From: a virus
Taxonomy: Duplodnaviria > Caudoviricetes
Virus record (IMG/VR): IMGVR_UViG_3300036770_008730
Length of the DNA: 64,000 nt
Strand: one strand, 5' to 3'
Made by a program: the position numbers and the translations under genes. Numbering within the stretch: the stretch's first letter is position 1; each line of letters starts with the position of its first letter. Below are positions 1 to 64,000 of this stretch, piece by piece. The notes beneath the pieces are model-generated. The model ran no database searches. It had not been told where the DNA came from and was given only the letters and a program-made list of their open reading frames with translations.

Positions 1-1
1 T

Positions 2-3000
2 CCTAGTTTTTTGACTCAATCAGAGACTAACTGGTTTACATATTGGCAAGATGTTAATAAAACATTCGAGTATTATTCTATCACACCAATGTCTGAATCT
101 ACAAAAGTTTTAATATCAACTACATTTTCATTTACTGGAATTACTTCTTCTTACATAATAAGTCCTACTAATAGTGGTACTTGGTCGACTGCTACTTCAA
201 GTATACTTAGTTTGGCACCGACTATTGCTAATCCAACAAGTTCTATAATCGCCTATAGTAGATTTGATGGTAATGGACTTACTCCTATAACTGCTCCTAC
301 TGCAAGTTTTGATTTCTATTTATGTGATTATATGATGATTGCACGATTTATATCTGGTGGATTTTCAGTTGAAGTAGGTGATTTGATATATTTCCAGAGT
401 TCTGTTGTTGATGCTAAATTATTAGTAAATAGAATAGAGACCTTCTCAGGATTTGATTATGTTTATATGTTCAATAGTTTTAATGGTCAAATGATTAATG
501 AAATTTCTGGTACTACTCATTCTATTAGCTTTACCAACTTAAATAGGTATAGCAATCTAAATGAACTAGTGATTAGATTTCAAGAACATCCAATATCAAA
601 CGGATATAAACTAGAGTCATTCACATCTTCAAATATTGTAGAAATATCAGCTTTGTTTAATAATCGAACAGCCTATTATAACTTAGCCACTAATGTAGAG
701 TTGACAGGTGATTTTAAAACAATGTCATATACATCTGGATTTTTAAATTTTGGTTATACACCAACTTACAATCTTTTAGATTATTTAGAAAATATAAATG
801 ATAAAACAAGTCTGAATCCTACGTTTTTTGCAGATAAAGAATTTTATTCAATGCCTGAATTTATTGCTATTCCACTTCAAGGAGTTGGAAATTTTACTTC
901 TGATATATGTTATATTGATTATAATGGTATAACCTATTCTCAGACAACCGGAAATACAATATATTTTGGATTAAATAGAAAATTAGAATGGGAAAGTCTA
1001 CTAATAAATACATTTGTTGATGTGACATTATATCACACAACAACTTGGGGAACTTCTCCTTATTTAACAGAAAGGCTATTAATAACGAATAAGTACTATA
1101 AATCTGATGAGGGTTATTATGTAATTGAATTTCATAAGAATTTTAATTTTAACTTGACTTTTCCTCTTTACTATGTTGATATTAGAAGTCGTAGAAAACT
1201 ATGGGAGATAAGTTCTGATTTACAAGAACTTAACAATATACAAAGACCTCGATTACAAAAAAGAAATCTTTTCTTGGGTAGTGAATTTACTAACTATGAA
1301 AGAGAGTTAAATTATAAAATAAACACGGATTCTTATGCTAAGGTTTTATTGTCAGATGTTGATGTTGTAAAAAATCTCAGTGCTGTAATCTATACCGATT
1401 ATAAGAACGAGTTATCCATGAATATAACAAATCTTGGAAAAGATTATAATATACCTATATTAAACACATCTAATTTTGCTGGTCAGTTATTTATAACTTG
1501 TGGTGAAAAACATGAATTAACTAATGGAGAAGGTGTGGTTTTAGAATTTAATGGAGGTACTGGCTCATCACAGGAACTTAATCAACAATATTTTGGTTAT
1601 TTTCCAGTTAATGTTGTTTCTGATTATAACTTTACAATAACAATGCCTTTCGGTACAACTCCAATTGTTGGTAATGATTCTGGTTTTGTAAAATACTCTA
1701 AGAAAGATCCATTTTTAAATTATCAACCAGTTGATGTTATTGATTTGGGTATCGACAAGAGAGGAAAACAGTCTGTAGAATTAAAGATTGAAAATGTTGT
1801 CTTACAAGATAACAAATTTAGACTTAGTGGTGTTGATTTTACAAAATATAGATTTAGACTTGTTGATTTATTGAATGTCGAAACTCTATCTGAAAAATAT
1901 CCTTGGATACTTGAGGCTGAAATTTCAGATGCTATTTTAGGACAAGATAGTAATGGTTTGGTTTGGTATAAGGGAACTTGGGAATGTGGTAGATGGTTCG
2001 GTGGAACTTGGATATCAGGTGCTTGGATATCAGGTGATTGGTATACTGGATTATGGAGGTCATTGACAATTAATGACAAAATTTTATCAGTTGAAATAGA
2101 TGAAAAATCATCAAATACTTTGAGTTCTACTTGGTTTGGTGGAAGATGGTATGACGGAACATGGCAAAATGGATTGTGGGTAGATGGTAGATGGTATGGT
2201 GGTACCTGGACTGATGGTCTATGGTATAACGGAATTTGGAATGATGGAAATTGGCTCAATGGAAGTTTCACCGGGGGTGTTTGGATTTTAGGAAATTGGG
2301 ATAATGGAATATTCAATTGTGATAATAATCCAGCTTATTGGTTAGATGGTAAGTGGTTCGGAGGTGATTTTGAAAATGGTATGTGGTACAATGGTTTATT
2401 TGATGAGAAAGATCTTAATAATCAACGATTGATTGTTCCAAAAAAATCAAGATTTGGAACAAAATCATACAATAGTAGAACTTCGACTTGGCATGGTGGT
2501 AAATGGGCACGAGGTAGTTTTTATTCAAGTATTAATATAAATGATGATGGTAAAGAAGATGTTAGTGATGTTCATAAATACTCGATATGGTATACTGGTC
2601 AGTGGTTAAGTGGCAATTGGTATGGTGGTATAGCTTATAATATTGATTTCAAGTCGGGAACTTGGCATGGTGGTATTTTAGATGATATTCAAATAATAGG
2701 AATGGATAGCACTGATAATTACTTTATTGCTAATGGTATTTTTAAATTTAATATTGGTGATGAAATTACTGTGACTGATAACAGACTTGATTCACCATTG
2801 GGTAGCTCCTATGGAACTAATTTTATACCAAAAAGATATACTGTGCTTTATACAGTAGAAGATACTCTAAATAAATGGACAAAGATTTATGTTTCTTCAA
2901 ACATAGTTGATAATGTTACAGCACCTACTTATACTGGATTATGGATAGTAAGTAGATTTAAAAATGCCAATTGGAAATCCGGAATTTGGACTAATGGTGT

Positions 3001-3067
3001 TTATGAGTCTGGCAATTGGGAGGGTGGTATTTGGTATAATGGTATATTTGAAGCAACTTGGATGTAA
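2..3067 (+). CDS. Large virion structural protein with Trp/Gly pentapeptide-like repeats (5'-truncated by window)
   Basis: Frame is open from the window edge (the TTG at 11 is probably internal). 1018+ aa, with C-terminal arrays such as WYKGTWECGRWFGGTWISGAWISGDWYTG; no enzyme motifs. Confidence 0.65.
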   Translation, partial: PSFLTQSETNWFTYWQDVNKTFEYYSITPMSESTKVLISTTFSFTGITSSYIISPTNSGTWSTATSSILSLAPTIANPTSSIIAYSRFDGNGLTPITAPTASFDFYLCDYMMIARFISGGFSVEVGDLIYFQSSVVDAKLLVNRIETFSGFDYVYMFNSFNGQMINEISGTTHSISFTNLNRYSNLNELVIRFQEHPISNGYKLESFTSSNIVEISALFNNRTAYYNLATNVELTGDFKTMSYTSGFLNFGYTPTYNLLDYLENINDKTSLNPTFFADKEFYSMPEFIAIPLQGVGNFTSDICYIDYNGITYSQTTGNTIYFGLNRKLEWESLLINTFVDVTLYHTTTWGTSPYLTERLLITNKYYKSDEGYYVIEFHKNFNFNLTFPLYYVDIRSRRKLWEISSDLQELNNIQRPRLQKRNLFLGSEFTNYERELNYKINTDSYAKVLLSDVDVVKNLSAVIYTDYKNELSMNITNLGKDYNIPILNTSNFAGQLFITCGEKHELTNGEGVVLEFNGGTGSSQELNQQYFGYFPVNVVSDYNFTITMPFGTTPIVGNDSGFVKYSKKDPFLNYQPVDVIDLGIDKRGKQSVELKIENVVLQDNKFRLSGVDFTKYRFRLVDLLNVETLSEKYPWILEAEISDAILGQDSNGLVWYKGTWECGRWFGGTWISGAWISGDWYTGLWRSLTINDKILSVEIDEKSSNTLSSTWFGGRWYDGTWQNGLWVDGRWYGGTWTDGLWYNGIWNDGNWLNGSFTGGVWILGNWDNGIFNCDNNPAYWLDGKWFGGDFENGMWYNGLFDEKDLNNQRLIVPKKSRFGTKSYNSRTSTWHGGKWARGSFYSSININDDGKEDVSDVHKYSIWYTGQWLSGNWYGGIAYNIDFKSGTWHGGILDDIQIIGMDSTDNYFIANGIFKFNIGDEITVTDNRLDSPLGSSYGTNFIPKRYTVLYTVEDTLNKWTKIYVSSNIVDNVTAPTYTGLWIVSRFKNANWKSGIWTNGVYESGNWEGGIWYNGIFEATWM

Positions 3068-3099
3068 AATTTGGTTTTCATAAAAAAATATATATCTAT

Positions 3100-3597
3100 A
3101 TGAAAAAGTTTAGCCAAATAGAAAGCCAAAATGAAGGTCTTAAAGAAAAGATAGTTAGTGGTTTAGCTGGACTATCTATGTTAGTTTCCTCTTGTCAATC
3201 AATAACACCTGAAGAAAAACAAAGATTACAGACTGAGATTGAACATCTTAATCAACAGCAGGATCATGATAAGAAAATGGTTAATTACTATGATGCTCAA
3301 TCTAAAGATAGAATGTCGAAGGTTAGAGAACTTGAAGATGAAATAGGTGAGTTAGAAAAGAAATTAGGAATTCTAAAAACTGGAAAAAAACCTAAATTTA
3401 TACTAAAGCTTCACCTTGAAGAAGGTGGATTGGACAATATTGGAAATTTTGATAGATTACAATTTGATATTGAAATCCCTGTTGATGAAGAATATTTTAA
3501 AAAGTGTAAAGTTGGTGAGGAGCTAGCAAAAGATGTTAGACTTACAAACATATTTCAAAACTGTAATCTGACTGTTGAAGATAAAAGAATGGAATAA
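3100..3597 (+). CDS. Hypothetical protein with capsid-targeting-like leader followed by lipobox-like segment
   Basis: Preferred ATG at 3100 (MKKFSQIESQNEGLKEKIVSGLAGLSMLVSSCQ), in frame with the track ORF 3058 and preceded by AAATATATA; then a coiled coil. Confidence 0.6.
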   Translation: MKKFSQIESQNEGLKEKIVSGLAGLSMLVSSCQSITPEEKQRLQTEIEHLNQQQDHDKKMVNYYDAQSKDRMSKVRELEDEIGELEKKLGILKTGKKPKFILKLHLEEGGLDNIGNFDRLQFDIEIPVDEEYFKKCKVGEELAKDVRLTNIFQNCNLTVEDKRME

Positions 3598-3601
3598 CTC
3601 T

Positions 3602-3991
3602 ATGATAAAAAGATATTTAAATTTTATAGTTGAGGCTGATGAGGTTAACGTTGATAAATTGGAAACCGATCAATCTTCTTCATCCGATTTTATCGAGGTT
3701 AAGGATGAATTAATGTCGATGATTGAAGAAACTGCAAAAAAACAAAAACAAGAACCAAATTCATTTTTGAAAGAATTTCTAAAAAATCCAAAAGATGTTA
3801 AGATAGACGGTCTAGTAACAGATTCTGATGTATTTGAATTTTATAAAAAATGGGGAAATGATATTGATGAAATTTTGAATAAGATAAAATTTTTCAATGA
3901 AAGACCAAGTGATTTGAATGCAATAGGTTTATATAAATATCTAATAATTGCAACCGAAAAGGCTATAGTAGAATTCCTAAAAACAAAATAA
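3602..3991 (+). CDS. Acidic hypothetical protein, putative internal head protein
   Basis: Preferred ATG at 3602 gives MIKRYLNFIVEADE, a leader shared with several other ORFs. Confidence 0.55.
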   Translation: MIKRYLNFIVEADEVNVDKLETDQSSSSDFIEVKDELMSMIEETAKKQKQEPNSFLKEFLKNPKDVKIDGLVTDSDVFEFYKKWGNDIDEILNKIKFFNERPSDLNAIGLYKYLIIATEKAIVEFLKTK

Positions 3992-4438
3992 TCATTTCAT
4001 TAAATATTGTAAGATATCGAAATGTATATGAAAGTGATTTATTATTAATAAAATATAAGTTGAGACTTTAACGACTAAAAATGAAATTGATAATATTTTT
4101 ATCAAAATATTATATCTTATGGATTTTGTAGATAGATTTATTATTAGCGAACATATCAAAATTGCTAAATAGACATACCAAGATTTAGTTAAAAGACCAC
4201 CAAATAAAAGAAATAACTCTAAAAAATTTATAATTCTATAAGCGGAAAGTGAATTGTATTCTTCTTCTTCTCTAAAGTCTTCTTTATTGGCTTTTTTACC
4301 TGTAACCTTCTCATATTTGTCAAACCATTCTTCAATATTTTTAATTGAAAAAAATTTTGAAATTATGCCTAAAAGTAAAAAAGATGTAAAAAGTGCGTAT
4401 ATGTAAAATACATGTCCCATTGGTCTGTTATATACCAA
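3992..4438 (-). CDS. Hypothetical membrane protein (about 3-4 TM segments)
   Basis: 148 aa with hydrophobic stretches at residues ~8-28, 68-100 and 112-135. Confidence 0.6.
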   Translation of the reverse strand: MVYNRPMGHVFYIYALFTSFLLLGIISKFFSIKNIEEWFDKYEKVTGKKANKEDFREEEEYNSLSAYRIINFLELFLLFGGLLTKSWYVYLAILICSLIINLSTKSIRYNILIKILSISFLVVKVSTYILLIINHFHIHFDILQYLMK

Positions 4439-4484
4439 TAATTTTTTTTGTTTAATTTTTTAAAAGTAAACAGAAAGTGTTTTT

Positions 4485-4493
4485 TAATATATA
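4485..4493 (+). promoter_or_regulatory. Putative phage late promoter TAATATATA
   Basis: Exact motif in the intergenic gap 27 nt before the ATG at 4521. Confidence 0.55.
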
Positions 4494-4520
4494 TAGTTAA
4501 TAAAATTATTTTTATTTTTA

Positions 4521-7214
4521 ATGGCATCTACACCACTTTATAAAAAAATTAAATCCAACGGAACAACATTTTATGCTTTTCCTGGTGCGTCGGAAGACAT
4601 CTCATCAGCTTATCAGAATAGTAACTACAAAATGTATTTTTCAAAATATATTTTGTTGAATCTTCCTAAGCAGAACTTAAATGCAGGAACTCAATCAAAT
4701 CCTATATACTTTGATTTTGATAATTCTTTTGCTAAATCATCTGTTGCTCAAGCAGCATCTAATTATCAAGATGCTATAGTAGAGTCTCTTAGAAATTATG
4801 TAGCAAATCAAGAAGTGGTCATTCGTGAATCAAGATTAAACAATACTGATTATTATTATGATACAAATGTTTTAGAAACATCTTCTGAGAAAATATTCTG
4901 GAAATGGTGTAAAAAATTAAACATAATTCAATTTGAACCATCTATTCCAGATGATGAGTATTTTCCAAATTTACCTGAGTTTGGTTCTAAAAATATAAAT
5001 GATGATGAATTCTTTCCTGAGATTCTTTGGAAAGAAAGAGAAGTCATTTCCTATGATACACTTTATTATTATGAGTCCGGTGAGGTTGGATATTCTTCTA
5101 AGTTAGAAGTTGAATTTTCCGGTGTTACTAATTTTAAAGTTGGTGATACGGTAAATATATTTAATGTATCGAACTCTACCATAACCGCCAATTCAAGTTC
5201 TCCAGTGTCTTTAGCTGAAGCAGGAACTGAACAAGGTTACAATACGAAAATTTTGAAAATAATACCATCTGGTGCTACTCAAGGACAGAGAATTATATTT
5301 GATATCGAATCTTATTTACCAAAAAATTCAGAATTTGATGGTCAAGCAAAGTTAGTATATCACAGATTAGTTCAATATATAGGTGAGGTTAATGGTATTA
5401 GTAATGTTGCAGAGGCTAACAGGTCATATACTGAAGTTTATGCTCATATTCCTGACCATACTGGAATGACTCCTGATATTTTATTTCGAACAAAATATGA
5501 TGTTAATTATCGACCCAATTTAACTTTCCCGATTATACCTGGACAATATCAACCAGAAATTGTCGGAGCTGAAAATTTTAATTTTCCTATAGTTTCCACA
5601 CCACAAGATTATCCTGGTTCATATTTTGGACAATTTGATACATTAGACTTTACCTATGAGACATCAACTGGTGATGAAATAAGAAGAAGTGGTGATTATT
5701 TTGGTGTTACTGGTGATACTAATGTTCCAATAACTTACGCTACTGATCTTGATGGATTGACTGTTGATTTCAATCCTAGTCATTATGTGAAAATGAATAT
5801 TTTTAATAGAGAAGTTACAAATTTTGATCAGTTTAATGCACAAGAGGTTAATAATGAACCACCTCGTGATTTCGAATTTAATGCCATATTATGGTATTAT
5901 ACTGTTGAAAATATAAACGGTCAATCTACTACTAATTTATATGGTATAACATTTTTAGATAATCCAGATAACAATTTGATACCTGAAGAAGTGGGTTTAA
6001 GATTTCCAACATATAAGAAGTTAGTATCAAATGGTCAGCAGGATGGAACATCTTTTGCTTTTAGTTTGATGTTGAACTTTAATATTATTAATGATAACGT
6101 TCAAGATTCTTATAATCCAGAAGCTATAAATTCACTATTCTCAATGAATTTATTCAATAATGCTATGTCAAGATTGGCATCTTTGAATGATAGCTTTTTG
6201 AATATTCTAGCTGAAAATGGGGCTCTAAGAGATGAGATTTTAAACATAAAAAGCTTATTATATACTCAGAACGATTTGAACACTATTAACACAAAGATAG
6301 CTAGTCTTGAAAATCTGTTAAAATTATACTCAACGAATCAAATTGTGAGTAGTCCAACAGTAGAAGTTTCTACTTCTTTTGGGAGTCCACCTCAAATACA
6401 ATTAAATTCTATAGATACTGCTTATAGTAAAATAGACACATTATTAACTTCTCAAATGTATAATAATGTAGGTGTGATACCTATTAATGTTTCTGTTCCA
6501 TTAAATAAAAGTTTTCTTGTTTCAGTTATAAATAATGATGAGGTTGAGGTACAGTTTGCTCAACCAGAAAATCTTACAATTATATTAGATAGAGAATTAG
6601 ATATAAATCAAACCTGTGAATTTTTAATTACGGCTAGTGAGTTTTCTTCTCAAAATAAAAAAATTGATATTTTAGTTAGAAATTCATTAAATGGTCAATT
6701 AACTGAGACTCTAATCTTAGGAGATATAGATTTACCAGTATTTTACAATACAACAACTCAATTAGCAAATTCATCATTTCTTTGGAAGGATTTCAATTTT
6801 GAAATTGATTTGACTCAGCCTATAAATTTGGATGGTAATTTATTACTTGAGGTTCCTTTTGCTGGAAACACTACTATTATTAATAACTCTATAAAAGTTG
6901 GTGATGTTTTATACTTGAATAACTTTTTTGTCGGAACTGTTTCTGTTTATGATTTTTCTGGCCAGTATGAAGTGAACTCATCTATTGGGTCTACAAGCTC
7001 ATACTTTAGATTTGATATAAGTTCTAATCCAGACTTTATTGCTTATGGTAGCTCAGCATCTCTTCCTTTACAATTACACGGCACATCTTCTACACTACTT
7101 TCAAATAATCCTTATTTCTCTCTTAACAAGGGTAAGAAAATAAAGCTTTATAGAGTTAGTAGTTCAAATATATTCAGTGAAAGATACAGGATTGAAACTC
7201 AAGATATAAATTAG
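4521..7214 (+). CDS. Large putative virion structural protein (baseplate/tail-type)
   Basis: 897 aa, beta-rich N/S/T/Y composition, central coiled coil (LAENGALRDEIL...KIASLENLLK), flanked by structural genes. Confidence 0.55.
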   Translation: MASTPLYKKIKSNGTTFYAFPGASEDISSAYQNSNYKMYFSKYILLNLPKQNLNAGTQSNPIYFDFDNSFAKSSVAQAASNYQDAIVESLRNYVANQEVVIRESRLNNTDYYYDTNVLETSSEKIFWKWCKKLNIIQFEPSIPDDEYFPNLPEFGSKNINDDEFFPEILWKEREVISYDTLYYYESGEVGYSSKLEVEFSGVTNFKVGDTVNIFNVSNSTITANSSSPVSLAEAGTEQGYNTKILKIIPSGATQGQRIIFDIESYLPKNSEFDGQAKLVYHRLVQYIGEVNGISNVAEANRSYTEVYAHIPDHTGMTPDILFRTKYDVNYRPNLTFPIIPGQYQPEIVGAENFNFPIVSTPQDYPGSYFGQFDTLDFTYETSTGDEIRRSGDYFGVTGDTNVPITYATDLDGLTVDFNPSHYVKMNIFNREVTNFDQFNAQEVNNEPPRDFEFNAILWYYTVENINGQSTTNLYGITFLDNPDNNLIPEEVGLRFPTYKKLVSNGQQDGTSFAFSLMLNFNIINDNVQDSYNPEAINSLFSMNLFNNAMSRLASLNDSFLNILAENGALRDEILNIKSLLYTQNDLNTINTKIASLENLLKLYSTNQIVSSPTVEVSTSFGSPPQIQLNSIDTAYSKIDTLLTSQMYNNVGVIPINVSVPLNKSFLVSVINNDEVEVQFAQPENLTIILDRELDINQTCEFLITASEFSSQNKKIDILVRNSLNGQLTETLILGDIDLPVFYNTTTQLANSSFLWKDFNFEIDLTQPINLDGNLLLEVPFAGNTTIINNSIKVGDVLYLNNFFVGTVSVYDFSGQYEVNSSIGSTSSYFRFDISSNPDFIAYGSSASLPLQLHGTSSTLLSNNPYFSLNKGKKIKLYRVSSSNIFSERYRIETQDIN

Positions 7215-7225
7215 TTTATTAATTT

Positions 7226-7234
7226 TAATATATA
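7226..7234 (+). promoter_or_regulatory. Putative phage late promoter TAATATATA
   Basis: Exact motif in the intergenic gap before the ATG at 7258. Confidence 0.55.
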
Positions 7235-7257
7235 TGTTAAAATTAAAAACTTAAATT

Positions 7258-8409
7258 ATGTCTGTTTGTGGTGCATCGCTTTTTGGAAATACAAGTCAAT
7301 ATATTAAAATTAATAATGGAGACTTTATAGCTATCCAAGGTTCAGATACGAGAGAAAGGCTTATAACTTCTGATTTAAGAATGCCTTACAAACAAATTCT
7401 TAAAAGTAGAGTTATTCTAAAACCTGGTCAAATTAACTATCTTCTAAATCATTTAGGTCTGGGTGATAATGCTACATTTTTAGCTCTAAGAGCTACTTAC
7501 GACCCTAAATCGGTAATAGCTGAAGACAATTATATCAGTTGGTCTTATTATGATGACTTAACAAGAATAAACAATTTTGCACAATTATTGGTATTGACTG
7601 GTAATTCTGCAAAAAGAATACCTCAATTATATCTTACCAATCCTAATACAAAATATCAAGTTTTAATTGATGTTATGGTCGCATCAATAGATGATACGTA
7701 CTCTATATTTACTGACACTTTGAATCAATCAGGTACTTCTTTTGTTGGATTAGAATATACAGATATTAAATCTTATGTAGTTGGAGAGTCAATAGTTTTC
7801 TTTGACAAAAGTTCTCCTAAGCGCCCTTTGATATATGTTGATTTGACAAATATAGATGCAATTACTAAAAATGGAAGTATATTAGTTATAGATGATGGAA
7901 CTCTTGGAACTTTATTTTTTCAATTCAAAACAGAATATGATGCTAATCAAGCCAATTCTTTATTAAATTATGTTTTAGTAAATCCAAATGTAGATATAGA
8001 TAGTCTTTCTCCTTTAGCTGATGATGAGGTTCCTGTAATTAATTTCAATTCTACATCAGGTATTGGTGGTGATTACATCTCATTTAATGGTGCTACCTCC
8101 GGTGTTCCATACAATACATCTGTTGGATTCACATTTTCGACTTCTATTTCTCTTTCAACATTTGGAACTGTATCAGGTCCAAATACTGTTATAGATAAAC
8201 AAAAATTGATAGATTTAATAATTGCATCAGCTTCTGATAATAGAGATGGAATCATATTGGTTCAACCTTCAAATTTAATACTAAGTGGCACATCTGGTGT
8301 TGTGAATACAATAATACAAACAGGAAGTTATTCATTAACTTTTGATATTAAAGATATTGCACAAAATAATATGACTGGTTATATTTTGAATTTAGATATT
8401 ATTTCTTAA
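7258..8409 (+). CDS. Putative virion structural protein, possible C-terminal Ig-like domain
   Basis: 383 aa; C-terminal ASASDNRDG...GSYSLTFDIKDIAQN resembles Ig-like/HYR-type modules. Confidence 0.5.
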   Translation: MSVCGASLFGNTSQYIKINNGDFIAIQGSDTRERLITSDLRMPYKQILKSRVILKPGQINYLLNHLGLGDNATFLALRATYDPKSVIAEDNYISWSYYDDLTRINNFAQLLVLTGNSAKRIPQLYLTNPNTKYQVLIDVMVASIDDTYSIFTDTLNQSGTSFVGLEYTDIKSYVVGESIVFFDKSSPKRPLIYVDLTNIDAITKNGSILVIDDGTLGTLFFQFKTEYDANQANSLLNYVLVNPNVDIDSLSPLADDEVPVINFNSTSGIGGDYISFNGATSGVPYNTSVGFTFSTSISLSTFGTVSGPNTVIDKQKLIDLIIASASDNRDGIILVQPSNLILSGTSGVVNTIIQTGSYSLTFDIKDIAQNNMTGYILNLDIIS

Positions 8410-8425
8410 AAAAATAAAAAAATAG

Positions 8426-10933
8426 ATGAGTTTTAGTCACGATAAATTTCTTAAACCGATTACCTCAAAAGATAGGTATATTCAAATTTTAGATGATAAT
8501 GGGGTTACCAAACATCTAATTAATCCATTTTCCATTATTAATGTAATGGTTTCAAATAATCTTTTGAGAATAAATCTTAGGGAGAATAAATTTATATCTA
8601 TATTATTTAATTCGATAAACGAGTCTAAGCTTGCATTAGTCAATATACAAATTCAAATTGAACAACTTACTACTAAAGTTCCTTTTAATATAGAGAAATC
8701 TGTTGAAAATTATATACTCGATAAAACTAATATAAATTATGGAAATGGTTTAAGTTTAACAGGAGCGACATTAAGTGTTGGTGGTGATCTTACAGATACA
8801 TTATATATAAATGGTCAGTATAATAATTTAATTGGCGTTGGATTTGATATTATATCTTTCACATCATCTGTTTTTGATGTTGTTTCAGATTTTATAAGTT
8901 TAGATTCCATTGATAATATTCAGATTTTGGCACAAAATGATCTTGTGATAGATGCTGGACAAGTTATTTCTATAAGTGGTAGTAGTTCTTTAGTATCTAT
9001 AAGTGATGGAAGAGGGTTGGTATATCAGTCAGATTATTCTTCTAGTTTCGTTACTCAGTCAATTGTAGATAAATTATATGTTGATAATAAAGTAACTAAT
9101 ATATCCGAAATAAATAGCACAACTTTTAGTATAAATTCTGCAAATACGATAGTAGATGGCCATATTTTACCATCTCTAAATCTTACTTACGATTTAGGTT
9201 CAACTTCATCACAATGGAGAAGTTTACATGTTGGTTCTGGTTCTATTTATATAGGTGGTGTAACATTGTCTAGTTCTGGTGATAGTTTAGTTGTTAATAG
9301 CATATCTGTCGGTGGTCCAGATTCTAATTTAGTTATTTCATCTGGTAATAATAATCTTAATGTTTCTGGAGACTTGGTTGTTGATGGTAATATGACAGTA
9401 AATGGCACTACATCAACAATAAATACTGAAAATCTTATAGTAAAAGATGCACTTATTTTATTAGCCTCTGATCAATCAGGAACACCGACATTGGATAGTG
9501 GTATTCTTATAAATAGAGGAACTGGATTGACCCAAGGGTTCGTCTGGGATGAATCAGAAGGTCATTTTGCTTTATTATCAACAGAACAGTCATCTTTACT
9601 TGAACAAGAGATTCTAATTTCCTCATATTCAGATTTAAAGTTGAATAACTTAAAATCTCAGACAATTCAAATAACAGAGGGAGCTCAAAGTGATTATATT
9701 TTAATATCCGATGTTGATGGAAATGCTAGTTGGACGGCATCGATACCAGGAACTTCCGGTACATCCGGTTCTAGTGGTAGTTCTGGGACATCTGGTTCTA
9801 GTGGTAGTTCTGGAACATCCGGTTCTAGTGGTAGTTCTGGAACATCCGGTTCTAGTGGTAGTTCTGGGACATCTGGTTCTAGTGGTAGTTCTGGGACATC
9901 CGGTTCTAGTGGTAGTTCTGGAACATCCGGTTCTAGTGGTAGTTCTGGTGCTAATGGTACATCTGGCACATCAGGTATCGGTACAAACGGCACATCTGGT
10001 ACTTCAGGTATTGGTACAAATGGTACATCTGGAACTTCTGGAATAACTCCTATTACTGCAGCGGTTAACTATAGCCAAAATAAAGGTATCAAAGTTACTG
10101 TACCAAGTGGAGCTTCTTTACCTTATACTATTATATCTACATCAATAACTACTAATGGTGGTCCTGTGCAAGTCATTGTTAGTGGTGATGCCAACCCCGC
10201 ATCACCTGGATGGGGTAGAATATCTATTTATAGGGATAGTACAGAAATTGGACAAAGAGTTCAGTTTGAATCTGATGGTGGGAATGAAAACAATCCATAT
10301 TGTTTACAAGTTATAGATACGCCATCGAGCGGAACCTACACATATAGTTTAAAATTAACAAATCAAAGTGCAACTAATGTTGACTTTGGTGAAGATCAAG
10401 GACCTATTATTTCAGTAATTGAATTACAGAATGTAATTGGGGCGACCGGTGTTACTGGAAGTACCGGAGTCGCTGGGACCTCGGGAACCAGTGGAACAAC
10501 TCCGACCACAAGTCTATCCTTATCAGAGAACTTAACAGTCAGTGGAACTTCATCTTTCAATGGACTAACTGTTTTACAAGAGGTTATAGAGGTTATAAAT
10601 TCAACTCCTGGGGCTACCGCATCTACAGTTTTTTATGACTTTACTACTGGTTCTAACTGGTATCACTCCTCCGCTACTACAAACTATACGGCTAACTTTA
10701 CAAATGTACCTACAACAGATAATAGAGCTATTACAGCCACAATTATTATAAATCAAGGATCAACAGCCTATATACCAACTTCTGTTCAGATAAACAGTGT
10801 TTCACAAACAATTAAATGGTCTGGTGGTACTGCTTCAGGTAATGCTAATCAAGTTGATATAGTTGGATTCACATTTATCAGAAGTGGTGGTTCTTGGGCA
10901 CAAGTCTTAGGACAAATAAACACTTTTGATTAA
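8426..10933 (+). CDS. Tail fibre-like protein with Gly-X-Y (GTSGSSGSS) collagen-like tract
   Basis: 835 aa; fibre motifs (YDLGSTSSQWRSLHVG; LNVSGDLVVDG; SGNLTVSG-like), a Ser/Gly repeat, and a block shared with the 60698 fibre. Confidence 0.75.
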   Translation: MSFSHDKFLKPITSKDRYIQILDDNGVTKHLINPFSIINVMVSNNLLRINLRENKFISILFNSINESKLALVNIQIQIEQLTTKVPFNIEKSVENYILDKTNINYGNGLSLTGATLSVGGDLTDTLYINGQYNNLIGVGFDIISFTSSVFDVVSDFISLDSIDNIQILAQNDLVIDAGQVISISGSSSLVSISDGRGLVYQSDYSSSFVTQSIVDKLYVDNKVTNISEINSTTFSINSANTIVDGHILPSLNLTYDLGSTSSQWRSLHVGSGSIYIGGVTLSSSGDSLVVNSISVGGPDSNLVISSGNNNLNVSGDLVVDGNMTVNGTTSTINTENLIVKDALILLASDQSGTPTLDSGILINRGTGLTQGFVWDESEGHFALLSTEQSSLLEQEILISSYSDLKLNNLKSQTIQITEGAQSDYILISDVDGNASWTASIPGTSGTSGSSGSSGTSGSSGSSGTSGSSGSSGTSGSSGSSGTSGSSGSSGTSGSSGSSGTSGSSGSSGANGTSGTSGIGTNGTSGTSGIGTNGTSGTSGITPITAAVNYSQNKGIKVTVPSGASLPYTIISTSITTNGGPVQVIVSGDANPASPGWGRISIYRDSTEIGQRVQFESDGGNENNPYCLQVIDTPSSGTYTYSLKLTNQSATNVDFGEDQGPIISVIELQNVIGATGVTGSTGVAGTSGTSGTTPTTSLSLSENLTVSGTSSFNGLTVLQEVIEVINSTPGATASTVFYDFTTGSNWYHSSATTNYTANFTNVPTTDNRAITATIIINQGSTAYIPTSVQINSVSQTIKWSGGTASGNANQVDIVGFTFIRSGGSWAQVLGQINTFD
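9749..10042 (+). repeat. Coding tandem repeat: 7 x 27 nt (GTSGSSGSS) at 9758-9946 plus GTNGTSGTSGI units
   Basis: Direct reading: GGN ACA TCY GGT TCT AGT GGT AGT TCT x7. Confidence 0.95.
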
Positions 10934-10934
10934 T

Positions 10935-12980
10935 ATGTTAAGTAGGTTATCTTCTTTTTCTGGTCCTAAGTCTGTTTTATTCAAAATACCTGGTGGGTTT
11001 ACACTTTCTGGATTAATATTGAGATATCTTATATCAGACACTGATTCATATTCGGGAACAACTACGGTAACTGACTTAAAGAGTAATTCGAACGCAACAC
11101 TTAGCGGTGGTCCTACTTTTTCAGGTAATGGATATTTAAATTTTGATGGTGTAAATGATTATTTACTTACAAGTACATCACTTGATCCTGTTTTATCACC
11201 TGTTAATACATCCACTATAATTTCTTATTTTCTTTGGATTTACCCACAGGATAATGGTGTCATAGTTAATGAGTTAGGATCATCGAGTATATTAGCAGGA
11301 TGGCATGATGCACAGATTGAAATGGTTTCGGGAACTCTTAGATTTGCTGTTTGGCCTCACTTAGGAGGTTACATTACATCTTCTGTATTAACTCCGTTAA
11401 ACAATTGGTATTATGTTGGGTTAACATATGATGGCTCGACATTAAGAGCATGGGTAAATTCACAATTAGCAGGAAGTCTTACAATTACAAGACAATCACC
11501 CAATAGTGGTGGTGCTGATTTATTTTATGGAATTGCAGTAGCTGATACTACTAATTTAGGGGATGGCTCATATGCCAAAATGAAATTTGGTGATTTTCAT
11601 GTTTACAACATTGCTTTATCATCCCAACAAATTCTTAATAATTACAATGCTACTAGAAATAATTATATCTTTACAACTGGTATGTTAATCTGGATAGATG
11701 CAAATGATCCTCAAAGTTTTTCAGGCGGTTCAATTAGTGATTTAAGTGGTAATAATTACACACATACTTTAGCATCAGGTGCTACCTCATCTAATGTTTA
11801 TGGATTCAAATCATTTAATTGCACAGCTGTTTCAAATAGCTCTATCAGAGTAAATGGCACAGGACCGACACTTTCTACAACCGGATACACTTATGTGACC
11901 TGGGCAAGAATAAAGTCCGATTCTTCTACATATAGAACTCTTTTTAGAAGTGCTCCTAATGACCATGCTATTTTAGTTGATATAAATACAGATAATTTAG
12001 GATTCTGGGATAATGACTCTGGTGTTTCAGGGTTCAAAGATTCTGGGTATGATGTTACTTCAATCGAGGAAAAATGGGTTCAATATTCTGTTGTTGGTGA
12101 TTCTTCAAGTAGTATATTTTATATAAATGATGTACAAGTTGGTTCTGTTTCTTTTGGTGCAGGTGGTAATAAGCATGATTATTTTGGATCAATTGATGGC
12201 CAACCTTTTGGATATGTTGGAAACATGATGTTATATAATAGAAAGTTAACACAGACTGAGATTAAACAAAATTATGATGCTCTTAAAAATGTTTATGCTA
12301 ATGGTGATTTTGTAAGCAATAATTTGATACTATATTATAATCCGGCTAGTTATTTAAGCTATTCTGGTTCTGGAACGAATGTATCAAACTTATCATCTAA
12401 TTCACTAAACGGCACTTTATCAAATGTTACTTTTGGAAAAACATACTTTACTTTCAATGGATCCAATTCTCAAATTACTATTAATGATAATAGTTTGTTA
12501 GAACCCGGATCTGGCGATTGGACTATGGAGGTTTGGATTAAACCTACATCTCTCTCAGCACCCGGACAAGTAGTTTTGGGTAAGTTTGATCCTGGTGGAC
12601 TTTCAGCTGATATTTCTTATGCTATAAGAATTTCTAGTAGTAATGTTAGAGCTGATTTTAGTAATGGTACAAGCGCAGTAGTTACATCCAATTATACTCT
12701 TACCTTAAATACATGGACACATTTAGTTTATGTATTCAATAATGTTGCAAATAATAATATAATAACATATGTAAATGGTGTCTCTTACAGTACAACAACT
12801 CATAGTTTTGCTAGTATATTAAATACATCAGCTAACCTTTATTTAGGTTCATATAATGGTGGAGAATATTCTCAATATTTTACTGGTCAGATGGGAATAG
12901 TAAGATTATATAATTCTGCTTTAAGTGCCTCTGATGTTTCTAAAAACTTTGAGGCAAATAGATTAATTTACGGTATTTGA
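10935..12980 (+). CDS. Multi-LamG (concanavalin A-like lectin) virion protein, putative receptor-binding
   Basis: Three repeats with LamG hallmarks (LNFDGVNDY; NNWYYVGLTYDGSTLRAWVN; MGIVRLYNSALSASDVSKNF). Preferred ATG 10935. Confidence 0.8.
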   Translation: MLSRLSSFSGPKSVLFKIPGGFTLSGLILRYLISDTDSYSGTTTVTDLKSNSNATLSGGPTFSGNGYLNFDGVNDYLLTSTSLDPVLSPVNTSTIISYFLWIYPQDNGVIVNELGSSSILAGWHDAQIEMVSGTLRFAVWPHLGGYITSSVLTPLNNWYYVGLTYDGSTLRAWVNSQLAGSLTITRQSPNSGGADLFYGIAVADTTNLGDGSYAKMKFGDFHVYNIALSSQQILNNYNATRNNYIFTTGMLIWIDANDPQSFSGGSISDLSGNNYTHTLASGATSSNVYGFKSFNCTAVSNSSIRVNGTGPTLSTTGYTYVTWARIKSDSSTYRTLFRSAPNDHAILVDINTDNLGFWDNDSGVSGFKDSGYDVTSIEEKWVQYSVVGDSSSSIFYINDVQVGSVSFGAGGNKHDYFGSIDGQPFGYVGNMMLYNRKLTQTEIKQNYDALKNVYANGDFVSNNLILYYNPASYLSYSGSGTNVSNLSSNSLNGTLSNVTFGKTYFTFNGSNSQITINDNSLLEPGSGDWTMEVWIKPTSLSAPGQVVLGKFDPGGLSADISYAIRISSSNVRADFSNGTSAVVTSNYTLTLNTWTHLVYVFNNVANNNIITYVNGVSYSTTTHSFASILNTSANLYLGSYNGGEYSQYFTGQMGIVRLYNSALSASDVSKNFEANRLIYGI

Positions 12981-13013
12981 TACATTTAATTAATTTTTAT
13001 TCTTTTTTATTTT

Positions 13014-13022
13014 TAATATATA
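13014..13022 (+). promoter_or_regulatory. Putative phage late promoter TAATATATA
   Basis: Exact motif 24 nt before the micro-ORF ATG at 13047. Confidence 0.5.
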
Positions 13023-13046
13023 GTTTATCAAAAATTATTAACCACT

Positions 13047-13094
13047 ATGAGTAAAATTTGGGTAAGAATTGCCTGGGATGGTACTGCATGGTAA
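13047..13094 (+). CDS. 15-aa micro-ORF MSKIWVRIAWDGTAW
   Basis: ATG13047-TAA13094, read manually; lies between two TAATATATA motifs. Confidence 0.45.
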   Translation: MSKIWVRIAWDGTAW

Positions 13095-13096
13095 TT

Positions 13097-13105
13097 TAAT
13101 ATATA
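13097..13105 (+). promoter_or_regulatory. Putative phage late promoter TAATATATA
   Basis: Exact motif 4 nt before the ATG at 13110. Confidence 0.55.
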
Positions 13106-13109
13106 CACT

Positions 13110-14069
13110 ATGATTAAAAGATATCTTCAGTTTATAAAAGAAGGTCAAATAGAAGAATTCAATTCACTTGGTGAGTGGATTGAATCTTTATATAGTGATG
13201 ATTATATCAAAAATTTAGTTGCTAGGTATACAAAGGAAATCGACCCTACAGTTAGACTGGCTAATGCAATTAACATTTTAGAGGACTTAGATAAAAAAGA
13301 ATTAAAATCTCAAGTAGAATATTATCTAAAGAATGGTATTGAAGAAAAAGAACCTAAATTTTTAATTTCTACTGATTTAGAACCTTTAACAGAATCAGAA
13401 ATATCTGTAGCTGGTAAAGGTATATTTACTTCCTTTTTGAAATGTCTTACAAGCTTAGGACAGAAGGAAAAAGAACCAGATTGGAAAATGTGTCCTGATA
13501 ACTTTTTACTATTCTACTATTTTCCACTTTTAGAATCTAATGTAGTAAAACAAATTTTTACAAGATTCAAATCTCTTTCTTATTATTTAGACTTAATTGA
13601 TTATCAAAAAAATGAAACAAGTTTATATTTTGGTATTAGATGTGATGGTTTATTTGAATATGGTTTGCATTATGAGACTTTCACACCAATAGGTCAATTC
13701 AAATTATCTAAATCAGTTATGAAATGGATATGTCAATTAGAATCTAAATCAGCATCATCTCTTAAAAAACAATTAGTTAATTTAACTTATGGAGATATAA
13801 TAACTTTAGGTTCAATTAAAAATGATATGAAAATTTTTACACCTGGTTATCACGAAAAGAAAATCACACCTTGTTTAAATGATAGAGTTATTAGTTTTGG
13901 TTATTATGGGTGTGGTAAATGGGATAATGGAAGATTAGACGAAGGAGAACTTAGTAATATAAAATCTAATTTTTCAACATTTGCTTTAAGTAGAAAATGG
14001 GGAGATAAGATACTAATAAGTATAAAACCAGAATCTTTCTGGATAAAAATACATATCAAATTGAAATGA
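13110..14069 (+). CDS. Hypothetical protein with capsid-targeting-like leader
   Basis: 319 aa, starts MIKRYLQFIKEGQIEE. Confidence 0.6.
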   Translation: MIKRYLQFIKEGQIEEFNSLGEWIESLYSDDYIKNLVARYTKEIDPTVRLANAINILEDLDKKELKSQVEYYLKNGIEEKEPKFLISTDLEPLTESEISVAGKGIFTSFLKCLTSLGQKEKEPDWKMCPDNFLLFYYFPLLESNVVKQIFTRFKSLSYYLDLIDYQKNETSLYFGIRCDGLFEYGLHYETFTPIGQFKLSKSVMKWICQLESKSASSLKKQLVNLTYGDIITLGSIKNDMKIFTPGYHEKKITPCLNDRVISFGYYGCGKWDNGRLDEGELSNIKSNFSTFALSRKWGDKILISIKPESFWIKIHIKLK

Positions 14070-14392
14070 GACTTATAAAAAAATTTGAAAATTATGCTCA
14101 AGATTTACCAGAGCAACTTCCATATAAAAGAGATGAGGAATCTGTAAATATTTTTCCAAAAGAAGAACTATCTGAAGAAATTCAATATGAGGAAGATGAT
14201 GAATTTGTTATTACTAAAATTGTTGAAAATTTCCCATTTGATGAGGTAAAATCAAGAATTGAAGATGAATCAGAAGATGATAAAGAAACAGTATTGTTAG
14301 ATATGATTGTTTGGTTCAGAGATACCTTTGGTAAAGAAATTAAAAATGAAGATTATATTCTCGATAGATTAAGAGAAGAATATAGTATTTAA
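14066..14392 (+). CDS. Small acidic hypothetical protein with leader MRLIKKFEN
   Basis: 108 aa, E/D-rich, ATGA overlap with the upstream gene. Confidence 0.6.
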   Translation: MRLIKKFENYAQDLPEQLPYKRDEESVNIFPKEELSEEIQYEEDDEFVITKIVENFPFDEVKSRIEDESEDDKETVLLDMIVWFRDTFGKEIKNEDYILDRLREEYSI

Positions 14393-14442
14393 TAAACAAC
14401 TGATGAAAACTTTTCTATAATAAAGAAAAGTTTTTTTGTTTT

Positions 14443-14943
14443 ATGAATAAACCAAGTAAAGAAGATATAATAAACAAATGGTCATCTATTTTAGGACCTA
14501 TGGGTATTACTGGATCTCAATTAGCTAATATATCTCAGTTAGTCGAAAATCAATCAAATCACATTTTAGAAAATCAGTTAGAAAATGAAGAAGCTAGCAT
14601 CGACTTTTCTTCTCTTCTACCAATTGCTATGAAAGTTGCTTCTAAAACAATCTCAAATGAATTAATATTTGCTTCTCAAGAAGAAATTGACCAAATTAAA
14701 AATAAAGTCCAATCTGAAAATCGTGATGGTAAAATTGAATCTATTGTTGAAGGTTCAGAGTTTACTGAAAAGAAATTAGAAGATGATGAAGAGTATAAAA
14801 AACTAATGAAGAAAGGAGTTTCACCTTTATCTGCTCCCTCTGGAGTATTACATTATTTAGATTATACTTATAATGATAATTCAAAAACTAAAACACATAA
14901 GAAAACGAGAAGAGCTGGAAAAAAACATAAGAAAAATGGGTAA
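14443..14943 (+). CDS. Short protein resembling the N-terminal part of a T4 gp23/gp24-type major capsid protein
   Basis: KWSSILG...LVENQ...LLPIAMKVASKTISNELI...GVSPLSAPSGVLHYLDYTY matches gp23-family N-terminal motifs; only 166 aa; basic tail. Confidence 0.6.
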   Translation: MNKPSKEDIINKWSSILGPMGITGSQLANISQLVENQSNHILENQLENEEASIDFSSLLPIAMKVASKTISNELIFASQEEIDQIKNKVQSENRDGKIESIVEGSEFTEKKLEDDEEYKKLMKKGVSPLSAPSGVLHYLDYTYNDNSKTKTHKKTRRAGKKHKKNG

Positions 14944-15118
14944 ATTTGTGAGTCCTGGAGTTTATGTAAAAGAAGTTGATATCTCAACTTGGATAGTCTA
15001 TAAAAATATTCAAAGAAAGAAAAAAATAGCGAAAATACTTGGAATTGATTACTCTCCTAATGTGATTATAACTTCTACACCAAAAGGTGGTCTTGTTAAC
15101 TTTCCTCAAATTTGGTAA
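14936..15118 (+). CDS. 60-aa protein starting with a tail-sheath N-terminal motif
   Basis: Preferred ATG 14936: MGKFVSPGVYVKEVDIST, the typical SPGVYVxExD start of contractile sheath proteins, then QRKKKIAKILG. Confidence 0.6.
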   Translation: MGKFVSPGVYVKEVDISTWIVYKNIQRKKKIAKILGIDYSPNVIITSTPKGGLVNFPQIW

Positions 15119-15150
15119 GAGAATCATGTTGAGTAGATATATACATTGTT

Positions 15151-15483
15151 ATGTACAATGTGTATCTCATATGCTCTGAAATCGAAGGTAAAAATCTTTA
15201 CAAAATTGGATACACTAGAAGAGAAATAGAGAAACGAATAAAAGAATTCAAAACAGGAAACGCTTCTTCTTTTTATATTGTAGATTCATTTCAATCAGAA
15301 TGGGGAACAAAAATCGAAGCGAGATTACACAGAGTTTTCAATCATAAAAAAATAAGTGGTGAATGGTTTGATCTAGATGAAAATGATATAAAAGAGTTTT
15401 CTAAAATTTGTAATTCTCTACACTCTAATTTTAAATTAATATCAACTCAAAATACTTATTATTTAGATAGAGGTGATTTTTAA
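15151..15483 (+). CDS. T5orf172/Mug113 (GIY-YIG-like) nuclease domain protein
   Basis: YKIGYT...EKRIKEFKTGN...EARLHRVF...GEWFDL. Confidence 0.85.
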   Translation: MYNVYLICSEIEGKNLYKIGYTRREIEKRIKEFKTGNASSFYIVDSFQSEWGTKIEARLHRVFNHKKISGEWFDLDENDIKEFSKICNSLHSNFKLISTQNTYYLDRGDF

Positions 15484-16620
15484 TGCCTCATTTATTTTAT
15501 CAATTACCATTTCAGCAGTTATTTGCTTAGTACATTCAAACTGTCTTTCTGTTCCTTTATGTAGGGGACACCAATTCCAATCTCCAGCATCTAATTTGTG
15601 AGTATTAAAGCAACCATTACAAACACTTTCATTAAAAACTCTAAATGTATTTGTTGTTGTTTCACTATATGGTTTACTAAATCCCGAAATTAAAACAACT
15701 GGTAGTCCACAAGACCAAGCTAACCAAGATAAACCAGACCCCAATCCAATAAATAAATCACATGTAGATAAATCATCAATAACTTCTTGTAAAGACCCAC
15801 CTTTGAATTTAGTAGTACCTTTTGGATGAAAGTTACCCATATATCCATCATTTTCTTTTGAATAGATAACAACTTCATATCCTATACTTTTTAAGTAATC
15901 AACTACTCTTTGCCAACCACCTGAATTATTCCAATATTTAGCCTGTGCTGTTGAGTGTAGACCTAATCCCACTTTCTTTTGTTTTTGTATATTTGGTTGT
16001 TTAAGTAGAGGTTTAATTTCAGTATATTCTAGACCAAGTATATCACAGATTGTTTGTTGTAGAGGTAGTAGTTTGAAATCTCTTGGATTTTGAGATGATT
16101 TAAATTGATCATTTTCATAATACCAACCAATTTTATACATCGCATAGATATTTTGAACTACTTGACCAGGATTTACAAATTGAATATTATTGTATTGTTC
16201 AATAAATAAATAATTGTGAAAAGTTGAAACTATAATCTCACAGTTGTGTTTTTTTCTGAACTCTTCAACATACGGAATCCAAGCTAGTGTATCACCAATT
16301 GAATTAGAATCAAATGCAATATAAACTCTTTTATTTTCAAAATTGACATTATAATCTAAAATAATTTCTTTTGATTTAGAGTTATGAATTTTTATATTCC
16401 AATTTACAAAGTATTTGATACCTGATCTTGACCACATGTTTTTTTTCAGTTTAGATTGATAATGCAATTTACCATCATTAAACATTTGTATTGTGTATTC
16501 ATCATCAATATCGCAATCAATTATTTCTACAAAAGCACCATCAACGAAATTGATGGATATTTTAGGTAAAATTACTTTTTTGATTATTTTTTGATTTTTT
16601 GTTAAGTTATCATATATCAT
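15463..16620 (-). CDS. Autotransporter O-heptosyltransferase (Aah/TibC, BAHT family)-like glycosyltransferase
   Basis: SIGDTLAWIPYVEEFRKKH, STAQAKYWN, FIGLGSGLSWLAW, VVLISGFS, and a tetra-Cys motif CNGC-x13-C-x11-C. Confidence 0.85.
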   Translation of the reverse strand: MIYDNLTKNQKIIKKVILPKISINFVDGAFVEIIDCDIDDEYTIQMFNDGKLHYQSKLKKNMWSRSGIKYFVNWNIKIHNSKSKEIILDYNVNFENKRVYIAFDSNSIGDTLAWIPYVEEFRKKHNCEIIVSTFHNYLFIEQYNNIQFVNPGQVVQNIYAMYKIGWYYENDQFKSSQNPRDFKLLPLQQTICDILGLEYTEIKPLLKQPNIQKQKKVGLGLHSTAQAKYWNNSGGWQRVVDYLKSIGYEVVIYSKENDGYMGNFHPKGTTKFKGGSLQEVIDDLSTCDLFIGLGSGLSWLAWSCGLPVVLISGFSKPYSETTTNTFRVFNESVCNGCFNTHKLDAGDWNWCPLHKGTERQFECTKQITAEMVIDKINEALKITSI

Positions 16621-16698
16621 GACTATTTTATTAACTTATAAAAATTTGTTTACTAAACATATTGAAATTTAATAAATATAAAAAACAATAAATTAATT

Positions 16699-16971
16699 AT
16701 GCAATCATTAAAAGAAAGTTTTATCAGAGAGTACATAACACAAATAGATTTCAAAAGAGATAATTGGAAATTATCTAAAATGAAAGAAGATATGAGAAAA
16801 TTCTTGGGCGAAGAACCAGGTATAGAAGTTGTCTATAGAAAAGATGTTATGATTAATGAAACCACTCAAGAGCCGGTTGAGTTTGTTGATGTTGATAAAA
16901 TAGAAATTATCTTTACCGATCTTGATAATAGATTCAAAAAATTGGAATTTCACGTAAATCAAACATTATAA
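16699..16971 (+). CDS. Hypothetical protein
   Basis: 90 aa ORF, TAATAAATA variant motif upstream. Confidence 0.6.
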   Translation: MQSLKESFIREYITQIDFKRDNWKLSKMKEDMRKFLGEEPGIEVVYRKDVMINETTQEPVEFVDVDKIEIIFTDLDNRFKKLEFHVNQTL

Positions 16972-16972
16972 A

Positions 16973-17188
16973 ATGAAGATAGAAAATTATTATTTAAATT
17001 TAGAAAAAGTAAATACACTTACTAAAGAAGATAAGGATTATATTCATAGATACTATCAAGATATGATGCATCATTTTATGGAGGGTAGAACAACTATTGC
17101 TCAATCTTTATTTCTTACTTTGATGAATCATGACTGTCTAATTGATGTTAGAGATAAAAAATTATCAAAAATCTTAGATGAAAGTTGA
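16973..17188 (+). CDS. Hypothetical protein with C-terminal RDKKLSKIL motif
   Basis: 71 aa, tightly packed in an operon. Confidence 0.6.
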   Translation: MKIENYYLNLEKVNTLTKEDKDYIHRYYQDMMHHFMEGRTTIAQSLFLTLMNHDCLIDVRDKKLSKILDES

Positions 17189-17534
17189 TATTTTAGATTA
17201 TTTAGGAACAATTCAGAACGGAGCATTGGTTCTCATTTCAATAGTTTATGAAAATGAGTACTATGAGGGCACGTTCTATTACAATAAAGATAATATTCTT
17301 GCATTAACTGTTGAAGAGAGATTAGAAAAGGTTTTAGGATGTTCTATTGAAGAATGGAGAGATTATAATGAAATTATGATCAGTCTTATAAAAAGAGTTG
17401 TTCCTGTCAATGAGATCGTTTCAAGATTGGATGAGATAGATATTAAAAAATATACTATTGATGCTATAAATAAACAAATAGTTTATGTTGAGAGTGAAGA
17501 AAGTCCACTAAACCCAACTCAATCTGAAATATAA
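17178..17534 (+). CDS. Hypothetical protein
   Basis: 118 aa, overlaps the upstream stop. Confidence 0.6.
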   Translation: MKVDILDYLGTIQNGALVLISIVYENEYYEGTFYYNKDNILALTVEERLEKVLGCSIEEWRDYNEIMISLIKRVVPVNEIVSRLDEIDIKKYTIDAINKQIVYVESEESPLNPTQSEI

Positions 17535-17559
17535 TAATTTTTTAAATTTTTTCCAATTC

Positions 17560-17649
17560 TTAATCATCATATCTATCTTTGCATTCACCTCTACCTTTAT
17601 TAAAGAGTGTCTCTTCCTTTTCTAAATCACATTTTTTACAAACCTTCAT
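17560..17649 (-). pseudogene. 29-aa remnant of a Zn-finger-led (HNH/EndoVII-type) endonuclease gene
   Basis: Manual translation MKVCKKCDLEKEETLFNKGRGECKDRYDD*; CxxC...EK...F...CKD ends where a fourth Cys is expected. Confidence 0.45.
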
Positions 17650-17677
17650 AACAAATATCGATGTTTTTACTATAACA

Positions 17678-17686
17678 TATATATTA
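17678..17686 (-). promoter_or_regulatory. Putative phage late promoter TAATATATA (minus strand)
   Basis: Exact motif 28 nt upstream of the ATG at 17649. Confidence 0.45.
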
Positions 17687-17704
17687 AAAAATAATTATTT
17701 ATAG

Positions 17705-19450
17705 ATGATAATAGGTGAGATTGGTATAAGGGGATTTAAGTCCTTTGGTAATAACGAAACTGTACTAAAACTAAATACAGAGAAAGGAGAACTAATTCTC
17801 CTTGTTGGTAACAATGGCGCTGGTAAATCATCATTATTAGATTCTTTTGATTATACTCTTTATGGTAAGGTTAGAGGAAAGAAAAAAAGATGGACCACTC
17901 TTTCTACTTTACCCAATCGTATAAATGGTGAATTACTTAATCGTATTAAATTCATTTCAAATTCTACCGAAGTAGAAATAAAAAGAGGTATATCTCCAAA
18001 TCTTTTAGAGTTATATGAGAATGGTCTTTTAAATGAAAGAGCTGGCAAAGCTAATCTTGATGAGAAAATAGAAAAGTATATTGGTATGGATATTGAAACA
18101 TTTAAATCATTTATCTCCATGTCAATTAATGATTTTAAGAACTTTATTTCACTATCAAATGAAGAAAAACAACTACTTCTAGATAAGTTATTTAATTTAG
18201 AAGTTATCAACATTTTAAATTCTATTTTGAAAGATATTAATAAAGGAAATAAAATTAGAATGGCTTCAATTGATAGTGAAATTAAAACACTTGATGAATC
18301 AATACAGTCAATTAAAAGGTCTATTGAAAAGGCACTTGAAAGAGAAAGAGAAGAACAGAGATTAGCACTTGAAAGAGAAAAAGAAGATATTCAATTTGAG
18401 ATTGATAAATTGACTACCGAGATGAGTTCAAAAAAGGATGACTACAAAACTCTTAAAGACAAAGTAGAAAAAATAAAAAATAAAGAAACCGAACTTAGTG
18501 ATGAATTAGAGATTGAAAAAAAACAACATCTAAATACACAAAACGATATTAAAAATGTTCAAAAAGAAATTGACCTTTATGATTCTGGTAAATGTCCTAC
18601 TTGTAAGACAGATTTCAACTCAGTTCATTTCTCAAGCTTAAGAACATCACTTGTTGATAAAAAAACAGCTTTTGAAAATATCAAATTAGAAATTGAGGAA
18701 AATATAAGAAAGATTAAAGAAAAACAACAAAAACTTAAAACACTTTCAGAATCAACAACTACTGCTTTCAATGACTTAAACTATCTTCTTAAAAACATAA
18801 AAGCAGAAATTGATAAACTTACTCAGAAAAAAACCACACAAACAGTTTCTGTTAAATCATCACCATCAATTAATACTAAAGAATTTCAAAATACTATAGA
18901 TGAGCTAAATGATAAGAGAGTTGTTGCTAAGGAACAAGATACAATCTGTAAGGAAAAAGAACTTTACTACAAAGAGTTGAATAGAATTTTTAGCGAAGAT
19001 GGTGTTAAAAAGTCAATTATCTCTGGTATTATTAAACCGATTAATCATTTTATCTCCGATAACATTAAAAAGATGTCAATGAATTTTGATGTAAGATTAG
19101 ATGAAACTTTTACAGCCGAAATTAAACAACTAGGTAGTATAATTGAACACGATTCTCTTAGTACGGGAGAAACTAAGAAAATCAATATTTCAATTTTGAT
19201 AGCTTACTTAAAATTAATAAGAACAAAAAGGCATATCAATATTTTATTTTTAGATGAAGTTTTCTCTTCAATCGACATTGAGGGTATTGATTCAATTTTG
19301 ACATTGTTGAAGTCGTTTGCTAACGACTACAACATTAATATATTTGTAGTACATCATGCTATATTAAACCAAGAAATGTTTGATAGAATAATTAAAATCA
19401 ATAAAGAAGTTTTTTCCTCAATTGAAGAAGTTTTATTAGATAATATATAG
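17705..19450 (+). CDS. sbcC: SbcC/Rad50/T4 gp46-like recombination ATPase
   Basis: Walker A GNNGAGKSS, coiled coils, Zn-hook CPTC, signature LSTGE, Walker B FLDE, H-loop VVHH. Confidence 0.92.
   Translation: MIIGEIGIRGFKSFGNNETVLKLNTEKGELILLVGNNGAGKSSLLDSFDYTLYGKVRGKKKRWTTLSTLPNRINGELLNRIKFISNSTEVEIKRGISPNLLELYENGLLNERAGKANLDEKIEKYIGMDIETFKSFISMSINDFKNFISLSNEEKQLLLDKLFNLEVINILNSILKDINKGNKIRMASIDSEIKTLDESIQSIKRSIEKALEREREEQRLALEREKEDIQFEIDKLTTEMSSKKDDYKTLKDKVEKIKNKETELSDELEIEKKQHLNTQNDIKNVQKEIDLYDSGKCPTCKTDFNSVHFSSLRTSLVDKKTAFENIKLEIEENIRKIKEKQQKLKTLSESTTTAFNDLNYLLKNIKAEIDKLTQKKTTQTVSVKSSPSINTKEFQNTIDELNDKRVVAKEQDTICKEKELYYKELNRIFSEDGVKKSIISGIIKPINHFISDNIKKMSMNFDVRLDETFTAEIKQLGSIIEHDSLSTGETKKINISILIAYLKLIRTKRHINILFLDEVFSSIDIEGIDSILTLLKSFANDYNINIFVVHHAILNQEMFDRIIKINKEVFSSIEEVLLDNI
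19441..19449 (+). promoter_or_regulatory. Putative phage late promoter TAATATATA heading the nuclease-rpsU-dnaJ cluster
   Basis: Exact motif 4 nt before the ATG at 19454, overlapping the sbcC 3' end. Confidence 0.5.
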
Positions 19451-19453
19451 ACT

Positions 19454-20257
19454 ATGAAACACTTTTTAATTTTTTTATTTTTACTGTTATTTAACAATAT
19501 TATTGCACAAACCGATACTTCTAAATTAAACATCATTTCCTGGAATATTCAAAATTTTGGTAGATCAAAATCCGAATTGGTAGATGTTATGAATTATATT
19601 GCTTCTAAAGTAAAATCATATGATATAGTAGCTGTTCAAGAAGTTTCAACTTCTGAATTTGGATCACAAGCTGTCGCCAAATTAGATGATTTGTTGGATA
19701 GAACTGGTTCATCTTGGGACTATATTGTATCAAATCCTACTACTGGACAAGGTTCAGAAAGATATGCTTATTTATACAAAAAACATAGAGTGTCTTTAAA
19801 GTTTGCTGATTTGGAAAAATCATTACAGGATTCACTTAATCGAGAACCGTTTAGAGCGATTTTTATATTCAAAGGACAAGAATATTTTCTTTTTAATTTA
19901 CACTTAGTGCCAACCAATAAGCACCCAGAAATAGAGGCCCAAAAATTAGGCCATTTAAATAAAACCTATTCTGGTAAAAGAATAGTCCTGATGGGTGATT
20001 TAAATCTTAGTCAATCAAATTCTGGATTCAATAGTCTAAAAAAATTTACTAAACCAACTTTAATTAGTAAAAAAACATCATTAAAAATGAAAGAAGATGG
20101 TGTTTCACCAATGAATATGGAATATGACAACTTTTTTATATCAACAAATATAAATTTAACAAAGTCTGATGTAATCGAGTTTTGGAAAGACTACAAAGAT
20201 CTGAAATCGGCAAGAAAGGTATCAGACCACTGTCCAATATATTGTATAATAAAATAG
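19454..20257 (+). CDS. Endonuclease/exonuclease/phosphatase (DNase I-like) with N-terminal signal peptide
   Basis: SWNIQNFG, AVQEV, ERYAYLY, REPF, HLVP, MGDLN, YDNFF, SDHCP; leader MKHFLIFLFLLLFNNIIAQ. Confidence 0.9.
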   Translation: MKHFLIFLFLLLFNNIIAQTDTSKLNIISWNIQNFGRSKSELVDVMNYIASKVKSYDIVAVQEVSTSEFGSQAVAKLDDLLDRTGSSWDYIVSNPTTGQGSERYAYLYKKHRVSLKFADLEKSLQDSLNREPFRAIFIFKGQEYFLFNLHLVPTNKHPEIEAQKLGHLNKTYSGKRIVLMGDLNLSQSNSGFNSLKKFTKPTLISKKTSLKMKEDGVSPMNMEYDNFFISTNINLTKSDVIEFWKDYKDLKSARKVSDHCPIYCIIK

Positions 20258-20264
20258 TTTTATA

Positions 20265-20456
20265 ATGATAGTTATAAAAATTGACGATAAAAATTCTCTT
20301 GAAAAAGCTCTTAAGAAATATAAGAGAAAATTTGATAATCTTAAAATAGTTAAACAACTTAGAGAGAGAAAAGAGTTCAAAAAGATATCAGTAAAAAGAA
20401 GAGAACAGATTAAAAAGGCTCAGTATATTGAGAACAAATTTAGAAATATCGAATAA
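20265..20456 (+). CDS. rpsU: 30S ribosomal protein bS21
   Basis: LEKALKKYKRKF...LRERKEFKKISVKRREQIKKAQY; 63 aa; Bacteroidota-like. Confidence 0.92.
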   Translation: MIVIKIDDKNSLEKALKKYKRKFDNLKIVKQLRERKEFKKISVKRREQIKKAQYIENKFRNIE

Positions 20457-20457
20457 C

Positions 20458-20658
20458 ATGGCTTGTCCAAAATGCGATTCTTTAAATGTGAAGCGAAGAT
20501 TTTACGCGCCTGTTTCAAAATATGGTCATTTACCTACACCGCCTGTTGATTTTTGTGATGATTGTGGATTTAAATCACAAGAATCATTTAGTTCTATAAA
20601 CTTCAGACATCAAAGAGATTATAAATTAGAACAAATATTACAAAATGGGGTTCAATAA
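20458..20658 (+). CDS. Small Zn-ribbon protein with C-terminal RDYKLEQIL motif
   Basis: Preferred ATG 20458: CPKC...CDDC. Confidence 0.65.
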   Translation: MACPKCDSLNVKRRFYAPVSKYGHLPTPPVDFCDDCGFKSQESFSSINFRHQRDYKLEQILQNGVQ

Positions 20659-20851
20659 AAGATACATCAGTCGAGAAAATTTATCTTACTATAAAGTAAG
20701 AACAGTCAAAGAATTAATTTCTTTTATAAAGAATCCAGATTGTTTAATAATTGAGGATTCTTATTCAGAAAAAATTTGTAATATAGTTAATAATACAAAA
20801 CAAGAATTTTTATATTCAAAGTTAAAAGAAATTGGATTTTATGAATCTTAA
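20645..20851 (+). CDS. Hypothetical protein
   Basis: 68 aa, overlaps both neighbours. Confidence 0.55.
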   Translation: MGFNKRYISRENLSYYKVRTVKELISFIKNPDCLIIEDSYSEKICNIVNNTKQEFLYSKLKEIGFYES

Positions 20852-21560
20852 TAAGAACTATTATAAAATTTTAGAAGTTGATTCTTCTTCTGATGAAAAG
20901 GTAATAAAAAAATCCTACTATAAGTTATCATATAAACATCATCCTGATAAAAAAGGAGATCCTATTGTCTTTGCTGAAATCACAGAAGCTTACAACATAC
21001 TTTCTACTGACAAAAGAAAAGAGTATGACTTAAAAAGTAAGTTTGGAAAGAATTATAATGAGTATTTTGAACTCTTTGAGATTAATTTTGAATTAGATCA
21101 AAAAAAAGAAAAAGAGAGATTTGAAAACTTCAAAAAAAATGATATTGATAATATTGTAATTAAGATTGATGATAGTTTTGACGGAACATTAGAATATGAA
21201 AGATGGATAAAGTGTAAAACTTGTGGAGGAACTGGAAAGGACAATTCAGCAAAAATTTTAATTAAAGACACAAATGGTAATGTTATTAAAACATTTGATG
21301 CTGATGATGGTTGTGATTTTTGTGAGGGAACTGGAAAAGACTATACCGGTTCTGATTGTAGTTTCTGCCATGGTAAAGGTAAAGTAGGACTTAATAATTG
21401 CAAAAATTGCAATGGTGAGAAAAGAATTCTTGGAAAACAAAAACTCAAAGGAATCAAATTAAATGGAAAAGAAACAAAATTAGACGCTATGGGTCATCAT
21501 TCTAAAAATGAAGTAGGAAAAGTTGGATATCTTCTATTGATAAATACTGAAAATTATTAA
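20841..21560 (+). CDS. dnaJ: DnaJ-family co-chaperone (J domain plus Zn fingers, short C-terminus)
   Basis: NYYKILEV...HPD; CKTCGGTG, CDFCEGTG, CSFCHGKG, CKNCNGEK. Preferred ATG 20841. Confidence 0.9.
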   Translation: MNLNKNYYKILEVDSSSDEKVIKKSYYKLSYKHHPDKKGDPIVFAEITEAYNILSTDKRKEYDLKSKFGKNYNEYFELFEINFELDQKKEKERFENFKKNDIDNIVIKIDDSFDGTLEYERWIKCKTCGGTGKDNSAKILIKDTNGNVIKTFDADDGCDFCEGTGKDYTGSDCSFCHGKGKVGLNNCKNCNGEKRILGKQKLKGIKLNGKETKLDAMGHHSKNEVGKVGYLLLINTENY

Positions 21561-24500
21561 TCCATTAAATCTATTACACTAGGACCGGAGATATCTTCTA
21601 TTCCAATTCCACCACCAGAAGATGAAGGTGCAGAGAATCCTATTCCAGCTCCGATTCCACTTACAGCAACATTAGATGCATTAACAGAGAAACTATCTAA
21701 TCCGATTGAAACATTATCTAAAAATTGAAAATTAGCATTTGAGTAGTCTATAAATGGTGCAATTCCTTGATATGGTATTTCAATTCCAAAATTGATATTA
21801 TTAGTAGTAAAGTATTGAAAGAAAGGTATCATATCTACTTCATAATATTTCAAATTATCAATTAAAATCGATGCGGTAAGCGCACCATACCAACCAGAAC
21901 CCCTGAAGTTCATAGAGAGATTAGTTTTATTGAAAAAATACTCTATCTTTTTTGAAACTGGTGTTAGTATGTGATTTACATTTTGATATACTGGAAAGAA
22001 AGACGCATTTACTGTTGTTGAAAATGTGCCTATAGCCGAACCATAATATATATCTCTTGTTACTACATTTAAATTATCAAAGTGAAGAATTGGTTGTGAT
22101 AATGTCTCCTCCTTATATAACGTTGTAATTTTAGATATTGTAGAATCATTAGACTCATAGTAAGGTGTTTGTGCACTCCATCTAGCTAAATTAAATTCAA
22201 CCATTGTATATCTAGACTTTGATACTTTTTCAGATACTCTAAAATTTGTTATTTCCGATGGTTCTGAAATATTTAATACACCGCCTGATGAAATTGCATC
22301 TATTTGCATCTCACTACCCACAAGTAAATCTTCTCTTACATTTGTCCAAGAATATGAAAACCCCGATCTAGAGATGTTTTTTGCTTTTGTCTCAATACTT
22401 CTTGAAAATACAATGGAGTTCAAACCACCAGATGAATAGGTCCAACCTAAATTCAAAAAATCTGTTGCGTCTACATTTGTTGGATCAAAATAATTTTCAA
22501 AATTCGAAGCTTCACCAATATAGTCATTGAAAATTTTATACTTTGTTCCAAGACTATAAGATAGTTCTAAGTTATTATAACTATTTCTGAAATAAGATGT
22601 ACTTGAAAGCACATCATCTGTAGGATATCCATACAGATTATTCTGTGAGTATTCTTTCAATGAAATGTTGTTTCTAATTGTATTTGGTCTTCCTATATTT
22701 ACGGCAGAGTATGTATAATAGTTTACATCTAGCCACGAATTGTATAAAAACACCGCATCAGAATCTAAATAATCTACTGATGATAGTTTTGATGTGTTGT
22801 TACTTTTAAAGGTGAAATTTTGAACTAAACCAGTTGAAATTCCAGTATAAATCGAACCACTCTCACTCTGTGTAGGTTCTGTACCATAATCTTTATCCGT
22901 TATAATTTGATACTCATTTGTTACAGTAACAACTGATGCTGTTCCATCATAAGATGAATTTATGCCTTTATTATCTTTATCTATATAAATCAGGTCATTT
23001 GTATAGAGTTTATGTGGTTGTGAGAAAGAAAGACCTAATTTATTACCTTTAGTAAAATATGTATTTGAAAAAGTTACAGAATAAAGTTGGCTAGAAAAAT
23101 GACCACCATCAAATGTCCCATCGATCCAACTTGAATCAAACATTTCGGTTATTAGTGGATAACCTTTGAACAGACCGGAGTTCCATATTCCAGTATAATA
23201 TCCATTTAGGAAAACGCCCGATAACCAAACATTTTTTGTAATTTTAATTCTATGAAATGGAGAATCTTTCTCAATTCTCTTCAATGGAAAGTTATTTATT
23301 AACTCGACCACGAAGGAATTTGAGTTTTTATTTATTATTGTGAAATAACCTTTTAATAATTTCCTATCTTCGTTGAAGTCAATTGCAACTATGTTTCCTA
23401 AAGATACCTTATCACCAATATTGAATTTTTCAATTGTTAATGGTGGTCCGATTATCTGAAATCTCCAAATTTTACCTCTATCCAGGCTAAAATATTGACC
23501 AATATCATATAATTCGTAGACCACCTCATCATATCTCCAACCGCTATTCCATACACCATTTTCCCAAATACCGGCCATGAATTTTCCATTTCCAATTTTT
23601 GAAAAAATCTGTTGAACATCTAATGATTGTGTTGCATTATATGTATTTCCGGTACCAGTATAAGCTGAAAAAGTTGCACCTGTTAATCCAATTGGCGTTA
23701 ATGATGTTGGATTCAAGTATAAATTACTATTAGTTGTTAGATACCTTCTATTGTTACCAGACCAATAACCACCTTCTATGTTAATATTTGATAATGCTTG
23801 AATAGTAGATGTGTCTGTAGTTCTCGCTTTTATTATCAAGTATTGTTTTCCAGTAAGTCCAAAGTATGCACTAAATGTAGATGATCCACTCATTCCACTT
23901 TGTGTATAACTAGCAAGTAGTTCAGCAGTATCGGGTATAAATTGAGGCGAATTTAGAATGTAATAGTCATTACTCGGTTTCTCTTGAGAAAGATATATGT
24001 CTATTCCATCATTGACGGAACCAGATGCCTTTGTGTAAGTGAATGATAAGTTGAATTTACCATAGTCAATATATTTTACTAAATAATTCAATGATGCTGA
24101 TCCTATTACTACTCTTGCCTTTACGAAACCACCATATAGATTTGCTTCAACAATTTGAGCTGGGAAAATTGTTCCAGCCACATCATCATACCAGATATAT
24201 GAGTTTGTATCTGGATAATAACACCATCCTCTTCCATCAGTTGATGCTGAGAATGATATTGCGGTAGATTGAGTTCCACTATTACCGTCTCTCCACCATG
24301 CAAAACCTTGAATATCAAAATCTATTTCATTTATTCTTGTTTCGTATAAAGCTTCTGAATTTCCACCCAATCCAAATGCATTATTAGCCTTGTAAATTAC
24401 ATAGTCGTTTGATGTTATATTTGTGCTTGGATTTGAATAAAAATATAGGAAACCATTTCCTGGTGATGGTGGTTCCATTCCAGCAACAAAACTATTTCTA

Positions 24501-24817
24501 TCAACATTTGAATAATCAATGCTATCACCCCAGACTGTATTTGCTGAAAATGATGCGGAAGAGTTGAAGAAATTACCAACGTAAGTTGTATATTGATATG
24601 TTTTTTTACTATTGAATGTTGTCGCTGTAGGATTCCTATAAATTAATTTTGGTAAATTTCCAGGAAATGGATATGATATATTTACTCCTAAACCAGTTCC
24701 GGTCAATGTCCAATTAGGAATACTTGAGTCAAAGTAGCTAGTTGCCCAATAGTATCCACTACTTGGTAATCCAAATGATATTACTGCTGACATTGGAGGC
24801 GCACTAGGAAATCCCAT
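21557..24817 (-). CDS. Large putative virion protein with W-x-x-G repeats
   Basis: 1086 aa; GIWENGVWNSGW and WLSGVFLNGYYTGIWNSG arrays, similar to ORF 2..3067. Confidence 0.6.
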   Translation of the reverse strand: MGFPSAPPMSAVISFGLPSSGYYWATSYFDSSIPNWTLTGTGLGVNISYPFPGNLPKLIYRNPTATTFNSKKTYQYTTYVGNFFNSSASFSANTVWGDSIDYSNVDRNSFVAGMEPPSPGNGFLYFYSNPSTNITSNDYVIYKANNAFGLGGNSEALYETRINEIDFDIQGFAWWRDGNSGTQSTAISFSASTDGRGWCYYPDTNSYIWYDDVAGTIFPAQIVEANLYGGFVKARVVIGSASLNYLVKYIDYGKFNLSFTYTKASGSVNDGIDIYLSQEKPSNDYYILNSPQFIPDTAELLASYTQSGMSGSSTFSAYFGLTGKQYLIIKARTTDTSTIQALSNINIEGGYWSGNNRRYLTTNSNLYLNPTSLTPIGLTGATFSAYTGTGNTYNATQSLDVQQIFSKIGNGKFMAGIWENGVWNSGWRYDEVVYELYDIGQYFSLDRGKIWRFQIIGPPLTIEKFNIGDKVSLGNIVAIDFNEDRKLLKGYFTIINKNSNSFVVELINNFPLKRIEKDSPFHRIKITKNVWLSGVFLNGYYTGIWNSGLFKGYPLITEMFDSSWIDGTFDGGHFSSQLYSVTFSNTYFTKGNKLGLSFSQPHKLYTNDLIYIDKDNKGINSSYDGTASVVTVTNEYQIITDKDYGTEPTQSESGSIYTGISTGLVQNFTFKSNNTSKLSSVDYLDSDAVFLYNSWLDVNYYTYSAVNIGRPNTIRNNISLKEYSQNNLYGYPTDDVLSSTSYFRNSYNNLELSYSLGTKYKIFNDYIGEASNFENYFDPTNVDATDFLNLGWTYSSGGLNSIVFSRSIETKAKNISRSGFSYSWTNVREDLLVGSEMQIDAISSGGVLNISEPSEITNFRVSEKVSKSRYTMVEFNLARWSAQTPYYESNDSTISKITTLYKEETLSQPILHFDNLNVVTRDIYYGSAIGTFSTTVNASFFPVYQNVNHILTPVSKKIEYFFNKTNLSMNFRGSGWYGALTASILIDNLKYYEVDMIPFFQYFTTNNINFGIEIPYQGIAPFIDYSNANFQFLDNVSIGLDSFSVNASNVAVSGIGAGIGFSAPSSSGGGIGIEDISGPSVIDLMD

Positions 24818-24851
24818 TTACTATTTATTAATTTTTTATTATTCTCTATCC

Positions 24852-27800
24852 TCACGGGGTAAATATTACTGCCATTGGAGGCCCAGGAATAGGTGGTGGA
24901 AATGGTGAAGGAGGCGGTGGAGGAGGCGGTGTTGACACCGGAGCATCTATACTATCATCTATAAATGGTGTCGATGCGGTAGTAAATATCTCAAATCCTT
25001 CACTCTGATATTCAAAAATATTCCAAATATGACAAGATGAAGTTCCTGACCAACTCATACCTCTAAATAAAATTTGCTTTGTAAAGTCATCATTTATGTT
25101 TCCACCCAATTCAAATGCTGATCCATACCAGTTTCCATTTCTCCATAATCCATCTTCCCAAAAAATGTTAAAAGCATTCATATAATTTGAAACTCCAGTT
25201 TTCCAAATCATTCCATAACCAGTTCCTATTATAAAGTTTCCTTTATTCCACTTTGATATAAAAAAGTCACCATTTTCAAAATTCCCATCTTCCCAAATAC
25301 AACTATCATCAATATTAAAAGATGCTGTAGGTGATATTTTAACTATTAAATTATCAATTGTAAGACTACCTGTTTGTCCGAAAGTTGTTACATATAATGA
25401 TAAATTCCCACCCAACAGATTCACCTCAACTTTATTAGTTCCTATGTTACCTGATGTTACTGGATTTAATAATGTAGAAGTTGTTCCACCATTACCTACA
25501 TAGACCGCAAGATTATTATTTATACTTGAAAATGTTACAACATCAAATGTTATTTCATACTTACCAGCCGCTAAAGAAGTTGATGAATTTGTTAAATACA
25601 GAGCTGGAGCATTTGACTCCGCGATGAAATAAGCTTGATTTGATACCAAACTAAATGTAGAGTATTTGCCTGAAGAATTACCACTACCAGCAACCCAACC
25701 ACCTAATGATGATGTGAACGAACCATTTGAAATCAAATCATTCTGAGTAGAATAATCCCAAACATACATTGGACTTACATTTCTTCTTACATATGGATTA
25801 AATGAACTCGCATAAAATTTACCCTTATCAAAAGTACCATTCAACCAAACTATATTATTGGTTTCACCGCTTTGATGACTAAATGTGCCGTTAAGCCATA
25901 ACGCATTTGAAATTTTAGTTGGTGTATAAGTTCTTCTTAAATTTGAAACTTCATTTCTTTCTAACTTAGAATATAGTTTTTTGTCTTTAATTAATTTGTC
26001 TTTCTGGTCTGTAAAATAACCATCTCTCCATAGACCATAGAAACTATTTCTAAATGAGTCTACGAAACTATTTGCGGCTGATGCTGATGATCCACCAACA
26101 CTTGAAACTTTTGAACTTCCTTGAAACTCACCTTTTTCAAAAATACCATTATTCCAAACTCTGCCTTTGAAAATTCCATTGTTGAACTCTCCATAGTACC
26201 AAGTAGAGTTAGTCAATCCTTCTGCATTTCCAAATTCACCTCCGTTAAATGTTCCATTTTCCCATCCGTAGATACTTGCTGAGGCTGAATCGCTTTGTGT
26301 CCATCCATAACCAGAAGTAAATTTACCACCATTAAATGTTCCTTTTTTCCATTTAGCTAATGAAACAAATTGACCACCATTAAACTCACCATTATACCAA
26401 GTTGCTGTATTTGAAGCAGTAGTTTGTTGATAGTTGGTTCCAAATAAACCATCATTAAATATTCCGTTTTGCCAAATTATATTATTTGTTGTTGATTCTT
26501 GTAGACTGGTATCGGATGCATAGAAGCTAGCATTTTCAACAATAACATTACTTACAGTTGCATTATAAACAACTGTATCTTGTGTGTCTATACCAGAATC
26601 TCCAAAAATACCACCATTTATTAGTCCATTGTACCACTTTGAGTAGTAAAATTTACCACTTTCAAAAGTTCCATTCTCCCAATCACTTTTATAAAAATCA
26701 GACGCTCTATTTCGACTACCTAATCTAAATATTCCATTTTGCCAAGAATATCTATCATTTGAAATTGTTGCAGTTGTTATACCATCTTTGTAATAAGAAA
26801 GTGTATTTTCTGTGTAAAAATTTTCCTCATTTTGAGTAGGCTCACCATTAAATGTTCTAGATTCATAAAAAGTACCACTATTAAATAATCCATCAACCCA
26901 TCTTGATTCTTTTATTACACCATTTGAAAATGTCATGTTATTTATTACTGACTTCTGTATAATACCATTTGTCCAAGTATTATCACCTCCAACAAAATTT
27001 GAATAAAGATAAGTAGCATTTGATAAAAAATTTCCATTACTTTTAAATAGACCATCAGCAATAACTAAGTTTCTAATTCTTGAAAGATTGATATAATCCT
27101 TATCATCAACATTATATTCATCATTCTCAATCAAAGAATTAGTAATATAAGTTCTTCTAAGAATTCCTGATTTGATTTTAGTTTTATTAAATCTAGTTTT
27201 ATAAATGTATCCGTATCTGTTACTTGCTCCAGGTGTATTAAAAAATCCAAATGGTAACAACGTATTAAACACACTTGTCGTTCCAGTAACTATAAGTTCC
27301 TGTAGTCCTAATCCACCTGCAAAATCATTCGATATAACCTTATAATTAGAAGGAAGTAGTGTTACTGATGATGTTACGGAAGTTATTTGTGCTATCCCAT
27401 CAAAAGATCCATCTTGTATCGTTACCAAATCACCAATTTGATATCCTATACCTGGTTGGTTTATGTATATAGAATCAATCGTTCCTAATGGAGCATCTAT
27501 ATTCACAATTAATCCTGTTCCTGCCCCACCAGATACTGCAACACTAGAAGTACTAGTGTAGATAGTTCCTGGATTTGAAACTGTTATACCAGTCACATAA
27601 TTTTCAACTGTATAATAAACCGAATTTAGATATACTATATTTCCAATTTCTAATGATCTATCATCAGAATTTGGATTAGAATAATCATAGGTTGTTGTTA
27701 CACTAAGAATTGAACTTGAAGTGGACGAAATCGACATATTATAATAACCACCACTCAGTGTAGTAGTTGGAAATAAAGAAGTCGGAATTGTTATATTTAA

Positions 27801-30068
27801 GTCATTATTGTAACTTATGTTATTACCATTTATCCAATTTGATGTTTCAATCAAACCACTCTCTAATTCCGAATCAACTATGTAAGCATTTGAAATGTCT
27901 ACTATTTCTCCTAAGTAATTTGACATTGTAGGAGAAGTGACTGATGACGTAGCTAAATCTCTGTTGAAATTTATGTGAGATAATGCATAACTATTAGTAT
28001 CTATTGTTTTAATTATTAAATCAACTGAATATCCAGATTTCTCGTTTTCTGAAGTAATTGCGGTTGAATAACTTCCAAAAGCTCCAACACTGGTCAATTT
28101 ATACGAATTTTCCAATGGTGTTGAAAGGTAAGCTGTATATTCAATGCCTCTTTTACAGAAACTATATGTTGCTGGGTTTATTTCATCTATATTTTCAGTC
28201 CATGATGATAATGTGAACTTTGTGTCAAAGAAATTAAGAACTTCTTTTGATTGATTGTTAATTATTAGACCTTTTATATAGAAATAGTCTTTATTTTTTA
28301 ACCTTTCGTAGTTGCTTCTAGAAATATAGAACTTATAGATTTTATTTGACGCACCATTTGCATAAGGATTAAACTCGGTTGCGCTATACTCATCATAGTC
28401 TGTTATTTTTATTATATTATCACTTATTACACTTGAATCTTTAATAAACGATTCGGTCAGTTTGGAGTTAACAATTTTACTTTTAACAAATCTTGTGTTA
28501 TAAGCTCTTGAATTACTTACTTCTGAGTTTCCAATTAAAACATCATTCAAATAACAACCTTCAAAAAAACCTTTGTTTGTTTTGTTAGTAAAGGTTGTCA
28601 ATGTTGAAGTCAAATAGTTTTCAACTACTGAGTAGGTCGCTGATTGTGTGCCTAAAGAAGAATTTATTATACTACCATTGTTGATTATTGAACTTTGTAG
28701 TATTGAATCATATATAAAATTATATCCCTTTCCATCATTATTTGTTTGACTTGCTTTTTGAAAAGGAATACCATTTTCATCAAAACTAGAGTAAAAACTT
28801 TCCTTTGATGTGTATTTTGAATTTATTAGTCCTTTTGTCCAAAAGGAATTAAGTAATGTTCCAGTTTGCCACTTAGAATCACCACCATCCCAAATAATCA
28901 TTTTATCTTGTCTACCAAAAAGTCCTGTATTCCACTTACCTTTGAAATTCCCATCTCTAAAATTCGCCTTAGTAATAAATGGTTTATGATAAGTTACATC
29001 GACCATCCATTCTGATTGAGTTGGTCCAATATTCCATTTATAAATATATCCTTCTTGAAACGTCTTATTATTGTAATTAAAACTACCATTTATAATTTTT
29101 AATCTATTGTTGTTACTATATGTTGGCGATAATGCAATTGAAAATGAACCTATTATAAATGAACTTGTAATGTCTATCCAATTAGCTGGATTAGTTGAGC
29201 TGTCTCTTACATAGAATCCAGCTGATGTGATTGCGTTACAATCACCCCAACCAGTAGTTAATGGTGAGTATAAGTCATCTACATAAATTATGCTATTTTG
29301 ATATTGTTCAAATTTATTACTGACAGAGGCACCTCTAGTTGTAATTTGTCTATTTATTTGTAGTAACTCTTGACGATCCCTGATATAGTGAACTTTTATA
29401 AAATCATCAACTTCATCATCATTATATGGTAAAACTCCTGTATAATTAATGTCTAAAACTATTTTACATCTGTCTATATCTAGTATTTTATAACCATCTC
29501 TTCCTTTTTTATATTTATCGGCCTTTATAAGAAGATCATTATCATAATTTCCATTTATTATAAATACTCTATCTCCTTTTTTTAATCCTGAGTCAACATC
29601 AGTATAGAAAAGTGTTTTATTGAATCCACTTAAATCAAATGGTTCTACCCAATTAAGAATTCTTGGACTAAAAGATTTATCGTAGATATCTACTTCTATA
29701 TTTTCTCTATTAAAAGAGACAAGCTTTACAAGACCTTTTGCTTTTTTTATTTCTTGTTTTTGAACCAATACTGGTTTAAGAGAAACCAATCCCCTAACTG
29801 TTTGAGGAGTAACAGCTTTTGGATTATTAAAAATAGATTGTATATTATCCGGTATTATTGCACCATTATTAAATACTGGTTTAGAATCTAATTCCTGAAT
29901 AAGTTGATTATATTGAGTCAGTGTAATTTCACCATTTTTTAGCTTAATCGAAAGCTGACTCTTTTTTAGGTTGATTTTTTCTGTATCAAGCCTCTCATCG
30001 GAATTCATAATAGTTGGAATACTTGGTAGGTCAAAACCTAATAGTGAACTTGCTGAGAATGTTGCCAT
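24852..30068 (-). CDS. Giant putative virion protein with (W/F)-x-x-G-x repeats and Pro-rich C-terminus
   Basis: 1738 aa; WYNGEFNGGQF, WKKGTFNGGKF arrays; ends PPPPPPPSPFPPPIPGPP. Confidence 0.6.
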   Translation of the reverse strand: MATFSASSLLGFDLPSIPTIMNSDERLDTEKINLKKSQLSIKLKNGEITLTQYNQLIQELDSKPVFNNGAIIPDNIQSIFNNPKAVTPQTVRGLVSLKPVLVQKQEIKKAKGLVKLVSFNRENIEVDIYDKSFSPRILNWVEPFDLSGFNKTLFYTDVDSGLKKGDRVFIINGNYDNDLLIKADKYKKGRDGYKILDIDRCKIVLDINYTGVLPYNDDEVDDFIKVHYIRDRQELLQINRQITTRGASVSNKFEQYQNSIIYVDDLYSPLTTGWGDCNAITSAGFYVRDSSTNPANWIDITSSFIIGSFSIALSPTYSNNNRLKIINGSFNYNNKTFQEGYIYKWNIGPTQSEWMVDVTYHKPFITKANFRDGNFKGKWNTGLFGRQDKMIIWDGGDSKWQTGTLLNSFWTKGLINSKYTSKESFYSSFDENGIPFQKASQTNNDGKGYNFIYDSILQSSIINNGSIINSSLGTQSATYSVVENYLTSTLTTFTNKTNKGFFEGCYLNDVLIGNSEVSNSRAYNTRFVKSKIVNSKLTESFIKDSSVISDNIIKITDYDEYSATEFNPYANGASNKIYKFYISRSNYERLKNKDYFYIKGLIINNQSKEVLNFFDTKFTLSSWTENIDEINPATYSFCKRGIEYTAYLSTPLENSYKLTSVGAFGSYSTAITSENEKSGYSVDLIIKTIDTNSYALSHINFNRDLATSSVTSPTMSNYLGEIVDISNAYIVDSELESGLIETSNWINGNNISYNNDLNITIPTSLFPTTTLSGGYYNMSISSTSSSILSVTTTYDYSNPNSDDRSLEIGNIVYLNSVYYTVENYVTGITVSNPGTIYTSTSSVAVSGGAGTGLIVNIDAPLGTIDSIYINQPGIGYQIGDLVTIQDGSFDGIAQITSVTSSVTLLPSNYKVISNDFAGGLGLQELIVTGTTSVFNTLLPFGFFNTPGASNRYGYIYKTRFNKTKIKSGILRRTYITNSLIENDEYNVDDKDYINLSRIRNLVIADGLFKSNGNFLSNATYLYSNFVGGDNTWTNGIIQKSVINNMTFSNGVIKESRWVDGLFNSGTFYESRTFNGEPTQNEENFYTENTLSYYKDGITTATISNDRYSWQNGIFRLGSRNRASDFYKSDWENGTFESGKFYYSKWYNGLINGGIFGDSGIDTQDTVVYNATVSNVIVENASFYASDTSLQESTTNNIIWQNGIFNDGLFGTNYQQTTASNTATWYNGEFNGGQFVSLAKWKKGTFNGGKFTSGYGWTQSDSASASIYGWENGTFNGGEFGNAEGLTNSTWYYGEFNNGIFKGRVWNNGIFEKGEFQGSSKVSSVGGSSASAANSFVDSFRNSFYGLWRDGYFTDQKDKLIKDKKLYSKLERNEVSNLRRTYTPTKISNALWLNGTFSHQSGETNNIVWLNGTFDKGKFYASSFNPYVRRNVSPMYVWDYSTQNDLISNGSFTSSLGGWVAGSGNSSGKYSTFSLVSNQAYFIAESNAPALYLTNSSTSLAAGKYEITFDVVTFSSINNNLAVYVGNGGTTSTLLNPVTSGNIGTNKVEVNLLGGNLSLYVTTFGQTGSLTIDNLIVKISPTASFNIDDSCIWEDGNFENGDFFISKWNKGNFIIGTGYGMIWKTGVSNYMNAFNIFWEDGLWRNGNWYGSAFELGGNINDDFTKQILFRGMSWSGTSSCHIWNIFEYQSEGFEIFTTASTPFIDDSIDAPVSTPPPPPPPSPFPPPIPGPPMAVIFTP

Positions 30069-30160
30069 TTACAAAAACTGTCTTTTACCTATATATAAAT
30101 AATTGAGGACTTTCTATGTAGACTAAGAATTTTTTATTAATTTTAACCTGTAGTATTTTT

Positions 30161-30283
30161 ATGAAAGAAATTAAATATCAAAGATTTATTGACAGACTTA
30201 GTACCTCTTTAAGAAAATCTAAAAAAAATAGATTAAGAGTTTTCCAAAGAAAAATTAAAATTATTAGCATTTTCAATTCTTAA
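30161..30283 (+). CDS. 40-aa basic micro-ORF ending in RKIKIISIF
   Basis: Manual translation MKEIKYQRFIDRLSTSLRKSKKNRLRVFQRKIKIISIFNS*; fills an otherwise empty 240-nt gap. Confidence 0.55.
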   Translation: MKEIKYQRFIDRLSTSLRKSKKNRLRVFQRKIKIISIFNS

Positions 30284-30289
30284 TATATA
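30281..30289 (+). promoter_or_regulatory. Putative phage late promoter TAATATATA
   Basis: Exact motif 19 nt before the ATG at 30309. Confidence 0.5.
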
Positions 30290-30308
30290 AGAAAACTTAT
30301 TTATTTTT

Positions 30309-30863
30309 ATGAATTTACAGGAATTACTTAATAAATGGAATATCAAATGTGATGTCAATATCTTATTATCTATGTGGAATGAATCACATAGACACTATCA
30401 TAATCTTGACCATCTTAATGATTTAATACAACAAATCAATGAAAACAAATCAAAATATTCGGAAAAGCAGTATGATAAATTGATATTGACTTCACTTTTC
30501 CATGATTGTATTTATGAACCAACTCAGAATGATAATGAAGAGAGATCAGCAAAGTTTTTTGAGGACTGTTGCATAGATAAGACAAATTCTGATATACAAG
30601 AAATTAAACAAGCTATTTTAGATACAAAAACTCACAATGCGACAACTAATCTTTCAGAGTCATTTAATTACTATGATATGAATATTGTAGAAAGAGATTT
30701 TAATCAATTATTAGAATGGGAAAGAGGAATAAGAGAAGAATATAAAGCATATGGTGAAGCTTATAAAGAAGGAAGAGTAAAATTCTTAGAATCTTTATTA
30801 GATAAATATCCTCACAATACTGAGAACTTAATTAAGTTATTAGAATTTGTAAAATTAAACTAA
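30309..30863 (+). CDS. HD-superfamily metal-dependent phosphohydrolase
   Basis: RHYHNLDHL...LFHDCIYEP...NEERSA. Confidence 0.8.
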   Translation: MNLQELLNKWNIKCDVNILLSMWNESHRHYHNLDHLNDLIQQINENKSKYSEKQYDKLILTSLFHDCIYEPTQNDNEERSAKFFEDCCIDKTNSDIQEIKQAILDTKTHNATTNLSESFNYYDMNIVERDFNQLLEWERGIREEYKAYGEAYKEGRVKFLESLLDKYPHNTENLIKLLEFVKLN

Positions 30864-30909
30864 AAACTTTTTGAACTACATCTTATACCATTATAAAATA
30901 ATATAAATA

Positions 30910-31821
30910 ATGGAACAACAAGTAGAAGTAGTATTAAGTGGTAGAATTCCAAAATATATGTTTGGAGTTTTACAAGAAAAATATAGAGATGAAGTAAAAA
31001 AAGGATTAGAACTTTGTAAAAATGATGAAATTGAAACTCCAAGTCAATTTTTAAGTTTAATCTTTGGAATTACACTAGAAGGATTTAGAGATCCAAAAGA
31101 GGAATTATTCGAATCAATTTCAAAAGAAGATTTAGAAAAATTACCAAATCTTAACGAACTAGTAAATGATTTTATAGAAAACGGTGGATCTCATTTTGAG
31201 ATGTTAGATTGTCTTTTAGACTATCCAGAAGAAGGATATGGATATAGTCAAGCTTGCGTATCAATTATCGAAGATGATGCAACCTTATCAATCTATGTTG
31301 ATGATAAACCTATGATTAAGGATGTTAAATTAAAAGAATTTGCTAATTGTGAATTATTGGGAAATGCAGAAGATGATAAAGAAACAGATGAGTTCAAAAG
31401 AGTTAAATCACTTATAGAATCATCAAATGCTCAATTTGTATTTTCTGATCCTGATGAAGGTGGTCCGAGTTGGGGTATAAATAAACATGGAGCTATGTTC
31501 TTAAATGATTGGATTTCATTCACAAACTGGGAAGAGTTTTGTGATGCTAATGAGAGAGAACATTTTGTTACAATATATTTTGATGATATCACAACTTGGT
31601 CTTTTTATTTTGAAACCGAGAATTTTGATATTAAAGATTTGACTTTTGTTAATCACAACAATACTGAAGAATTTAGAAATAGTAGATATATTGTTTTTAG
31701 TTATCTTTTCTATAAAAATGAACAGATTGAACCATCTGAAAATTGGTTTAGAGATAAAGGAATCAATCTTAACTATGGTGATAATCGATTAGAAGATTTA
31801 AACTTTTTCTTATACGCATAA
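30910..31821 (+). CDS. Acidic hypothetical protein
   Basis: 303 aa, no recognised motif. Confidence 0.65.
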   Translation: MEQQVEVVLSGRIPKYMFGVLQEKYRDEVKKGLELCKNDEIETPSQFLSLIFGITLEGFRDPKEELFESISKEDLEKLPNLNELVNDFIENGGSHFEMLDCLLDYPEEGYGYSQACVSIIEDDATLSIYVDDKPMIKDVKLKEFANCELLGNAEDDKETDEFKRVKSLIESSNAQFVFSDPDEGGPSWGINKHGAMFLNDWISFTNWEEFCDANEREHFVTIYFDDITTWSFYFETENFDIKDLTFVNHNNTEEFRNSRYIVFSYLFYKNEQIEPSENWFRDKGINLNYGDNRLEDLNFFLYA

Positions 31822-31848
31822 AAAAAGAGGTCAGAAGACCTCTTTTTT
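31821..31848. terminator. Bidirectional intrinsic terminator
   Basis: Perfect AAAAAAGAGGTC-AGAA-GACCTCTTTTTT between convergent genes. Confidence 0.9.
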
Positions 31849-31852
31849 ATTT

Positions 31853-32578
31853 TTAGTAATTCATAATAATATATTCAGTTCCCATTAAAGTCATTTTTTT
31901 ATCAAATCTACAATTAGGATATAATTCTTCTAATCCGTCAAAGTTATAGTAACTAAGAATAAATTTTCCTTTTATTTTAATAAGTTTATCAGCTAATTCT
32001 TTATGAGTATTTTCGGTAAAGTCGTGATTGATATAGTATTTTTCTTTACCCATATAAGGTGGATCTAAATAGAAGAATGTTGATTCCGAATCATACATTT
32101 CTATGATTTGATTGTAATCTAAATTATGTATGCTGTTAATTCTATCTAAGTGAAATTTATAAGCCTTATACTTTAATTTGAAAATTTCGAACTCATTAGA
32201 ATTTCTCCAAGAATCTTTTCCAACCTCATAAGGAGATCCACAGGTTAATATAATTAACCAATAAAGAGCTAAGAGACTTTGATCATTTTCAATAAATATC
32301 TTTTTAAGAGAATTATCATAAATCTTTTTATCCACTTTTGTTTTTTTAACTAACTCAATAAATGATGAGTCATTTTTCATCTTATCGAATAAAAGATAGT
32401 TTAAGTAATTTTTATCATTATAAATAAATTTTACTTCTTTGTATTTACTAAAATCTAAAGAAAAAAAAACACCAAACATTCCACCGAAAGGTTCCACATA
32501 AGTGGAAATTTCTTTAGGAATGTTTGGTGTTATAAAATGAGATAATTTTTCTTTATTTCCTAGGTAAGGTATTAACAT
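31853..32578 (-). CDS. dam: Dam-like (D12 class) N6-adenine DNA methyltransferase, orphan
   Basis: PYLGNK, YVEPFGG, YLDPPY, GKFILSY; no cognate restriction endonuclease nearby. Confidence 0.88.
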   Translation of the reverse strand: MLIPYLGNKEKLSHFITPNIPKEISTYVEPFGGMFGVFFSLDFSKYKEVKFIYNDKNYLNYLLFDKMKNDSSFIELVKKTKVDKKIYDNSLKKIFIENDQSLLALYWLIILTCGSPYEVGKDSWRNSNEFEIFKLKYKAYKFHLDRINSIHNLDYNQIIEMYDSESTFFYLDPPYMGKEKYYINHDFTENTHKELADKLIKIKGKFILSYYNFDGLEELYPNCRFDKKMTLMGTEYIIMNY

Positions 32579-32816
32579 TTTTTTTAGTAGTTTCTTTAAT
32601 TTCCTTATGAATCTTTTTGAAAATATCTTTTACTTGAGCAAATTTCATTTTACCACTAATTGCATCTACATAAGCAGATTCCAATTTTGTGATATTAGAT
32701 TTTAATGTTTCTGTAGAATCAACTTTAGTTTCAGCTTTTTCAGTTGTCTTTTTTGTTTCAGGTTTAACTTTCTTTGTAGTTGCCTTTACTGCCGGTTTTT
32801 TTGTTTTCTTTTCCAT
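32553..32816 (-). CDS. Small Lys-rich protein (possible DNA/RNA binder)
   Basis: N-terminus MEKKTKKPAVKATTKKVKPETKK. Confidence 0.55.
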   Translation of the reverse strand: MEKKTKKPAVKATTKKVKPETKKTTEKAETKVDSTETLKSNITKLESAYVDAISGKMKFAQVKDIFKKIHKEIKETTKKNVNTLPRK

Positions 32817-32828
32817 TTTAAATTGTTA

Positions 32829-33941
32829 TTATTTTTTTTTGAACTCTTTTTTATCATTAGAAATATATAAATTGTCAAAGTTATAATACTTATCAAATAT
32901 TTCTCTAATTTTTTTTGGTTTTACTTCATCTAAGATTTCATAAACTGACCAATCTTTTGGATTAATCCATTGATTAACATTTTTATATCTTAAGATTTCT
33001 TCTTTTTGTTTTCTTACACCATAATATTCCTTTACTATATTAAACCTATCTTTAGTTAAGTATTTACCTGGATTATCTAAAACTATTTTAATTGAATCAA
33101 CAACAGCATTAAAGTTTTTATTTGAAGTTTGTGTTGATATAGTATTGATACCTTGATTATTTAGTCTTGATTGGTAACAGTGAACATAATATACCAATCC
33201 TCTTTTCTCACGAATCTCCTGATAAAGAGGTGATTTCAATCCTAAAGAAAGCATTGCATTTATAAAATGAATATAAGCAAAGTCTTCATTAATTACCGGT
33301 GAAAGAATTGAAATAGAGGTCTTATCTTTGAAATCATTATTTAACTCTAATGGAACTTTATGGTCACCATAGGTAGTGTCTTTAACGATTATTCTGTCAG
33401 TAAAATCTAAAGTATTGTTTTTATACTTTTTGTTTTTACTAACATTAATTACTTTAGTAGGTTTTGAATATTGAAGTTCAAAGTAGTTCAAACAATCCAT
33501 AAATTTAAGATTTACTAAATCCTCTTTTAAACCAATAGGATCATAATCGTTAAATAATTTTCTCGAAAGATTTAACATATGTGATTGAGATTGGTCATTA
33601 AAGCAATCCATATATTCTTCTAATACGATGTTTCTTTCATTTTCAAACTGTTCTTTAGTAACATTGAACTGACCAAGTAAGTCCATAAACTCACCTTTCC
33701 ACTTATTTACTTTTTCATCTAATCCTGTTAGATAAAACACTATTTCATTTGATGAAGTGTAGGCATTCCATTCGATACCATCTTTATCAAAATCTTCTTG
33801 AAGATGGTCAAAGTTTTTGCACATAAGATGCTCCATTAAGTGTGATATACCATACCACCCTTTTTTCTCTAAATTAGTCGAGCCTTCATAAACTATGTAA
33901 AAGCCAGATAAGTCTGTTTGAGATTTTAAATTAATGATCAT
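32829..33941 (-). CDS. M16 family (insulinase-like) zinc peptidase
   Basis: GISHLMEHL (HxxEH), NAYTS, ERNIVLEE, LYQEIREKRGLVY. Confidence 0.9.
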   Translation of the reverse strand: MIINLKSQTDLSGFYIVYEGSTNLEKKGWYGISHLMEHLMCKNFDHLQEDFDKDGIEWNAYTSSNEIVFYLTGLDEKVNKWKGEFMDLLGQFNVTKEQFENERNIVLEEYMDCFNDQSQSHMLNLSRKLFNDYDPIGLKEDLVNLKFMDCLNYFELQYSKPTKVINVSKNKKYKNNTLDFTDRIIVKDTTYGDHKVPLELNNDFKDKTSISILSPVINEDFAYIHFINAMLSLGLKSPLYQEIREKRGLVYYVHCYQSRLNNQGINTISTQTSNKNFNAVVDSIKIVLDNPGKYLTKDRFNIVKEYYGVRKQKEEILRYKNVNQWINPKDWSVYEILDEVKPKKIREIFDKYYNFDNLYISNDKKEFKKK

Positions 33942-33990
33942 TGTTGAATAAATAGTTTATTACTATTTATATAATTTTAAAATGTTAAGT

Positions 33991-34920
33991 TTATAAAACT
34001 TCATCTAATAAGATAATTTCATTACCGGTATCTTTAAATTTAAGTTTCACACCATTATCAGATAATGATTTTGCAATCTTTGCTATTAAATCTTCTCTGT
34101 TCATTTCTGTAAAATAAATTTGTCCAACATCTGAATTATGAATCTCCTCTAATAGGTCATTTACACTTATTATCAATCTGTCAAAGTCTACCATGAAGAA
34201 ATTTTCCATATCAATTCCTTCAAAGTCAATATCTTCGATGATTTTACTTTTTAAACTATTCAAACTTCTTTCAACAAAATCTTCTCTTAAAACACCAGCT
34301 TGTTTTAACATAAGCTCTCCGTACTTAGTATGATGATAACCATAAGAGTATCTGATTAGAACCTCTTCATCATCTGTAACATATTCACACCAACCACCTC
34401 CACCTAATTCCACAATGTTAGGATCGTGACCTAGCTTTTCAGCTAATTTGTAAAGATAAATATCAACTAATCCATTTTGATTATCTAGTCCATAGGAGTT
34501 TATGAAATCCTGGAATTGTTGAAATGTTAAAGCATTGATTTCTTGTGAAAATAAATTTTGTATAGATTGCATATTCCAACCACAATCCTCTTCAATTTCT
34601 TTTTGAATTAGTTCAAAATCTTTATCTGGATCATCTTTCTTTTTACAAAGATCGGAATAAGACCTTCCCATTGCACAATTTTTTATTGACTCAGCAAAAT
34701 CTTCTCTCAAATAACTTAACCAGTCTTGATGATTAGTAGTAATTTGTTCATAATTATCACCTTCGAATTTTCCAATATATTTGACCGCTGATATATTGTT
34801 CGATGAATAGTTTAAAATCAATCCCCAGTGAGTGCCCGATGTTGCTAAAAAATCATCAACTGAATTGTAGTTGAATTGATTATTCTCTTTCAGAAATTGG
34901 TTGTATCTGTTTAATTTCAT
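33991..34920 (-). CDS. Acidic hypothetical protein with capsid-targeting-like leader
   Basis: 309 aa, starts MKLNRYNQFLKENN. Confidence 0.6.
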   Translation of the reverse strand: MKLNRYNQFLKENNQFNYNSVDDFLATSGTHWGLILNYSSNNISAVKYIGKFEGDNYEQITTNHQDWLSYLREDFAESIKNCAMGRSYSDLCKKKDDPDKDFELIQKEIEEDCGWNMQSIQNLFSQEINALTFQQFQDFINSYGLDNQNGLVDIYLYKLAEKLGHDPNIVELGGGGWCEYVTDDEEVLIRYSYGYHHTKYGELMLKQAGVLREDFVERSLNSLKSKIIEDIDFEGIDMENFFMVDFDRLIISVNDLLEEIHNSDVGQIYFTEMNREDLIAKIAKSLSDNGVKLKFKDTGNEIILLDEVL

Positions 34921-35044
34921 TTGTTAACTTTTCTTTTTCTTCTTCTTCGGAATCAATGAAAATTATTTGTTCATTTTTATCAAGAAAATCCTCATCAATA
35001 TATCCTATATCGCTGTCATTAAAATAGGGAAATCTTAGTTTCAT
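34880..35044 (-). CDS. 54-aa acidic micro-ORF
   Basis: Manual translation MKLRFPYFNDSDIGYIDEDFLDKNEQIIFIDSEEEEKEKLTNEIKQIQPISERE*; TAATATATA at 35066-35074 upstream; overlaps the next gene by 41 nt. Confidence 0.5.
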   Translation of the reverse strand: MKLRFPYFNDSDIGYIDEDFLDKNEQIIFIDSEEEEKEKLTNEIKQIQPISERE

Positions 35045-35065
35045 AAAAATATAAAAGGTTTTAAG

Positions 35066-35074
35066 TATATATTA
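35066..35074 (-). promoter_or_regulatory. Putative phage late promoter TAATATATA (minus strand)
   Basis: Exact motif 21 nt upstream of the ATG at 35044. Confidence 0.5.
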
Positions 35075-35075
35075 T

Positions 35076-36041
35076 TTAATACTTTCTATTTTTTAGATGT
35101 TTTAGGAAATCAAAAGAATCATCAAATTTATTTTTCAACAAATCTTCGATAGATTCTACTTTTGTTAATTCTGATAAAAATCTTTCTTTTTCAAAGATAT
35201 GCTCAGCAGCATCTTTTGCAAATTGACTTAAATAGATATTACATTTAATTTTATATTCTTCAAAAAAATGTTTCAAAATAGCCGATGTTCTAAGACCCAC
35301 TTGGTCATTATCAGAAAATATATTTATAACCGATGGCCTTTTTTTAAGTAATTTATAAAGTTGTATTCCTGTCCACATTGCAGAAGAACAACTAACTGTT
35401 TTTTTATTCATCTTTATCATGGCCATCATATCAAACAAACCTTCTGTCATCCATATTTCATCTCCCTCACTGATGTTATTCAATCCCCAGACCGGAATAT
35501 CAGGACATGCTAAGCTATATTTAAGTGATTTTGATGAGTTGATTTTTCTAACCGAGCAGTTTATTAACAGCCCATCTTCAAAAAGAGGTATGATTATACC
35601 CCCACTTTCAATACCATCATCTAAAACTTTATTAAGAATTGGATGACAAGTAGCTCCTATTATTTCTAAGTGTTTTTTATCTTTTATAGATGATAGACCA
35701 AGTATTGACCATTTTAAGATTGTTTCATCTCCAATTCCCCTATTAGTGAGAAATTCATATTCTTTCTCATTAAAGTTTCCAACATTATCCCTTATTAACT
35801 TGGTAAGAGATTGTAAGTCTTGTTTTGTAACAATGATGTCTTTTACTTTTAAGTTGAGTTCTTTCTTTTTAACTTCAACCATTCTTTTATCATTATTGAA
35901 GTTATTTCTACACTTTTCTAAAATTGATTCAACATCATTAAGTATGTTTGGATTTATTGAATTATCAATAAAGTTAGCTACGACTCCTTTTACAGATCTG
36001 TTATTGTAAAGAATAAAAGCTAATTCTTCATTAGTCCACAT
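35076..36041 (-). CDS. TOPRIM-domain DNA primase-like protein
   Basis: EFLTNRGI, IIIPLFEDG, IWMTEGLFDMMAM, FSDNDQVG; no N-terminal Zn finger. Confidence 0.8.
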   Translation of the reverse strand: MWTNEELAFILYNNRSVKGVVANFIDNSINPNILNDVESILEKCRNNFNNDKRMVEVKKKELNLKVKDIIVTKQDLQSLTKLIRDNVGNFNEKEYEFLTNRGIGDETILKWSILGLSSIKDKKHLEIIGATCHPILNKVLDDGIESGGIIIPLFEDGLLINCSVRKINSSKSLKYSLACPDIPVWGLNNISEGDEIWMTEGLFDMMAMIKMNKKTVSCSSAMWTGIQLYKLLKKRPSVINIFSDNDQVGLRTSAILKHFFEEYKIKCNIYLSQFAKDAAEHIFEKERFLSELTKVESIEDLLKNKFDDSFDFLKHLKNRKY

Positions 36042-36580
36042 TAGTTATATGCTTGAAGCTTTATTATATAGTTATAACCCAATACCTCTTCAAATCCATA
36101 TTCTTTTATTGTTGAGATATATTCGTTTTCAATTATATTCACTATATCCTCAAAGGTTAGATTTTCTTCTTCAAAATTTTCTACTTCTTCTGTCTCTATA
36201 TCATATACCGATAACATAGCATCATAATTTGTATCATTAACTCTGATAGATAAAATTATCATATAATTTTCATCTGCTAGAATGAAAGCGTGATATTTAT
36301 GTTCCTCATCATATCTAACCATGATATTAAAATTCTCAGTTTCAATAATACCATTTGGTTCTTTATCCGCCTGAATAAATACTGAAATAAATGGATATTT
36401 ATAATTGACTATTTTCAAAAGAAGAGTTTCAATTGTTTTTTTATCTGGTGTGTAATCAACCTTATTATATTTACTGTAATTTTTACTTAAATAGTCAATT
36501 TCAGCTGATGGATCTGTTGAAAAAACTAAGTCTTTGATTTCTTCACTATCAAACAACTCATTAAACTTTTTTATCTTCAT
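36041..36580 (-). CDS. Acidic hypothetical protein with leader MKIKKFNE
   Basis: 179 aa; AAATATATAC motif upstream on the minus strand. Confidence 0.6.
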   Translation of the reverse strand: MKIKKFNELFDSEEIKDLVFSTDPSAEIDYLSKNYSKYNKVDYTPDKKTIETLLLKIVNYKYPFISVFIQADKEPNGIIETENFNIMVRYDEEHKYHAFILADENYMIILSIRVNDTNYDAMLSVYDIETEEVENFEEENLTFEDIVNIIENEYISTIKEYGFEEVLGYNYIIKLQAYN

Positions 36581-36582
36581 AC

Positions 36583-36613
36583 TTGTTTTTTTTATTTATT
36601 ATGTATATATTTG
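36583..36613 (+). promoter_or_regulatory. Bacteroidota sigma70-type promoter (TTG-N20-TATATTTG)
   Basis: TTG 36583-85, TAnnTTTG 36606-13, ATG at 36631. Confidence 0.65.
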
Positions 36614-36630
36614 TATTCTAAAATAGAATT

Positions 36631-37215
36631 ATGTTAAAAGTAGCACTAACAGGTAATCGTTTTTCTGGTAAGAATAGAGTTTCTAAATTATTTAATTCTA
36701 TTAGTATTCCAGTTTTTGACGCTGATACTTGTATAAAATACTTAATTTGTCACAATTTCGAATTTTCTACTAAAGTCAAACAAAAAATGGTAAACTTCTT
36801 TAATGATGATAATAAAATCGACCCAGGAAGAGTTAATACCTCAGCACTTGACCATTGTATAGATATAATTGAGCCCGAAATATTCAGACTTTATGAAAAA
36901 TATTGTGAAAAAAATAGTCATTCAGTTTATGTAATTTTCAAATCTTCAATTATCTTTGAAAGAGGTTGGAATAAAAAGTTTGACTATACGATAAATGTAT
37001 TTGCTCCGGTTCACTATAGGATTGAAAGATGTCATAAAATAGATAAAACTGATTACGAAGATATCTATGAATTTGCAAATGGTGAAATCTTAGATGAAAA
37101 AAAGAATATGAGTTCTGATTTTGTTGTACATAGCTATGATGGTGCTCCTGATATAATAAAATCTATAAACGAAATTGATACAAAAATTATTGACCACTAT
37201 TTAAATAAAAATTAA
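36631..37215 (+). CDS. coaE: Dephospho-CoA kinase-like protein
   Basis: KVALTGNRFSGK, IPVFDAD, IFERGW...FDYTINVFAP...RIERC. Confidence 0.8.
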   Translation: MLKVALTGNRFSGKNRVSKLFNSISIPVFDADTCIKYLICHNFEFSTKVKQKMVNFFNDDNKIDPGRVNTSALDHCIDIIEPEIFRLYEKYCEKNSHSVYVIFKSSIIFERGWNKKFDYTINVFAPVHYRIERCHKIDKTDYEDIYEFANGEILDEKKNMSSDFVVHSYDGAPDIIKSINEIDTKIIDHYLNKN

Positions 37216-37216
37216 T

Positions 37217-37936
37217 ATGATTGTAGTTTGTAAAAAAGCAACAAAAAAACTTGTAAAGGGATTAAGATATGAAGTTCAAAATCTTTGGAATGATGGAGGA
37301 AATCAACGATGGTTAGAATCAAAGATTGAAATAAAAGGAATTGGTCGTTATTCGGTTGATAACTTTACTGATACAGATGGTAAATCTTTGCCTAAAATTA
37401 ATTTTTTAACTCCAAGACCTGTCTACAGAACATTAACTTTTGAAGAATTAAAAGAGGGTGATATCTTAGTTTGCACATGTGATTCTTACAAAACTTTAGC
37501 AAAAGACTCTATGTATAGAATTAGTAAACTCATAACAAAATCAACAGATTATAGAGGTTATAATGGAACTATTCATCAAAGGGTTGATAAGAATGTTCAA
37601 TTTGAAGGGATAAAAAGAGCTATCAAATTCTCTAGTTGGAAATTTAGAAAACTTAGTTCAGAGGAATCTCGTGAAATACAATTATCTTCTATTTTGAATG
37701 GTGAGAAGCCACCAGTTATTATTACATCATCTGCAAGAAAAATTGATTTAGTTACAAACAAAGATCGAGTTTTAATGAACTTACTAGCTAAATCAATTTT
37801 GGACTCAAATAGACATCATCTTTCGATATTAGAATGGGCTATTCAAAAAGTAGGTAATAACTATTCAATAACAGAAGAAGATTATAAATCTTTACTCAAT
37901 CTTTCACTGAAGGAAGTTTTGGAAAAACTGAAATAA
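37217..37936 (+). CDS. Hypothetical protein
   Basis: 239 aa, contains REIQLSSIL. Confidence 0.6.
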   Translation: MIVVCKKATKKLVKGLRYEVQNLWNDGGNQRWLESKIEIKGIGRYSVDNFTDTDGKSLPKINFLTPRPVYRTLTFEELKEGDILVCTCDSYKTLAKDSMYRISKLITKSTDYRGYNGTIHQRVDKNVQFEGIKRAIKFSSWKFRKLSSEESREIQLSSILNGEKPPVIITSSARKIDLVTNKDRVLMNLLAKSILDSNRHHLSILEWAIQKVGNNYSITEEDYKSLLNLSLKEVLEKLK

Positions 37937-37949
37937 TTCCTTATCTTTG
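37918..37949 (+). promoter_or_regulatory. Bacteroidota sigma70-type promoter (TTTG-N20-TATCTTTG)
   Basis: TTTG 37918-21, TAnnTTTG 37942-49, ATG 4 nt later. Confidence 0.7.
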
Positions 37950-37953
37950 TCTT

Positions 37954-38694
37954 ATGTATAATAAGATATATGATTTCTGCAAAGTCCGTAATTTTGGCAA
38001 TGTCTATAAAAACGGCGATATTCCCACTCCACGTGTAGAGTTTTTACTTAATCTTCTTACTAAAGAAGGTATTGATTTTGAATTAGATAAATTCCCAATC
38101 AACGAGACTTTTGGATATAATATTATCCTCAAAGGAACATCATCTAGAATGGTAGTTGCTCATCATGATATTGTTAATCCAAACATAGATAACGCAAACG
38201 ATAATTCGGCTTCGGTTATCAATGCAATCGCACTGAAGAAGTTACTTCCTGAAATCACCGTTGTTTTACTTGATGGTGAAGAGTTGGGTGGATTAGGTTC
38301 TCAGAGATTATCAGATAGAATAAATGATAGTGATTTTGGACAGATTGATTGGGTTCTCAATTTAGAACTTACTGGTCGAGGCGGTAAACATTTTTTCATT
38401 GGTGATTATCCTGGTAAGCTCACTGACCATATCAAATCAGTCTTTGACTGTCCTATAACTTCAACACCATACAATGATTCCGTAACTTTTAGAAGAAATG
38501 GTATTGACTCTGTTGTTATTAATCCTTTGCCACCTTTGAATGAAGGAACATCGAAAGTAAAATGGAATGATACTACTTACTTAGATTATTCTATGTTATA
38601 TAACTGTCATTCACAAAAAGATAGTATAGATACTATAAGTGTTGATGATATGAAAGAGTTTGTTGAAGATGTTTTACTTAAAATATTAAAATAA
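37954..38694 (+). CDS. M28 family metallopeptidase
   Basis: VVAHHD, ANDNSAS, DGEELG, LNLEL, HSQKD. Confidence 0.85.
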   Translation: MYNKIYDFCKVRNFGNVYKNGDIPTPRVEFLLNLLTKEGIDFELDKFPINETFGYNIILKGTSSRMVVAHHDIVNPNIDNANDNSASVINAIALKKLLPEITVVLLDGEELGGLGSQRLSDRINDSDFGQIDWVLNLELTGRGGKHFFIGDYPGKLTDHIKSVFDCPITSTPYNDSVTFRRNGIDSVVINPLPPLNEGTSKVKWNDTTYLDYSMLYNCHSQKDSIDTISVDDMKEFVEDVLLKILK

Positions 38695-38695
38695 A

Positions 38696-38728
38696 AAACC
38701 CTCAGATTTCTCTGAGGGTTTCTTTTTT
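38696..38728. terminator. Intrinsic terminator between convergent genes
   Basis: AAACCCTCAGA-TTTC-TCTGAGGGTTT with flanking A and T runs. Confidence 0.88.
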
Positions 38729-39806
38729 ATGCCAATGTTAAGAAAATCTTTCTGTTTCCTCTATCAACTGATAAAACCTTAGTTTTAATTTGTTGACCGG
38801 ATTGAAACTTTTTACCAAGTTTCTCCATTTCAGAAGTGTGAATTAATCCGATTGTTTCATCGTCTAATTTCACAAGTGTTCCAAACTGTTTAACATCTTT
38901 TACAACACCATCTAATGTTTGACCATTTTTAATGGTGTCCCAAAGAGTTTCTCTTAAGATTTGAGTAAGGATAATTTTATCCTTAATAATCTCTTTTACA
39001 TAGAATTCGATTCCAAATCCTGGTTTAATGTCACCAAGTTTATCTTGCCAATCAGGGTCGATATTTGCTTTGTGAATCATTCCAGTTAAACAATCGTTGA
39101 ATTCCACGAATACTCCAAAAGGAGTTGTTCCAGTTACAAAGCCACGGTATACATAGTTGTATTCTAATTCTTTAATTGCCGCTGGAATTAAAGATTGTAG
39201 ATACTTTCTACGACTTACAATGTAAGTTCCTTCTTGGTCAGAGAACGATTCGATCATTACTTCGAATGTTTGACCTACGATAGAATTAACATCGTAAAGT
39301 TTGTTAATACCGGCCAATGTGTTTGGCATAAATGCTGGTAGTGTTACACCACCGTGAGAAATTTCAACATCATAACCTGCTGGGTTAACAGATTTAATGA
39401 ATGCTGTTACTGATTGTCCTTCTTCTAAGGATTTCAGATTCTCGTGAGCTCTTGTTTCGTAAAGAGCTGCGATGCTACCTCTGATAAAATAATTATCATG
39501 GTTTACATCAACGATCAAAACATCGATAAAGTCATTAATTTGACTATTTTTAAGATACTTTGATTCAGATAACCTATCGTCAATTCTTACACAATCTTTA
39601 TATCCAGGTACGCTAAAAAGATAATGTCCTGAAAGTTGTCCGCAATATCTTGCTGATACTACTTCACCTTTGACAGGGGATTTGATGACTTCAAGGTCAT
39701 ACAATTTAAGAAGGTCCATGTCTAGTTTTTTAGTTAGACCTTTTTTTCCTACAGCTTCATCAAAGATAGAAGCTAATTCGGGGTTTCCGATTACTGTGTT
39801 TGTCAT
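38727..39806 (-). CDS. rpsA: Ribosomal protein S1-like multi-S1-domain protein
   Basis: About four S1/OB repeats, e.g. GFVTGTTPFGVFVEF...GMIHK and GVVKDVKQFGTLVKL...GLIHTSEM...KVLSVDRGNRKIFLT; 359 aa, shorter than host bS1. Confidence 0.8.
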   Translation of the reverse strand: MTNTVIGNPELASIFDEAVGKKGLTKKLDMDLLKLYDLEVIKSPVKGEVVSARYCGQLSGHYLFSVPGYKDCVRIDDRLSESKYLKNSQINDFIDVLIVDVNHDNYFIRGSIAALYETRAHENLKSLEEGQSVTAFIKSVNPAGYDVEISHGGVTLPAFMPNTLAGINKLYDVNSIVGQTFEVMIESFSDQEGTYIVSRRKYLQSLIPAAIKELEYNYVYRGFVTGTTPFGVFVEFNDCLTGMIHKANIDPDWQDKLGDIKPGFGIEFYVKEIIKDKIILTQILRETLWDTIKNGQTLDGVVKDVKQFGTLVKLDDETIGLIHTSEMEKLGKKFQSGQQIKTKVLSVDRGNRKIFLTLA

Positions 39807-39864
39807 ATTTATTTTTTGTGAGTTACAATTGTTTTATGTTTAAGAAACTAAAAGTTTACAAAAT

Positions 39865-40245
39865 TTAAAGTTTTTTTATTCCCTTTCTTGCCATGTAGTC
39901 TCTTATTCGAGCAGCGTCTTCATATTGCTCATTTTTGATACACTCGTTCAATTTATTATTAAGATGCTCAGTAACTTCTTCAATAGATTTAGATTTTAAA
40001 TCTGTTTCTAAAAAGGAGTTATAGTATTCTTTCATTTTATTTATGTTAGGTAGATATACCGGTAATAATTTAGAATTTTCTTCTTGAGTGATTTCTTTTA
40101 ATTTATCACTTTCTTCTATTTTTTTCAAAAATTCTGTTGTTAATGCTTGATTATCAATAAGATATTTAGCTAAATGATATGGTCTATTTTTGAACATCCT
40201 CAAAAGAAGATTCAAACTTTTATAGATTCTTTCATCTTTACTCAT
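39865..40245 (-). CDS. Protein with C-terminal UVR (UvrB/UvrC) helix
   Basis: LNNKLNECIKNEQYEDAARIRD. Confidence 0.7.
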   Translation of the reverse strand: MSKDERIYKSLNLLLRMFKNRPYHLAKYLIDNQALTTEFLKKIEESDKLKEITQEENSKLLPVYLPNINKMKEYYNSFLETDLKSKSIEEVTEHLNNKLNECIKNEQYEDAARIRDYMARKGIKKL

Positions 40246-40275
40246 ATAGTTTTTATGAATTGTGATTAATAAGTT

Positions 40276-40965
40276 TTAAATTTTAACAAATGATAATGTA
40301 AAATAATAATCCATAACATAAGTTGATGATGATTTTTCCTGATTAAAGAAAGCACGTATTGTTGAACCATCAAAAGATGTCTCTGTTTGAACTTTTTTCA
40401 TAATGTTTTCTTTTATATCTATATCATTTTTCCAGGTATTTTTATATCTCAAAACTGACTGGTTTCTTAAATCTCTATATGATATGTATAAGATAAGTTG
40501 ATCAAGCTTGTATCGATTCAAAACATTATAGTTTATATAGTTAGTCAATGCTACATTAACATCATTTTCTATAGTCATAGAATTTTGAATACCTTCAAAA
40601 GTTCTGTATCTTTTCATGGTTGAAAAAATATAGTCTGTTAATATGTTTTTCAAACTAATATCTAATATCCATTTTGTATTATTATTTCTATCATAATCAT
40701 TTTGCGAATCATCTATCACTAAAGTGTGATTTTTCGATTTACTATCACTAGATGAGTATATTATTGAAGGTAGTGTTGATTCAATAGAAAGATCAAGTTG
40801 TTCTCCATTTCTTCTTTGATAATAAACTATATTCTGATTTTCAATCATTATACTATCTTCTACATCGAGCATTTTTGCGCAGAAAAAATTACTTTCCTCA
40901 ACCATATTATATGTTCCATAAACTTTTTTATTTATGTATTCTGGTGATATGTATGTTCTTCTCAT
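40276..40965 (-). CDS. Putative virion structural protein
   Basis: 229 aa, last gene of the minus-strand structural cluster. Confidence 0.5.
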   Translation of the reverse strand: MRRTYISPEYINKKVYGTYNMVEESNFFCAKMLDVEDSIMIENQNIVYYQRRNGEQLDLSIESTLPSIIYSSSDSKSKNHTLVIDDSQNDYDRNNNTKWILDISLKNILTDYIFSTMKRYRTFEGIQNSMTIENDVNVALTNYINYNVLNRYKLDQLILYISYRDLRNQSVLRYKNTWKNDIDIKENIMKKVQTETSFDGSTIRAFFNQEKSSSTYVMDYYFTLSFVKI

Positions 40966-43900
40966 AATGTACTTAAATTTTCATCTATATCTGTCTCTGT
41001 ATCTGTTCCTAATTCAATTGGCGGTCTTCCAATTTCACCCAATACTAGTGGATTTGATGTGACACCATTCTCAAACGAAATTTCTTCGATTGCGACCTCC
41101 GATGTTTTAACATCTGATGCTACAAATGTAGGTATGTCTTTTTTAATAGTTTCATTTAATGATGTCTCAACATGATAAGATAAATCCCAAGTAGAACAGA
41201 AAATGAAAAAGTCATCAGTAGTATATCCAAACTCATCCAACATTGGGTAGATAGATCTATTATCTTTTGAATTTTTTAGTTTGAGTATATTACCCTTTCT
41301 ATTTACTTTCGATATTCTTCTTTCTTTCATAGTTCCAAAAAAAGTTAAACTAGTATCAAATTTATAATTTCCTATTTTTTCAACTTCGTATTTTTTCTGA
41401 AATAATTCAATATCATAGAAAAGTGGTGTGTATTCGCCTGAATATCTATATATTCTATTCTCTGTGAAACTTCTATTACCATGATAGTTTTCCAATACCT
41501 TTGGTTGAAATTTATTTTCTTCTATTCTTGCACCCACTGCTAAGTTATTGTAGTAATTTAATTCTTGAAAACTATTTATCTGACCATTTGATAATGATTT
41601 TCTTGCGTTTAAATCACCTGTTAGTTGAACTGGTATATATCTTAGTGAGTCTACTTTTATGTCTAAGTCTTCTGCAGTTTCACATATTATCATATATGGC
41701 AAATTTTCTATGTTATGTTCATAGTTATACTTATTTATTTTACCATTTTCATCTATCACCACATAAGATACATAATCTGTGAATCCAAATTTATTTCTTA
41801 TATCATTAATTGATAGTATAAAATTATTCGCGGTCAGTTTTTTATTTATATCATTATAAAGTATATCTCTTTCTGAATTTGAGATGTTTTGTAAAGTGTT
41901 ATCTGCGATGTTAATGTTTATTAAAATATTCTTCCACTTTTTATTGATATAAATTATGATCCCGTTATCAAGAGTAGAATTAGTATTATTTGAATTTATT
42001 AAATAATATTTATTATTCATTCTTATTATTGGATTCCCCAAGTAAGTGTTTTGATAAGCCAGTGATGTATCTGGTTCTAGACTATAAAGTCTTTCCCATA
42101 ATTCGCTTATTCCAGGCTCTTGGCCAGCTGGTAATGAAACACCAGATGCATACAATATGTCATTATGTACAACATATCTATAAGATCCAAATGAAACTCT
42201 ATATTTTCTACTTGGATTCCAAATTTCTATAGGATTCCAATTTGGATCAGAGGATTGAGTAGCGACCCAATATCTCTGCCAACTATTTGATACCCTCACC
42301 TCTTCTATATTGTCCGGTGATTGATAGTTACTCGAAGTCATGGACATAAAGTACTGGTTTTTGAACAAAACCACATCACCGGTATTATACCCTATAGTAG
42401 ATGAAATATTAGGATTCCAAAAATCTTCAGATCCACTGTTTTCATATAGATAATATTCTCCACTATTATAAACTATTTTATCATAGAAATTAGATGATGC
42501 TGAATTGTATGTTTTCAGAGGTGACCAGAAGATTGAATATGTCATGTTTAAAAATGCCCACTCTATTGTATTGTTATGAGGAGCTGATTTTACATCTTTA
42601 GAACCAACCTTAGTTGTTGGAAATCTTATCTCATTTTCTATTTGTGAAATATAAAGAATGTCATCAAAAACACCGATTGAACCAACTGGGTAAGTCGTAT
42701 CCATTTTCCACTCATCTATAATTGTCCAATTCATACCATTAGCAGATTGGACTACTTGACCTGAATCATTTACAGACCAGTCGTTATCTGAAAGCAAAAT
42801 TGAAAATTTATAGTTATCAAATGTGTTTGAGTTTTTCAAATTTATATCTAAATCACCAGTATCTGATTTTTTAATTGATTTAACATCATAAATAAAAAAT
42901 TTAATACCTTTGAAAAGAGTAAGATTTGGAATTACATTATCACCACTATTTAATATTGAATATTTTTTTGAGTTTTTTGAAACTTTACCATTATCAAAAA
43001 CAACCTTTCTATCAAAAATATGTGAAAAATAGTCATAACTATATGTTGCTGAGCTACTACCAGAAGAATAGGTCGCGACTGATAGATATTTATTTAATTC
43101 AAATCTAAAAGTAGAATCAATTGAATTCGAATTTGTATATGAACAAACATGTAGTGAATGATGTGTGTATGAAGATGTTGCTAAATTTATAGTATAGAAA
43201 TAATCTAAATTTCTTTCTATTCTTTTTGGATCTCTCTCATATGTATTTGTAGTCCTATTAAAATCTTCGAAGATAGTTGAATTGTTCAACAGATAGGGAT
43301 AATCATTCGAAGAAAGTGAATTCTTGAAAGCCCATCTACAATGTAGAGAGTTTTTCTTCCATAGTTCTGTTAGTCTATTATCTTCTATTTTAAATGTTTC
43401 TAAATTAGCTGTATATTCTGAAGATGTTGGTATATTTACCACTTTTCCTTGATATTTAAAATCATCAAAGGTTGGTGGTATTACTCCACTATTTAAATCT
43501 ATTAAATACATTTTAGACTCATCAGTAGTTGTTAGATCTTCTTTCTTTTCATATTCAAATTTAGAAAATTCAGTATCGATGATTCTATCATCAAAGTCTT
43601 TTATATCTGATAGTTTTATTCTATAGATTGACCATTTTTTTGGTGGATTATTAGCATCAACTATAGTACTTATAACTTTAGTTGTTCCAGCAATTGTGTA
43701 TTCATATTTATTCGGACCATAGTTGAATGAATAGTCTGAAATTATTTTTAGAGATCCACCTCTTGACTTTATTAATTTATGATAAATTCCATCAATCTCT
43801 ATAATCCATATATCAGCCTCATCAAAGTTTGGAATCGAGATAAAGGTATTATCATAATTTTTTAATGTTGAGTTTGCATCTATATATCCAAAGTTTTTAT

Positions 43901-45092
43901 TTATAAGAGACTCTTTTCCTTTAAGATCTATATCAGAAATAATTCTATAACGAGTGCTGTAAGTTTCTAAAAATTCTTCCACAGAGTACTTAGGTGTATT
44001 ATTAGAAGAATTTCTTAATAAATTTGTTCTTGGTTTAGGATTTTTAACAAGATTTCTACCTTTTGATTGTGTATATTTTTCCACTTTGTAGAATTGACCA
44101 AGATATTCTATATAAAATACCTTTGAATCTGACCATCCTTCTAAAAATGGATCCTCACTACTAGGAGAAAATAGTATATTACCCTCGGTAATTACTACAT
44201 CATTTCTTAGAAATGGAGCTATATAAGGTGAAACCGCATGAACTAATTCTATATCTTCAACATAGAATCCTAAATATCTATTTATAGACCACTTTCTTTT
44301 GAATTCTGGAGTAGAAGGTTCATCATCGAATAGAAAAGAAAAGTTAAGAATATTTGCAACCACAACTTTCAAGTCTCTAAACTTATCAAAAATAAATTTT
44401 TCTAATTCAAATATTTCTTTCTCTTCATCTAATATATCATCAACAAATAAAGAGTTGCTTACATATCCACCGCTTTCAAAATTTATTCCATTCCATCTAC
44501 AAAATTCAAGCTGCCTAAAATCCATTTCTAAAGGAGCATTTGGGAAAAAATTATTTTTTTCACTAAAGTTTGTCTCAAGCCACTCACCTAAAATTGTTTT
44601 TTTTGTTAAGTCAAAAATTTTCACAACTTTCATTTTTGAAAGTATCTCTGTTGCAAAATTGTTCTTATTTAAAGAAATAACACCAGGTCCATCAACTCTA
44701 AATATTATGAAGTATTTAGGCAGAGATCCTTTCTGAATATAAAGAGGTGCGAAATATTCAAATTCTTCTTTATAGTTTTTATTGTTTGTTATATTTCTTG
44801 CACCATATTGATAAATTTCATCATATTGTGATGAAAAATCAGACCCCATAATTTCTTGGTCTTCATCATTTTTTATGTAATATGCGGTATCTGAAGGAAT
44901 TCCATCAAAGAAGTATTTTATGAGTTCATCATAATAATTTTTCTTATTAAATGAAACTTTTTTAAGTTTATCTATTGATAATTCAGGTTTAGAATCTATA
45001 GAATCTAAGGATAAATTATAGTTGCTATCAACCATAATTTTGATGTTTGTTGTTAAACCAACATTTGTTCTAAGTAAACCAAAACTTGCCAT
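40962..45092 (-). CDS. Giant putative virion protein with CBM5/12-like aromatic repeats
   Basis: 1376 aa; WKMDTTYPVGSIGVFDDILY, WNP...YNTGDVVLFKNQYF, WNPSRKY...VVHNDILY. Confidence 0.55.
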   Translation of the reverse strand: MASFGLLRTNVGLTTNIKIMVDSNYNLSLDSIDSKPELSIDKLKKVSFNKKNYYDELIKYFFDGIPSDTAYYIKNDEDQEIMGSDFSSQYDEIYQYGARNITNNKNYKEEFEYFAPLYIQKGSLPKYFIIFRVDGPGVISLNKNNFATEILSKMKVVKIFDLTKKTILGEWLETNFSEKNNFFPNAPLEMDFRQLEFCRWNGINFESGGYVSNSLFVDDILDEEKEIFELEKFIFDKFRDLKVVVANILNFSFLFDDEPSTPEFKRKWSINRYLGFYVEDIELVHAVSPYIAPFLRNDVVITEGNILFSPSSEDPFLEGWSDSKVFYIEYLGQFYKVEKYTQSKGRNLVKNPKPRTNLLRNSSNNTPKYSVEEFLETYSTRYRIISDIDLKGKESLINKNFGYIDANSTLKNYDNTFISIPNFDEADIWIIEIDGIYHKLIKSRGGSLKIISDYSFNYGPNKYEYTIAGTTKVISTIVDANNPPKKWSIYRIKLSDIKDFDDRIIDTEFSKFEYEKKEDLTTTDESKMYLIDLNSGVIPPTFDDFKYQGKVVNIPTSSEYTANLETFKIEDNRLTELWKKNSLHCRWAFKNSLSSNDYPYLLNNSTIFEDFNRTTNTYERDPKRIERNLDYFYTINLATSSYTHHSLHVCSYTNSNSIDSTFRFELNKYLSVATYSSGSSSATYSYDYFSHIFDRKVVFDNGKVSKNSKKYSILNSGDNVIPNLTLFKGIKFFIYDVKSIKKSDTGDLDINLKNSNTFDNYKFSILLSDNDWSVNDSGQVVQSANGMNWTIIDEWKMDTTYPVGSIGVFDDILYISQIENEIRFPTTKVGSKDVKSAPHNNTIEWAFLNMTYSIFWSPLKTYNSASSNFYDKIVYNSGEYYLYENSGSEDFWNPNISSTIGYNTGDVVLFKNQYFMSMTSSNYQSPDNIEEVRVSNSWQRYWVATQSSDPNWNPIEIWNPSRKYRVSFGSYRYVVHNDILYASGVSLPAGQEPGISELWERLYSLEPDTSLAYQNTYLGNPIIRMNNKYYLINSNNTNSTLDNGIIIYINKKWKNILININIADNTLQNISNSERDILYNDINKKLTANNFILSINDIRNKFGFTDYVSYVVIDENGKINKYNYEHNIENLPYMIICETAEDLDIKVDSLRYIPVQLTGDLNARKSLSNGQINSFQELNYYNNLAVGARIEENKFQPKVLENYHGNRSFTENRIYRYSGEYTPLFYDIELFQKKYEVEKIGNYKFDTSLTFFGTMKERRISKVNRKGNILKLKNSKDNRSIYPMLDEFGYTTDDFFIFCSTWDLSYHVETSLNETIKKDIPTFVASDVKTSEVAIEEISFENGVTSNPLVLGEIGRPPIELGTDTETDIDENLSTL

Positions 45093-45093
45093 T

Positions 45094-48000
45094 TTATAAT
45101 ACTGATAAATTTGATGGTACTACTACTTTTTTAAGTACTACTTTATTTCTGAATAAGTTGAACTTGACAGTAAATGTAAATGGTCTATTTTCTGACTCAT
45201 TTTCTAAATAAAATTTAATCTTTTTAACATGTTTTACTGTATTTTGTATATTGTTGAAATCAACATATCTATAGTTCAGTCCTTTTTGATTTATATCAAG
45301 TGAATTTACTTTGAAATAAATGTTTATAGGTATAATTATTGAGTTTTTATCACCTGGATCTATCTCTTTAACTTTTTTGGAGTTATTCTCCACAAGAGTC
45401 TCAAGATCTTTTACAACAGGATGTATTGTTGTTAAAAACTTTGTTGTTGATGCAACAGATACTGTAGTATCAACCCACTTTGAGCTATCAATAAGTGATT
45501 TGTTATTTCCTACAAAACTTAATATTGATGTTTCATTATATCCAATATTGAATTCATTTGAAGAAAGCACATTGGTTATTGAATTATTATTATTTCTAGT
45601 GAACGAGTTACCAATATTTTCTGATAACTTTGTAACAGCATTTTGTGTAATTGCGTCATAATTAGTCATCCAAATAAATTGATTATCCAAATGACTTCTT
45701 GTTTGTCCACTTGAATCAGAAGTTATAAGTTCATGTCTATCATTAACCCAGAATGTCTGAGGCGCACCAGTGTTATAAAAGTCAGGATTTTGTAGGTATG
45801 TTCTGCTGGAAATTAAACCAAGTGGTGATTGAGTTGCTCTGTTTCTAACTTTTATTACAAAGTCTTTAATCACATATACATTGTTAGCATACACTCTACC
45901 TGTATTTACTCCTGTTCCAGAGAATACATCCATATAATCTTCACAATCAATATTGAATGTAGTTTCAGAACCTCTACTAACTATAAATTCTTGATTATTT
46001 CTGATAATAATAACTTCAAGTTCACCTTTAGCTCTTCTTACTAATTCTTCTAATCCTCTGATTCTATCTTCAAGTGACTTTAGATATTCGAATAAATCAA
46101 GATTTATTCCGTTCTCATCTTTAAATCCTGAAATTATTTTAGTGCTATCATGATGAAAAACTTTGTTATTAAGAACAACTGTGTCTGCCAAGTGTTCATC
46201 TAAACCTCTCGAAGTTAATTCTGAAGACATTTTTATTTTCAGATCATCTTTTGTAGCTTCTTGTAAGATAAACTCGTTCTCATTAAGTACATTATTCAAA
46301 TCATCTGGAAACTCAACTGTTAGGATTTCAGACCAATCTGACTCAACTGGAGATTCTGGCCAACCAACCTCTGATATAGATTTGATTCTCATTTCAATCT
46401 TTTCATTTGTTTGAATATCTACATCAATTTGATTGATGTTTGGAGTGTCTGCGCTTTCAATATCTTCAATTTGCCAACTATACTCGTTGGTTTTTGGGTC
46501 AAATATTCTCTTTCTGGCATCAGTTTTTAACTCTTTCCAATTTGAGAAAGATGCCTTAACTCTTGTGTTAGCTCTAGCATTAACAGTTGAAATGTCAAAA
46601 GTTTCAATAGGTGATTCTCTTCCATCTTTAGATACATATCTATATTGCACTCTGAATTGTACAATCTCTTGAGGCTTTGTGCCTCTAGTAACTATTGGAT
46701 CTGGAATTGTCCAAAAACCTCTAACTCTGAATTTTGGTTGAACTTTAATTTTGGGACTTTTTGATAAATCAATAATTTCTTGAGTCAAAGCTGATTGTTG
46801 CTTTATCTTAGAGTCTTTCTTTTTTGAAAGTTCATCTATTTCTTTATTCGCTGTTCTTCTATCAGATTCGCTTTTAAATTTTGTTACTTTTGCAATTTTG
46901 TTTCTATCTTGAATTGCATTTTCAATCTGCTGAAGCTCTGATTTAATTGAGTTTTGTAAATTAAATTTTTGCTTTATTAAGTTACTATCTGGAGTATCTG
47001 TTAAGTGTTTATTAATTTGAACTACTTTGAAATTTGCAGCATTAAGTGTTGGTGCAACTGGTGTACCAGCTAAAGAGTTAGGTGTTTTTTTTGCGACTAA
47101 ATCTTGTAATACAACCCCATAATCATAAACAACTTCTGTGTAGTATTGCTCCATTGTTTTACCATTGTCTGATGTATCCGCACTAAGTCTCAGATCATTT
47201 GACCAGTATCCTGTTCCAAGAGACCATCTTCTAGCTACTAGATGATTTTCAGTGTTTATTGGCTTCATGAATACAACATTTCTTTCATTGTAACCAACAC
47301 TTACTTTAATTTTTTTGGATTGTAATATAGGTGAGTATATTTTCAATGTTCCTATTCCTACTCTTAGTGGTTCTATTCCCTCAACTCTTTCAAATCTTAC
47401 TCTTGGTAAAGATTGAGATGTATTGACTTCAATTACTTTGTATCTTGTTGAAGTTTGTGAAATGTTGATTATAACTTCGTCACCTGCAGTCAACTTACTT
47501 GTTGTGTTTGTAGCAATTACTAAGTAATCTAATGTGTCAAGCACATACCACAATTTTCTATTAATTCTGTCTTCTTGAATTCTAATTATACTGAATACAC
47601 CATCATATTGTAATTCATTTGGTAGTAAATCAAAAACTTGCTCATCATACTTTGGATTTAGTGGTTCTATTACACCAGGTGTGGTAGAGTGCCAATTAAG
47701 AAAATCCTGTAAAACAATTGTTGCATTTCCTCTGAATTGAGAATTAAAACTATTCAAAGCTGACTGACCCACTGGAGTAAATCCACCTGTTGAATCTTTT
47801 GCAAAATTTACAATATATCTTCTAACTAAACACTTTCTTACATTACTTTCTACCTGTGATGTTATATCAAATTCTACCGAAAGTAAAGGATCTAATAAAC
47901 CATCAAAAAACCAATTAACATCTGATTTGAATTGAGTCACTCCACCTAAAGATGTCAATGGAGCGGGTTCTCTATTTAAATCTACAGTAATAAGTTTTTT

Positions 48001-48279
48001 GAATTTATTTGCATTAGAAGTTTGTATTAATGACCCATTTGCGTCTATACCATATAAAGAATTAATGTTATTATTCAGTCTGTCAATTTCAGATTTGAGA
48101 GCTGCGAATGATGGTAGATTAAAACTCCTTAAAACACCAGCATCGTCAAAAACCTGGATATTAACCGATGGTTCAGTTGTAGTTATTAGTGTATTAATTT
48201 TTGTGAGAATATCTACTACATTTTTATTGTAAGATACAATTTGGTCAGCCACTTTAGGAAATGTACTTTGTATTGCCAT
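45094..48279 (-). CDS. Large putative virion structural protein with coiled coils
   Basis: 1061 aa; FN3-like RIKSISEVGWPESPVESDWS; late motif upstream. Confidence 0.55.
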   Translation of the reverse strand: MAIQSTFPKVADQIVSYNKNVVDILTKINTLITTTEPSVNIQVFDDAGVLRSFNLPSFAALKSEIDRLNNNINSLYGIDANGSLIQTSNANKFKKLITVDLNREPAPLTSLGGVTQFKSDVNWFFDGLLDPLLSVEFDITSQVESNVRKCLVRRYIVNFAKDSTGGFTPVGQSALNSFNSQFRGNATIVLQDFLNWHSTTPGVIEPLNPKYDEQVFDLLPNELQYDGVFSIIRIQEDRINRKLWYVLDTLDYLVIATNTTSKLTAGDEVIINISQTSTRYKVIEVNTSQSLPRVRFERVEGIEPLRVGIGTLKIYSPILQSKKIKVSVGYNERNVVFMKPINTENHLVARRWSLGTGYWSNDLRLSADTSDNGKTMEQYYTEVVYDYGVVLQDLVAKKTPNSLAGTPVAPTLNAANFKVVQINKHLTDTPDSNLIKQKFNLQNSIKSELQQIENAIQDRNKIAKVTKFKSESDRRTANKEIDELSKKKDSKIKQQSALTQEIIDLSKSPKIKVQPKFRVRGFWTIPDPIVTRGTKPQEIVQFRVQYRYVSKDGRESPIETFDISTVNARANTRVKASFSNWKELKTDARKRIFDPKTNEYSWQIEDIESADTPNINQIDVDIQTNEKIEMRIKSISEVGWPESPVESDWSEILTVEFPDDLNNVLNENEFILQEATKDDLKIKMSSELTSRGLDEHLADTVVLNNKVFHHDSTKIISGFKDENGINLDLFEYLKSLEDRIRGLEELVRRAKGELEVIIIRNNQEFIVSRGSETTFNIDCEDYMDVFSGTGVNTGRVYANNVYVIKDFVIKVRNRATQSPLGLISSRTYLQNPDFYNTGAPQTFWVNDRHELITSDSSGQTRSHLDNQFIWMTNYDAITQNAVTKLSENIGNSFTRNNNNSITNVLSSNEFNIGYNETSILSFVGNNKSLIDSSKWVDTTVSVASTTKFLTTIHPVVKDLETLVENNSKKVKEIDPGDKNSIIIPINIYFKVNSLDINQKGLNYRYVDFNNIQNTVKHVKKIKFYLENESENRPFTFTVKFNLFRNKVVLKKVVVPSNLSVL

Positions 48280-48299
48280 TTGAATACTTCTATTTTTTT

Positions 48300-48308
48300 T
48301 ATATATTA
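48300..48308 (-). promoter_or_regulatory. Putative phage late promoter TAATATATA (minus strand)
   Basis: Exact motif 20 nt upstream of the ATG at 48279. Confidence 0.55.
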
Positions 48309-48378
48309 AATTTTACTTATTTCTTTGCTGGAAGTTTTACTTTTTGCATTTTCAGTATATTTATTTTTAGAATGACCA

Positions 48379-48408
48379 TTGTCAAATCAATTTTTTTTAT
48401 TATATTTG
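48379..48408 (+). promoter_or_regulatory. Bacteroidota sigma70-type promoter (TTG-N19-TATATTTG)
   Basis: TTG 48379-81, TAnnTTTG 48401-08, ATG 4 nt later. Confidence 0.7.
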
Positions 48409-48412
48409 TAAT

Positions 48413-50233
48413 ATGATTGAACAACTAAAACAACAAATTATCAAAGCAAATGAAGCTTATCGTATTGGTAAGTCAATTATGTCAGACTCTCAATATGACC
48501 AATTAGTTGAAGAGTTATCTTTATTATCACCAAATGATGAACTTCTAACAAAAGTTGGACATACTCCGTCTGATGAATCTCGTAAAAGTCGTCTTCCAAT
48601 AGAAATGGCTTCTATGAATAAAATAAAATCTATTGATGATGTAAATGATTGGTGTCGACTAAAAGGTATTTCTAAAAATGAATTAGTTGTTATCACTCCT
48701 AAATACGATGGTCTTTCTCTTTGTGTTAATGAGAAAACTGGCGAAGCTTGGACACGTGGTGATGGTACAATAGGTCAAAAGTCTGATTCTCATTATAAAT
48801 TTATCGGAAATCACTTATCTAAAACTTCAAAAGTTCAATTTACTTATGGTGAAGTTATGATGTCTAAAAAGACATTCATTGAAAAATATTCATCTGATTT
48901 TGCTAATCCCAGAAATCTTGTCGCTGGACTTCTCAATTCTAAAGAAATTTCAGAAATACTAAAAGATACTAGCTTTATTAAGTACGGTTCAATCACTGAA
49001 AATAATTTCACAAAAAAAACCGAGTTGTTAGACCTTCTAAATCAAAATCAATCAATTAAAGTTCCTTATCTTGTTTGTAAAATTTCGGACATCACTGAGC
49101 AATTTCTAATTGATGCCTTTAAAGATTTTTCTATCGAATATGAAATTGATGGTCTAATAATTGAAATAAATGACCTCAATCTACAAAATCAATTAGGTAG
49201 AGAAACCTCTTCGAATAATCCTGTTTGGGCAAGAGCATTCAAACATCCTTCTTTTGAACAATCTGCTGAAACCGAAGTTATCGGTATCACTTGGAATATA
49301 TCAAAACAAGGCTTACTTAAACCTACTTTACATATCAAACCTGTTAAACTTGACGGTGTTACTGTTTCTAACGTAACTGGTAATAACGCCCGATTTGTAA
49401 AAGATTTAGGAATTGGTGTAGGAGCCAAAGTTGTAGTAAAGAGAAGTGGAATGGTCATTCCAATTATTGCTGATGTTATTACACCGGTTGAATTCAAAAT
49501 GCCTGATGTTCCGAATATTGATTGGAATGAAAACGGAGTTGAACTTATCACTTTGACCGAAACAGATGAGCAAAAGTTAAAAAAGAATATCTCTTTCTTT
49601 GAGATATTAGAAGCTGACAACGTGTCAGAAGGAGTCATTACCCAATTATGGGATGCCGGATATAAAACTATTAAAGACATTCTAAATCTTAAAACTTCTG
49701 ATTTAGAAAAAATTGACCGTTTTGGAAAGAGAAAGGCACAGATTGTATTTAATTCTATTCAGAAGTCAATTAGTGGTGTTTCTTTATCAAAAGTTCAACA
49801 CGCGACTGGAATCTTTAAAGGATTAGGTAGTAAAAAGTTAGCACTTTTAGAACACTTTACAACTAAACCAACTGTTGAAGAAGTCATGCAAATTGAAGGT
49901 TTTGCAGAAGTATCTGCTAAATCTTATGTAGATAGTTATGATGAATACTTTAATTTTGTTAAAGATTTACCGATTAAAATTGAAGAAAAAATAGAAGTTG
50001 CTAAAACTGGTACGGATCTTGATGGGACACAATTTGTATTCACAGGAGTAAGACGAGCTGACTTAGAAAGTATTATTGAATCTCGTGGTGGTAAAATCGG
50101 AAGTGGTGTTAGTAAGAATACTACACACTTAGTGATGAAGGCTGTTGGTTCTGGTTCTTCAAAAGAAAAGAAGGCTCAGGATTTAGGAGTTAAGATTATT
50201 ACTGTTGATGAATTAGAAAAAATGTTATCATAA
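48413..50233 (+). CDS. ligA: NAD-dependent DNA ligase
   Basis: YDQL, MASMNK, PKYDG, TRGDG, NPRNLVAG, EIDG, OB fold, HhH motifs, C-terminal BRCT (FVFTG...SKNTTHLV). Confidence 0.95.
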   Translation: MIEQLKQQIIKANEAYRIGKSIMSDSQYDQLVEELSLLSPNDELLTKVGHTPSDESRKSRLPIEMASMNKIKSIDDVNDWCRLKGISKNELVVITPKYDGLSLCVNEKTGEAWTRGDGTIGQKSDSHYKFIGNHLSKTSKVQFTYGEVMMSKKTFIEKYSSDFANPRNLVAGLLNSKEISEILKDTSFIKYGSITENNFTKKTELLDLLNQNQSIKVPYLVCKISDITEQFLIDAFKDFSIEYEIDGLIIEINDLNLQNQLGRETSSNNPVWARAFKHPSFEQSAETEVIGITWNISKQGLLKPTLHIKPVKLDGVTVSNVTGNNARFVKDLGIGVGAKVVVKRSGMVIPIIADVITPVEFKMPDVPNIDWNENGVELITLTETDEQKLKKNISFFEILEADNVSEGVITQLWDAGYKTIKDILNLKTSDLEKIDRFGKRKAQIVFNSIQKSISGVSLSKVQHATGIFKGLGSKKLALLEHFTTKPTVEEVMQIEGFAEVSAKSYVDSYDEYFNFVKDLPIKIEEKIEVAKTGTDLDGTQFVFTGVRRADLESIIESRGGKIGSGVSKNTTHLVMKAVGSGSSKEKKAQDLGVKIITVDELEKMLS

Positions 50234-50646
50234 TGGCACTAACTTGTCCTAAATGTGAGAGATTAAATAAGTGCAACTGTAAGAGTTGCAATCCAGATGG
50301 TACTGCAACAGATTTAGTTATCATTCTTGAAGATGAACAACTATATCAATGTTGCTTTTGTAGTCATAAATTTGATGAACAAGATTCATTAGATTTTGAT
50401 TGGGATAGAATTCACCAGAACTTTAAGAAAAGTATTACACCGGAAATGGCTCTTCATTGGAAGATAATGACTAAATTTGGAACAAAAACAGAATTGAAAG
50501 AGTATCAAGGCTCGATTGGTTCTTATGGATTTGAGTCTGCCTTTTTTCAACATTTTGGAATTAGACACAATAATTGTGGTCATAAAGAATTAGAACAGAT
50601 TAAATTGCAATTAGAAAGAGATAAAAAATTAAATAAAATAATATAA
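50233..50646 (+). CDS. Cys-rich Zn-binding protein with C-terminal RDKKLNKII motif
   Basis: CPKC...CNCKSC...CCFC. Confidence 0.65.
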   Translation: MALTCPKCERLNKCNCKSCNPDGTATDLVIILEDEQLYQCCFCSHKFDEQDSLDFDWDRIHQNFKKSITPEMALHWKIMTKFGTKTELKEYQGSIGSYGFESAFFQHFGIRHNNCGHKELEQIKLQLERDKKLNKII

Positions 50647-50647
50647 T

Positions 50648-51142
50648 ATGGGTTGTGACATACATTTTTTCACAGAGAGGTACACTGCCTCTAATAATTA
50701 CGAAGGTCCAAAAGATTTGGCAGAAGATAGAAATACAAAAATAGAAGAAGTTATTGATGGAAAACCACTATCAGAAAGATGGGTTTCTGCTGATGGGTGG
50801 TCACTGGATGATAATAGGTGGGTACACGTGGAAAAATTTTGGTCAAGAAATTACTATCTTTTTTCTATATTAGCTGATGTTAGAAATGGTGGTGATGTAG
50901 AACCTATTTCTTATCCAAGAGGAATCCCTCGTGATGCCTCATATGGTTATAAATATTCAGTAAAACAATGGGATAGTGATGGACATTCACACTCTTACTT
51001 CACTCTTCAGGAGTTGTTAGATGTTGATTGGATTCAATATGAAAAAGAATATATTGAAGACTTTCTTAAAGTGATTGATGAATTGAGGTCATTAGACCCG
51101 GACACAAAAAAAGTAAGAATTTGTTTTTTCTTTGATAACTAA
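50648..51142 (+). CDS. Conserved phage hypothetical protein (MGCDIH-type)
   Basis: MGCDIH...RNYYLFSILADVR...PRGIPRD...HSHSYFTLQELL...RICFFFDN. Confidence 0.7.
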   Translation: MGCDIHFFTERYTASNNYEGPKDLAEDRNTKIEEVIDGKPLSERWVSADGWSLDDNRWVHVEKFWSRNYYLFSILADVRNGGDVEPISYPRGIPRDASYGYKYSVKQWDSDGHSHSYFTLQELLDVDWIQYEKEYIEDFLKVIDELRSLDPDTKKVRICFFFDN

Positions 51143-58711: not shown

Positions 58712-59146
58712 TTATATTTCCCACCAAATACCAGATGTTCCAGTACCCTTGAAATAAAAAAATCTTTTACAGTTACTGTCAGTAGCCCCGATAGGTACAG
58801 ATGTTGTCCCAGTCGATGATGTTCGTAACCTTATTAAATCAGTTCCACCTCCAAGAATTGATACACCTTGTTCGGCATCAACCTCGACTCTTCTGATTGT
58901 AATAGTTGTCCCATTCAATGGTGATGATGGTAGAGTATATGTTCTGGTTGATCCTATACCAATAACAGCATTCATAAATATAATAGGTGTTGTATTGCCG
59001 CTAACACTTGAGCTATGACTAGCCACTGTAAAAACAGATGGCATTCCATTTATACCACCCACTTGAACACCGATTGATGAGAATGTCAATCCTGTCGCGG
59101 TAGACCCAATATATGACTGTGTTAAACCTATATAATGATAAATCAT
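58712..59146 (-). CDS. Short tail-fibre/adhesin-type protein (paralog 3)
   Basis: YTLPSSPLNGTTITIRRV...FFYFKG...WWEI. Confidence 0.6.
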   Translation of the reverse strand: MIYHYIGLTQSYIGSTATGLTFSSIGVQVGGINGMPSVFTVASHSSSVSGNTTPIIFMNAVIGIGSTRTYTLPSSPLNGTTITIRRVEVDAEQGVSILGGGTDLIRLRTSSTGTTSVPIGATDSNCKRFFYFKGTGTSGIWWEI

Positions 59147-59160
59147 AATAAATAATTATT

Positions 59161-60549
59161 TTATGGAACAGGAACAGGGGGTACAGCAGGTAACGCAGTG
59201 ATATAATATAGAACACCTGACCAATTTATAGTTTGACTAGATAAACCAGTGACTTGTAATATTACACTAGTACCGCTTGTTGTTAATGTGAATGTTGGAG
59301 TTCCAGATAGATCCTCATATATTGTTGAGTTAACCCCAACACTAACAAGAGTACCTGATTGATTTCTAAAGACACCCTCCACTCTACCACCAACTGCAGC
59401 AGTAGCACCCGTGCCATACTCACCTATAACATATCCCCAAACCGTATAAGTTGTATTCGTTGATGTGGATATAGAAACTATTGATGTTGGAGTAGCATTT
59501 GTTGTTTGAACAGAGTATGTTAAACCTGAGTTCACCTCGGTTGATAGACCAGTAGATCCACCTCCTCCAGTGGATGGCTGCCAAGTAGCATTACCTATCG
59601 AATCAGACGTTAATACATATCCGGTTGTCGAGCCATTTGTCATTCTAAACCCAGTGGTAGATACTGTACCAATCACATGTAATGAATAGCTTGGGTTTTC
59701 GGTCTTTATACCAATATTATTTGTCGATGAATCGACAAAAAACAAATAGTTTTCAACGCTACCTCTTATTTTAAAATCTGAATTCGAGTCATTTAGATAA
59801 TTGAACTCAGAAATACCATATCCAGTTCTTATGCTATAATTTTCACTTCCCCCAGATGCACTTACTTCAATTCCAGTTGAAATGTTTGATAATCCAGTCA
59901 ACTGTACATTTAATCCATATTTTTGTCCAAACATGCTAGCTGCATTTTGTGCACTAAAATTCATATGAATACCACCGTAAGTTCCAGCTATGACAGAATC
60001 AACTCCGATATTATAGTCTTGAGCTTCCGATACATTTAGATATAATCCTCTATTATTCTGAGCGGTTCCAGAAATTATATAAAAACCACCATAATTAGCA
60101 GTAACCCTATTTGAAGTTCTACTATCTTTAATGGTCGCATAATAACCAACATTTGTTGAACCATTTGACGCACTCGCAGAATAGGCAAATACAGACCCCA
60201 GACTTGTCTCTCCTGTCAAAATTGAATCACCGGTTGTTTCGGATCTTACACCCCAAGTAGTAGAGCTAGTTGATATTTGTCTAACATATAATCTAGTATT
60301 GTTTAATGAACTAGTACCTATTCCAACATTTGAGTCATCTCGTACATGAAACAGTGAATTGTTTGAATTGTTATCTATCTTAAAAGAGAAGTCGGATTGT
60401 GTACCAGAACTTTTTATATGAAACTTAGCGGATGGTGATGAATTATTAACACCTATATCCCCATCATTTCTTAATAGAAATAAGTTTGTGCTAGAAGTTG
60501 CTATCGAAAATGTTCCAATAATTGATAAGTTAGATAATATTCTATTCAT
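59161..60549 (-). CDS. Tail fibre protein
   Basis: Repeated GIGT/GVNNSSP...LHV.G motifs; GFRMTNG...YVLTSD..GNATW block; Pro-rich end. Confidence 0.75.
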   Translation of the reverse strand: MNRILSNLSIIGTFSIATSSTNLFLLRNDGDIGVNNSSPSAKFHIKSSGTQSDFSFKIDNNSNNSLFHVRDDSNVGIGTSSLNNTRLYVRQISTSSTTWGVRSETTGDSILTGETSLGSVFAYSASASNGSTNVGYYATIKDSRTSNRVTANYGGFYIISGTAQNNRGLYLNVSEAQDYNIGVDSVIAGTYGGIHMNFSAQNAASMFGQKYGLNVQLTGLSNISTGIEVSASGGSENYSIRTGYGISEFNYLNDSNSDFKIRGSVENYLFFVDSSTNNIGIKTENPSYSLHVIGTVSTTGFRMTNGSTTGYVLTSDSIGNATWQPSTGGGGSTGLSTEVNSGLTYSVQTTNATPTSIVSISTSTNTTYTVWGYVIGEYGTGATAAVGGRVEGVFRNQSGTLVSVGVNSTIYEDLSGTPTFTLTTSGTSVILQVTGLSSQTINWSGVLYYITALPAVPPVPVP

Positions 60550-60556
60550 ATAATTC

Positions 60557-60565
60557 TATATATTA
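60557..60565 (-). promoter_or_regulatory. Putative phage late promoter TAATATATA (minus strand)
   Basis: Exact motif 7 nt upstream of the ATG at 60549. Confidence 0.5.
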
Positions 60566-60572
60566 TTTTTTA

Positions 60573-60659
60573 TTAATTAAAATTTTTAATAGAATTATCC
60601 TCTTGCGTTGCTATCGAGAAAGTGCCTATAAGAGAGACGTTTGATAATATTCTATTCAT
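60573..60659 (-). pseudogene. 28-aa mini-ORF duplicating the N-terminus of the downstream tail fibre
   Basis: MNRILSNVSLIGTFSIATQEDNSIKNFN* versus MNRILSNLSIIGTFSIAT (16/18 identical). Confidence 0.55.
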
Positions 60660-60697
60660 TTAAGTCGTTTAATTCTTATTATAAATAATAATCAATA

Positions 60698-63600
60698 TTA
60701 TCCTATAATTATTATGCTATATGTTCCAGTTACCGTAACTGAAACATCCACAGTATTGTTTGTTCTATTATTTGCTAAAAATCCAACTAAATCACCAACA
60801 ACATTATCCCAAACACTGATTTGTATAAATTGAGTTTGTAAGTTATGAGTAATTGTTTGTGATACTGATGCGGTTAATCCTATAGTTGTTGAGTATTTTG
60901 TCGCAATATTAATTGATGATGGTGTTGCCCATCTAGCATTTCCACTCGTATCAGAAACCATTATATAATTCGAACCAGCTCCATTAGTCATTCTAAATCC
61001 AGTTGTTGAAACGGTACCAACCACATCAAGTTTATAATTAGGAGAAGAATTATTAACACCAATATTATCGACTGAAGCATCTAGGAAAAACAGGTGTGTT
61101 TGTGTATCTCCTTCTATTCTAAAATCCGCGGTTGAGGAACCACTATCATTAAATACTGATTCTCCGTTTTCAGTTATTATCGAAAAATTCTGAGTAGCAC
61201 CAGAAACGTTTAAGTAAAGACCAATGTTTGATGTTCCAGATGAAGTTATCTGATTATATGATCCATAATTTATATTACCGGACTGAACTACATTGTATAA
61301 TCCATAGTTTGTTCCAGTTCCAGATATCAATTGATACACACCATAATTAGTATTACCGTCACTTATGCTAGAGTTTATACCATAAGCAGTGGTTGACTTT
61401 TGTTGAACTGATATCTGAACTCCGGTTTTTGTTCCCGATGTTGTAGTGAAAACTTGCACTAAGTTACCTGTTGATTGAGATGATGTCAGTCCACCAACTC
61501 TTGCAAACATACCATATTTTGTACCCGTGCCCTCAGATAAGTTATTGATGTATAAACCTCTTGAGTTTGAAGTAGTTGCTGAAGATCCTATGAAAAGTAT
61601 TGCACCATAATCCTCAGCACCTATTGAAGAATGTGCATTACCAATAGAGGCCATCAATCCAACATTATACTTTGCATTCAATACTATACTTCTTAATCCA
61701 ACTGAAAAAGTAGAGCTCGATTGTATTTCTGAATCAACACCATAAATATAATTAGAATTACCAGTATAAATTACTGATTTTACACCGGCAGAATCTTGAC
61801 CATTTGTTACAAACCTATTAGTAATAAGACCACCAGATGAAAATATTTCTCCCTCTACGTCAAGTTTATAACCTGGAGAATTTTTACCTATACCAACTCT
61901 ATCGGTAGAACCGTCTGTGAATAATAGATTTTGATCGGTATCACCTTCTATTCTGAAGTCGTAGTCAAATCCATCATTATTAATTGTTATAGATGATGAT
62001 GCTACGGTTAATCTGTTATAATCAGTAGATGCTATGTGTGTACTATCAAACTTATCTGAATAAACATAAGTTAGAGCGTATCCTAATCCCACAAAACTAT
62101 AAATTGGTGATTGAGATTCATGTCCAACAACTAACCATCCTTTGTCATATGTTGTTGTACCCGTTCTTATTTCTAAGTAATTATTATTAGTATTGTGTAT
62201 TCTATTTCCGGTGAATGACAAATCGGTATTTGCAAAATTAGCTGATGATACCGTAGGAGATAACCAACTTGCTAGTCCACCACCATCACTTGTTAGAATA
62301 TATCCATTTTGTGCACCATTCGTTAATTTTAATTGACTTAGTGTAGCACCTGCTGCTCTAATATTTGAGTAAGATGATATATTAACATTTCCTAAAACAC
62401 TATTACCATCGTTGGTTTGAATAAACGAGAACTCATCGGCTGATTCATCCCAAATAAAACCTTGTGTGGATCCAATACCTCTGTTAATAAAGAATCCAGA
62501 ATCTAAAACAGGTGTACCAGATTGACTTGACGCCAATAGTATGATTGGATCAGAAACAGTCAAATTAGTAGTATTTATAACAGATGCTGATCCAAATACT
62601 GAGAATGTACCACTTACAAATAGATTACCAGAAACATTAAGTGTGGAACCATCAAATGTAAGATTACTTTGAGCTATTGCTTGATTTGTAGATGATCCAG
62701 TAGCTGTCAGAATTCTAAAACTTGCGGGTTGAGAAATAGTATTGAATCCAGTTCCACTAGAACCGGAAGTGCCACTAGAACCAGATGTTCCAGAAGTGCC
62801 ACTAGAACCAGATGTTCCAGAAGTGCCACTAGAACCAGATGTTCCAGAAGTGCCACTAGAACCAGATGTTCCACTAGAACCAGATGTTCCAGAAGTGCCA
62901 CTAGAACCAGATGTTCCACTAGAACCAGATGTTCCAGATGTTCCGCTAGAACCAGATGTTCCAGATGTTCCAGATGTTCCGCTAGAACCAGAAGTCCCAG
63001 AAGTGCCATTGGAACCAGAAGTCCCAGAAGTGCCATTGGAACCAGAAGTCCCAGAAGTGCCATTGGAACCAGAAGTCCCAGAAGTGCCATTGGAACCAGA
63101 TGTTCCAGAAGTACCATTGGAACCAGAAGTCCCAGAAGTGCCATTGGAACCAGATGTTCCACTAGAACCAGATGTTCCAGATGTTCCGCTAGAACCAGAA
63201 GTCCCAGAAGTGCCATTGGAACCAGAAGTCCCAGAAGTGCCATTGGAACCAGATGTTCCAGAAGTACCATTGGATCCGGATGTTCCAGATGTTCCGCTAG
63301 AACCAGATGTTCCAGAAGTGCCATTGGAACCAGAAGTCCCAGAAGTGCCATTAGAACCAGAAGTCCCAGAAGTGCCATTGGAACCAGATGTTCCAGAAGT
63401 ACCATTGGATCCGGATGTTCCAGATGTTCCGCTAGAACCAGATGTTCCAGAAGTGCCATTGGAACCAGAAGTCCCAGAAGTGCCATTAGAACCAGAAGTC
63501 CCAGAAGTGCCATTGGAACCAGATGTTCCGCTAGAACCAGATGTTCCGCTACCAGATGTTCCAGAAGTACCATTGGAACCAGAAGTCCCAGAAGTGCCAT

Positions 63601-64000
63601 TGGAACCAGATGTTCCGCTAGAACCAGATGTTCCGCTACCAGATGTTCCAGAAGTGCCATTGGATCCGGATGTTCCAGATGTTCCACTAGAACCAGATGT
63701 TCCAGAAGTGCCATTAGAACCAGAAGTCCCAGAAGTGCCATTAGAACCAGAAGTCCCAGAAGTGCCATTGGAACCAGATGTTCCGCTAGAACCAGATGTT
63801 CCGCTACCAGATGTTCCAGAAGTACCATTGGAACCAGAAGTCCCAGAAGTGCCATTGGAACCAGATGTTCCGCTAGAACCAGATGTTCCGCTACCAGATG
63901 TTCCAGAAGTGCCATTGGATCCGGATGTTCCAGATGTTCCACTAGAACCAGATGTTCCAGAAGTGCCATTAGAACCAGAAGTCCCAGAAGTGCCATTAGA
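60698..64000 (-). CDS. Long tail fibre with >400-residue Gly-Ser/Thr/Asn collagen-like tract (5'-truncated by window)
   Basis: The frame of track ORF 60698..62563 stays open to the window edge (SNGTSGTSGSNGT...SSGTGFNTISQPASFRILTATG...NVSGNLFVSG); at least 1100 aa; fibre motifs VGIGKNSP..KLDV.G. Confidence 0.8.
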   Translation of the reverse strand, partial: SNGTSGTSGSNGTSGTSGSSGTSGTSGSNGTSGTSGSGTSGSSGTSGSNGTSGTSGSNGTSGTSGSGTSGSSGTSGSNGTSGTSGSNGTSGTSGSNGTSGTSGSSGTSGTSGSNGTSGTSGSGTSGSSGTSGSNGTSGTSGSNGTSGTSGSGTSGSSGTSGSNGTSGTSGSNGTSGTSGSNGTSGTSGSSGTSGTSGSNGTSGTSGSNGTSGTSGSNGTSGTSGSNGTSGTSGSSGTSGTSGSNGTSGTSGSNGTSGTSGSNGTSGTSGSSGTSGTSGSSGTSGSNGTSGTSGSNGTSGTSGSNGTSGTSGSNGTSGTSGSNGTSGTSGSNGTSGTSGSSGTSGTSGTSGSSGTSGTSGSSGTSGSSGTSGTSGSSGTSGSSGTSGTSGSSGTSGTSGSSGTSGTSGSSGTSGSSGTGFNTISQPASFRILTATGSSTNQAIAQSNLTFDGSTLNVSGNLFVSGTFSVFGSASVINTTNLTVSDPIILLASSQSGTPVLDSGFFINRGIGSTQGFIWDESADEFSFIQTNDGNSVLGNVNISSYSNIRAAGATLSQLKLTNGAQNGYILTSDGGGLASWLSPTVSSANFANTDLSFTGNRIHNTNNNYLEIRTGTTTYDKGWLVVGHESQSPIYSFVGLGYALTYVYSDKFDSTHIASTDYNRLTVASSSITINNDGFDYDFRIEGDTDQNLLFTDGSTDRVGIGKNSPGYKLDVEGEIFSSGGLITNRFVTNGQDSAGVKSVIYTGNSNYIYGVDSEIQSSSTFSVGLRSIVLNAKYNVGLMASIGNAHSSIGAEDYGAILFIGSSATTSNSRGLYINNLSEGTGTKYGMFARVGGLTSSQSTGNLVQVFTTTSGTKTGVQISVQQKSTTAYGINSSISDGNTNYGVYQLISGTGTNYGLYNVVQSGNINYGSYNQITSSGTSNIGLYLNVSGATQNFSIITENGESVFNDSGSSTADFRIEGDTQTHLFFLDASVDNIGVNNSSPNYKLDVVGTVSTTGFRMTNGAGSNYIMVSDTSGNARWATPSSINIATKYSTTIGLTASVSQTITHNLQTQFIQISVWDNVVGDLVGFLANNRTNNTVDVSVTVTGTYSIIIIG
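62756..64000 (-). repeat. Coding 9-nt-based tandem array (GTS/GSS/GSN) with 255-nt higher-order period
   Basis: The marker GGATCCGG recurs at 63272, 63407, 63662 and 63917 (spacings 135, 255, 255). Confidence 0.95.

What the first reader, a model, noticed from the sequence alone, without database searches (positions are those of the whole stretch)
8426..64000. Possible virion glycosylation system: Ser/Thr-rich Pro-free collagen-like fibres plus a phage Aah/TibC-type glycosyltransferase
Seen: two fibre genes carry Gly-X-Y tracts in which X/Y are almost only Ser/Thr/Asn (about 98 aa at 9749-10042; at least 415 aa at 62756-64000), and the same window encodes a BAHT-family transferase (15463..16620) with the tetra-Cys motif. 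Established: Aah/TibC are iron-containing enzymes that O-heptosylate many Ser residues of repetitive autotransporter passengers using ADP-heptose. Inference: the phage enzyme hyper-glycosylates these tracts, which could stabilise a Pro-free triple helix, shield it from proteases, or create a mucin-like adhesive fibre. The genes are not adjacent, and many Bacteroidota lack heptose in their LPS, so the donor sugar may differ. The tracts also hold many N-G-T sequons.
Basis: partly seen in the sequence, partly recalled or inferred. Interest (0 to 1): 0.85.

Follow-up and report, generated by a model that had tools for sequence, protein, structure and literature searches.

The report
Phage sugar-transferase paired with Ser/Thr collagen-like fibres
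A large environmental phage carries a TibC/Aah-type protein sugar-transferase from a distinct branch of that family, one that sits next to proline-free Gly-Thr/Ser-Ser/Asn "collagen-like" genes in phages and in bacteria, so it most likely coats the phage's own fibres with sugar, though no experiment has shown this.

Summary
There are two fibre genes with Pro-free Gly-X-Y tracts. One lies at 8426-10933 (+). The other lies at 60698-64000 on the minus strand and is cut by the window end. A true BAHT-family enzyme lies at 15463-16620 (-): TIGR04414 scores 286 bits against a cut-off of 200, and the model matches TibC at TM 0.83.

- Of 24 dereplicated IMG/VR BAHT loci with at least 5 kb of flank on both sides, 22 have a Ser/Thr/Asn Gly-X-Y gene within 10 kb (median 1.25 kb), usually downstream and convergent as in the window.
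- 22 of 70 viral contigs with Ser/Thr tracts carry a BAHT, against 0 of 38 with Pro/Gln tracts.
- In bacterial chromosomes, the closest BAHT relatives sit beside small secreted (GTS)n proteins. More distant relatives sit beside AIDA-type autotransporters.

All tract-linked enzymes form one well-supported clade. This clade has replaced the adenine-reading Arg-286 of TibC with Val/Ile/Leu, so heptose from ADP-heptose is not assured. No other sugar gene lies in the window.

Fibre glycosylation is therefore a well-supported inference and remains unproven. I found no paper describing this pairing. Notes from this scan report it on at least eight other genomes.

The parts
8426..10933 (+). Fibre gene 1 (P0001, 835 aa), the proposed acceptor
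   Evidence: Translation. PF01391 43 bits. PHROG tail-fibre families. Positional orthologues in relatives G010, G001, G007 and G008.
9749..10048 (+). Ser/Thr Gly-X-Y tract of fibre 1 (aa 442-541), Pro-free, with two G-I-G breaks
   Evidence: 27-nt and 33-nt tandem arrays.
9356..9733 (+). 126-aa module shared by both fibres (fibre 1 aa 311-436), directly N-terminal to the tract
   Evidence: BLASTP 52% identity, E 1e-34. The same module occurs in annotated tail-fibre proteins of cyanophages and in the Mel-JY01 'structural protein'.
10926..12980 (+). Laminin_G_3 / ConA-like virion protein, co-oriented with fibre 1. Relatives of it lie in 32 of the 80 BAHT loci.
   Evidence: PF13385 E 6e-47. phrog_8510 'virion structural protein' E 4e-50. 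Cluster 3.
15151..15483 (+). T5orf172/MUG113 (homing-endonuclease-like) gene that overlaps the 3' end of the transferase gene
   Evidence: PF13455 E 1e-19 and PF10544 E 9e-13.
15463..16620 (-). BAHT-family (Aah/TibC-type) protein O-glycosyltransferase, stand-alone, convergent with the fibre 1 operon
   Evidence: TIGR04414 286.4 bits against a cut-off of 200. TibC E 6e-63. AF2 model pLDDT 90, TM 0.83-0.84 to 4rap/4rb4. D110, T224, K228, W299 and C334/337/351/363 are kept; V280 stands in place of TibC R286.
60698..64000 (-). Fibre gene 2 (P0002, at least 1100 aa, 5' end beyond the window), the proposed acceptor
   Evidence: Translation. PF01391 174 bits. PHROG tail-fibre families.
62741..64000 (-). 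Ser/Thr/Asn Gly-X-Y tract of fibre 2 (at least 420 aa; GTS 89, GSN 26, GSS 20)
   Evidence: 27-nt tandem array, 45 copies.
62264..62641 (-). The shared 126-aa fibre module in fibre 2 (aa 454-579), here C-terminal to the tract

Best explanation
The window comes from an environmental jumbo phage; near-complete relatives are 436-476 kb. I propose that its 385-aa enzyme is a cytoplasmic protein O-glycosyltransferase of the BAHT (Aah/TibC) family. It belongs to a separate clade whose acceptors are not autotransporter beta-helices but Pro-free (Gly-Thr/Ser-Ser/Asn)n tracts.

During late infection the enzyme would add many sugars to Thr/Ser of the tracts in the two fibre proteins, before or during fibre assembly. 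The residue these tracts share is a hydroxy amino acid at the X position, so that is the most likely attachment site.

Shown: family membership, fold, retention of the catalytic base, of the phosphate- and sugar-binding residues and of the four-Cys iron finger, the gene linkage and the clade structure. Inferred: that the tracts are the acceptor, that the fibres are virion parts, and that the sugars compensate for the lack of proline and charge pairs, or shield and hydrate the fibre. The donor is ADP-heptose by homology, but this is uncertain because the adenine-reading arginine has been replaced.
For: (1) Membership: TIGR04414 286 bits against a cut-off of 200. TibC E 6e-63. Model TM 0.83-0.84 to TibC over about 376 columns, with the next fold (GT9) at about 0.5.

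(2) Linkage in phages: 60 of 80 IMG/VR BAHT loci hold a Ser/Thr/Asn Gly-X-Y ORF within 10 kb. After dereplication at 90% identity this is 31 of 39 clusters, and 22 of 24 among clusters with at least 5 kb on both sides. The median gap is 1.25 kb, and 22 of the 31 are downstream and convergent, which is the window's own arrangement.

(3) Converse test and control: 22 of 70 contigs with (G-[ST]-[ST])12 DNA carry TIGR04414, against 0 of 38 with (G-[PQH]-X)12; Fisher p = 2.5e-5.

(4) Own lineage: the BAHT-positive relatives G002, G007 and G010 have Ser/Thr tracts. The BAHT-negative relatives G003, G005, G009 and G013 have Gln/Pro/Phe tracts.

(5) Bacteria: 41-53% identical BAHTs in Methylobacter, Methylococcales, Polaromonas, Burkholderiaceae and Binatia lie directly beside 100-340-aa proteins. 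These proteins have a signal or lipoprotein peptide followed by little more than a (GTS/GTA/GTT)n tract, and they sit in chromosomal context. BAHTs at 33-40% identity lie beside AIDA-type autotransporters.

(6) One branch with SH-aLRT 100 holds all tract-linked rows and none of the AIDA-linked rows. It has its own signature: V/I/L at TibC position 286 and a 'YM' thumb tip.

(7) The tract grammar is shared. Over 13,885 phage triplets, X is Thr 71% or Ser 22%, Pro is 0.13% and charged residues are 2.6%.

(8) The cultured Microcystis phage Mel-JY01 has the same layout.

(9) Glycosyl-Thr makes (Gly-Pro-Thr)10 triple-helical, whereas the bare peptide is a coil (PMC11923368).
Against: There is no direct evidence of modification, and no RNA or proteome data.

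In this window the genes are not adjacent: fibre 1 ends 4.5 kb from the enzyme gene and fibre 2 lies 44 kb away. The window holds no other glycosyltransferase, methyltransferase or nucleotide-sugar gene.

TibC R286A abolishes or strongly reduces activity, yet this clade carries Val/Ile/Leu at that position, so the donor, or even the activity, could differ.

Some Ser/Thr-tract phages lack a detectable BAHT: G001 at 84% completeness, and two complete genomes of 43-58 kb. Two BAHT clusters with full flanks lack a tract.

The contigs are related to one another, so the Fisher test overstates independence. No BAHT-collagen fusion protein was seen.
Confidence: 0.65

Rival explanations
1. The enzyme does glycosylate virion proteins, but at other sites than the Gly-X-Y tracts. 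Candidates are the Ser/Thr/Asn-rich beta-strand regions of the same fibres or the LamG-type protein, which are closer to the beta-helical 'strand-loop-strand' acceptors of TibC/Aah. On this view the tracts merely travel in the same fibre genes.
For: Classical BAHTs act on beta-helix repeats. The non-collagen parts of both fibres are also rich in Ser/Thr/Asn/Gly. LamG-type neighbours occur in 32 of 80 loci.
Against: In the betaproteobacterial pairs the mature partner protein is almost nothing but the tract. Tracts are the commonest neighbour (60 of 80 loci against 32 of 80 for LamG). BAHT-negative relatives keep their fibres but with Gln/Pro/Phe tracts.
Confidence: 0.13
2. The enzyme modifies a host structure, such as LPS core, a host adhesin or another envelope protein, to block superinfection or alter receptors. 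It sits among the fibre genes only because that region is the phage's hypervariable cargo site.
For: Glycosyltransferases in fibre-region islands of pelagimyophages have been read this way (PMC7029224). A homing-endonuclease-like gene abuts the enzyme gene. The BAHT genes of the lineage are not orthologous, which suggests mobility.
Against: The family's characterised members are protein O-glycosyltransferases acting on their neighbouring gene's product. The same clade is paired with tract proteins in bacterial chromosomes, where superinfection exclusion does not apply. Among collagen-bearing contigs, BAHT was found only in those with Ser/Thr tracts (0 of 38 with Pro/Gln tracts).
Confidence: 0.1
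3. There is no functional link. The enzyme gene is inactive or is a selfish passenger, and the Ser/Thr tracts are unmodified flexible spacers.
For: Arg-286, needed for full TibC activity, is missing. Some tract-bearing phages have no BAHT.
Against: Asp-110, Thr-226, Lys-230, Trp-305 and all four Cys are invariant or nearly so across more than 70 homologues at about 55% identity. That pattern indicates purifying selection on a working active site. The linkage recurs in 31 dereplicated phage clusters and in several bacterial orders.
Confidence: 0.05

Closest known systems
TibC-TibA and Aah-AIDA-I of E. coli (bacterial autotransporter heptosyltransferases, BAHT; PDB 4rap/4rb4; PMC4358343)
   Same: Same protein family and fold: N-terminal beta-barrel, GT-B core, thumb and four-Cys iron finger. 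The catalytic Asp-110 and the residues Thr-226, Lys-230 and Trp-305 are kept. The logic is also the same: a cytoplasmic enzyme encoded near a long repetitive Ser/Thr-bearing acceptor that is later displayed outside the cell.
   Different: The acceptor here would be a Gly-X-Y tract, not a beta-helix. It sits in phage fibres or in small secreted bacterial proteins, with no autotransporter. The enzymes form a separate clade (SH-aLRT 100) with V/I/L in place of the adenine-reading Arg-286 and a different thumb tip. In most phage relatives the domain is fused to, or clustered with, FkbM methyltransferase, GT1/GT4, GT25, a second GT9-like enzyme and PF11397-type enzymes.
BclA, the collagen-like exosporium glycoprotein of Bacillus anthracis (cited in PMC11923368; details from my own knowledge)
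   Same: A prokaryotic collagen-like (Gly-X-Thr) region carrying many O-linked sugars on Thr and forming a surface nap of filaments. The sugars include a methylated one, which parallels the FkbM methyltransferases found in the phage cassettes.
   Different: BclA triplets are rich in Pro (GPT). Its glycosyltransferases are not BAHT-family enzymes. It is a spore protein, not a phage protein.
Galactosyl-threonine stabilisation of the triple helix (Riftia cuticle collagen; Ac-(Gly-Pro-Thr)10; PMC11923368)
   Same: It provides a physical precedent: glycosylated Thr can replace hydroxyproline as the helix stabiliser.
   Different: There Thr sits at Y next to Pro at X. Here Thr/Ser sits at X, Y is Ser/Asn and there is no Pro at all.
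Virion glycosylation in mycobacteriophages and collagen glycosylation in Mimivirus (my own knowledge, not checked here)
   Same: Virus-encoded glycosyltransferases decorate the virus's own structural proteins.
   Different: The enzyme families and acceptor sequences differ. Mimivirus modifies hydroxylysine, and the mycobacteriophages modify capsid and tail-tube termini.

Membership tests
BAHT (Aah/TibC; NCBIfam TIGR04414) | Full-length score above the curated equivalog cut-off | tested here: met
   286.4 bits against a cut-off of 200, covering aa 22-378 of 385.
BAHT (Aah/TibC; NCBIfam TIGR04414) | TibC protomer fold: N-terminal beta-barrel, GT-B catalytic domain, beta-hairpin thumb and iron-finger insertion | tested here: met
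   AF2 model pLDDT 90.1. TM 0.83-0.84 and rmsd 3.0 A to 4rap/4rb4 over about 376 columns. Strands at aa 20-103 form the barrel.
BAHT (Aah/TibC; NCBIfam TIGR04414) | Catalytic base Asp-110, beta-phosphate ligands Thr-226 and Lys-230, and heptose-O4 ligand Trp-305 | tested here: met
   D110, T224, K228 and W299 of the window protein align to them. They are invariant in 78 homologues.
BAHT (Aah/TibC; NCBIfam TIGR04414) | Arg-286, which hydrogen-bonds adenine N1 and is the stated basis of ADP-sugar specificity | tested here: not met
   Val-280 in the window protein. V/I/L in 54 of 58 IMG/VR rows, in 21 of the 22 non-Arg bacterial rows (one Thr) and in Mel-JY01. Arg in all autotransporter-linked rows.
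BAHT (Aah/TibC; NCBIfam TIGR04414) | Four conserved Cys of the 1Fe-0S iron finger | tested here: met
   C334, C337, C351 and C363 align to TibC C339, C342, C358 and C370. Iron binding itself cannot be tested here.
BAHT (Aah/TibC; NCBIfam TIGR04414) | A neighbouring autotransporter acceptor with AIDA-type strand-loop-strand repeats | tested here: not met
   No PF03797 or PF16168 protein in the window. Such neighbours occur only beside the 33-40% identical bacterial relatives.
BAHT (Aah/TibC; NCBIfam TIGR04414) | O-heptosylation of Ser with ADP-heptose; dodecameric ring | not testable with these tools
   This needs biochemistry. No gmhA was found in seven complete BAHT-bearing phage genomes.
Collagen-like triple helix (PF01391) | Long runs with Gly at every third residue, scoring above the Pfam cut-off | tested here: met
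   43 and 174 bits against 27.2. Uninterrupted runs of up to 25 and 88 triplets.
Collagen-like triple helix (PF01391) | Known stabilisers: Pro/Hyp at X/Y, or Lys-Gly-Glu/Asp charge pairs | tested here: not met
   The window tracts have no Pro and no charged residue. The related phage tracts have 0.13% Pro and 2.6% charged residues. Stabilisers as described in PMC11923368.
Collagen-like triple helix (PF01391) | Trimer with a triple-helical conformation | not testable with these tools
CD, EM or a structure is needed.
Phage tail or virion fibre | Homology of non-repeat parts to known fibre proteins | tested here: inconclusive
   The PHROG tail-fibre hits rest mostly on the repeats. The shared 126-aa module matches annotated tail-fibre proteins of Synechococcus phages at 33-40% identity and the Mel-JY01 'structural protein'. 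There is no solved homologue and the Atlas gives only leads below 0.9.

The most novel reading that the evidence does not exclude
A dedicated clade of BAHT enzymes, found in phages and in free-living bacteria, serves as the functional substitute for prolyl hydroxylation. On this reading, dense O-glycosylation of X-position Thr/Ser is what lets proline-free, uncharged (Gly-Thr-Ser/Asn)n chains of up to about 2,600 residues fold into, or persist as, rod-like fibres. Because the adenine-reading arginine is replaced, the donor may be something other than ADP-heptose. This would be a glycosylation-dependent type of collagen built by a virus.
Probability: 0.3. Interest if true: 0.85.

Novelty: new variant of a known kind. 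Interest (0 to 1): 0.72.

Why it matters
If true, it extends a family known only from virulence autotransporters of enterobacteria to a second acceptor class that appears to be much more widespread in nature. More than 4,000 homologues were found, most of them metagenomic.

It would also explain how phages can encode fibres of hundreds to thousands of residues made only of Gly, Thr, Ser and Asn. It would add a new kind of virion glycosylation, which bears on host recognition, fibre stability and the antigenicity of phages.

The system is directly testable. The two-gene cassette in Methylobacter luteus and the Microcystis phage Mel-JY01 are both listed as isolates. The position-286 signature gives a simple sequence marker for telling the two kinds of BAHT apart in annotation, where all are now labelled 'autotransporter strand-loop-strand O-heptosyltransferase'.

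Tried and rejected
- **Whole genome:** none is held for the window, so nucleotide-sugar genes could be sought only in the window and in relatives.
- **Close DNA match in the phage collection:** a megablast of one 5.2-kb stretch of the window (24852-30068) against the phage collection found nothing.
- **Heptose pathway:** gmhA is absent from ten relatives or BAHT-bearing genomes, seven of them complete BAHT carriers. Only sub-threshold pfkB-kinase and cytidylyltransferase hits were found. The kinase lies next to the BAHT in G010 only, and I do not count it as heptose evidence.
- **Other glycan enzymes in the window:** none was found by Pfam, nor by tblastn with the GT9-like, PF11397, FkbM/HtrL and kinase proteins of the relatives.
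- **Solved homologues of the fibre modules:** none.
- **Atlas search on fibre 2:** only leads below 0.9.
- **Literature:** searches on TibC/BAHT with phage or collagen-like terms found no paper on this pairing. No paper on Mel-JY01 is held.
- **Fusions:** no BAHT-collagen fusion appears among the 120 listed homologues.
- **RNA data:** no RNA runs hold the locus.
- **Rows left out of the control set:** giant-virus (GVMAG) contigs, two contigs already in the Ser/Thr set (L190, L255), listed loci L359-L381 (beyond the 50-locus limit of one call), and records that are not held.


Full report
**What is in the window**

The 64-kb window has about 29% G+C and is phage-like. It holds SbcC, an NAD-dependent ligase, a primase-like gene, a Dam-type methylase, a sigma factor, ClpP, SmpB, thioredoxin, DnaJ and several very large ORFs with no database match. 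The ligase finds relatives in IMG/VR at 58-80% identity on contigs of up to 476 kb. Two of these are rated 95-97% complete at 436 and 476 kb, so the source is a jumbo phage. The exact enzyme sequence lies on four public contigs, two of them 0.2-1 Mb long. Near-identical DNA occurs in subsurface and freshwater metagenomes from several studies. No host can be named from these data.

**The observation**

- Fibre 1 (8426-10933, +) has a 100-aa tract of GTS and GSS triplets with two G-I-G breaks.
- Fibre 2 lies on the minus strand (60698-64000) and is cut by the window end. Its first 420 residues are GTS, GSN and GSS triplets with five G-x-G breaks and 27 N-G-T sequons. The plus-strand frame over the same DNA is an artefact of the repeat.
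- Both fibres score above the Pfam collagen cut-off.
- Both share a 126-aa module, which lies before the tract in fibre 1 and after it in fibre 2. That module also occurs in annotated tail-fibre proteins of cyanophages.
- The tracts contain no proline and no charged residue.

**The enzyme**

The 385-aa protein at 15463-16620 (-) is a genuine BAHT.
- TIGR04414 scores 286 bits against a cut-off of 200.
- It aligns to TibC at E 6e-63.
- A confident model (pLDDT 90) superposes on TibC at TM 0.83-0.84, whereas LPS heptosyltransferases reach only about 0.5.

I mapped the residues that the TibC paper defines (PMC4358343). The catalytic Asp-110, Thr-226, Lys-230, Trp-305 and the four iron-finger Cys are all present. 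Arg-286, which reads adenine N1 and whose alanine mutant loses activity, is Val here. Pro-300, the stereoselectivity determinant in TibC, is Gly.

**Is the enzyme linked to such tracts elsewhere?**

IMG/VR holds at least 448 relatives. I took the best 80 loci with 10 kb of flank.
- Sixty of the 80 loci contain an ORF with at least eight Gly-X-Y triplets whose X and Y residues are at least 60% Ser/Thr/Asn. Some of these ORFs exceed 3,000 aa.
- Most loci without such an ORF end within 0-3 kb of the enzyme gene.
- After dereplication at 90% enzyme identity, 31 of 39 clusters are positive. Among clusters with at least 5 kb on both sides, 22 of 24 are positive.
- The median distance is 1.25 kb. In 22 of the 31 positive clusters the tract gene lies downstream and convergent.

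The window has the same geometry, with 4.5 kb of co-oriented fibre-operon genes in between.

**Converse test and control**

An arbitrary sample of viral contigs matching (GGN WSN WSN)12 gave 70 searchable records. Twenty-two of them carry TIGR04414, including 5 of the 8 that are at least 90% complete, even though median completeness is below 20%. A matched sample with (G-[Pro/Gln/His]-X)12 tracts gave 0 of 38, and 0 of 6 among complete records. Fisher's exact test gives p = 2.5e-5. This is not corrected for relatedness among contigs.

None of the 15 loci around the ligase gene holds a Ser/Thr tract.

**The window's own lineage**

The three BAHT-positive records (G002, G007, G010) have Ser/Thr tracts. 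Four BAHT-negative records (G003, G005, G009, G013) have Gln/Pro/Phe tracts. G001, rated 84% complete, has Ser/Thr tracts but no detectable BAHT. In G010 the fibre gene and the enzyme gene are adjacent and convergent.

**Bacterial genomes**

The one genome scan returned 37 loci.
- Relatives at 41-53% identity occur in Methylobacter, other Methylococcales, Polaromonas, Burkholderiaceae and a Binatia MAG. They lie directly next to PF01391-positive ORFs of 100-340 aa.
- The flanking genes are housekeeping genes (Mfd, a DEAD-box helicase, a P-type ATPase), so the context is chromosomal.
- The partner proteins begin with a Sec signal or a lipobox. In the betaproteobacteria they consist of little more than a (GTS/GTA)n tract.
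- Relatives at 33-40% identity (Selenomonadaceae and some Proteobacteria), like the E. coli plasmid enzyme, lie next to AIDA-type autotransporters or an ESPR protein.

A maximum-likelihood tree of 100 domains puts every tract-linked row, phage and bacterial, on one side of a branch with SH-aLRT 100 and length 0.52. No autotransporter-linked row falls on that side. The same split is seen at position 286: V/I/L on the tract-linked side and Arg on the other. It is also seen at the thumb tip.

**Grammar of the acceptor**

Over 13,885 triplets from 57 distinct phage ORFs, GTS, GTN and GSS make up 87%.
- X is Thr (71%) or Ser (22%).
- Y is Ser (57%) or Asn (37%).
- Pro is 0.13% and charged residues are 2.6%.

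**Mechanism proposed**

By analogy with TibC/Aah, which act in the cytoplasm on the product of a neighbouring gene, the enzyme most likely adds sugars to many tract Thr/Ser residues of the fibre proteins before assembly. These tracts lack both known triple-helix stabilisers, namely imino acids and Lys-Gly-Asp/Glu pairs. Glycosyl-Thr is known to turn a coil-forming (Gly-Pro-Thr)10 peptide into a triple helix (PMC11923368). Stabilisation is therefore a reasonable role but an untested one. Shielding or hydration of an extended chain is equally possible.

In most phage relatives the BAHT domain is fused to, or clustered with, an FkbM methyltransferase, GT1/GT4, GT25, a second GT9-like enzyme and a PF11397-type transferase. 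That suggests a methylated oligosaccharide in those phages. The window has only the stand-alone BAHT, which suggests a simpler glycan here, unless further genes lie outside the window.

**Donor**

[quoted passage not shown] Against this, the clade-wide loss of Arg-286 and the absence of gmhA from seven complete BAHT-bearing phage genomes leave the donor open. A phage could still draw on the host's ADP-heptose pool.

**Rivals**

- *Glycosylation of other parts of the fibres.* This fits the beta-helix preference of classical BAHTs, but it does not fit the minimal bacterial partners.
- *Modification of the host surface.* This is how fibre-region glycosyltransferases have been read in pelagimyophages. 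It does not explain the bacterial cassettes or the specificity for tract type.
- *An inactive passenger gene.* This is unlikely given the invariant active-site residues across about 78 homologues.

**Novelty**

I found no paper that links BAHT enzymes to collagen-like proteins or to phage fibres. Earlier notes of this scan report the same theme on at least eight other genomes, all as unproven inference. I reached my reading before seeing them and tested the co-occurrence independently. The enzyme is a new member of a known family. The system, meaning the clade, its acceptor class and its virion context, is a new variant of a known kind.

Noticed in passing
L177 (GenBank PP395634, Microcystis phage Mel-JY01) 1-3052 and 9143-9983: The record annotates minus-strand 'hypothetical protein' ORFs (1-651, 739-2298, 9361-9898) over DNA that reads on the plus strand as Ser/Thr Gly-X-Y genes. 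One is at least 1016 aa, with short GPP caps at the tract ends. These annotations look like wrong-strand calls over repeats.
   Followed up: partly
window 15151-15483 (+): A T5orf172/MUG113 (GIY-YIG-type homing-endonuclease-like) gene overlaps the 3' end of the transferase gene by 21 bp. The BAHT genes of the lineage are not each other's closest relatives. The enzyme gene may therefore be mobile.
   Followed up: partly
window 51163-54612 and 20832-21560: There is a run of host-like housekeeping genes in the phage: a sigma-70 factor, ClpP, thioredoxin and SmpB (177 bits, without a tmRNA or any tRNA in the window), plus a DnaJ with a zinc-finger domain.
   Followed up: no
window 21557-30068 (-) and 40962-48279 (-): Four very large ORFs (1086, 1738, 1376 and 1061 aa) have no Pfam hit. 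Only one PHROG of unknown function was found (phrog_29329, for 45094-48279). They are conserved in the lineage relatives.
   Followed up: no
G003, G005, G009 and G013 (loci L102-L105, L111, L118): Relatives of this phage that lack the transferase carry collagen-like genes rich in Gln, Pro and Phe instead of Ser/Thr. One is 2246 aa long. In G013 such a gene lies next to the orthologue of window ORF 13110-14069.
   Followed up: partly
L134 (G010:C1:2721-3467): A short pfkB-family sugar kinase, distantly similar to the kinase domain of RfaE/HldE (well below cut-off), lies between the fibre gene and the BAHT gene in the 476-kb relative. The same kinase sits elsewhere in other relatives and is absent from the window.
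   Followed up: partly
L001-L080, for example L037:7151-11755: In most phage relatives the BAHT domain is one module of polyproteins of 700-1500 aa that also carry GT1/GT4, GT25 and FkbM methyltransferase domains. A PF11397 'GlcNAc' transferase gene accompanies it in 27 loci. From memory, PF11397 is the family of the polypeptide O-GlcNAc transferases of Dictyostelium and trypanosomes.
   Followed up: partly

What the first reader, a model, noticed from the sequence alone, without database searches (positions are those of the whole stretch)
14443..15118. Tandem miniature capsid-like and tail-sheath-like proteins: possible decoys
Seen: 14443..14943 has gp23-type N-terminal motifs but only 166 aa. 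The overlapping 14936..15118 starts with the sheath signature FVSPGVYVKEVD and has only 60 aa. Both carry an R-x-x-K-I-x-x-I motif and lie outside the structural operons. Established: some anti-phage sensors recognise virion proteins (e.g. CapRel senses a capsid protein, DSR2 a tail tube). Inference: these are retained fragments acting as decoys or inhibitors, assembly regulators, or poisons of co-infecting phages, rather than decay products.
Basis: partly seen in the sequence, partly recalled or inferred. Interest (0 to 1): 0.7.

Follow-up and report, generated by a model that had tools for sequence, protein, structure and literature searches.

The report
Tagged mini-genes copying capsid, sheath, terminase
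A roughly 0.6-Mb uncultured phage keeps, under selection, two tiny overlapping genes stitched from short conserved pieces of its own capsid, tail-sheath and DNA-packaging proteins, joined by a short helix that about a tenth of a related phage's proteins also carry; I found no published description of this design, and its purpose is untested.

Summary
Both ORFs are real, conserved genes, not decay products. ORF A (14443-14943, 166 aa) is a stand-alone paralog of the first ~130 residues of the phage's gp23-type capsid protein. A ~45-residue helical insertion splits it, and it ends in a basic tail. It has over 400 homologs of 145-176 aa, and dN/dS is about 0.3.

ORF B (14936-15118, 60 aa) overlaps ORF A's stop. 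Only its first ~17 residues are sheath-like. The rest is the R-x-x-K-I-x-x-I helix plus a copy of the large terminase's coupling-motif strand.

The shared motif is a genome-wide tag. In a complete 634-kb relative it ends 94 mostly small ORFs, against 2 for the reversed pattern. Tagged mini-proteins there also carry pieces of capsid protein, scaffold, protease and portal.

"Retained, not decaying" is supported. Decoy, inhibitor and regulator roles remain untested.

My best guess (0.35) is competitive mimicry acting on the phage's own head, packaging and tail assembly. An immune-decoy role is the main rival (0.25). I found no published description of this design. Earlier unpublished notes of this scan describe similar tagged fragment genes in other giant phages.

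The parts
13110..14069 (+). 319-aa gene of unknown function. It is the most persistent upstream neighbour of the mini-capsid gene, and its N-terminus resembles the T4 capsid-targeting tag.
   Evidence: Syntenic in all close loci. A 340-aa homolog sits directly upstream of a distant mini-capsid gene (L070). No Pfam or PHROG family.
14066..14392 (+). 108-aa acidic gene of unknown function, between the 319-aa gene and ORF A.
   Evidence: Present as an 81-110 aa gene in relatives. No family match.
14393..14421 (+). Conserved promoter-like element, TAAACA-N17-TATAAT.
   Evidence: Found by the consensus scan. TAAAC and TATAAY are conserved in all 11 aligned loci. The pattern is not clearly enriched genome-wide: 28 hits against 14 for the control.
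14405..14435 (+). 12-bp hairpin with a conserved ATAAYAA loop, followed by a T-run, ending 8 nt before the ORF A start codon. It looks like a terminator for the upstream gene that overlaps the -10-like element.
   Evidence: RNAalifold predicts 12 pairs, 4 of them with compensatory changes in distant relatives. The element is unique to this locus in the window and in the 634-kb relative.
14443..14943 (+). ORF A, the 166-aa mini-capsid protein.
14443..14571 (+). ORF A residues 1-43. Copy of the capsid-protein propeptide (delta domain), with invariant K12 and near-invariant W13. It ends in I-L-E, a possible L/I-x-E prohead-protease site.
   Evidence: Aligns with T4 gp23 residues 1-62 and with the megaphage capsid-protein N-termini. 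The protease motif is from PMC9026906. Cleavage here is inference.
14605..14670 (+). ORF A residues 55-76. Copy of the capsid-protein N-arm block (F-S-S-LLPIAMKVASKTISNELI).
   Evidence: The pattern LLP[IVLMT]A.[KR][IV][AS] hits only the capsid protein and the mini-capsid protein in the 634-kb relative.
14677..14817 (+). ORF A residues 79-125. Helical insertion that is absent from the capsid protein. It carries the tag motif R94-D-G-K-I-E-S-I-V102 (14722-14748).
   Evidence: Nearly invariant within the clade. R94 is invariant down to ~30% identity, and distant members read KRILKLKRVL here. This is the most confident helix in the AlphaFold2 model, 79-103 with pLDDT 81-87.
14818..14880 (+). ORF A residues 126-146. 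Copy of the capsid block V-x-P-x-S-x-P-x-G-x-L-x-Y-L-D-Y-x-Y.
   Evidence: Aligns with T4 gp23 residues 113-134 and with the LLYIDFQYDD block of the megaphage capsid protein. P132, L136, Y138, D140 and Y143 are conserved across the family.
14881..14940 (+). ORF A residues 147-166. Basic tail (HKKTRRAGKKHKK).
   Evidence: Invariant in the window's clade. It is replaced by acidic or other tails in distant members and missing in L020 and L023.
14936..15118 (+). ORF B, a 60-aa mosaic mini-protein. Its start overlaps the ORF A stop by 8 nt.
   Evidence: The overlap is 4-26 nt in relatives.
14939..14986 (+). ORF B residues 2-17. Block resembling the sheath N-terminal strand (GKFVSPGVYVKEVDIS).
   Evidence: Aligns with residues 5-21 of the 1,284-1,298 aa sheath of relatives. 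The pattern is unique to the sheath N-terminus in the relative. P7 and G8 are invariant. Modelled as a beta-hairpin, residues 3-11.
15014..15040 (+). ORF B residues 27-35. Tag helix (RKKKIAKIL).
   Evidence: R27, K30, I31 and I34 are invariant. Modelled as a helix, residues 27-35. It matches the genome-wide tag.
15059..15115 (+). ORF B residues 42-60. Copy of the large-terminase ATPase coupling-motif strand (NVIITSTPKGGLVNFPQIW).
   Evidence: The top three PDB hits of the family profile are all T4 gp17, at its SKIIITTTPNGLNHFYDIW strand, E 0.08-0.15. The relatives' own terminase reads KIIITSTPNGMNLF, and a 9-residue string is identical with the L017 ortholog. The pattern is unique to the terminase in the relative. 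T46, T48, G52, Q58, I59 and W60 are invariant.
15151..15483 (+). 110-aa T5orf172/MUG113 (GIY-YIG-related) gene, the conserved downstream neighbour.
   Evidence: Pfam PF13455 E 1.2e-19 and PF10544 E 9.4e-13. Syntenic in 10 of 11 loci. Single copy in the 634-kb relative.
16973..17188 (+). 71-aa ORF ending in the tag (RDKKLSKILDES). A member of the same tagged small-protein set.
   Evidence: Orthologs in relatives end in RDEKIDQILS and similar tails.

Best explanation
ORF A and ORF B are two probably translationally coupled mini-genes kept by purifying selection. They are built on one plan: short conserved blocks copied from the phage's own morphogenesis proteins, joined by a shared amphipathic helix with the motif R-x-x-K-[IL]-x-x-[IL]-[LIFV].

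- ORF A is the capsid-protein propeptide, N-arm and first E-loop strand. The tag-bearing insertion splits these blocks, and a basic tail follows.
- ORF B is the sheath N-terminal strand, the tag, and the coupling-motif strand of the large terminase.
- Both belong to a set of roughly 90-100 tagged, mostly small proteins per genome. At least ten of these carry blocks of capsid protein, scaffold, prohead protease, portal, sheath or terminase.

Proposed mechanism (inferred, not shown): they work like microProteins. Each block competes with, or docks beside, the same segment of the full-length protein while that protein is unfolded or assembling. The propeptide and N-arm would act on scaffold and neighbouring capsid subunits. 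The sheath N-strand would act on the strand-acceptor site of sheath subunits. The terminase core strand would act on nascent terminase. The common tag would hand all of them to one handler or place, such as a site of assembly, turnover or sorting.

The net effect would be to modulate, time or localise the phage's own head, packaging and tail assembly.
For: Shown by tool results:
- Real ORFs with overlapping stop and start.
- Synteny [319 aa][~100 aa][A][B][T5orf172] in relatives at 40-98% identity.
- Large families of constant length: 411 and 75 proteins, and 199 clusters at 50% identity for ORF A.
- dN/dS below 1 in every pair.
- Invariant residues in every module, including the tag.
- Block identities as listed under parts.
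- Each block pattern hits exactly one parent protein in a 634-kb relative.
- The tag ends 94 ORFs against 2 for the reversed pattern. Codons at its fixed positions follow genome-wide synonymous usage, so selection acts on the protein.
- With the tag removed, tagged minis hit the five core morphogenesis proteins 5 times in 17 hits at E<=0.1, although those proteins hold only 2.6% of residues. Reversed controls scored 0 of 12.

Points that favour a self-directed role:
- One tagged mini copies three repeats of the phage-specific scaffold, E 7.6e-15. That is a self-association module, not a conserved pattern.
- ORF A keeps the propeptide with invariant K12 and near-invariant W13, and an I-x-E site where the capsid protein has one.
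- All identified parents are morphogenesis proteins.
- In T4, small prohead-core proteins (gp67, gp68) are thought to help determine head size (PMC9026906).
Against: - No binding, location or timing data exist.
- The mini-genes do not track their parents. Capsid-protein N-termini are almost invariant across clades, while ORF A orthologs fall to ~40% identity.
- The terminase block is a strand from the ATPase core (inferred from the T4 gp17 alignment), not an interface. It could bind the real enzyme only during folding.
- Joining a sheath strand and a terminase strand in one 60-aa peptide has no obvious assembly logic.
- ORF B's second block differs between clades, which looks more like a fast-changing accessory cassette.
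- ORF A lacks the TATATATA motif seen ~30 nt upstream of the capsid and sheath genes of relatives.
- Most tagged proteins show no recognisable block.
Confidence: 0.35

Rival explanations
1. Immune decoys. The blocks are linear epitopes of the core phage proteome. The mini-proteins soak up or antagonise host defence sensors that read such segments in nascent or unfolded phage proteins, and the tag supplies a common fate for the bound sensor.
For: - The blocks are among the most conserved linear segments of their parents.
- ORF A's blocks correspond to the region of T4 gp23 whose 29-residue Gol peptide activates the Lit protease. The same source describes that region as the most conserved part of gp23 (PMC3014915; alignment).
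- Lit and CapRel are described as sensing the capsid protein through short motifs (10.64898/2026.01.04.697583).
- The defence protein Upx is modelled as binding unfolded core beta-strands of the terminase ATPase by beta-augmentation (PMC13601566). ORF B carries a terminase ATPase strand with the coupling-motif threonines invariant.
- A multi-epitope mosaic (sheath plus terminase) makes sense for a decoy.
- The minis evolve faster than their parents and change block content between clades.
Against: - No published sensor of the sheath N-terminus or of scaffold repeats was found (one search lists tail sheath only as a possible future target).
- Most characterised sensors wrap whole folds, which 13-20 residue blocks cannot mimic.
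- A decoy that carries the trigger could itself fire the sensor.
- The scaffold-repeat mini is hard to explain as a conserved pattern.
- Early expression is not shown.
- The host and its defences are unknown.
Confidence: 0.25
2. Prohead-addressed cargo or core component. ORF A uses the capsid propeptide to enter the prohead on the scaffold, like T4 internal or core proteins. The prohead protease then cuts it, leaving a basic DNA-binding peptide. ORF B and the tag would have an unrelated role.
For: - The propeptide is retained with invariant K12 and near-invariant W13 and an I-L-E site.
- The relatives encode a T4-type prohead protease fused to the scaffold (phrog_207).
- T4 gp21 cuts after L/I-x-E and chops gp67 and gp68 into fragments (PMC9026906).
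- The basic tail is invariant within the clade.
- Neighbouring genes start with T4-CTS-like peptides (earlier notes).
Against: - The basic tail is not conserved across the family and is missing in L020 and L023.
- The I-x-E sites inside the insertion are not conserved.
- ORF A itself lacks the CTS-like N-terminus.
- This reading does not explain ORF B or the tag.
Confidence: 0.12
3. Weapons against co-infecting or satellite elements. The fragments poison the assembly or folding of rival phages' capsid, sheath and terminase proteins. The mechanism would resemble engineered peptides that carry a target's own aggregation-prone strand.
For: - The blocks are hydrophobic beta-strand segments flanked by charged residues.
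- ORF B's terminase block ends F-x-x-I-W, as T4 gp17 does, and not L-F-H-[KR]-L-L as the relatives' own terminase does.
Against: - The blocks are still close to the phage's own proteins, so self-poisoning would be expected.
- There is no evidence of rivals, and nothing was tested.
- The comparison with engineered peptides rests on my own knowledge.
Confidence: 0.08
4. Functionless debris. The pieces of core genes were dragged along by the neighbouring T5orf172 (GIY-YIG-type) mobile endonuclease or by illegitimate recombination, and are merely still open.
For: - A T5orf172/MUG113 gene lies 33 nt downstream in the window and at about the same spacing in almost all relatives.
- From general knowledge, homing endonucleases target conserved blocks of essential genes.
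Against: - dN/dS is below 1.
- Gene length is constant in hundreds of sequences.
- There are invariant residues in every module.
- T5orf172 is single-copy in the 634-kb relative, and the other fragment genes are not next to endonucleases.
- The terminase block and the terminase gene share only 30-32 of 60 nucleotides, so there has been no recent DNA transfer.
Confidence: 0.04

Closest known systems
Eukaryotic microProteins (for example Id proteins and LITTLE ZIPPER; concept recalled from general knowledge)
   Same: They are small proteins derived from an interaction segment of a larger multimeric protein and kept by selection. Their presumed action is to form non-productive or redirecting complexes with the parent or its partners.
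   Different: Here the carriers are phage genes. The fragments are 13-60 residue blocks, some from buried strands. Blocks from unrelated parents are joined in one peptide. All of them share a separate tag helix. No dominant-negative activity has been shown.
T4 prohead-core and internal proteins (gp67, gp68, IPI-III) with capsid-targeting sequences and gp21 L/I-x-E processing (PMC9026906)
   Same: They are small proteins of a T4-type head system. ORF A keeps the capsid propeptide, which is removed by the prohead protease in T4, and has an I-L-E site.
   Different: ORF A is homologous to the capsid protein itself, not to gp67, gp68 or the internal proteins. It lacks the N-terminal CTS-like peptide and lies far from the head module. 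ORF B has no head-related part except a terminase strand.
Gol peptide of T4 gp23 and the Lit/EF-Tu exclusion system (PMC3014915)
   Same: ORF A's N-arm and following strand align with T4 gp23 residues 113-134 and the segment before them. That is the most conserved part of gp23 and includes the Gol-equivalent region. The precedent shows that a short linear capsid peptide can be a specific ligand.
   Different: Gol is part of the full capsid protein, not a separate gene. In ORF A the region is split by a 45-residue insertion. No Lit-like protease or EF-Tu binding has been examined.
T4 vs.8, a stand-alone homolog of the terminase ATPase domain that is toxic with EcAvs2 (PMC13601566)
   Same: It is a phage-encoded, separately expressed piece of the large terminase.
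   Different: vs.8 is a whole folded ATPase-like domain with Walker motifs. ORF B holds only the 19-residue coupling-motif strand, fused to a sheath strand and the tag.
Free-standing homing-endonuclease loci of T4-type phages (Seg and Mob genes; SegB paper PMC13096335)
   Same: A GIY-YIG-related gene sits next to the fragments.
   Different: The endonuclease-like gene is single-copy and syntenic. The fragments are under purifying selection and show no DNA-level identity to their parent genes.

Membership tests
gp23-type major capsid protein (Pfam PF07068) | Complete HK97-type shell subunit with P and A domains (about 450-580 aa) that scores above the Pfam cut-off | tested here: not met
   ORF A is 166 aa and has no Pfam hit at E<=1. 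The full capsid proteins of relatives are 560-583 aa and score 89-96 bits.
gp23-type major capsid protein (Pfam PF07068) | N-terminal propeptide, N-arm and first E-loop strand motifs | tested here: met
   PHROG_138 E 4.9e-4. BLASTP to the relatives' capsid proteins up to E 2e-21. Collinear match to T4 gp23. Unique pattern hits.
Contractile tail sheath (Pfam PF04984 and relatives) | Sheath core domains | tested here: not met
   ORF B is 60 aa with no Pfam hit. The relatives' real sheath is 1,284-1,298 aa.
Contractile tail sheath (Pfam PF04984 and relatives) | N-terminal P-G-[IV]-[FY]-[IV]-x-E-x-D strand at the extreme N-terminus | tested here: met
   ORF B residues 7-15. The pattern is unique to the sheath N-terminus in the 634-kb relative. 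The local alignment is weak on its own, E 0.58.
Large terminase, ATPase domain | [quoted passage not shown] | tested here: not met
   There is no room for them in 60 aa. Only profile positions 40-58 align.
Large terminase, ATPase domain | Coupling-motif strand I-I-T-[ST]-T-P-x-G ... F-x-x-I-W | tested here: met
   The top three PDB hits are T4 gp17. The relatives' own terminase carries the same strand. The pattern is unique.
Genome-wide tagged small proteins of this phage group (defined here and in earlier scan notes) | R-[DEKN]-x-[KR]-[IL]-x-x-[IL]-[LIFV] helix, normally within 12 residues of the C-terminus | tested here: met
   Both ORFs carry the motif, but internally. In the relative, 94 of 110 hits are C-terminal against 2 of 12 for the reversed pattern. 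The motif is modelled as a helix in both ORFs.
T4 capsid-targeted internal or core proteins | N-terminal CTS-type peptide, removal at L/I-x-E, and presence in proheads or virions | tested here: inconclusive
   ORF A has no CTS-like N-terminus. It has I-L-E at residues 41-43, matching I-N-E in the capsid proteins. Virion presence is not testable here.
microProtein-type competitive mimics | Small, homologous to part of a larger self-associating protein, and forming complexes with it or its partners | not testable with these tools
   The size and homology criteria are met. Complex formation is unknown.
Phage anti-defence decoys | Binds and neutralises a host immune sensor | not testable with these tools
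   The host and its sensors are unknown. Only literature precedents for sensing of linear or unfolded epitopes are available.
Decaying gene fragments or endonuclease-dragged remnants | Neutral evolution, frameshifts or stops in relatives, and DNA-level identity to the parent gene | tested here: not met
   dN/dS is below 1. ORF A is intact in all 11 loci and ORF B in 9. Nucleotide identity to the terminase gene is 30-32 of 60.

The most novel reading that the evidence does not exclude
These giant phages encode a modular library of tagged mini-proteins. Each displays one or two of the most conserved linear segments of the core virion and packaging proteins: the capsid Gol-equivalent region, the sheath N-strand, the terminase ATPase strand, and portal, protease and scaffold pieces. 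The library would serve as multi-epitope decoys against host sensors that read nascent or unfolded phage proteins. The shared R-x-x-K-I-x-x-I-L helix would direct the captured sensors to a common fate.
Probability: 0.25. Interest if true: 0.92.

Novelty: categorically new. Interest (0 to 1): 0.76.

Why it matters
If the design is functional, as the selection data indicate, it shows that phages can turn short pieces of their own essential proteins into a family of small regulators or mimics that share one address-like helix. That would be a natural counterpart of microProteins and of engineered interfering peptides.

It would help explain what part of the hundreds of small unknown genes in huge phages do. 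It also gives concrete peptides to test against capsid, sheath and terminase assembly, and against bacterial sensors of capsid and terminase proteins.

The C-terminal tag on about a tenth of the predicted ORFs of at least 40 codons in a related genome is a separate, directly testable sorting or handling signal.

Tried and rejected
- **No whole genome is held for the window**. I therefore assembled the complete 634,780-bp relative LR745206 from 32 fetched pieces for genome-wide counts.
- **Complex prediction of ORF A with ORF B:** no verdict, score 0.00. This is not evidence either way.
- **RNA sequencing runs for 12500-17500:** none was listed.
- **ESM Atlas look-ups** for ORF A and the 319-aa neighbour: no usable hit.
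- **AlphaFold2 monomers** were of low confidence (pLDDT 63.7 and 65.3). I ran no fold search.
- **The first single-sequence scan of viral contigs** found nothing. The alignment-based scan found 7 loci.
- **A programmed frameshift fusing A to B** was considered and rejected. The overlap varies from 4 to 26 nt and no slippery site is conserved. The A-run is absent where the basic tail is absent, and gene callers split the two.
- **My first alignment of ORF B's C-terminal half** to sheath residues 25-48 was replaced by the much better terminase match.
- **The tag as a DNA-level signal** (promoter or terminator inside gene ends) was rejected. Arg, Lys, Ile and Leu codons at fixed positions follow genome-wide synonymous usage.
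- **The tag as a clamp-binding motif, a MinD-like membrane helix or a ClpX degron:** these are only resemblances recalled from memory. The relative's large replication proteins do not end in the tag. I left them as ideas.
- **The promoter-like element as a general promoter class:** not clearly enriched.
- **The hairpin as a general element:** it is unique to this locus.
- **Pfam on ten larger tagged proteins:** no hits.
- **In-window paralogs of ORF A or ORF B:** none.
- **Literature searches** for phage microProteins, truncated capsid paralogs or capsid decoys found no description of such genes.
Full report
**Context**

The window has 30% G+C. Around the finding it is 64-72% identical at the DNA level, over the aligned parts, to five phage records. 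Four are uncultured phage assemblies and one is a Microcystis phage that matches only the neighbouring glycosyltransferase gene. The two records that match across the locus are LR756502.1 (642,428 bp) and LR745206.1 (634,780 bp). These sizes match the largest genomes described by Al-Shayeb et al. 2020, which fall in their Mahaphage clade and were predicted to infect Bacteroidetes (PMC7162821). No whole genome is held for the window. I therefore used these two records, seven IMG/VR contigs and several metagenome contigs as comparators.

**The two ORFs**

ORF A (14443..14943, 166 aa) and ORF B (14936..15118, 60 aa) are open frames on the + strand. ORF B is in the +1 frame, and its ATG overlaps the ORF A stop (ATGGGTAA).

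The gene order is [319 aa][81-110 aa acidic][ORF A][ORF B, overlapping by 4-26 nt][T5orf172/MUG113, ~110 aa]. It recurs in both megaphage records and in contigs of 11-817 kb.

- ORF A has 411 database homologs of 145-176 aa, up to 98% identical. It has 199 representatives among clusters at 50% identity.
- ORF B has 75 homologs, mostly 58-62 aa.
- Pairwise Nei-Gojobori dN/dS, leaving out the overlap, is 0.11-0.64 for ORF A and 0.24-0.81 for ORF B.
- ORF A is intact in all 11 loci examined. ORF B is intact in 9, truncated in L021 and degenerate in LR745206.

They are genes under selection, not decay products.

**What ORF A is**

PHROG_138 (major head protein) matches residues 6-74 to profile positions 3-76, E 4.9e-4. 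Pfam's Gp23 model does not match. The related megaphages have a normal gp23-family capsid protein of 560-583 aa about 90 kb away.

ORF A orthologs align with the first ~130 residues of that capsid protein. E is 2e-21 for LR745206's copy and 8e-5 for the window's copy, in a small database. A profile of the ORF A family puts T4 gp23 first in the PDB. It matches in two collinear pieces, 1-59 to gp23 1-62 and 129-150 to gp23 113-134. E is only 0.29.

The shared elements are three:

- the propeptide helix region, with invariant K12 and near-invariant W13;
- the N-arm block LLPIAMKVA..TI;
- the strand P-x-G-x-L-F-Y-L-D-Y-x-Y.

In T4 the last two lie in the most conserved part of gp23. That part contains the 29-residue Gol peptide, which activates the Lit protease (PMC3014915).

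ORF A differs from the capsid protein in three ways. It lacks the Gly/Ala-rich loop. It has a ~45-residue insertion that is nearly invariant within the clade. It also has a tail that is basic in the window's clade and different or absent elsewhere. AlphaFold2 gives a low-confidence, mostly helical model. The best-defined helix (79-103) is the insertion.

**What ORF B is**

The relatives' sheath is 1,284-1,298 aa and begins M-A-[VI]-Q-I-G-K-Y-K-R-P-G-I-F-I-E-E-F-D-Q-S. ORF B residues 2-17 align with that N-terminus.

The local alignment is weak on its own, E 0.58. However, a pattern written from the variation inside the ORF B family hits exactly one place in the six-frame translation of the 634-kb relative. 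That place is the sheath N-terminus. The reversed pattern hits none.

The rest of ORF B is not sheath. The family profile's three best PDB hits are all T4 gp17. They align the ORF B consensus PNVIITSTPKGPTNFPQIW with gp17 SKIIITTTPNGLNHFYDIW, the ATPase coupling-motif strand, at E 0.08-0.15. The relatives' own terminase reads KIIITSTPNGMNLF, and nine consecutive residues are identical with one ORF B ortholog. The corresponding pattern is again unique to the terminase.

At the DNA level the block and the terminase gene share only 30-32 of 60 bases. The likeness is therefore kept at the protein level and does not reflect recent transfer.

Between the two blocks lies R-K-K-K-I-A-K-I-L, modelled as a helix. 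Invariant residues fall in all three modules: P7 and G8; R27, K30, I31 and I34; and T46, T48, G52, Q58, I59 and W60.

In LR756502 and LR745206 the second block is replaced by other sequence. The design is therefore modular.

**The shared motif is a genome-wide tag**

In the complete relative, the expression R[DEKRNQSG].[KR][ILS]..[IL][LIFV] hits 110 ATG-started ORFs of at least 40 aa.

- 94 hits lie within 12 residues of the C-terminus. Median ORF length is 98 aa.
- The reversed expression hits 12 ORFs, 2 of them C-terminal.
- The consensus is R-D-x-K-I-N-x-I-L followed by 0-9 residues.
- Codons at the fixed positions follow the genome's synonymous usage. For Arg the counts are AGA 67, AGG 15 and CGN 12 of 94. 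Selection therefore acts on the peptide, not on a DNA signal.

In the window the motif occurs six times against none reversed. It is C-terminal in four ORFs and internal only in ORF A and ORF B. Distant ORF A relatives read KRILKLKRVL at the same place. One distant locus is followed by a row of small genes that end in the tag.

**A wider set of fragment genes**

Weak Pfam Gp23 hits elsewhere in the relatives proved to be small tagged ORFs. Each carries a different capsid-protein piece.

I stripped the tag from 88 tagged minis and compared them with the 459 large ORFs of the relative.

| Query set | Hits at E<=0.1 | Hits to the five core morphogenesis proteins |
|---|---|---|
| Tagged minis | 17 | 5 |
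| Reversed controls | 12 | 0 |

The five core proteins are capsid protein, portal, protease-scaffold, terminase and sheath. Together they hold only 2.6% of the residues.

The hits include a mini-scaffold made of three scaffold repeats (E 7.6e-15), a capsid-protein block with 11 of 13 residues identical, and portal and protease blocks. The identities of portal, protease and terminase come from PHROGs.

ORF A and ORF B are thus the local members of a system of tagged mini-proteins built from morphogenesis-protein blocks. Earlier notes of this scan, which are AI notes and not independent evidence, describe the same motif in an overlapping window and similar tagged fragment genes in other giant phages.

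**Regulatory surroundings**

Immediately upstream of ORF A lies a 12-bp hairpin with a conserved ATAAYAA loop and a T-run. Four of its pairs show compensatory changes in distant relatives. It overlaps a conserved TAAACA-N17-TATAAY element. The hairpin is unique to this locus.

The capsid and sheath genes of relatives instead carry TATATATA about 30 nt before the ATG. Expression class could not be settled. No RNA run was listed.

The T5orf172 gene is single-copy in the relative. The other fragment genes are not next to endonuclease genes. This argues against simple dragging by a mobile endonuclease.

**Mechanism**

What is shown is the composition, the conservation and the selection. How the proteins work is inferred.

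The design is conserved linear blocks of self-associating proteins plus one shared helix. It points to competitive mimicry with a common handler.

I rank a self-directed role first (0.35): modulating, timing or localising head, packaging and tail assembly. My reasons are these:

- Every identified parent is a morphogenesis protein.
- The parents include the phage-specific scaffold repeats.
- ORF A keeps the scaffold-facing propeptide.

The immune-decoy reading is second (0.25). It has real precedents. Lit and CapRel read short capsid motifs. Upx is modelled as threading unfolded terminase ATPase strands. This reading best explains why a sheath strand and a buried terminase strand sit in one peptide, and why the minis evolve faster than their parents.

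The remaining readings are prohead cargo (0.12), anti-rival poison (0.08) and debris (0.04).

**Novelty**

Full-text searches found no description of phage genes of this kind. The nearest published items differ in composition, in the mosaic joining of blocks and in the shared tag. They are eukaryotic microProteins, T4 gp67, gp68 and the internal proteins, the Gol peptide, and T4 vs.8.

Noticed in passing
LR745206.1, whole record (loci L026-L057); window 16973-17188, 20458-20655, 30161-30280, 50233-50646: A C-terminal tag, R-D-x-K-[IL]-x-x-[IL]-L, ends 94 mostly small ORFs in the 634-kb relative, against 2 for the reversed pattern. Tagged ORFs are concentrated near both ends of the record. Four window ORFs end in the tag. 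Codon usage shows selection at the protein level. The tag's function is unknown.
   Followed up: partly
LR745206.1: 255010-255237(-), 255215-255367(-), 222206-222391(+), 440173-440361(+), 460438-region(-), 598978-region(+), 268830-region(+), 189488-189649(+), 482039-482179(+): Other tagged mini-ORFs carry blocks from the capsid protein (C-terminal strands, spine helix, residues 203-215), scaffold repeats (E 7.6e-15), the portal, the prohead protease, and a second sheath-N-terminus-like peptide (ITPGIWGYPDDFS).
   Followed up: partly
window 14405-14435 and 14393-14421: A hairpin specific to this locus, with covarying pairs and a conserved ATAAYAA loop, overlaps a conserved TAAACA-N17-TATAAY element. 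It ends 8 nt before the ORF A start codon. It could be a terminator, a promoter or a translational operator.
   Followed up: partly
window 13110-14069 and 14066-14392; also many ORFs in L001, L002 and LR745206: Many unrelated proteins start with M-[KR]-[YIL]-[LI]-[KR]-x-[FY]-x-[ENS]-type peptides, such as MKYLRKYNE, MRLIKKFEN and MIKRYLQFIKE. Earlier scan notes compare these with the T4 capsid-targeting sequence. The two genes upstream of ORF A carry such starts.
   Followed up: no
L003 2-1156 and L004 3-1160; LR745206 198546-200669: In the relative, the prohead protease (phrog_207) is fused to a long acidic scaffold-like region made of tandem S-Y-S-E-Y-[IL]-A-E-N-[LV]-D-K-N-I repeats. The fused gene lies directly upstream of the capsid gene.
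   Followed up: no
L003/L004 (capsid genes) and L015/L016 (sheath genes): A TATATATA[GT] motif lies about 30 nt upstream of the start codons of the capsid and sheath genes in both megaphage records. It is a candidate late-promoter element.
   Followed up: no
P0345 (ENA contig, 1,843 bp): In one metagenome contig an ORF B copy is read in frame after the C-terminal part of a Y-family polymerase (PF00817) ORF, giving a 203-aa product. In that phage ORF B therefore sits in a different gene context.
   Followed up: no
L067/L068 (ENA contigs): A distant mini-capsid gene (P0189) lies next to an IS605 OrfB/TnpB-type gene.
   Followed up: no
L001 5056-5517 and LR745206 599388-599597: Another short peptide, N-K-K-W-W-Q-F-W-K, recurs at or near the ends of unrelated small ORFs in the two megaphage records. 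It may be a further shared tag.
   Followed up: no
window 38727-39806(-), 32829-33941(-), 48413-50233(+): The window also encodes an S1-domain protein, an M16-family peptidase-like protein and an NAD-dependent DNA ligase.
   Followed up: no

What the first reader, a model, noticed from the sequence alone, without database searches (positions are those of the whole stretch)
14443..51142. Recurrent R-x-x-K-[IL]-x-x-I-[LIVF] motif in eight unrelated small proteins
Seen: RDGKIESIV (14443), RKKKIAKIL (14936), RDKKLSKIL (16973), RDYKLEQIL (20458), RKIKIISIF (30161), REIQLSSIL (37217, variant), RDKKLNKII (50233), RNTKIEEVI (50648). Four are within about 6 residues of the C-terminus. Inference: a portable amphipathic docking helix that recruits diverse proteins to one hub (RNA polymerase, ribosome, clamp, a protease such as the encoded ClpP, or a phage compartment). 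I cannot assign it to any described family.
Basis: partly seen in the sequence, partly recalled or inferred. Interest (0 to 1): 0.72.

Follow-up and report, generated by a model that had tools for sequence, protein, structure and literature searches.

The report
Shared C-terminal tag, huge phage
In this huge (about 640 kb) uncultured phage lineage, nearly one protein in five, mostly small and otherwise unrelated, ends in the same short helix (R-D-x-K-L/I-x-x-I-L); it looks like an address label read by one shared partner that is still unidentified.

Summary
The motif is real and far above chance.

Three sites (17150, 20614, 50617) are canonical C-terminal tags. 15014 and 14722 are conserved but lie 25 and 64 residues from the end. 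37670 and 50729 sit inside conserved globular proteins. 30248 is weak.

In the related 642-kb record LR756502.1 the strict motif occurs 64 times against 2.8 expected, 53 of them within 8 residues of the C-terminus. A profile finds about 200 of 997 proteins.

- Selection acts on the protein: Arg codons follow genome-wide usage.
- Bearers are unrelated: 150 of 164 are BLASTP singletons.
- 55 of 56 orthologs keep the tag at 41% body identity.
- Three lineages carry their own versions.
- A second, N-terminal label (MKHLKxY...) is almost never on the same protein.

My leading but weak candidate is the phage's own ClpC-ClpP protease.

This scan reported the same kind of tag before, on another huge phage (e1-5408340).

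The parts
50617..50643 (+). Canonical C-terminal tag RDKKLNKII, the last 9 residues of ORF 50233-50646 (137 aa; zinc-ribbon plus helical protein).
   Evidence: 24.2 bits. There are 137 metagenomic homologs, with the tag kept and R129 invariant in the 77-sequence alignment A2. In the AF2 model (pLDDT 93) the tag is the end of the last helix, 117-136.
20614..20640 (+). Canonical C-terminal tag RDYKLEQIL followed by 5 residues, in ORF 20428-20658 (76 aa as listed from TTG; the homologs P0128 and P0129 begin at MACPKC, 10 residues in; CxxC...CxxC protein).
   Evidence: 20.7 bits. Homolog P0129 (77% identical) keeps RDYKIEQIL.
17150..17176 (+). Canonical C-terminal tag RDKKLSKIL followed by 3 residues, in ORF 16973-17188 (71 aa).
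   Evidence: 17.6 bits. Six homologs and the LR745206 ortholog (48% identical) keep V-R-D-x-K-[LI]-x-x-[IV]-L. In the AF2 model the body has pLDDT about 90-95, while the tag helix 59-69 has pLDDT about 50-60, so its position is not fixed.
15014..15040 (+). RKKKIAKIL(GI), the ...L-G-I flavour of the tag, 25 residues before the end of ORF 14873-15118.
   Evidence: 11.5 bits. The LR756502 counterpart reads RRGKICRLLGI after the same FVSPGVYxKEVDIS start.
14722..14748 (+). Internal copy RDGKIESIV in ORF 14443-14943, a small protein whose first 75 residues copy the N-terminus of the major capsid protein.
   Evidence: 16.1 bits. Orthologs read RDGKIDSII and RDRKIDSIT. BLASTP against the LR756502 capsid protein gives E = 2e-5.
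37670..37696 (+). Internal variant REIQLSSIL in the conserved 239-aa protein ORF 37217-37936. Its status as a tag is uncertain.
   Evidence: 14.5 bits. Orthologs read RELQLSSVL and REISLNHIL within 45-54% identical proteins.
50729..50755 (+). Internal variant RNTKIEEVI near the N-terminus of ORF 50648-51142 (phrog_10141). Its status as a tag is uncertain.
   Evidence: 18.5 bits. The ortholog reads REEKLGVVL. The family match to phrog_10141 has E = 2.7e-32.
30248..30274 (+). RKIKIISIF in the 40-aa ORF 30161-30283. Probably a chance match, and the ORF may not be a gene.
   Evidence: Only 7.5 bits. tblastn found no match in LR756502 or in the syntenic part of LR745206.
51918..52481 (+). Divergent ClpP homolog. 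It is context only: part of the phage Clp set that is my leading, unproven candidate for the machine that reads the tag.
   Evidence: Pfam CLP_protease, E = 1.9e-24. Relatives also encode two canonical ClpP and a ClpC-like unfoldase with a VGF loop.

Best explanation
The motif is a portable, protein-level address tag. It is a short amphipathic helix, consensus [K]-[S/Q]-[E]-[I/L]-R-[D/N/E]-x-K-[L/I]-[N/D]-x-[I/L/V]-[L/G], usually followed by 0-5 residues and the stop codon.

It sits on the fast-evolving accessory proteins of this huge-phage clade and is read by one shared partner, probably phage-encoded, that co-evolves with it.

Shown:
- It is massively enriched.
- It is C-terminal.
- Selection acts on the peptide, not the DNA.
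- The bearers are unrelated to each other.
- Orthologs retain it.
- Each lineage has its own version.
- It almost never shares a protein with a second, N-terminal label.

Inferred: the strong need to be near the C-terminal end suggests a machine that engages proteins from that end. My leading candidate, at about 0.25-0.3 on its own, is the phage's own ClpC-like unfoldase with ClpP. The tag would then make accessory proteins short-lived or timed. The confidence given below is for the general statement (a shared-reader address tag).
For: Enrichment:
- Window: 5-6 strict matches against 0.23 expected.
- LR756502: 64 against 2.8; the profile finds about 200 of 997 proteins against 2 shuffled and 8 reversed.
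- Generic-pattern census in the last 19 residues: 187/997, 173/974 and 101/956 in three genomes, against 5-6 in an internal control window.

Position: 81% of profile hits lie within 10 residues of the C-terminus, most often with one residue after the motif.

Protein level: Arg codons at position 1 are AGA .70, AGG .20, CGT .07, against .71.15.07 genome-wide.

Portability:
- With the tag removed, 150 of 164 bearers are BLASTP singletons and 14 form 7 pairs.
- Only 3 of 87 bearers of 110 aa or more have any Pfam family.

Constraint:
- 55 of 56 orthologs in LR745206 keep the tag at 41% mean body identity, with the Arg 100% conserved.
- R129 is invariant in 77 homologs.

Lineage versions:
- R-[DNE]-x-K-[IL]-x-x-I-L in the window, LR756502 and LR745206.
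- R-K-x-K-I-x-[DE]-L-L in LR756504.
- R-T-x-L-[IM]-D-x-M-L in LR756501.
- None in LR756500.

Structure: the tag is predicted helical. In ORF 16973 it is a low-confidence appendage on a confident body.

Second label: the N-terminal label and the C-terminal tag share a protein once, against 14.3 expected in LR756502 and 10.5 in LR745206.

For the Clp idea:
- A ClpC-like unfoldase is present in all four tag-bearing genomes and absent from the tag-less LR756500.
- It has a ClpP-docking VGF loop, an M-domain and no N-domain.
- Two canonical ClpP are present in the three tag-rich genomes.
- Two tagged mini-proteins copy the ClpC M-domain.
Against: - No reader was identified.
- ClpC homologs occur on IMG/VR contigs from more distant lineages where none of about 50 neighbourhoods of +/-10 kb shows this tag. 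LR756501 has tags and a ClpC-like gene but no ClpP.
- The five-genome correlation amounts to very few independent events. 58 other proteins share the same presence/absence profile, among them Hsp70 and an M16 peptidase.
- Known Clp degrons are short, unstructured and apolar, not a helix with an invariant Arg.
- The tmRNA of LR756504 encodes an ordinary ...AVAA tag unlike the motif.
- About 19% of profile hits are internal.
- In orthologs the tail after the tag varies from 0 to 12 residues, so a free carboxylate in fixed register is not required.
- It is unclear why a phage would destabilise 18% of its proteins.
Confidence: 0.6

Rival explanations
1. The tag is a virion-loading signal. It would be a C-terminal propeptide-like label that carries small proteins into the prohead, to be ejected with the DNA. 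This is analogous to the T4 capsid targeting sequence or to encapsulin cargo peptides that bind an HK97-fold shell.
For: - The phage has a T4-like capsid protein.
- Several tagged mini-proteins copy pieces of the capsid protein: window ORF 14443, and LR756502 277261, 234417 and 315773.
- T4 loads diverse proteins through a 10-residue label, and Alt and gp21 also have C-terminal propeptides (PMC9026906).
- Encapsulin cargo peptides are C-terminal (my own knowledge).
Against: - A separate N-terminal label, M-K-[HY]-L-K-x-[YF]-..-F-E-S, looks more like the T4 label as I recall it. It is almost never on the same proteins, so it is the more natural head-loading signal.
- Bearers include metabolic enzymes: a riboflavin kinase and a BtpA-family protein.
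- There is no protease-type [LI]-x-E site immediately before the tag: 1 of 202.
- 160-190 different cargo species is a great many.
Confidence: 0.15
2. The tag docks on a non-proteolytic hub such as a sliding clamp (PIP-like tail), RNA polymerase or sigma factor, a chaperone (the phage encodes Hsp70 and a DnaJ-like protein) or a scaffold of a viral factory. Tagged proteins would be concentrated there.
For: - The spacing h-x-x-h-h with a polar residue three positions before it equals the PIP-box spacing (inference from the consensus).
- The phage encodes Hsp70, and the window encodes a probable DnaJ-type protein (J-domain HPD motif read from the translation; not scanned against Pfam) and a sigma factor.
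- The tag co-evolves with the lineage.
Against: - Bearers are almost all proteins of no known family, not replication or transcription proteins. The ligase and primase in the window are untagged.
- No gp45-type clamp was detected with PF09116.
- Hsp70 is present in all four tag-bearing genomes, as are 58 other proteins with the same profile, so it is not singled out. Acidic and polar residues inside the core fit DnaK peptides poorly (my own knowledge).
- A stoichiometric hub would be swamped by about 180 client species.
- A docking motif would not need to be at the C-terminus in 81% of cases.
Confidence: 0.15
3. There is no reader. The helix, with a Schellman-type ...L-G-I cap in one flavour, would be a generic C-terminal cap that stabilises new small proteins or hides their ends from host tail-specific proteolysis.
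For: - Bearers are young, fast-turning-over proteins: only 56 of 164 have an ortholog in the closest genome.
- The L-x-x-[LI]-G-[IL]-COOH flavour fits a helix C-cap (my own knowledge of capping motifs).
Against: - The Arg is near-invariant (197 of 202) and positions 4, 5, 8 and 9 are fixed. Versions switch coherently between lineages. Both are much more specific than capping needs.
- The tag is mutually exclusive with an N-terminal label, which suggests sorting rather than stability.
Confidence: 0.06
4. The signal is at DNA or RNA level and is translated only by accident. It would be a promoter, a translation-initiation region or a recombination site at gene ends.
For: - Tags lie just upstream of the next start codon: the median gap to the downstream gene is -1 nt.
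- There is a mild excess of A-ending codons within the tag.
- Two homologs of ORF 20428 diverge right inside the tag.
Against: - Arg is encoded by AGA, AGG, CGT, CGA and CGC in genome-wide proportions, and Leu and Ile codons vary freely.
- The other five reading frames together carry only 20 strict matches, against 64 in genes.
- 34 of 202 bearers have a convergent downstream gene.
- Variable positions diverge faster than the protein body, while R, K, I and L stay.
Confidence: 0.03

Closest known systems
Capsid targeting sequence (CTS) of phage T4 internal proteins IPI-III and Alt (PMC9026906)
   Same: A roughly 10-residue portable label on otherwise unrelated, fast-evolving small proteins of a phage with a T4-type capsid protein. 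The label rather than the cargo is conserved.
   Different: The CTS is N-terminal, is cut off by the head protease at [LI]-x-E, and its destination (the prohead core) is known. This tag is C-terminal, has no adjacent cleavage motif, has a different sequence, and marks about 18% of the proteome. A separate N-terminal label in the same genomes is the closer CTS analogue.
C-terminal Clp degrons and adaptor tails (ssrA tag; MuA-type C-motif 2; SspB XB tail)
   Same: Short C-terminal recognition elements that hand diverse proteins to an AAA+ protease. The phage encodes ClpC-like and ClpP proteins.
   Different: The sequence is unlike these. It is a helix with an invariant Arg rather than an apolar unstructured end. 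The tail after it varies in length. It is unlike the phage tmRNA tag ...AVAA. No proteolysis data exist.
PIP-box and clamp-binding C-terminal tails (T4 gp43, gp33, gp55; archaeal and eukaryotic PCNA partners)
   Same: C-terminal position, h-x-x-h-h spacing with a polar residue three positions upstream, and one hub serving many clients.
   Different: The hydrophobic pair is aliphatic rather than aromatic. The bearers are not replication or transcription proteins. No gp45-type clamp was detected with PF09116. The number of bearers is far larger.
Encapsulin cargo-loading peptides
   Same: Short C-terminal peptides that load unrelated cargo by binding an HK97-fold shell. This phage's capsid protein matches the T4-type major head family, which I take to be of that fold class.
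   Different: The sequence differs (Gly/Ser-rich LGIGSL type, from my own knowledge). Binding was not tested. The cargo number is far larger.
Earlier finding of this scan, e1-5408340: (I/L)R(D/N)xKLxx(I/V/H)L on another huge freshwater phage
   Same: Essentially the same motif, position and interpretation, including lineage-specific versions and an unknown reader.
   Different: It lies on other DNA.
- whole-genome censuses of five genomes;
- the codon test;
- ortholog retention (55 of 56);
- the mutually exclusive N-terminal label;
- the Clp inventory;
- the tagged copies of capsid-protein and ClpC pieces.

Membership tests
T4-type capsid targeting sequence | Located in the first ~10 residues of the protein | tested here: not met
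   81% of profile hits lie within 10 residues of the C-terminus.
T4-type capsid targeting sequence | Adjacent head-protease site [LI]-x-E that removes the label | tested here: not met
   [LIVM]-x-E immediately before the Arg occurs in 1 of 202 tags.
T4-type capsid targeting sequence | Bearers are packaged in the head | not testable with these tools
   This needs virion proteomics.
ssrA-like / Clp C-terminal degron | Sits at the extreme C-terminus in fixed register with an apolar end | tested here: inconclusive
   The tag is near the C-terminus, but the tail after it varies from 0 to 12 residues among orthologs and often ends in a polar residue.
ssrA-like / Clp C-terminal degron | Resembles the tag encoded by the phage's own tmRNA | tested here: not met
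   The LR756504 tmRNA reads ...EMAVAA in the frame that ends at the canonical stop (my own reading of the alignment). No tmRNA was found in LR756502 or LR745206.
ssrA-like / Clp C-terminal degron | Tag-dependent degradation by a Clp protease | not testable with these tools
   Only co-occurrence with ClpC-like and ClpP genes is available.
PIP-box / clamp-binding tail | Q-x-x-[LIM]-x-x-[FY]-[FY] with an aromatic pair | tested here: not met
   Positions 8 and 9 are I/L/V and L/G/I. Gln at position 2 occurs in 3 of 202 tags.
PIP-box / clamp-binding tail | Bearers are replication, repair or transcription proteins | tested here: not met
   3 of 87 bearers have any Pfam family, and none of those is a replication family. 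The window's ligase and Toprim proteins are untagged.
One paralogous protein family sharing a terminal helix | Bearers are homologous outside the motif | tested here: not met
   150 of 164 are BLASTP singletons after tag removal, with 7 pairs. Mean column identity across 87 bearers is 6%.
Translated DNA/RNA signal | Conservation at nucleotide level, independent of reading frame | tested here: not met
   Synonymous codons are used in genome-wide proportions. There are 64 in-gene strict matches against 20 in all other frames and small ORFs.

The most novel reading that the evidence does not exclude
These huge phages run a two-label protein-sorting code. An N-terminal label (M-K-[HY]-L-K-x-[YF]...) and the C-terminal R-D-x-K-L-x-x-I-L helix are mutually exclusive and together mark about a quarter of the proteome. 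They would send accessory proteins to two different fates, for example head loading versus hand-over to the phage's own ClpC-ClpP machine. Each lineage would rewrite the labels together with their readers.
Probability: 0.25. Interest if true: 0.85.

Novelty: new variant of a known kind. Interest (0 to 1): 0.72.

Why it matters
- A single short peptide shared by 160-190 otherwise unrelated proteins gives a first functional handle on the 'dark' accessory proteome of the largest known phages. One pull-down with the tag could name the hub.
- The tag then predicts which unknown proteins share a fate.
- If it is a degradation or loading signal it would also be a ready-made portable tag for engineering.
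- I found no description of the motif in the papers searched. This scan met it once before, on another genome.

Tried and rejected
- **Complex prediction.** I submitted the window M16 peptidase (two copies, alignment A4) with ORF 16973-17188 (alignment A3). The answer was 'no answer', score 0.00. This is not evidence either way.
- **tmRNA mimicry.** ARAGORN found no tmRNA in LR756502 or the window. Rfam found one only in LR756504, and its tag peptide ends ...AVAA, unlike the motif.
- **Arginine-phosphorylation idea.** The thought was McsB plus ClpC acting on the invariant Arg. No ATP:guanido phosphotransferase is present in any of the five genomes, and the phage ClpC lacks the N-domain that reads phospho-Arg.
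- **ClpP-pocket docking by the ...L-G-I end.** Only 42 of 202 tags have the Gly, so I dropped this as a general reading.
- **Phylogenetic profile.** Asking for proteins present in the four tag-bearing genomes and absent from LR756500 gave 59 candidates. Ten small ones had no telling Pfam family; the hits were bS21, NADAR, cREC_REC and a phage metallopeptidase. This is too unspecific to name a reader.
- **Concerted-evolution test across lineages.** Not possible: only 1 tagged LR756502 protein has a homolog in LR756504 and 3 in LR756501.
- **De novo motif discovery on the IMG/VR ClpC neighbourhoods.** Confounded by repeated orthologs.
- **Fold search of the ORF 50233 model.** No PDB match with E at or below 0.001.
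- **'Tail-sheath N-terminus' reading of FVSPGVYxKEVDIS in ORF 14873.** This came from memory. No long protein in the five genomes carries it, so I do not claim it.
- **Literature searches for the motif strings and for shared motifs in jumbo phages.** Nothing relevant.

Full report
**What the window is.** It is a 29% G+C segment of an uncultured huge phage. The closest public records are LR756502.1 (642 kb; 78% amino-acid identity on the SbcC-like ORF 17705-19450), LR745206.1 (634 kb; 73%) and LR756504.1 (636 kb; 45%). No genome is held for the window itself.

Pfam annotation of the window finds:
- collagen-like and lectin-like fibre proteins;
- an NAD-dependent ligase (48413-50233);
- a sigma-70 factor (51163-51897);
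- a divergent ClpP (51918-52481);
- SmpB (54175-54612) and thioredoxin;
- an active-looking M16 peptidase (32829-33941, with HLMEH) and an M28 peptidase;
- ribosomal protein bS21 (20265-20456).

ORF 20832-21560 was not scanned against Pfam; its translation carries a J-domain HPD motif and Cys-rich repeats, so I call it DnaJ-like.

**The observation.** All eight peptides are present, but the coordinates given are ORF starts. The motifs begin at 14722, 15014, 17150, 20614, 30248, 37670, 50617 and 50729. In a simple non-overlapping gene set for the window the strict pattern occurs 5 times (6 with an overlapping ORF), against 0.23 in within-protein shuffles, and none of 5000 shuffles reached 5.

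**Independent test.** I fetched all of LR756502.1.
- The strict pattern occurs 64 times in 997 ORFs, against 2.8 +/- 1.7 shuffled.
- The reversed pattern occurs 3 times and a K..R swap 2 times.
- Arg at position 1 scores 64, against at most 12 for any other residue.
- 53 of the 64 lie within 8 residues of the C-terminus.

**Anatomy.** An iterated 15-column profile finds about 200 of 997 proteins at 11 bits or more, against 2 shuffled and 8 reversed. Of these, 81% lie within 10 residues of the end, most often with exactly one residue after the motif. The consensus is [K]-[S/Q]-[E]-[I/L]-R-[D/N/E]-x-K-[L/I]-[N/D]-x-[I/L/V]-[L/G].

There are two flavours...I-L plus 0-5 residues, and ...[LI]-G-[IL]-COOH (42 cases). 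Bearers have a median length of 119 aa and are densest at the genome ends: 38 of 55 genes in the last 22 kb.

In the window, which is rich in large structural genes, the sites sort as follows:
- 50617, 20614 and 17150 are canonical tags.
- 15014 and 14722 are conserved but not terminal.
- 37670 and 50729 lie inside conserved globular proteins.
- 30248 scores only 7.5 bits, in a 40-aa ORF for which tblastn found no match in the two relatives searched.

**Protein level, not DNA level.** Arg at position 1 uses AGA, AGG, CGT, CGA and CGC at .70.20.07.03 and .02, against .71.15.07.05 and .01 genome-wide. Leu and Ile codons also vary. 34 of 202 bearers face a convergent gene.

**Portability.** With the tag cut off, 150 of 164 C-terminal bearers are BLASTP singletons and the rest form 7 pairs. 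Only 3 of the 87 bearers of 110 aa or more match any Pfam family: a riboflavin kinase, DUF6011 and BtpA.

**Conservation in orthologs.**
- ORF 50233-50646 has 137 metagenomic homologs. In a 77-sequence alignment the tag's Arg is invariant, while the tail after the tag varies from 0 to 12 residues.
- ORF 16973-17188 and its seven relatives keep V-R-D-x-K-[LI]-x-x-[IV]-L.
- ORF 20428's clear homolog keeps the tag.
- Genome-wide, 55 of 56 tagged LR756502 proteins that have an LR745206 ortholog keep a C-terminal tag at 41% mean body identity. The Arg is 100% conserved, and the variable positions are less conserved than the body.

**Structure.** The AF2 model of ORF 50233 (pLDDT 93) places the tag at the end of the last helix. 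The model of ORF 16973 shows a confident body and a helical tag of low positional confidence. That is what a tethered docking helix looks like, but it is only a prediction.

**Lineage versions.** I assembled four more complete records and counted a generic pattern, R...[ILM]..[ILVM][ILGVMF], in the last 19 residues.

| Record | Proteins with C-terminal tag | Version |
|---|---|---|
| LR756502 | 187 of 997 | R-[DNE]-x-K-[IL]-x-x-I-L |
| LR745206 | 173 of 974 | same |
| LR756504 | 101 of 956 | R-K-x-K-I-x-[DE]-L-L, usually the very end |
| LR756501 | 22 of 1049 | R-T-x-L-[IM]-D-x-M-L; 20 terminal against 1 elsewhere |
| LR756500 | 4 of 705 | background only |

A coherent switch of version across many unrelated proteins is best explained by one reader that changes with the lineage. 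This agrees with the earlier finding of this scan on another phage (e1-5408340).

**A second label.** The same unbiased search at N-termini finds M-K-[HY]-L-[KR]-x-[YF]-[NKE]-[EIL]-[FS]-E-S on 76 proteins in LR756502, 59 in LR745206 and 20 in LR756504, and none in the other two genomes.
- It is almost never on a protein that carries the C-terminal tag: 1 against 14.3 expected, and 1 against 10.5.
- None occurs in the window at 9 bits or more.
- By position and size it is the closer analogue of the T4 capsid targeting sequence (PMC9026906).

This lowers the odds that the C-terminal tag is the head-loading signal, and it suggests that the two labels sort proteins to different fates.

**Who reads the tag?** This is not established.

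Circumstantial points for the phage's own Clp machine:
- A ClpC-like unfoldase is present in all four tag-bearing genomes and absent from LR756500. It is 707 aa in LR756502, with D1, an M-domain, D2 with a VGF ClpP-docking loop, and no N-domain.
- Two canonical ClpP plus a divergent third are present in LR756502 and LR756504, and two canonical ones were detected in LR745206.
- Two tagged mini-proteins copy the ClpC M-domain.
- The strong C-terminal bias suits a machine that starts at an end.

Points against:
- ClpC homologs on more distant IMG/VR contigs have no such tags in their neighbourhoods.
- LR756501 lacks ClpP.
- 58 other proteins share the same phylogenetic profile.
- The tag does not look like known degrons or like the phage tmRNA tag.

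Other tagged mini-proteins copy pieces of the capsid protein. This keeps a virion-related role alive and echoes another earlier finding (e1-5377847).

**Verdict.** The motif is a genuine, abundant, protein-level C-terminal address tag of a clade of huge phages. My odds:
- about 0.6 that one shared, co-evolving reader exists;
- within that, about 0.25-0.3 overall that it is the Clp route;
- about 0.15 for virion loading;
- about 0.15 for another hub;
- small odds for a reader-less cap or a nucleic-acid signal.

I found nothing on it in the papers searched.

Noticed in passing
LR756502.1 (L001-L013), e.g. 12533-13042, 13051-13518, 419029-421860; also LR745206.1 and LR756504.1: An N-terminal label, M-K-[HY]-L-[KR]-x-[YF]-[NKE]-[EIL]-[FS]-E-S, sits on 76, 59 and 20 proteins of the three genomes and is absent from LR756501 and LR756500. 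It almost never shares a protein with the C-terminal tag (1 against 14.3 expected). There is no copy at 9 bits or more in the window.
   Followed up: partly
window 14443-14943 (+): This small protein's residues 6-75 copy the N-terminal region of the T4-type major capsid protein (BLASTP E = 2e-5 against LR756502 227452-229167). It is followed by an internal tag and a very basic tail.
   Followed up: partly
LR756502.1 277261-277446, 234417-235202, 320919-321134, 381760-382026: These are tagged mini-proteins that copy pieces of larger phage proteins. Two copy C-terminal parts of the capsid protein (aa 513-546 and 417-551). One (320919-321134) matches the M-domain (UVR-like coiled coil) of the ClpC-like unfoldase directly; its paralog 381760-382026 carries the same motif.
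   Followed up: partly
window 20265-20456 (+): A ribosomal protein bS21 homolog (Pfam PF01165, 35.6 bits) overlaps the start of the tagged zinc-ribbon ORF 20428-20658.
   Followed up: yes
window 51163-54612 (+): A cluster of sigma-70 factor, divergent ClpP, nucleotidyltransferase, thioredoxin and SmpB. A DnaJ-like gene lies at 20832-21560 (read from its translation, not scanned against Pfam). Relatives also encode Hsp70, a ClpC-like unfoldase and two canonical ClpP.
   Followed up: partly
LR756504.1 280507-280863 (-) (L044 1501-1857): A full tmRNA (Rfam, 65 bits) that ARAGORN missed. As I read it, the frame ending at the canonical stop gives an unusually long tag ending ...EMAVAA. No tmRNA was found in LR756502 or LR745206, although the window, which belongs to their lineage, encodes SmpB.
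   Followed up: partly
LR756501.1 and LR756500.1, whole records: Other C-terminal motifs occur in the more distant huge phages. LR756501 has a Trp-ending motif (patterns P.G...W and Y.E..W) on about 40 proteins. LR756500 has ...N-A-D-D-F-G-[FL]... on 13 proteins, some of which look like paralogs.
   Followed up: no
proteins P0128 and P0130 (homologs of window 20428-20658): Two metagenomic homologs are nearly identical up to RDYKLD, inside the tag, and then continue with unrelated sequence. This is either recombination at tag-coding DNA or assembly chimeras on short contigs.
   Followed up: no
window 14873-15118 and 15151-15483 (+): ORF 14873 overlaps ORF 14443 by 71 nt and probably starts at the internal MGKFVSPGVY. 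The peptide FVSPGVYxKEVDIS is conserved in LR756502. Next to it lies a T5orf172/MUG113-domain gene (a possible homing-type nuclease).
   Followed up: no
LR756502.1 373-435 kb and 581-583 kb (L008, L009, L012): 46 tRNA genes, 44 of them in a few arrays at 373-435 kb. They include duplicated species and one with a two-base 'anticodon' call.
   Followed up: no
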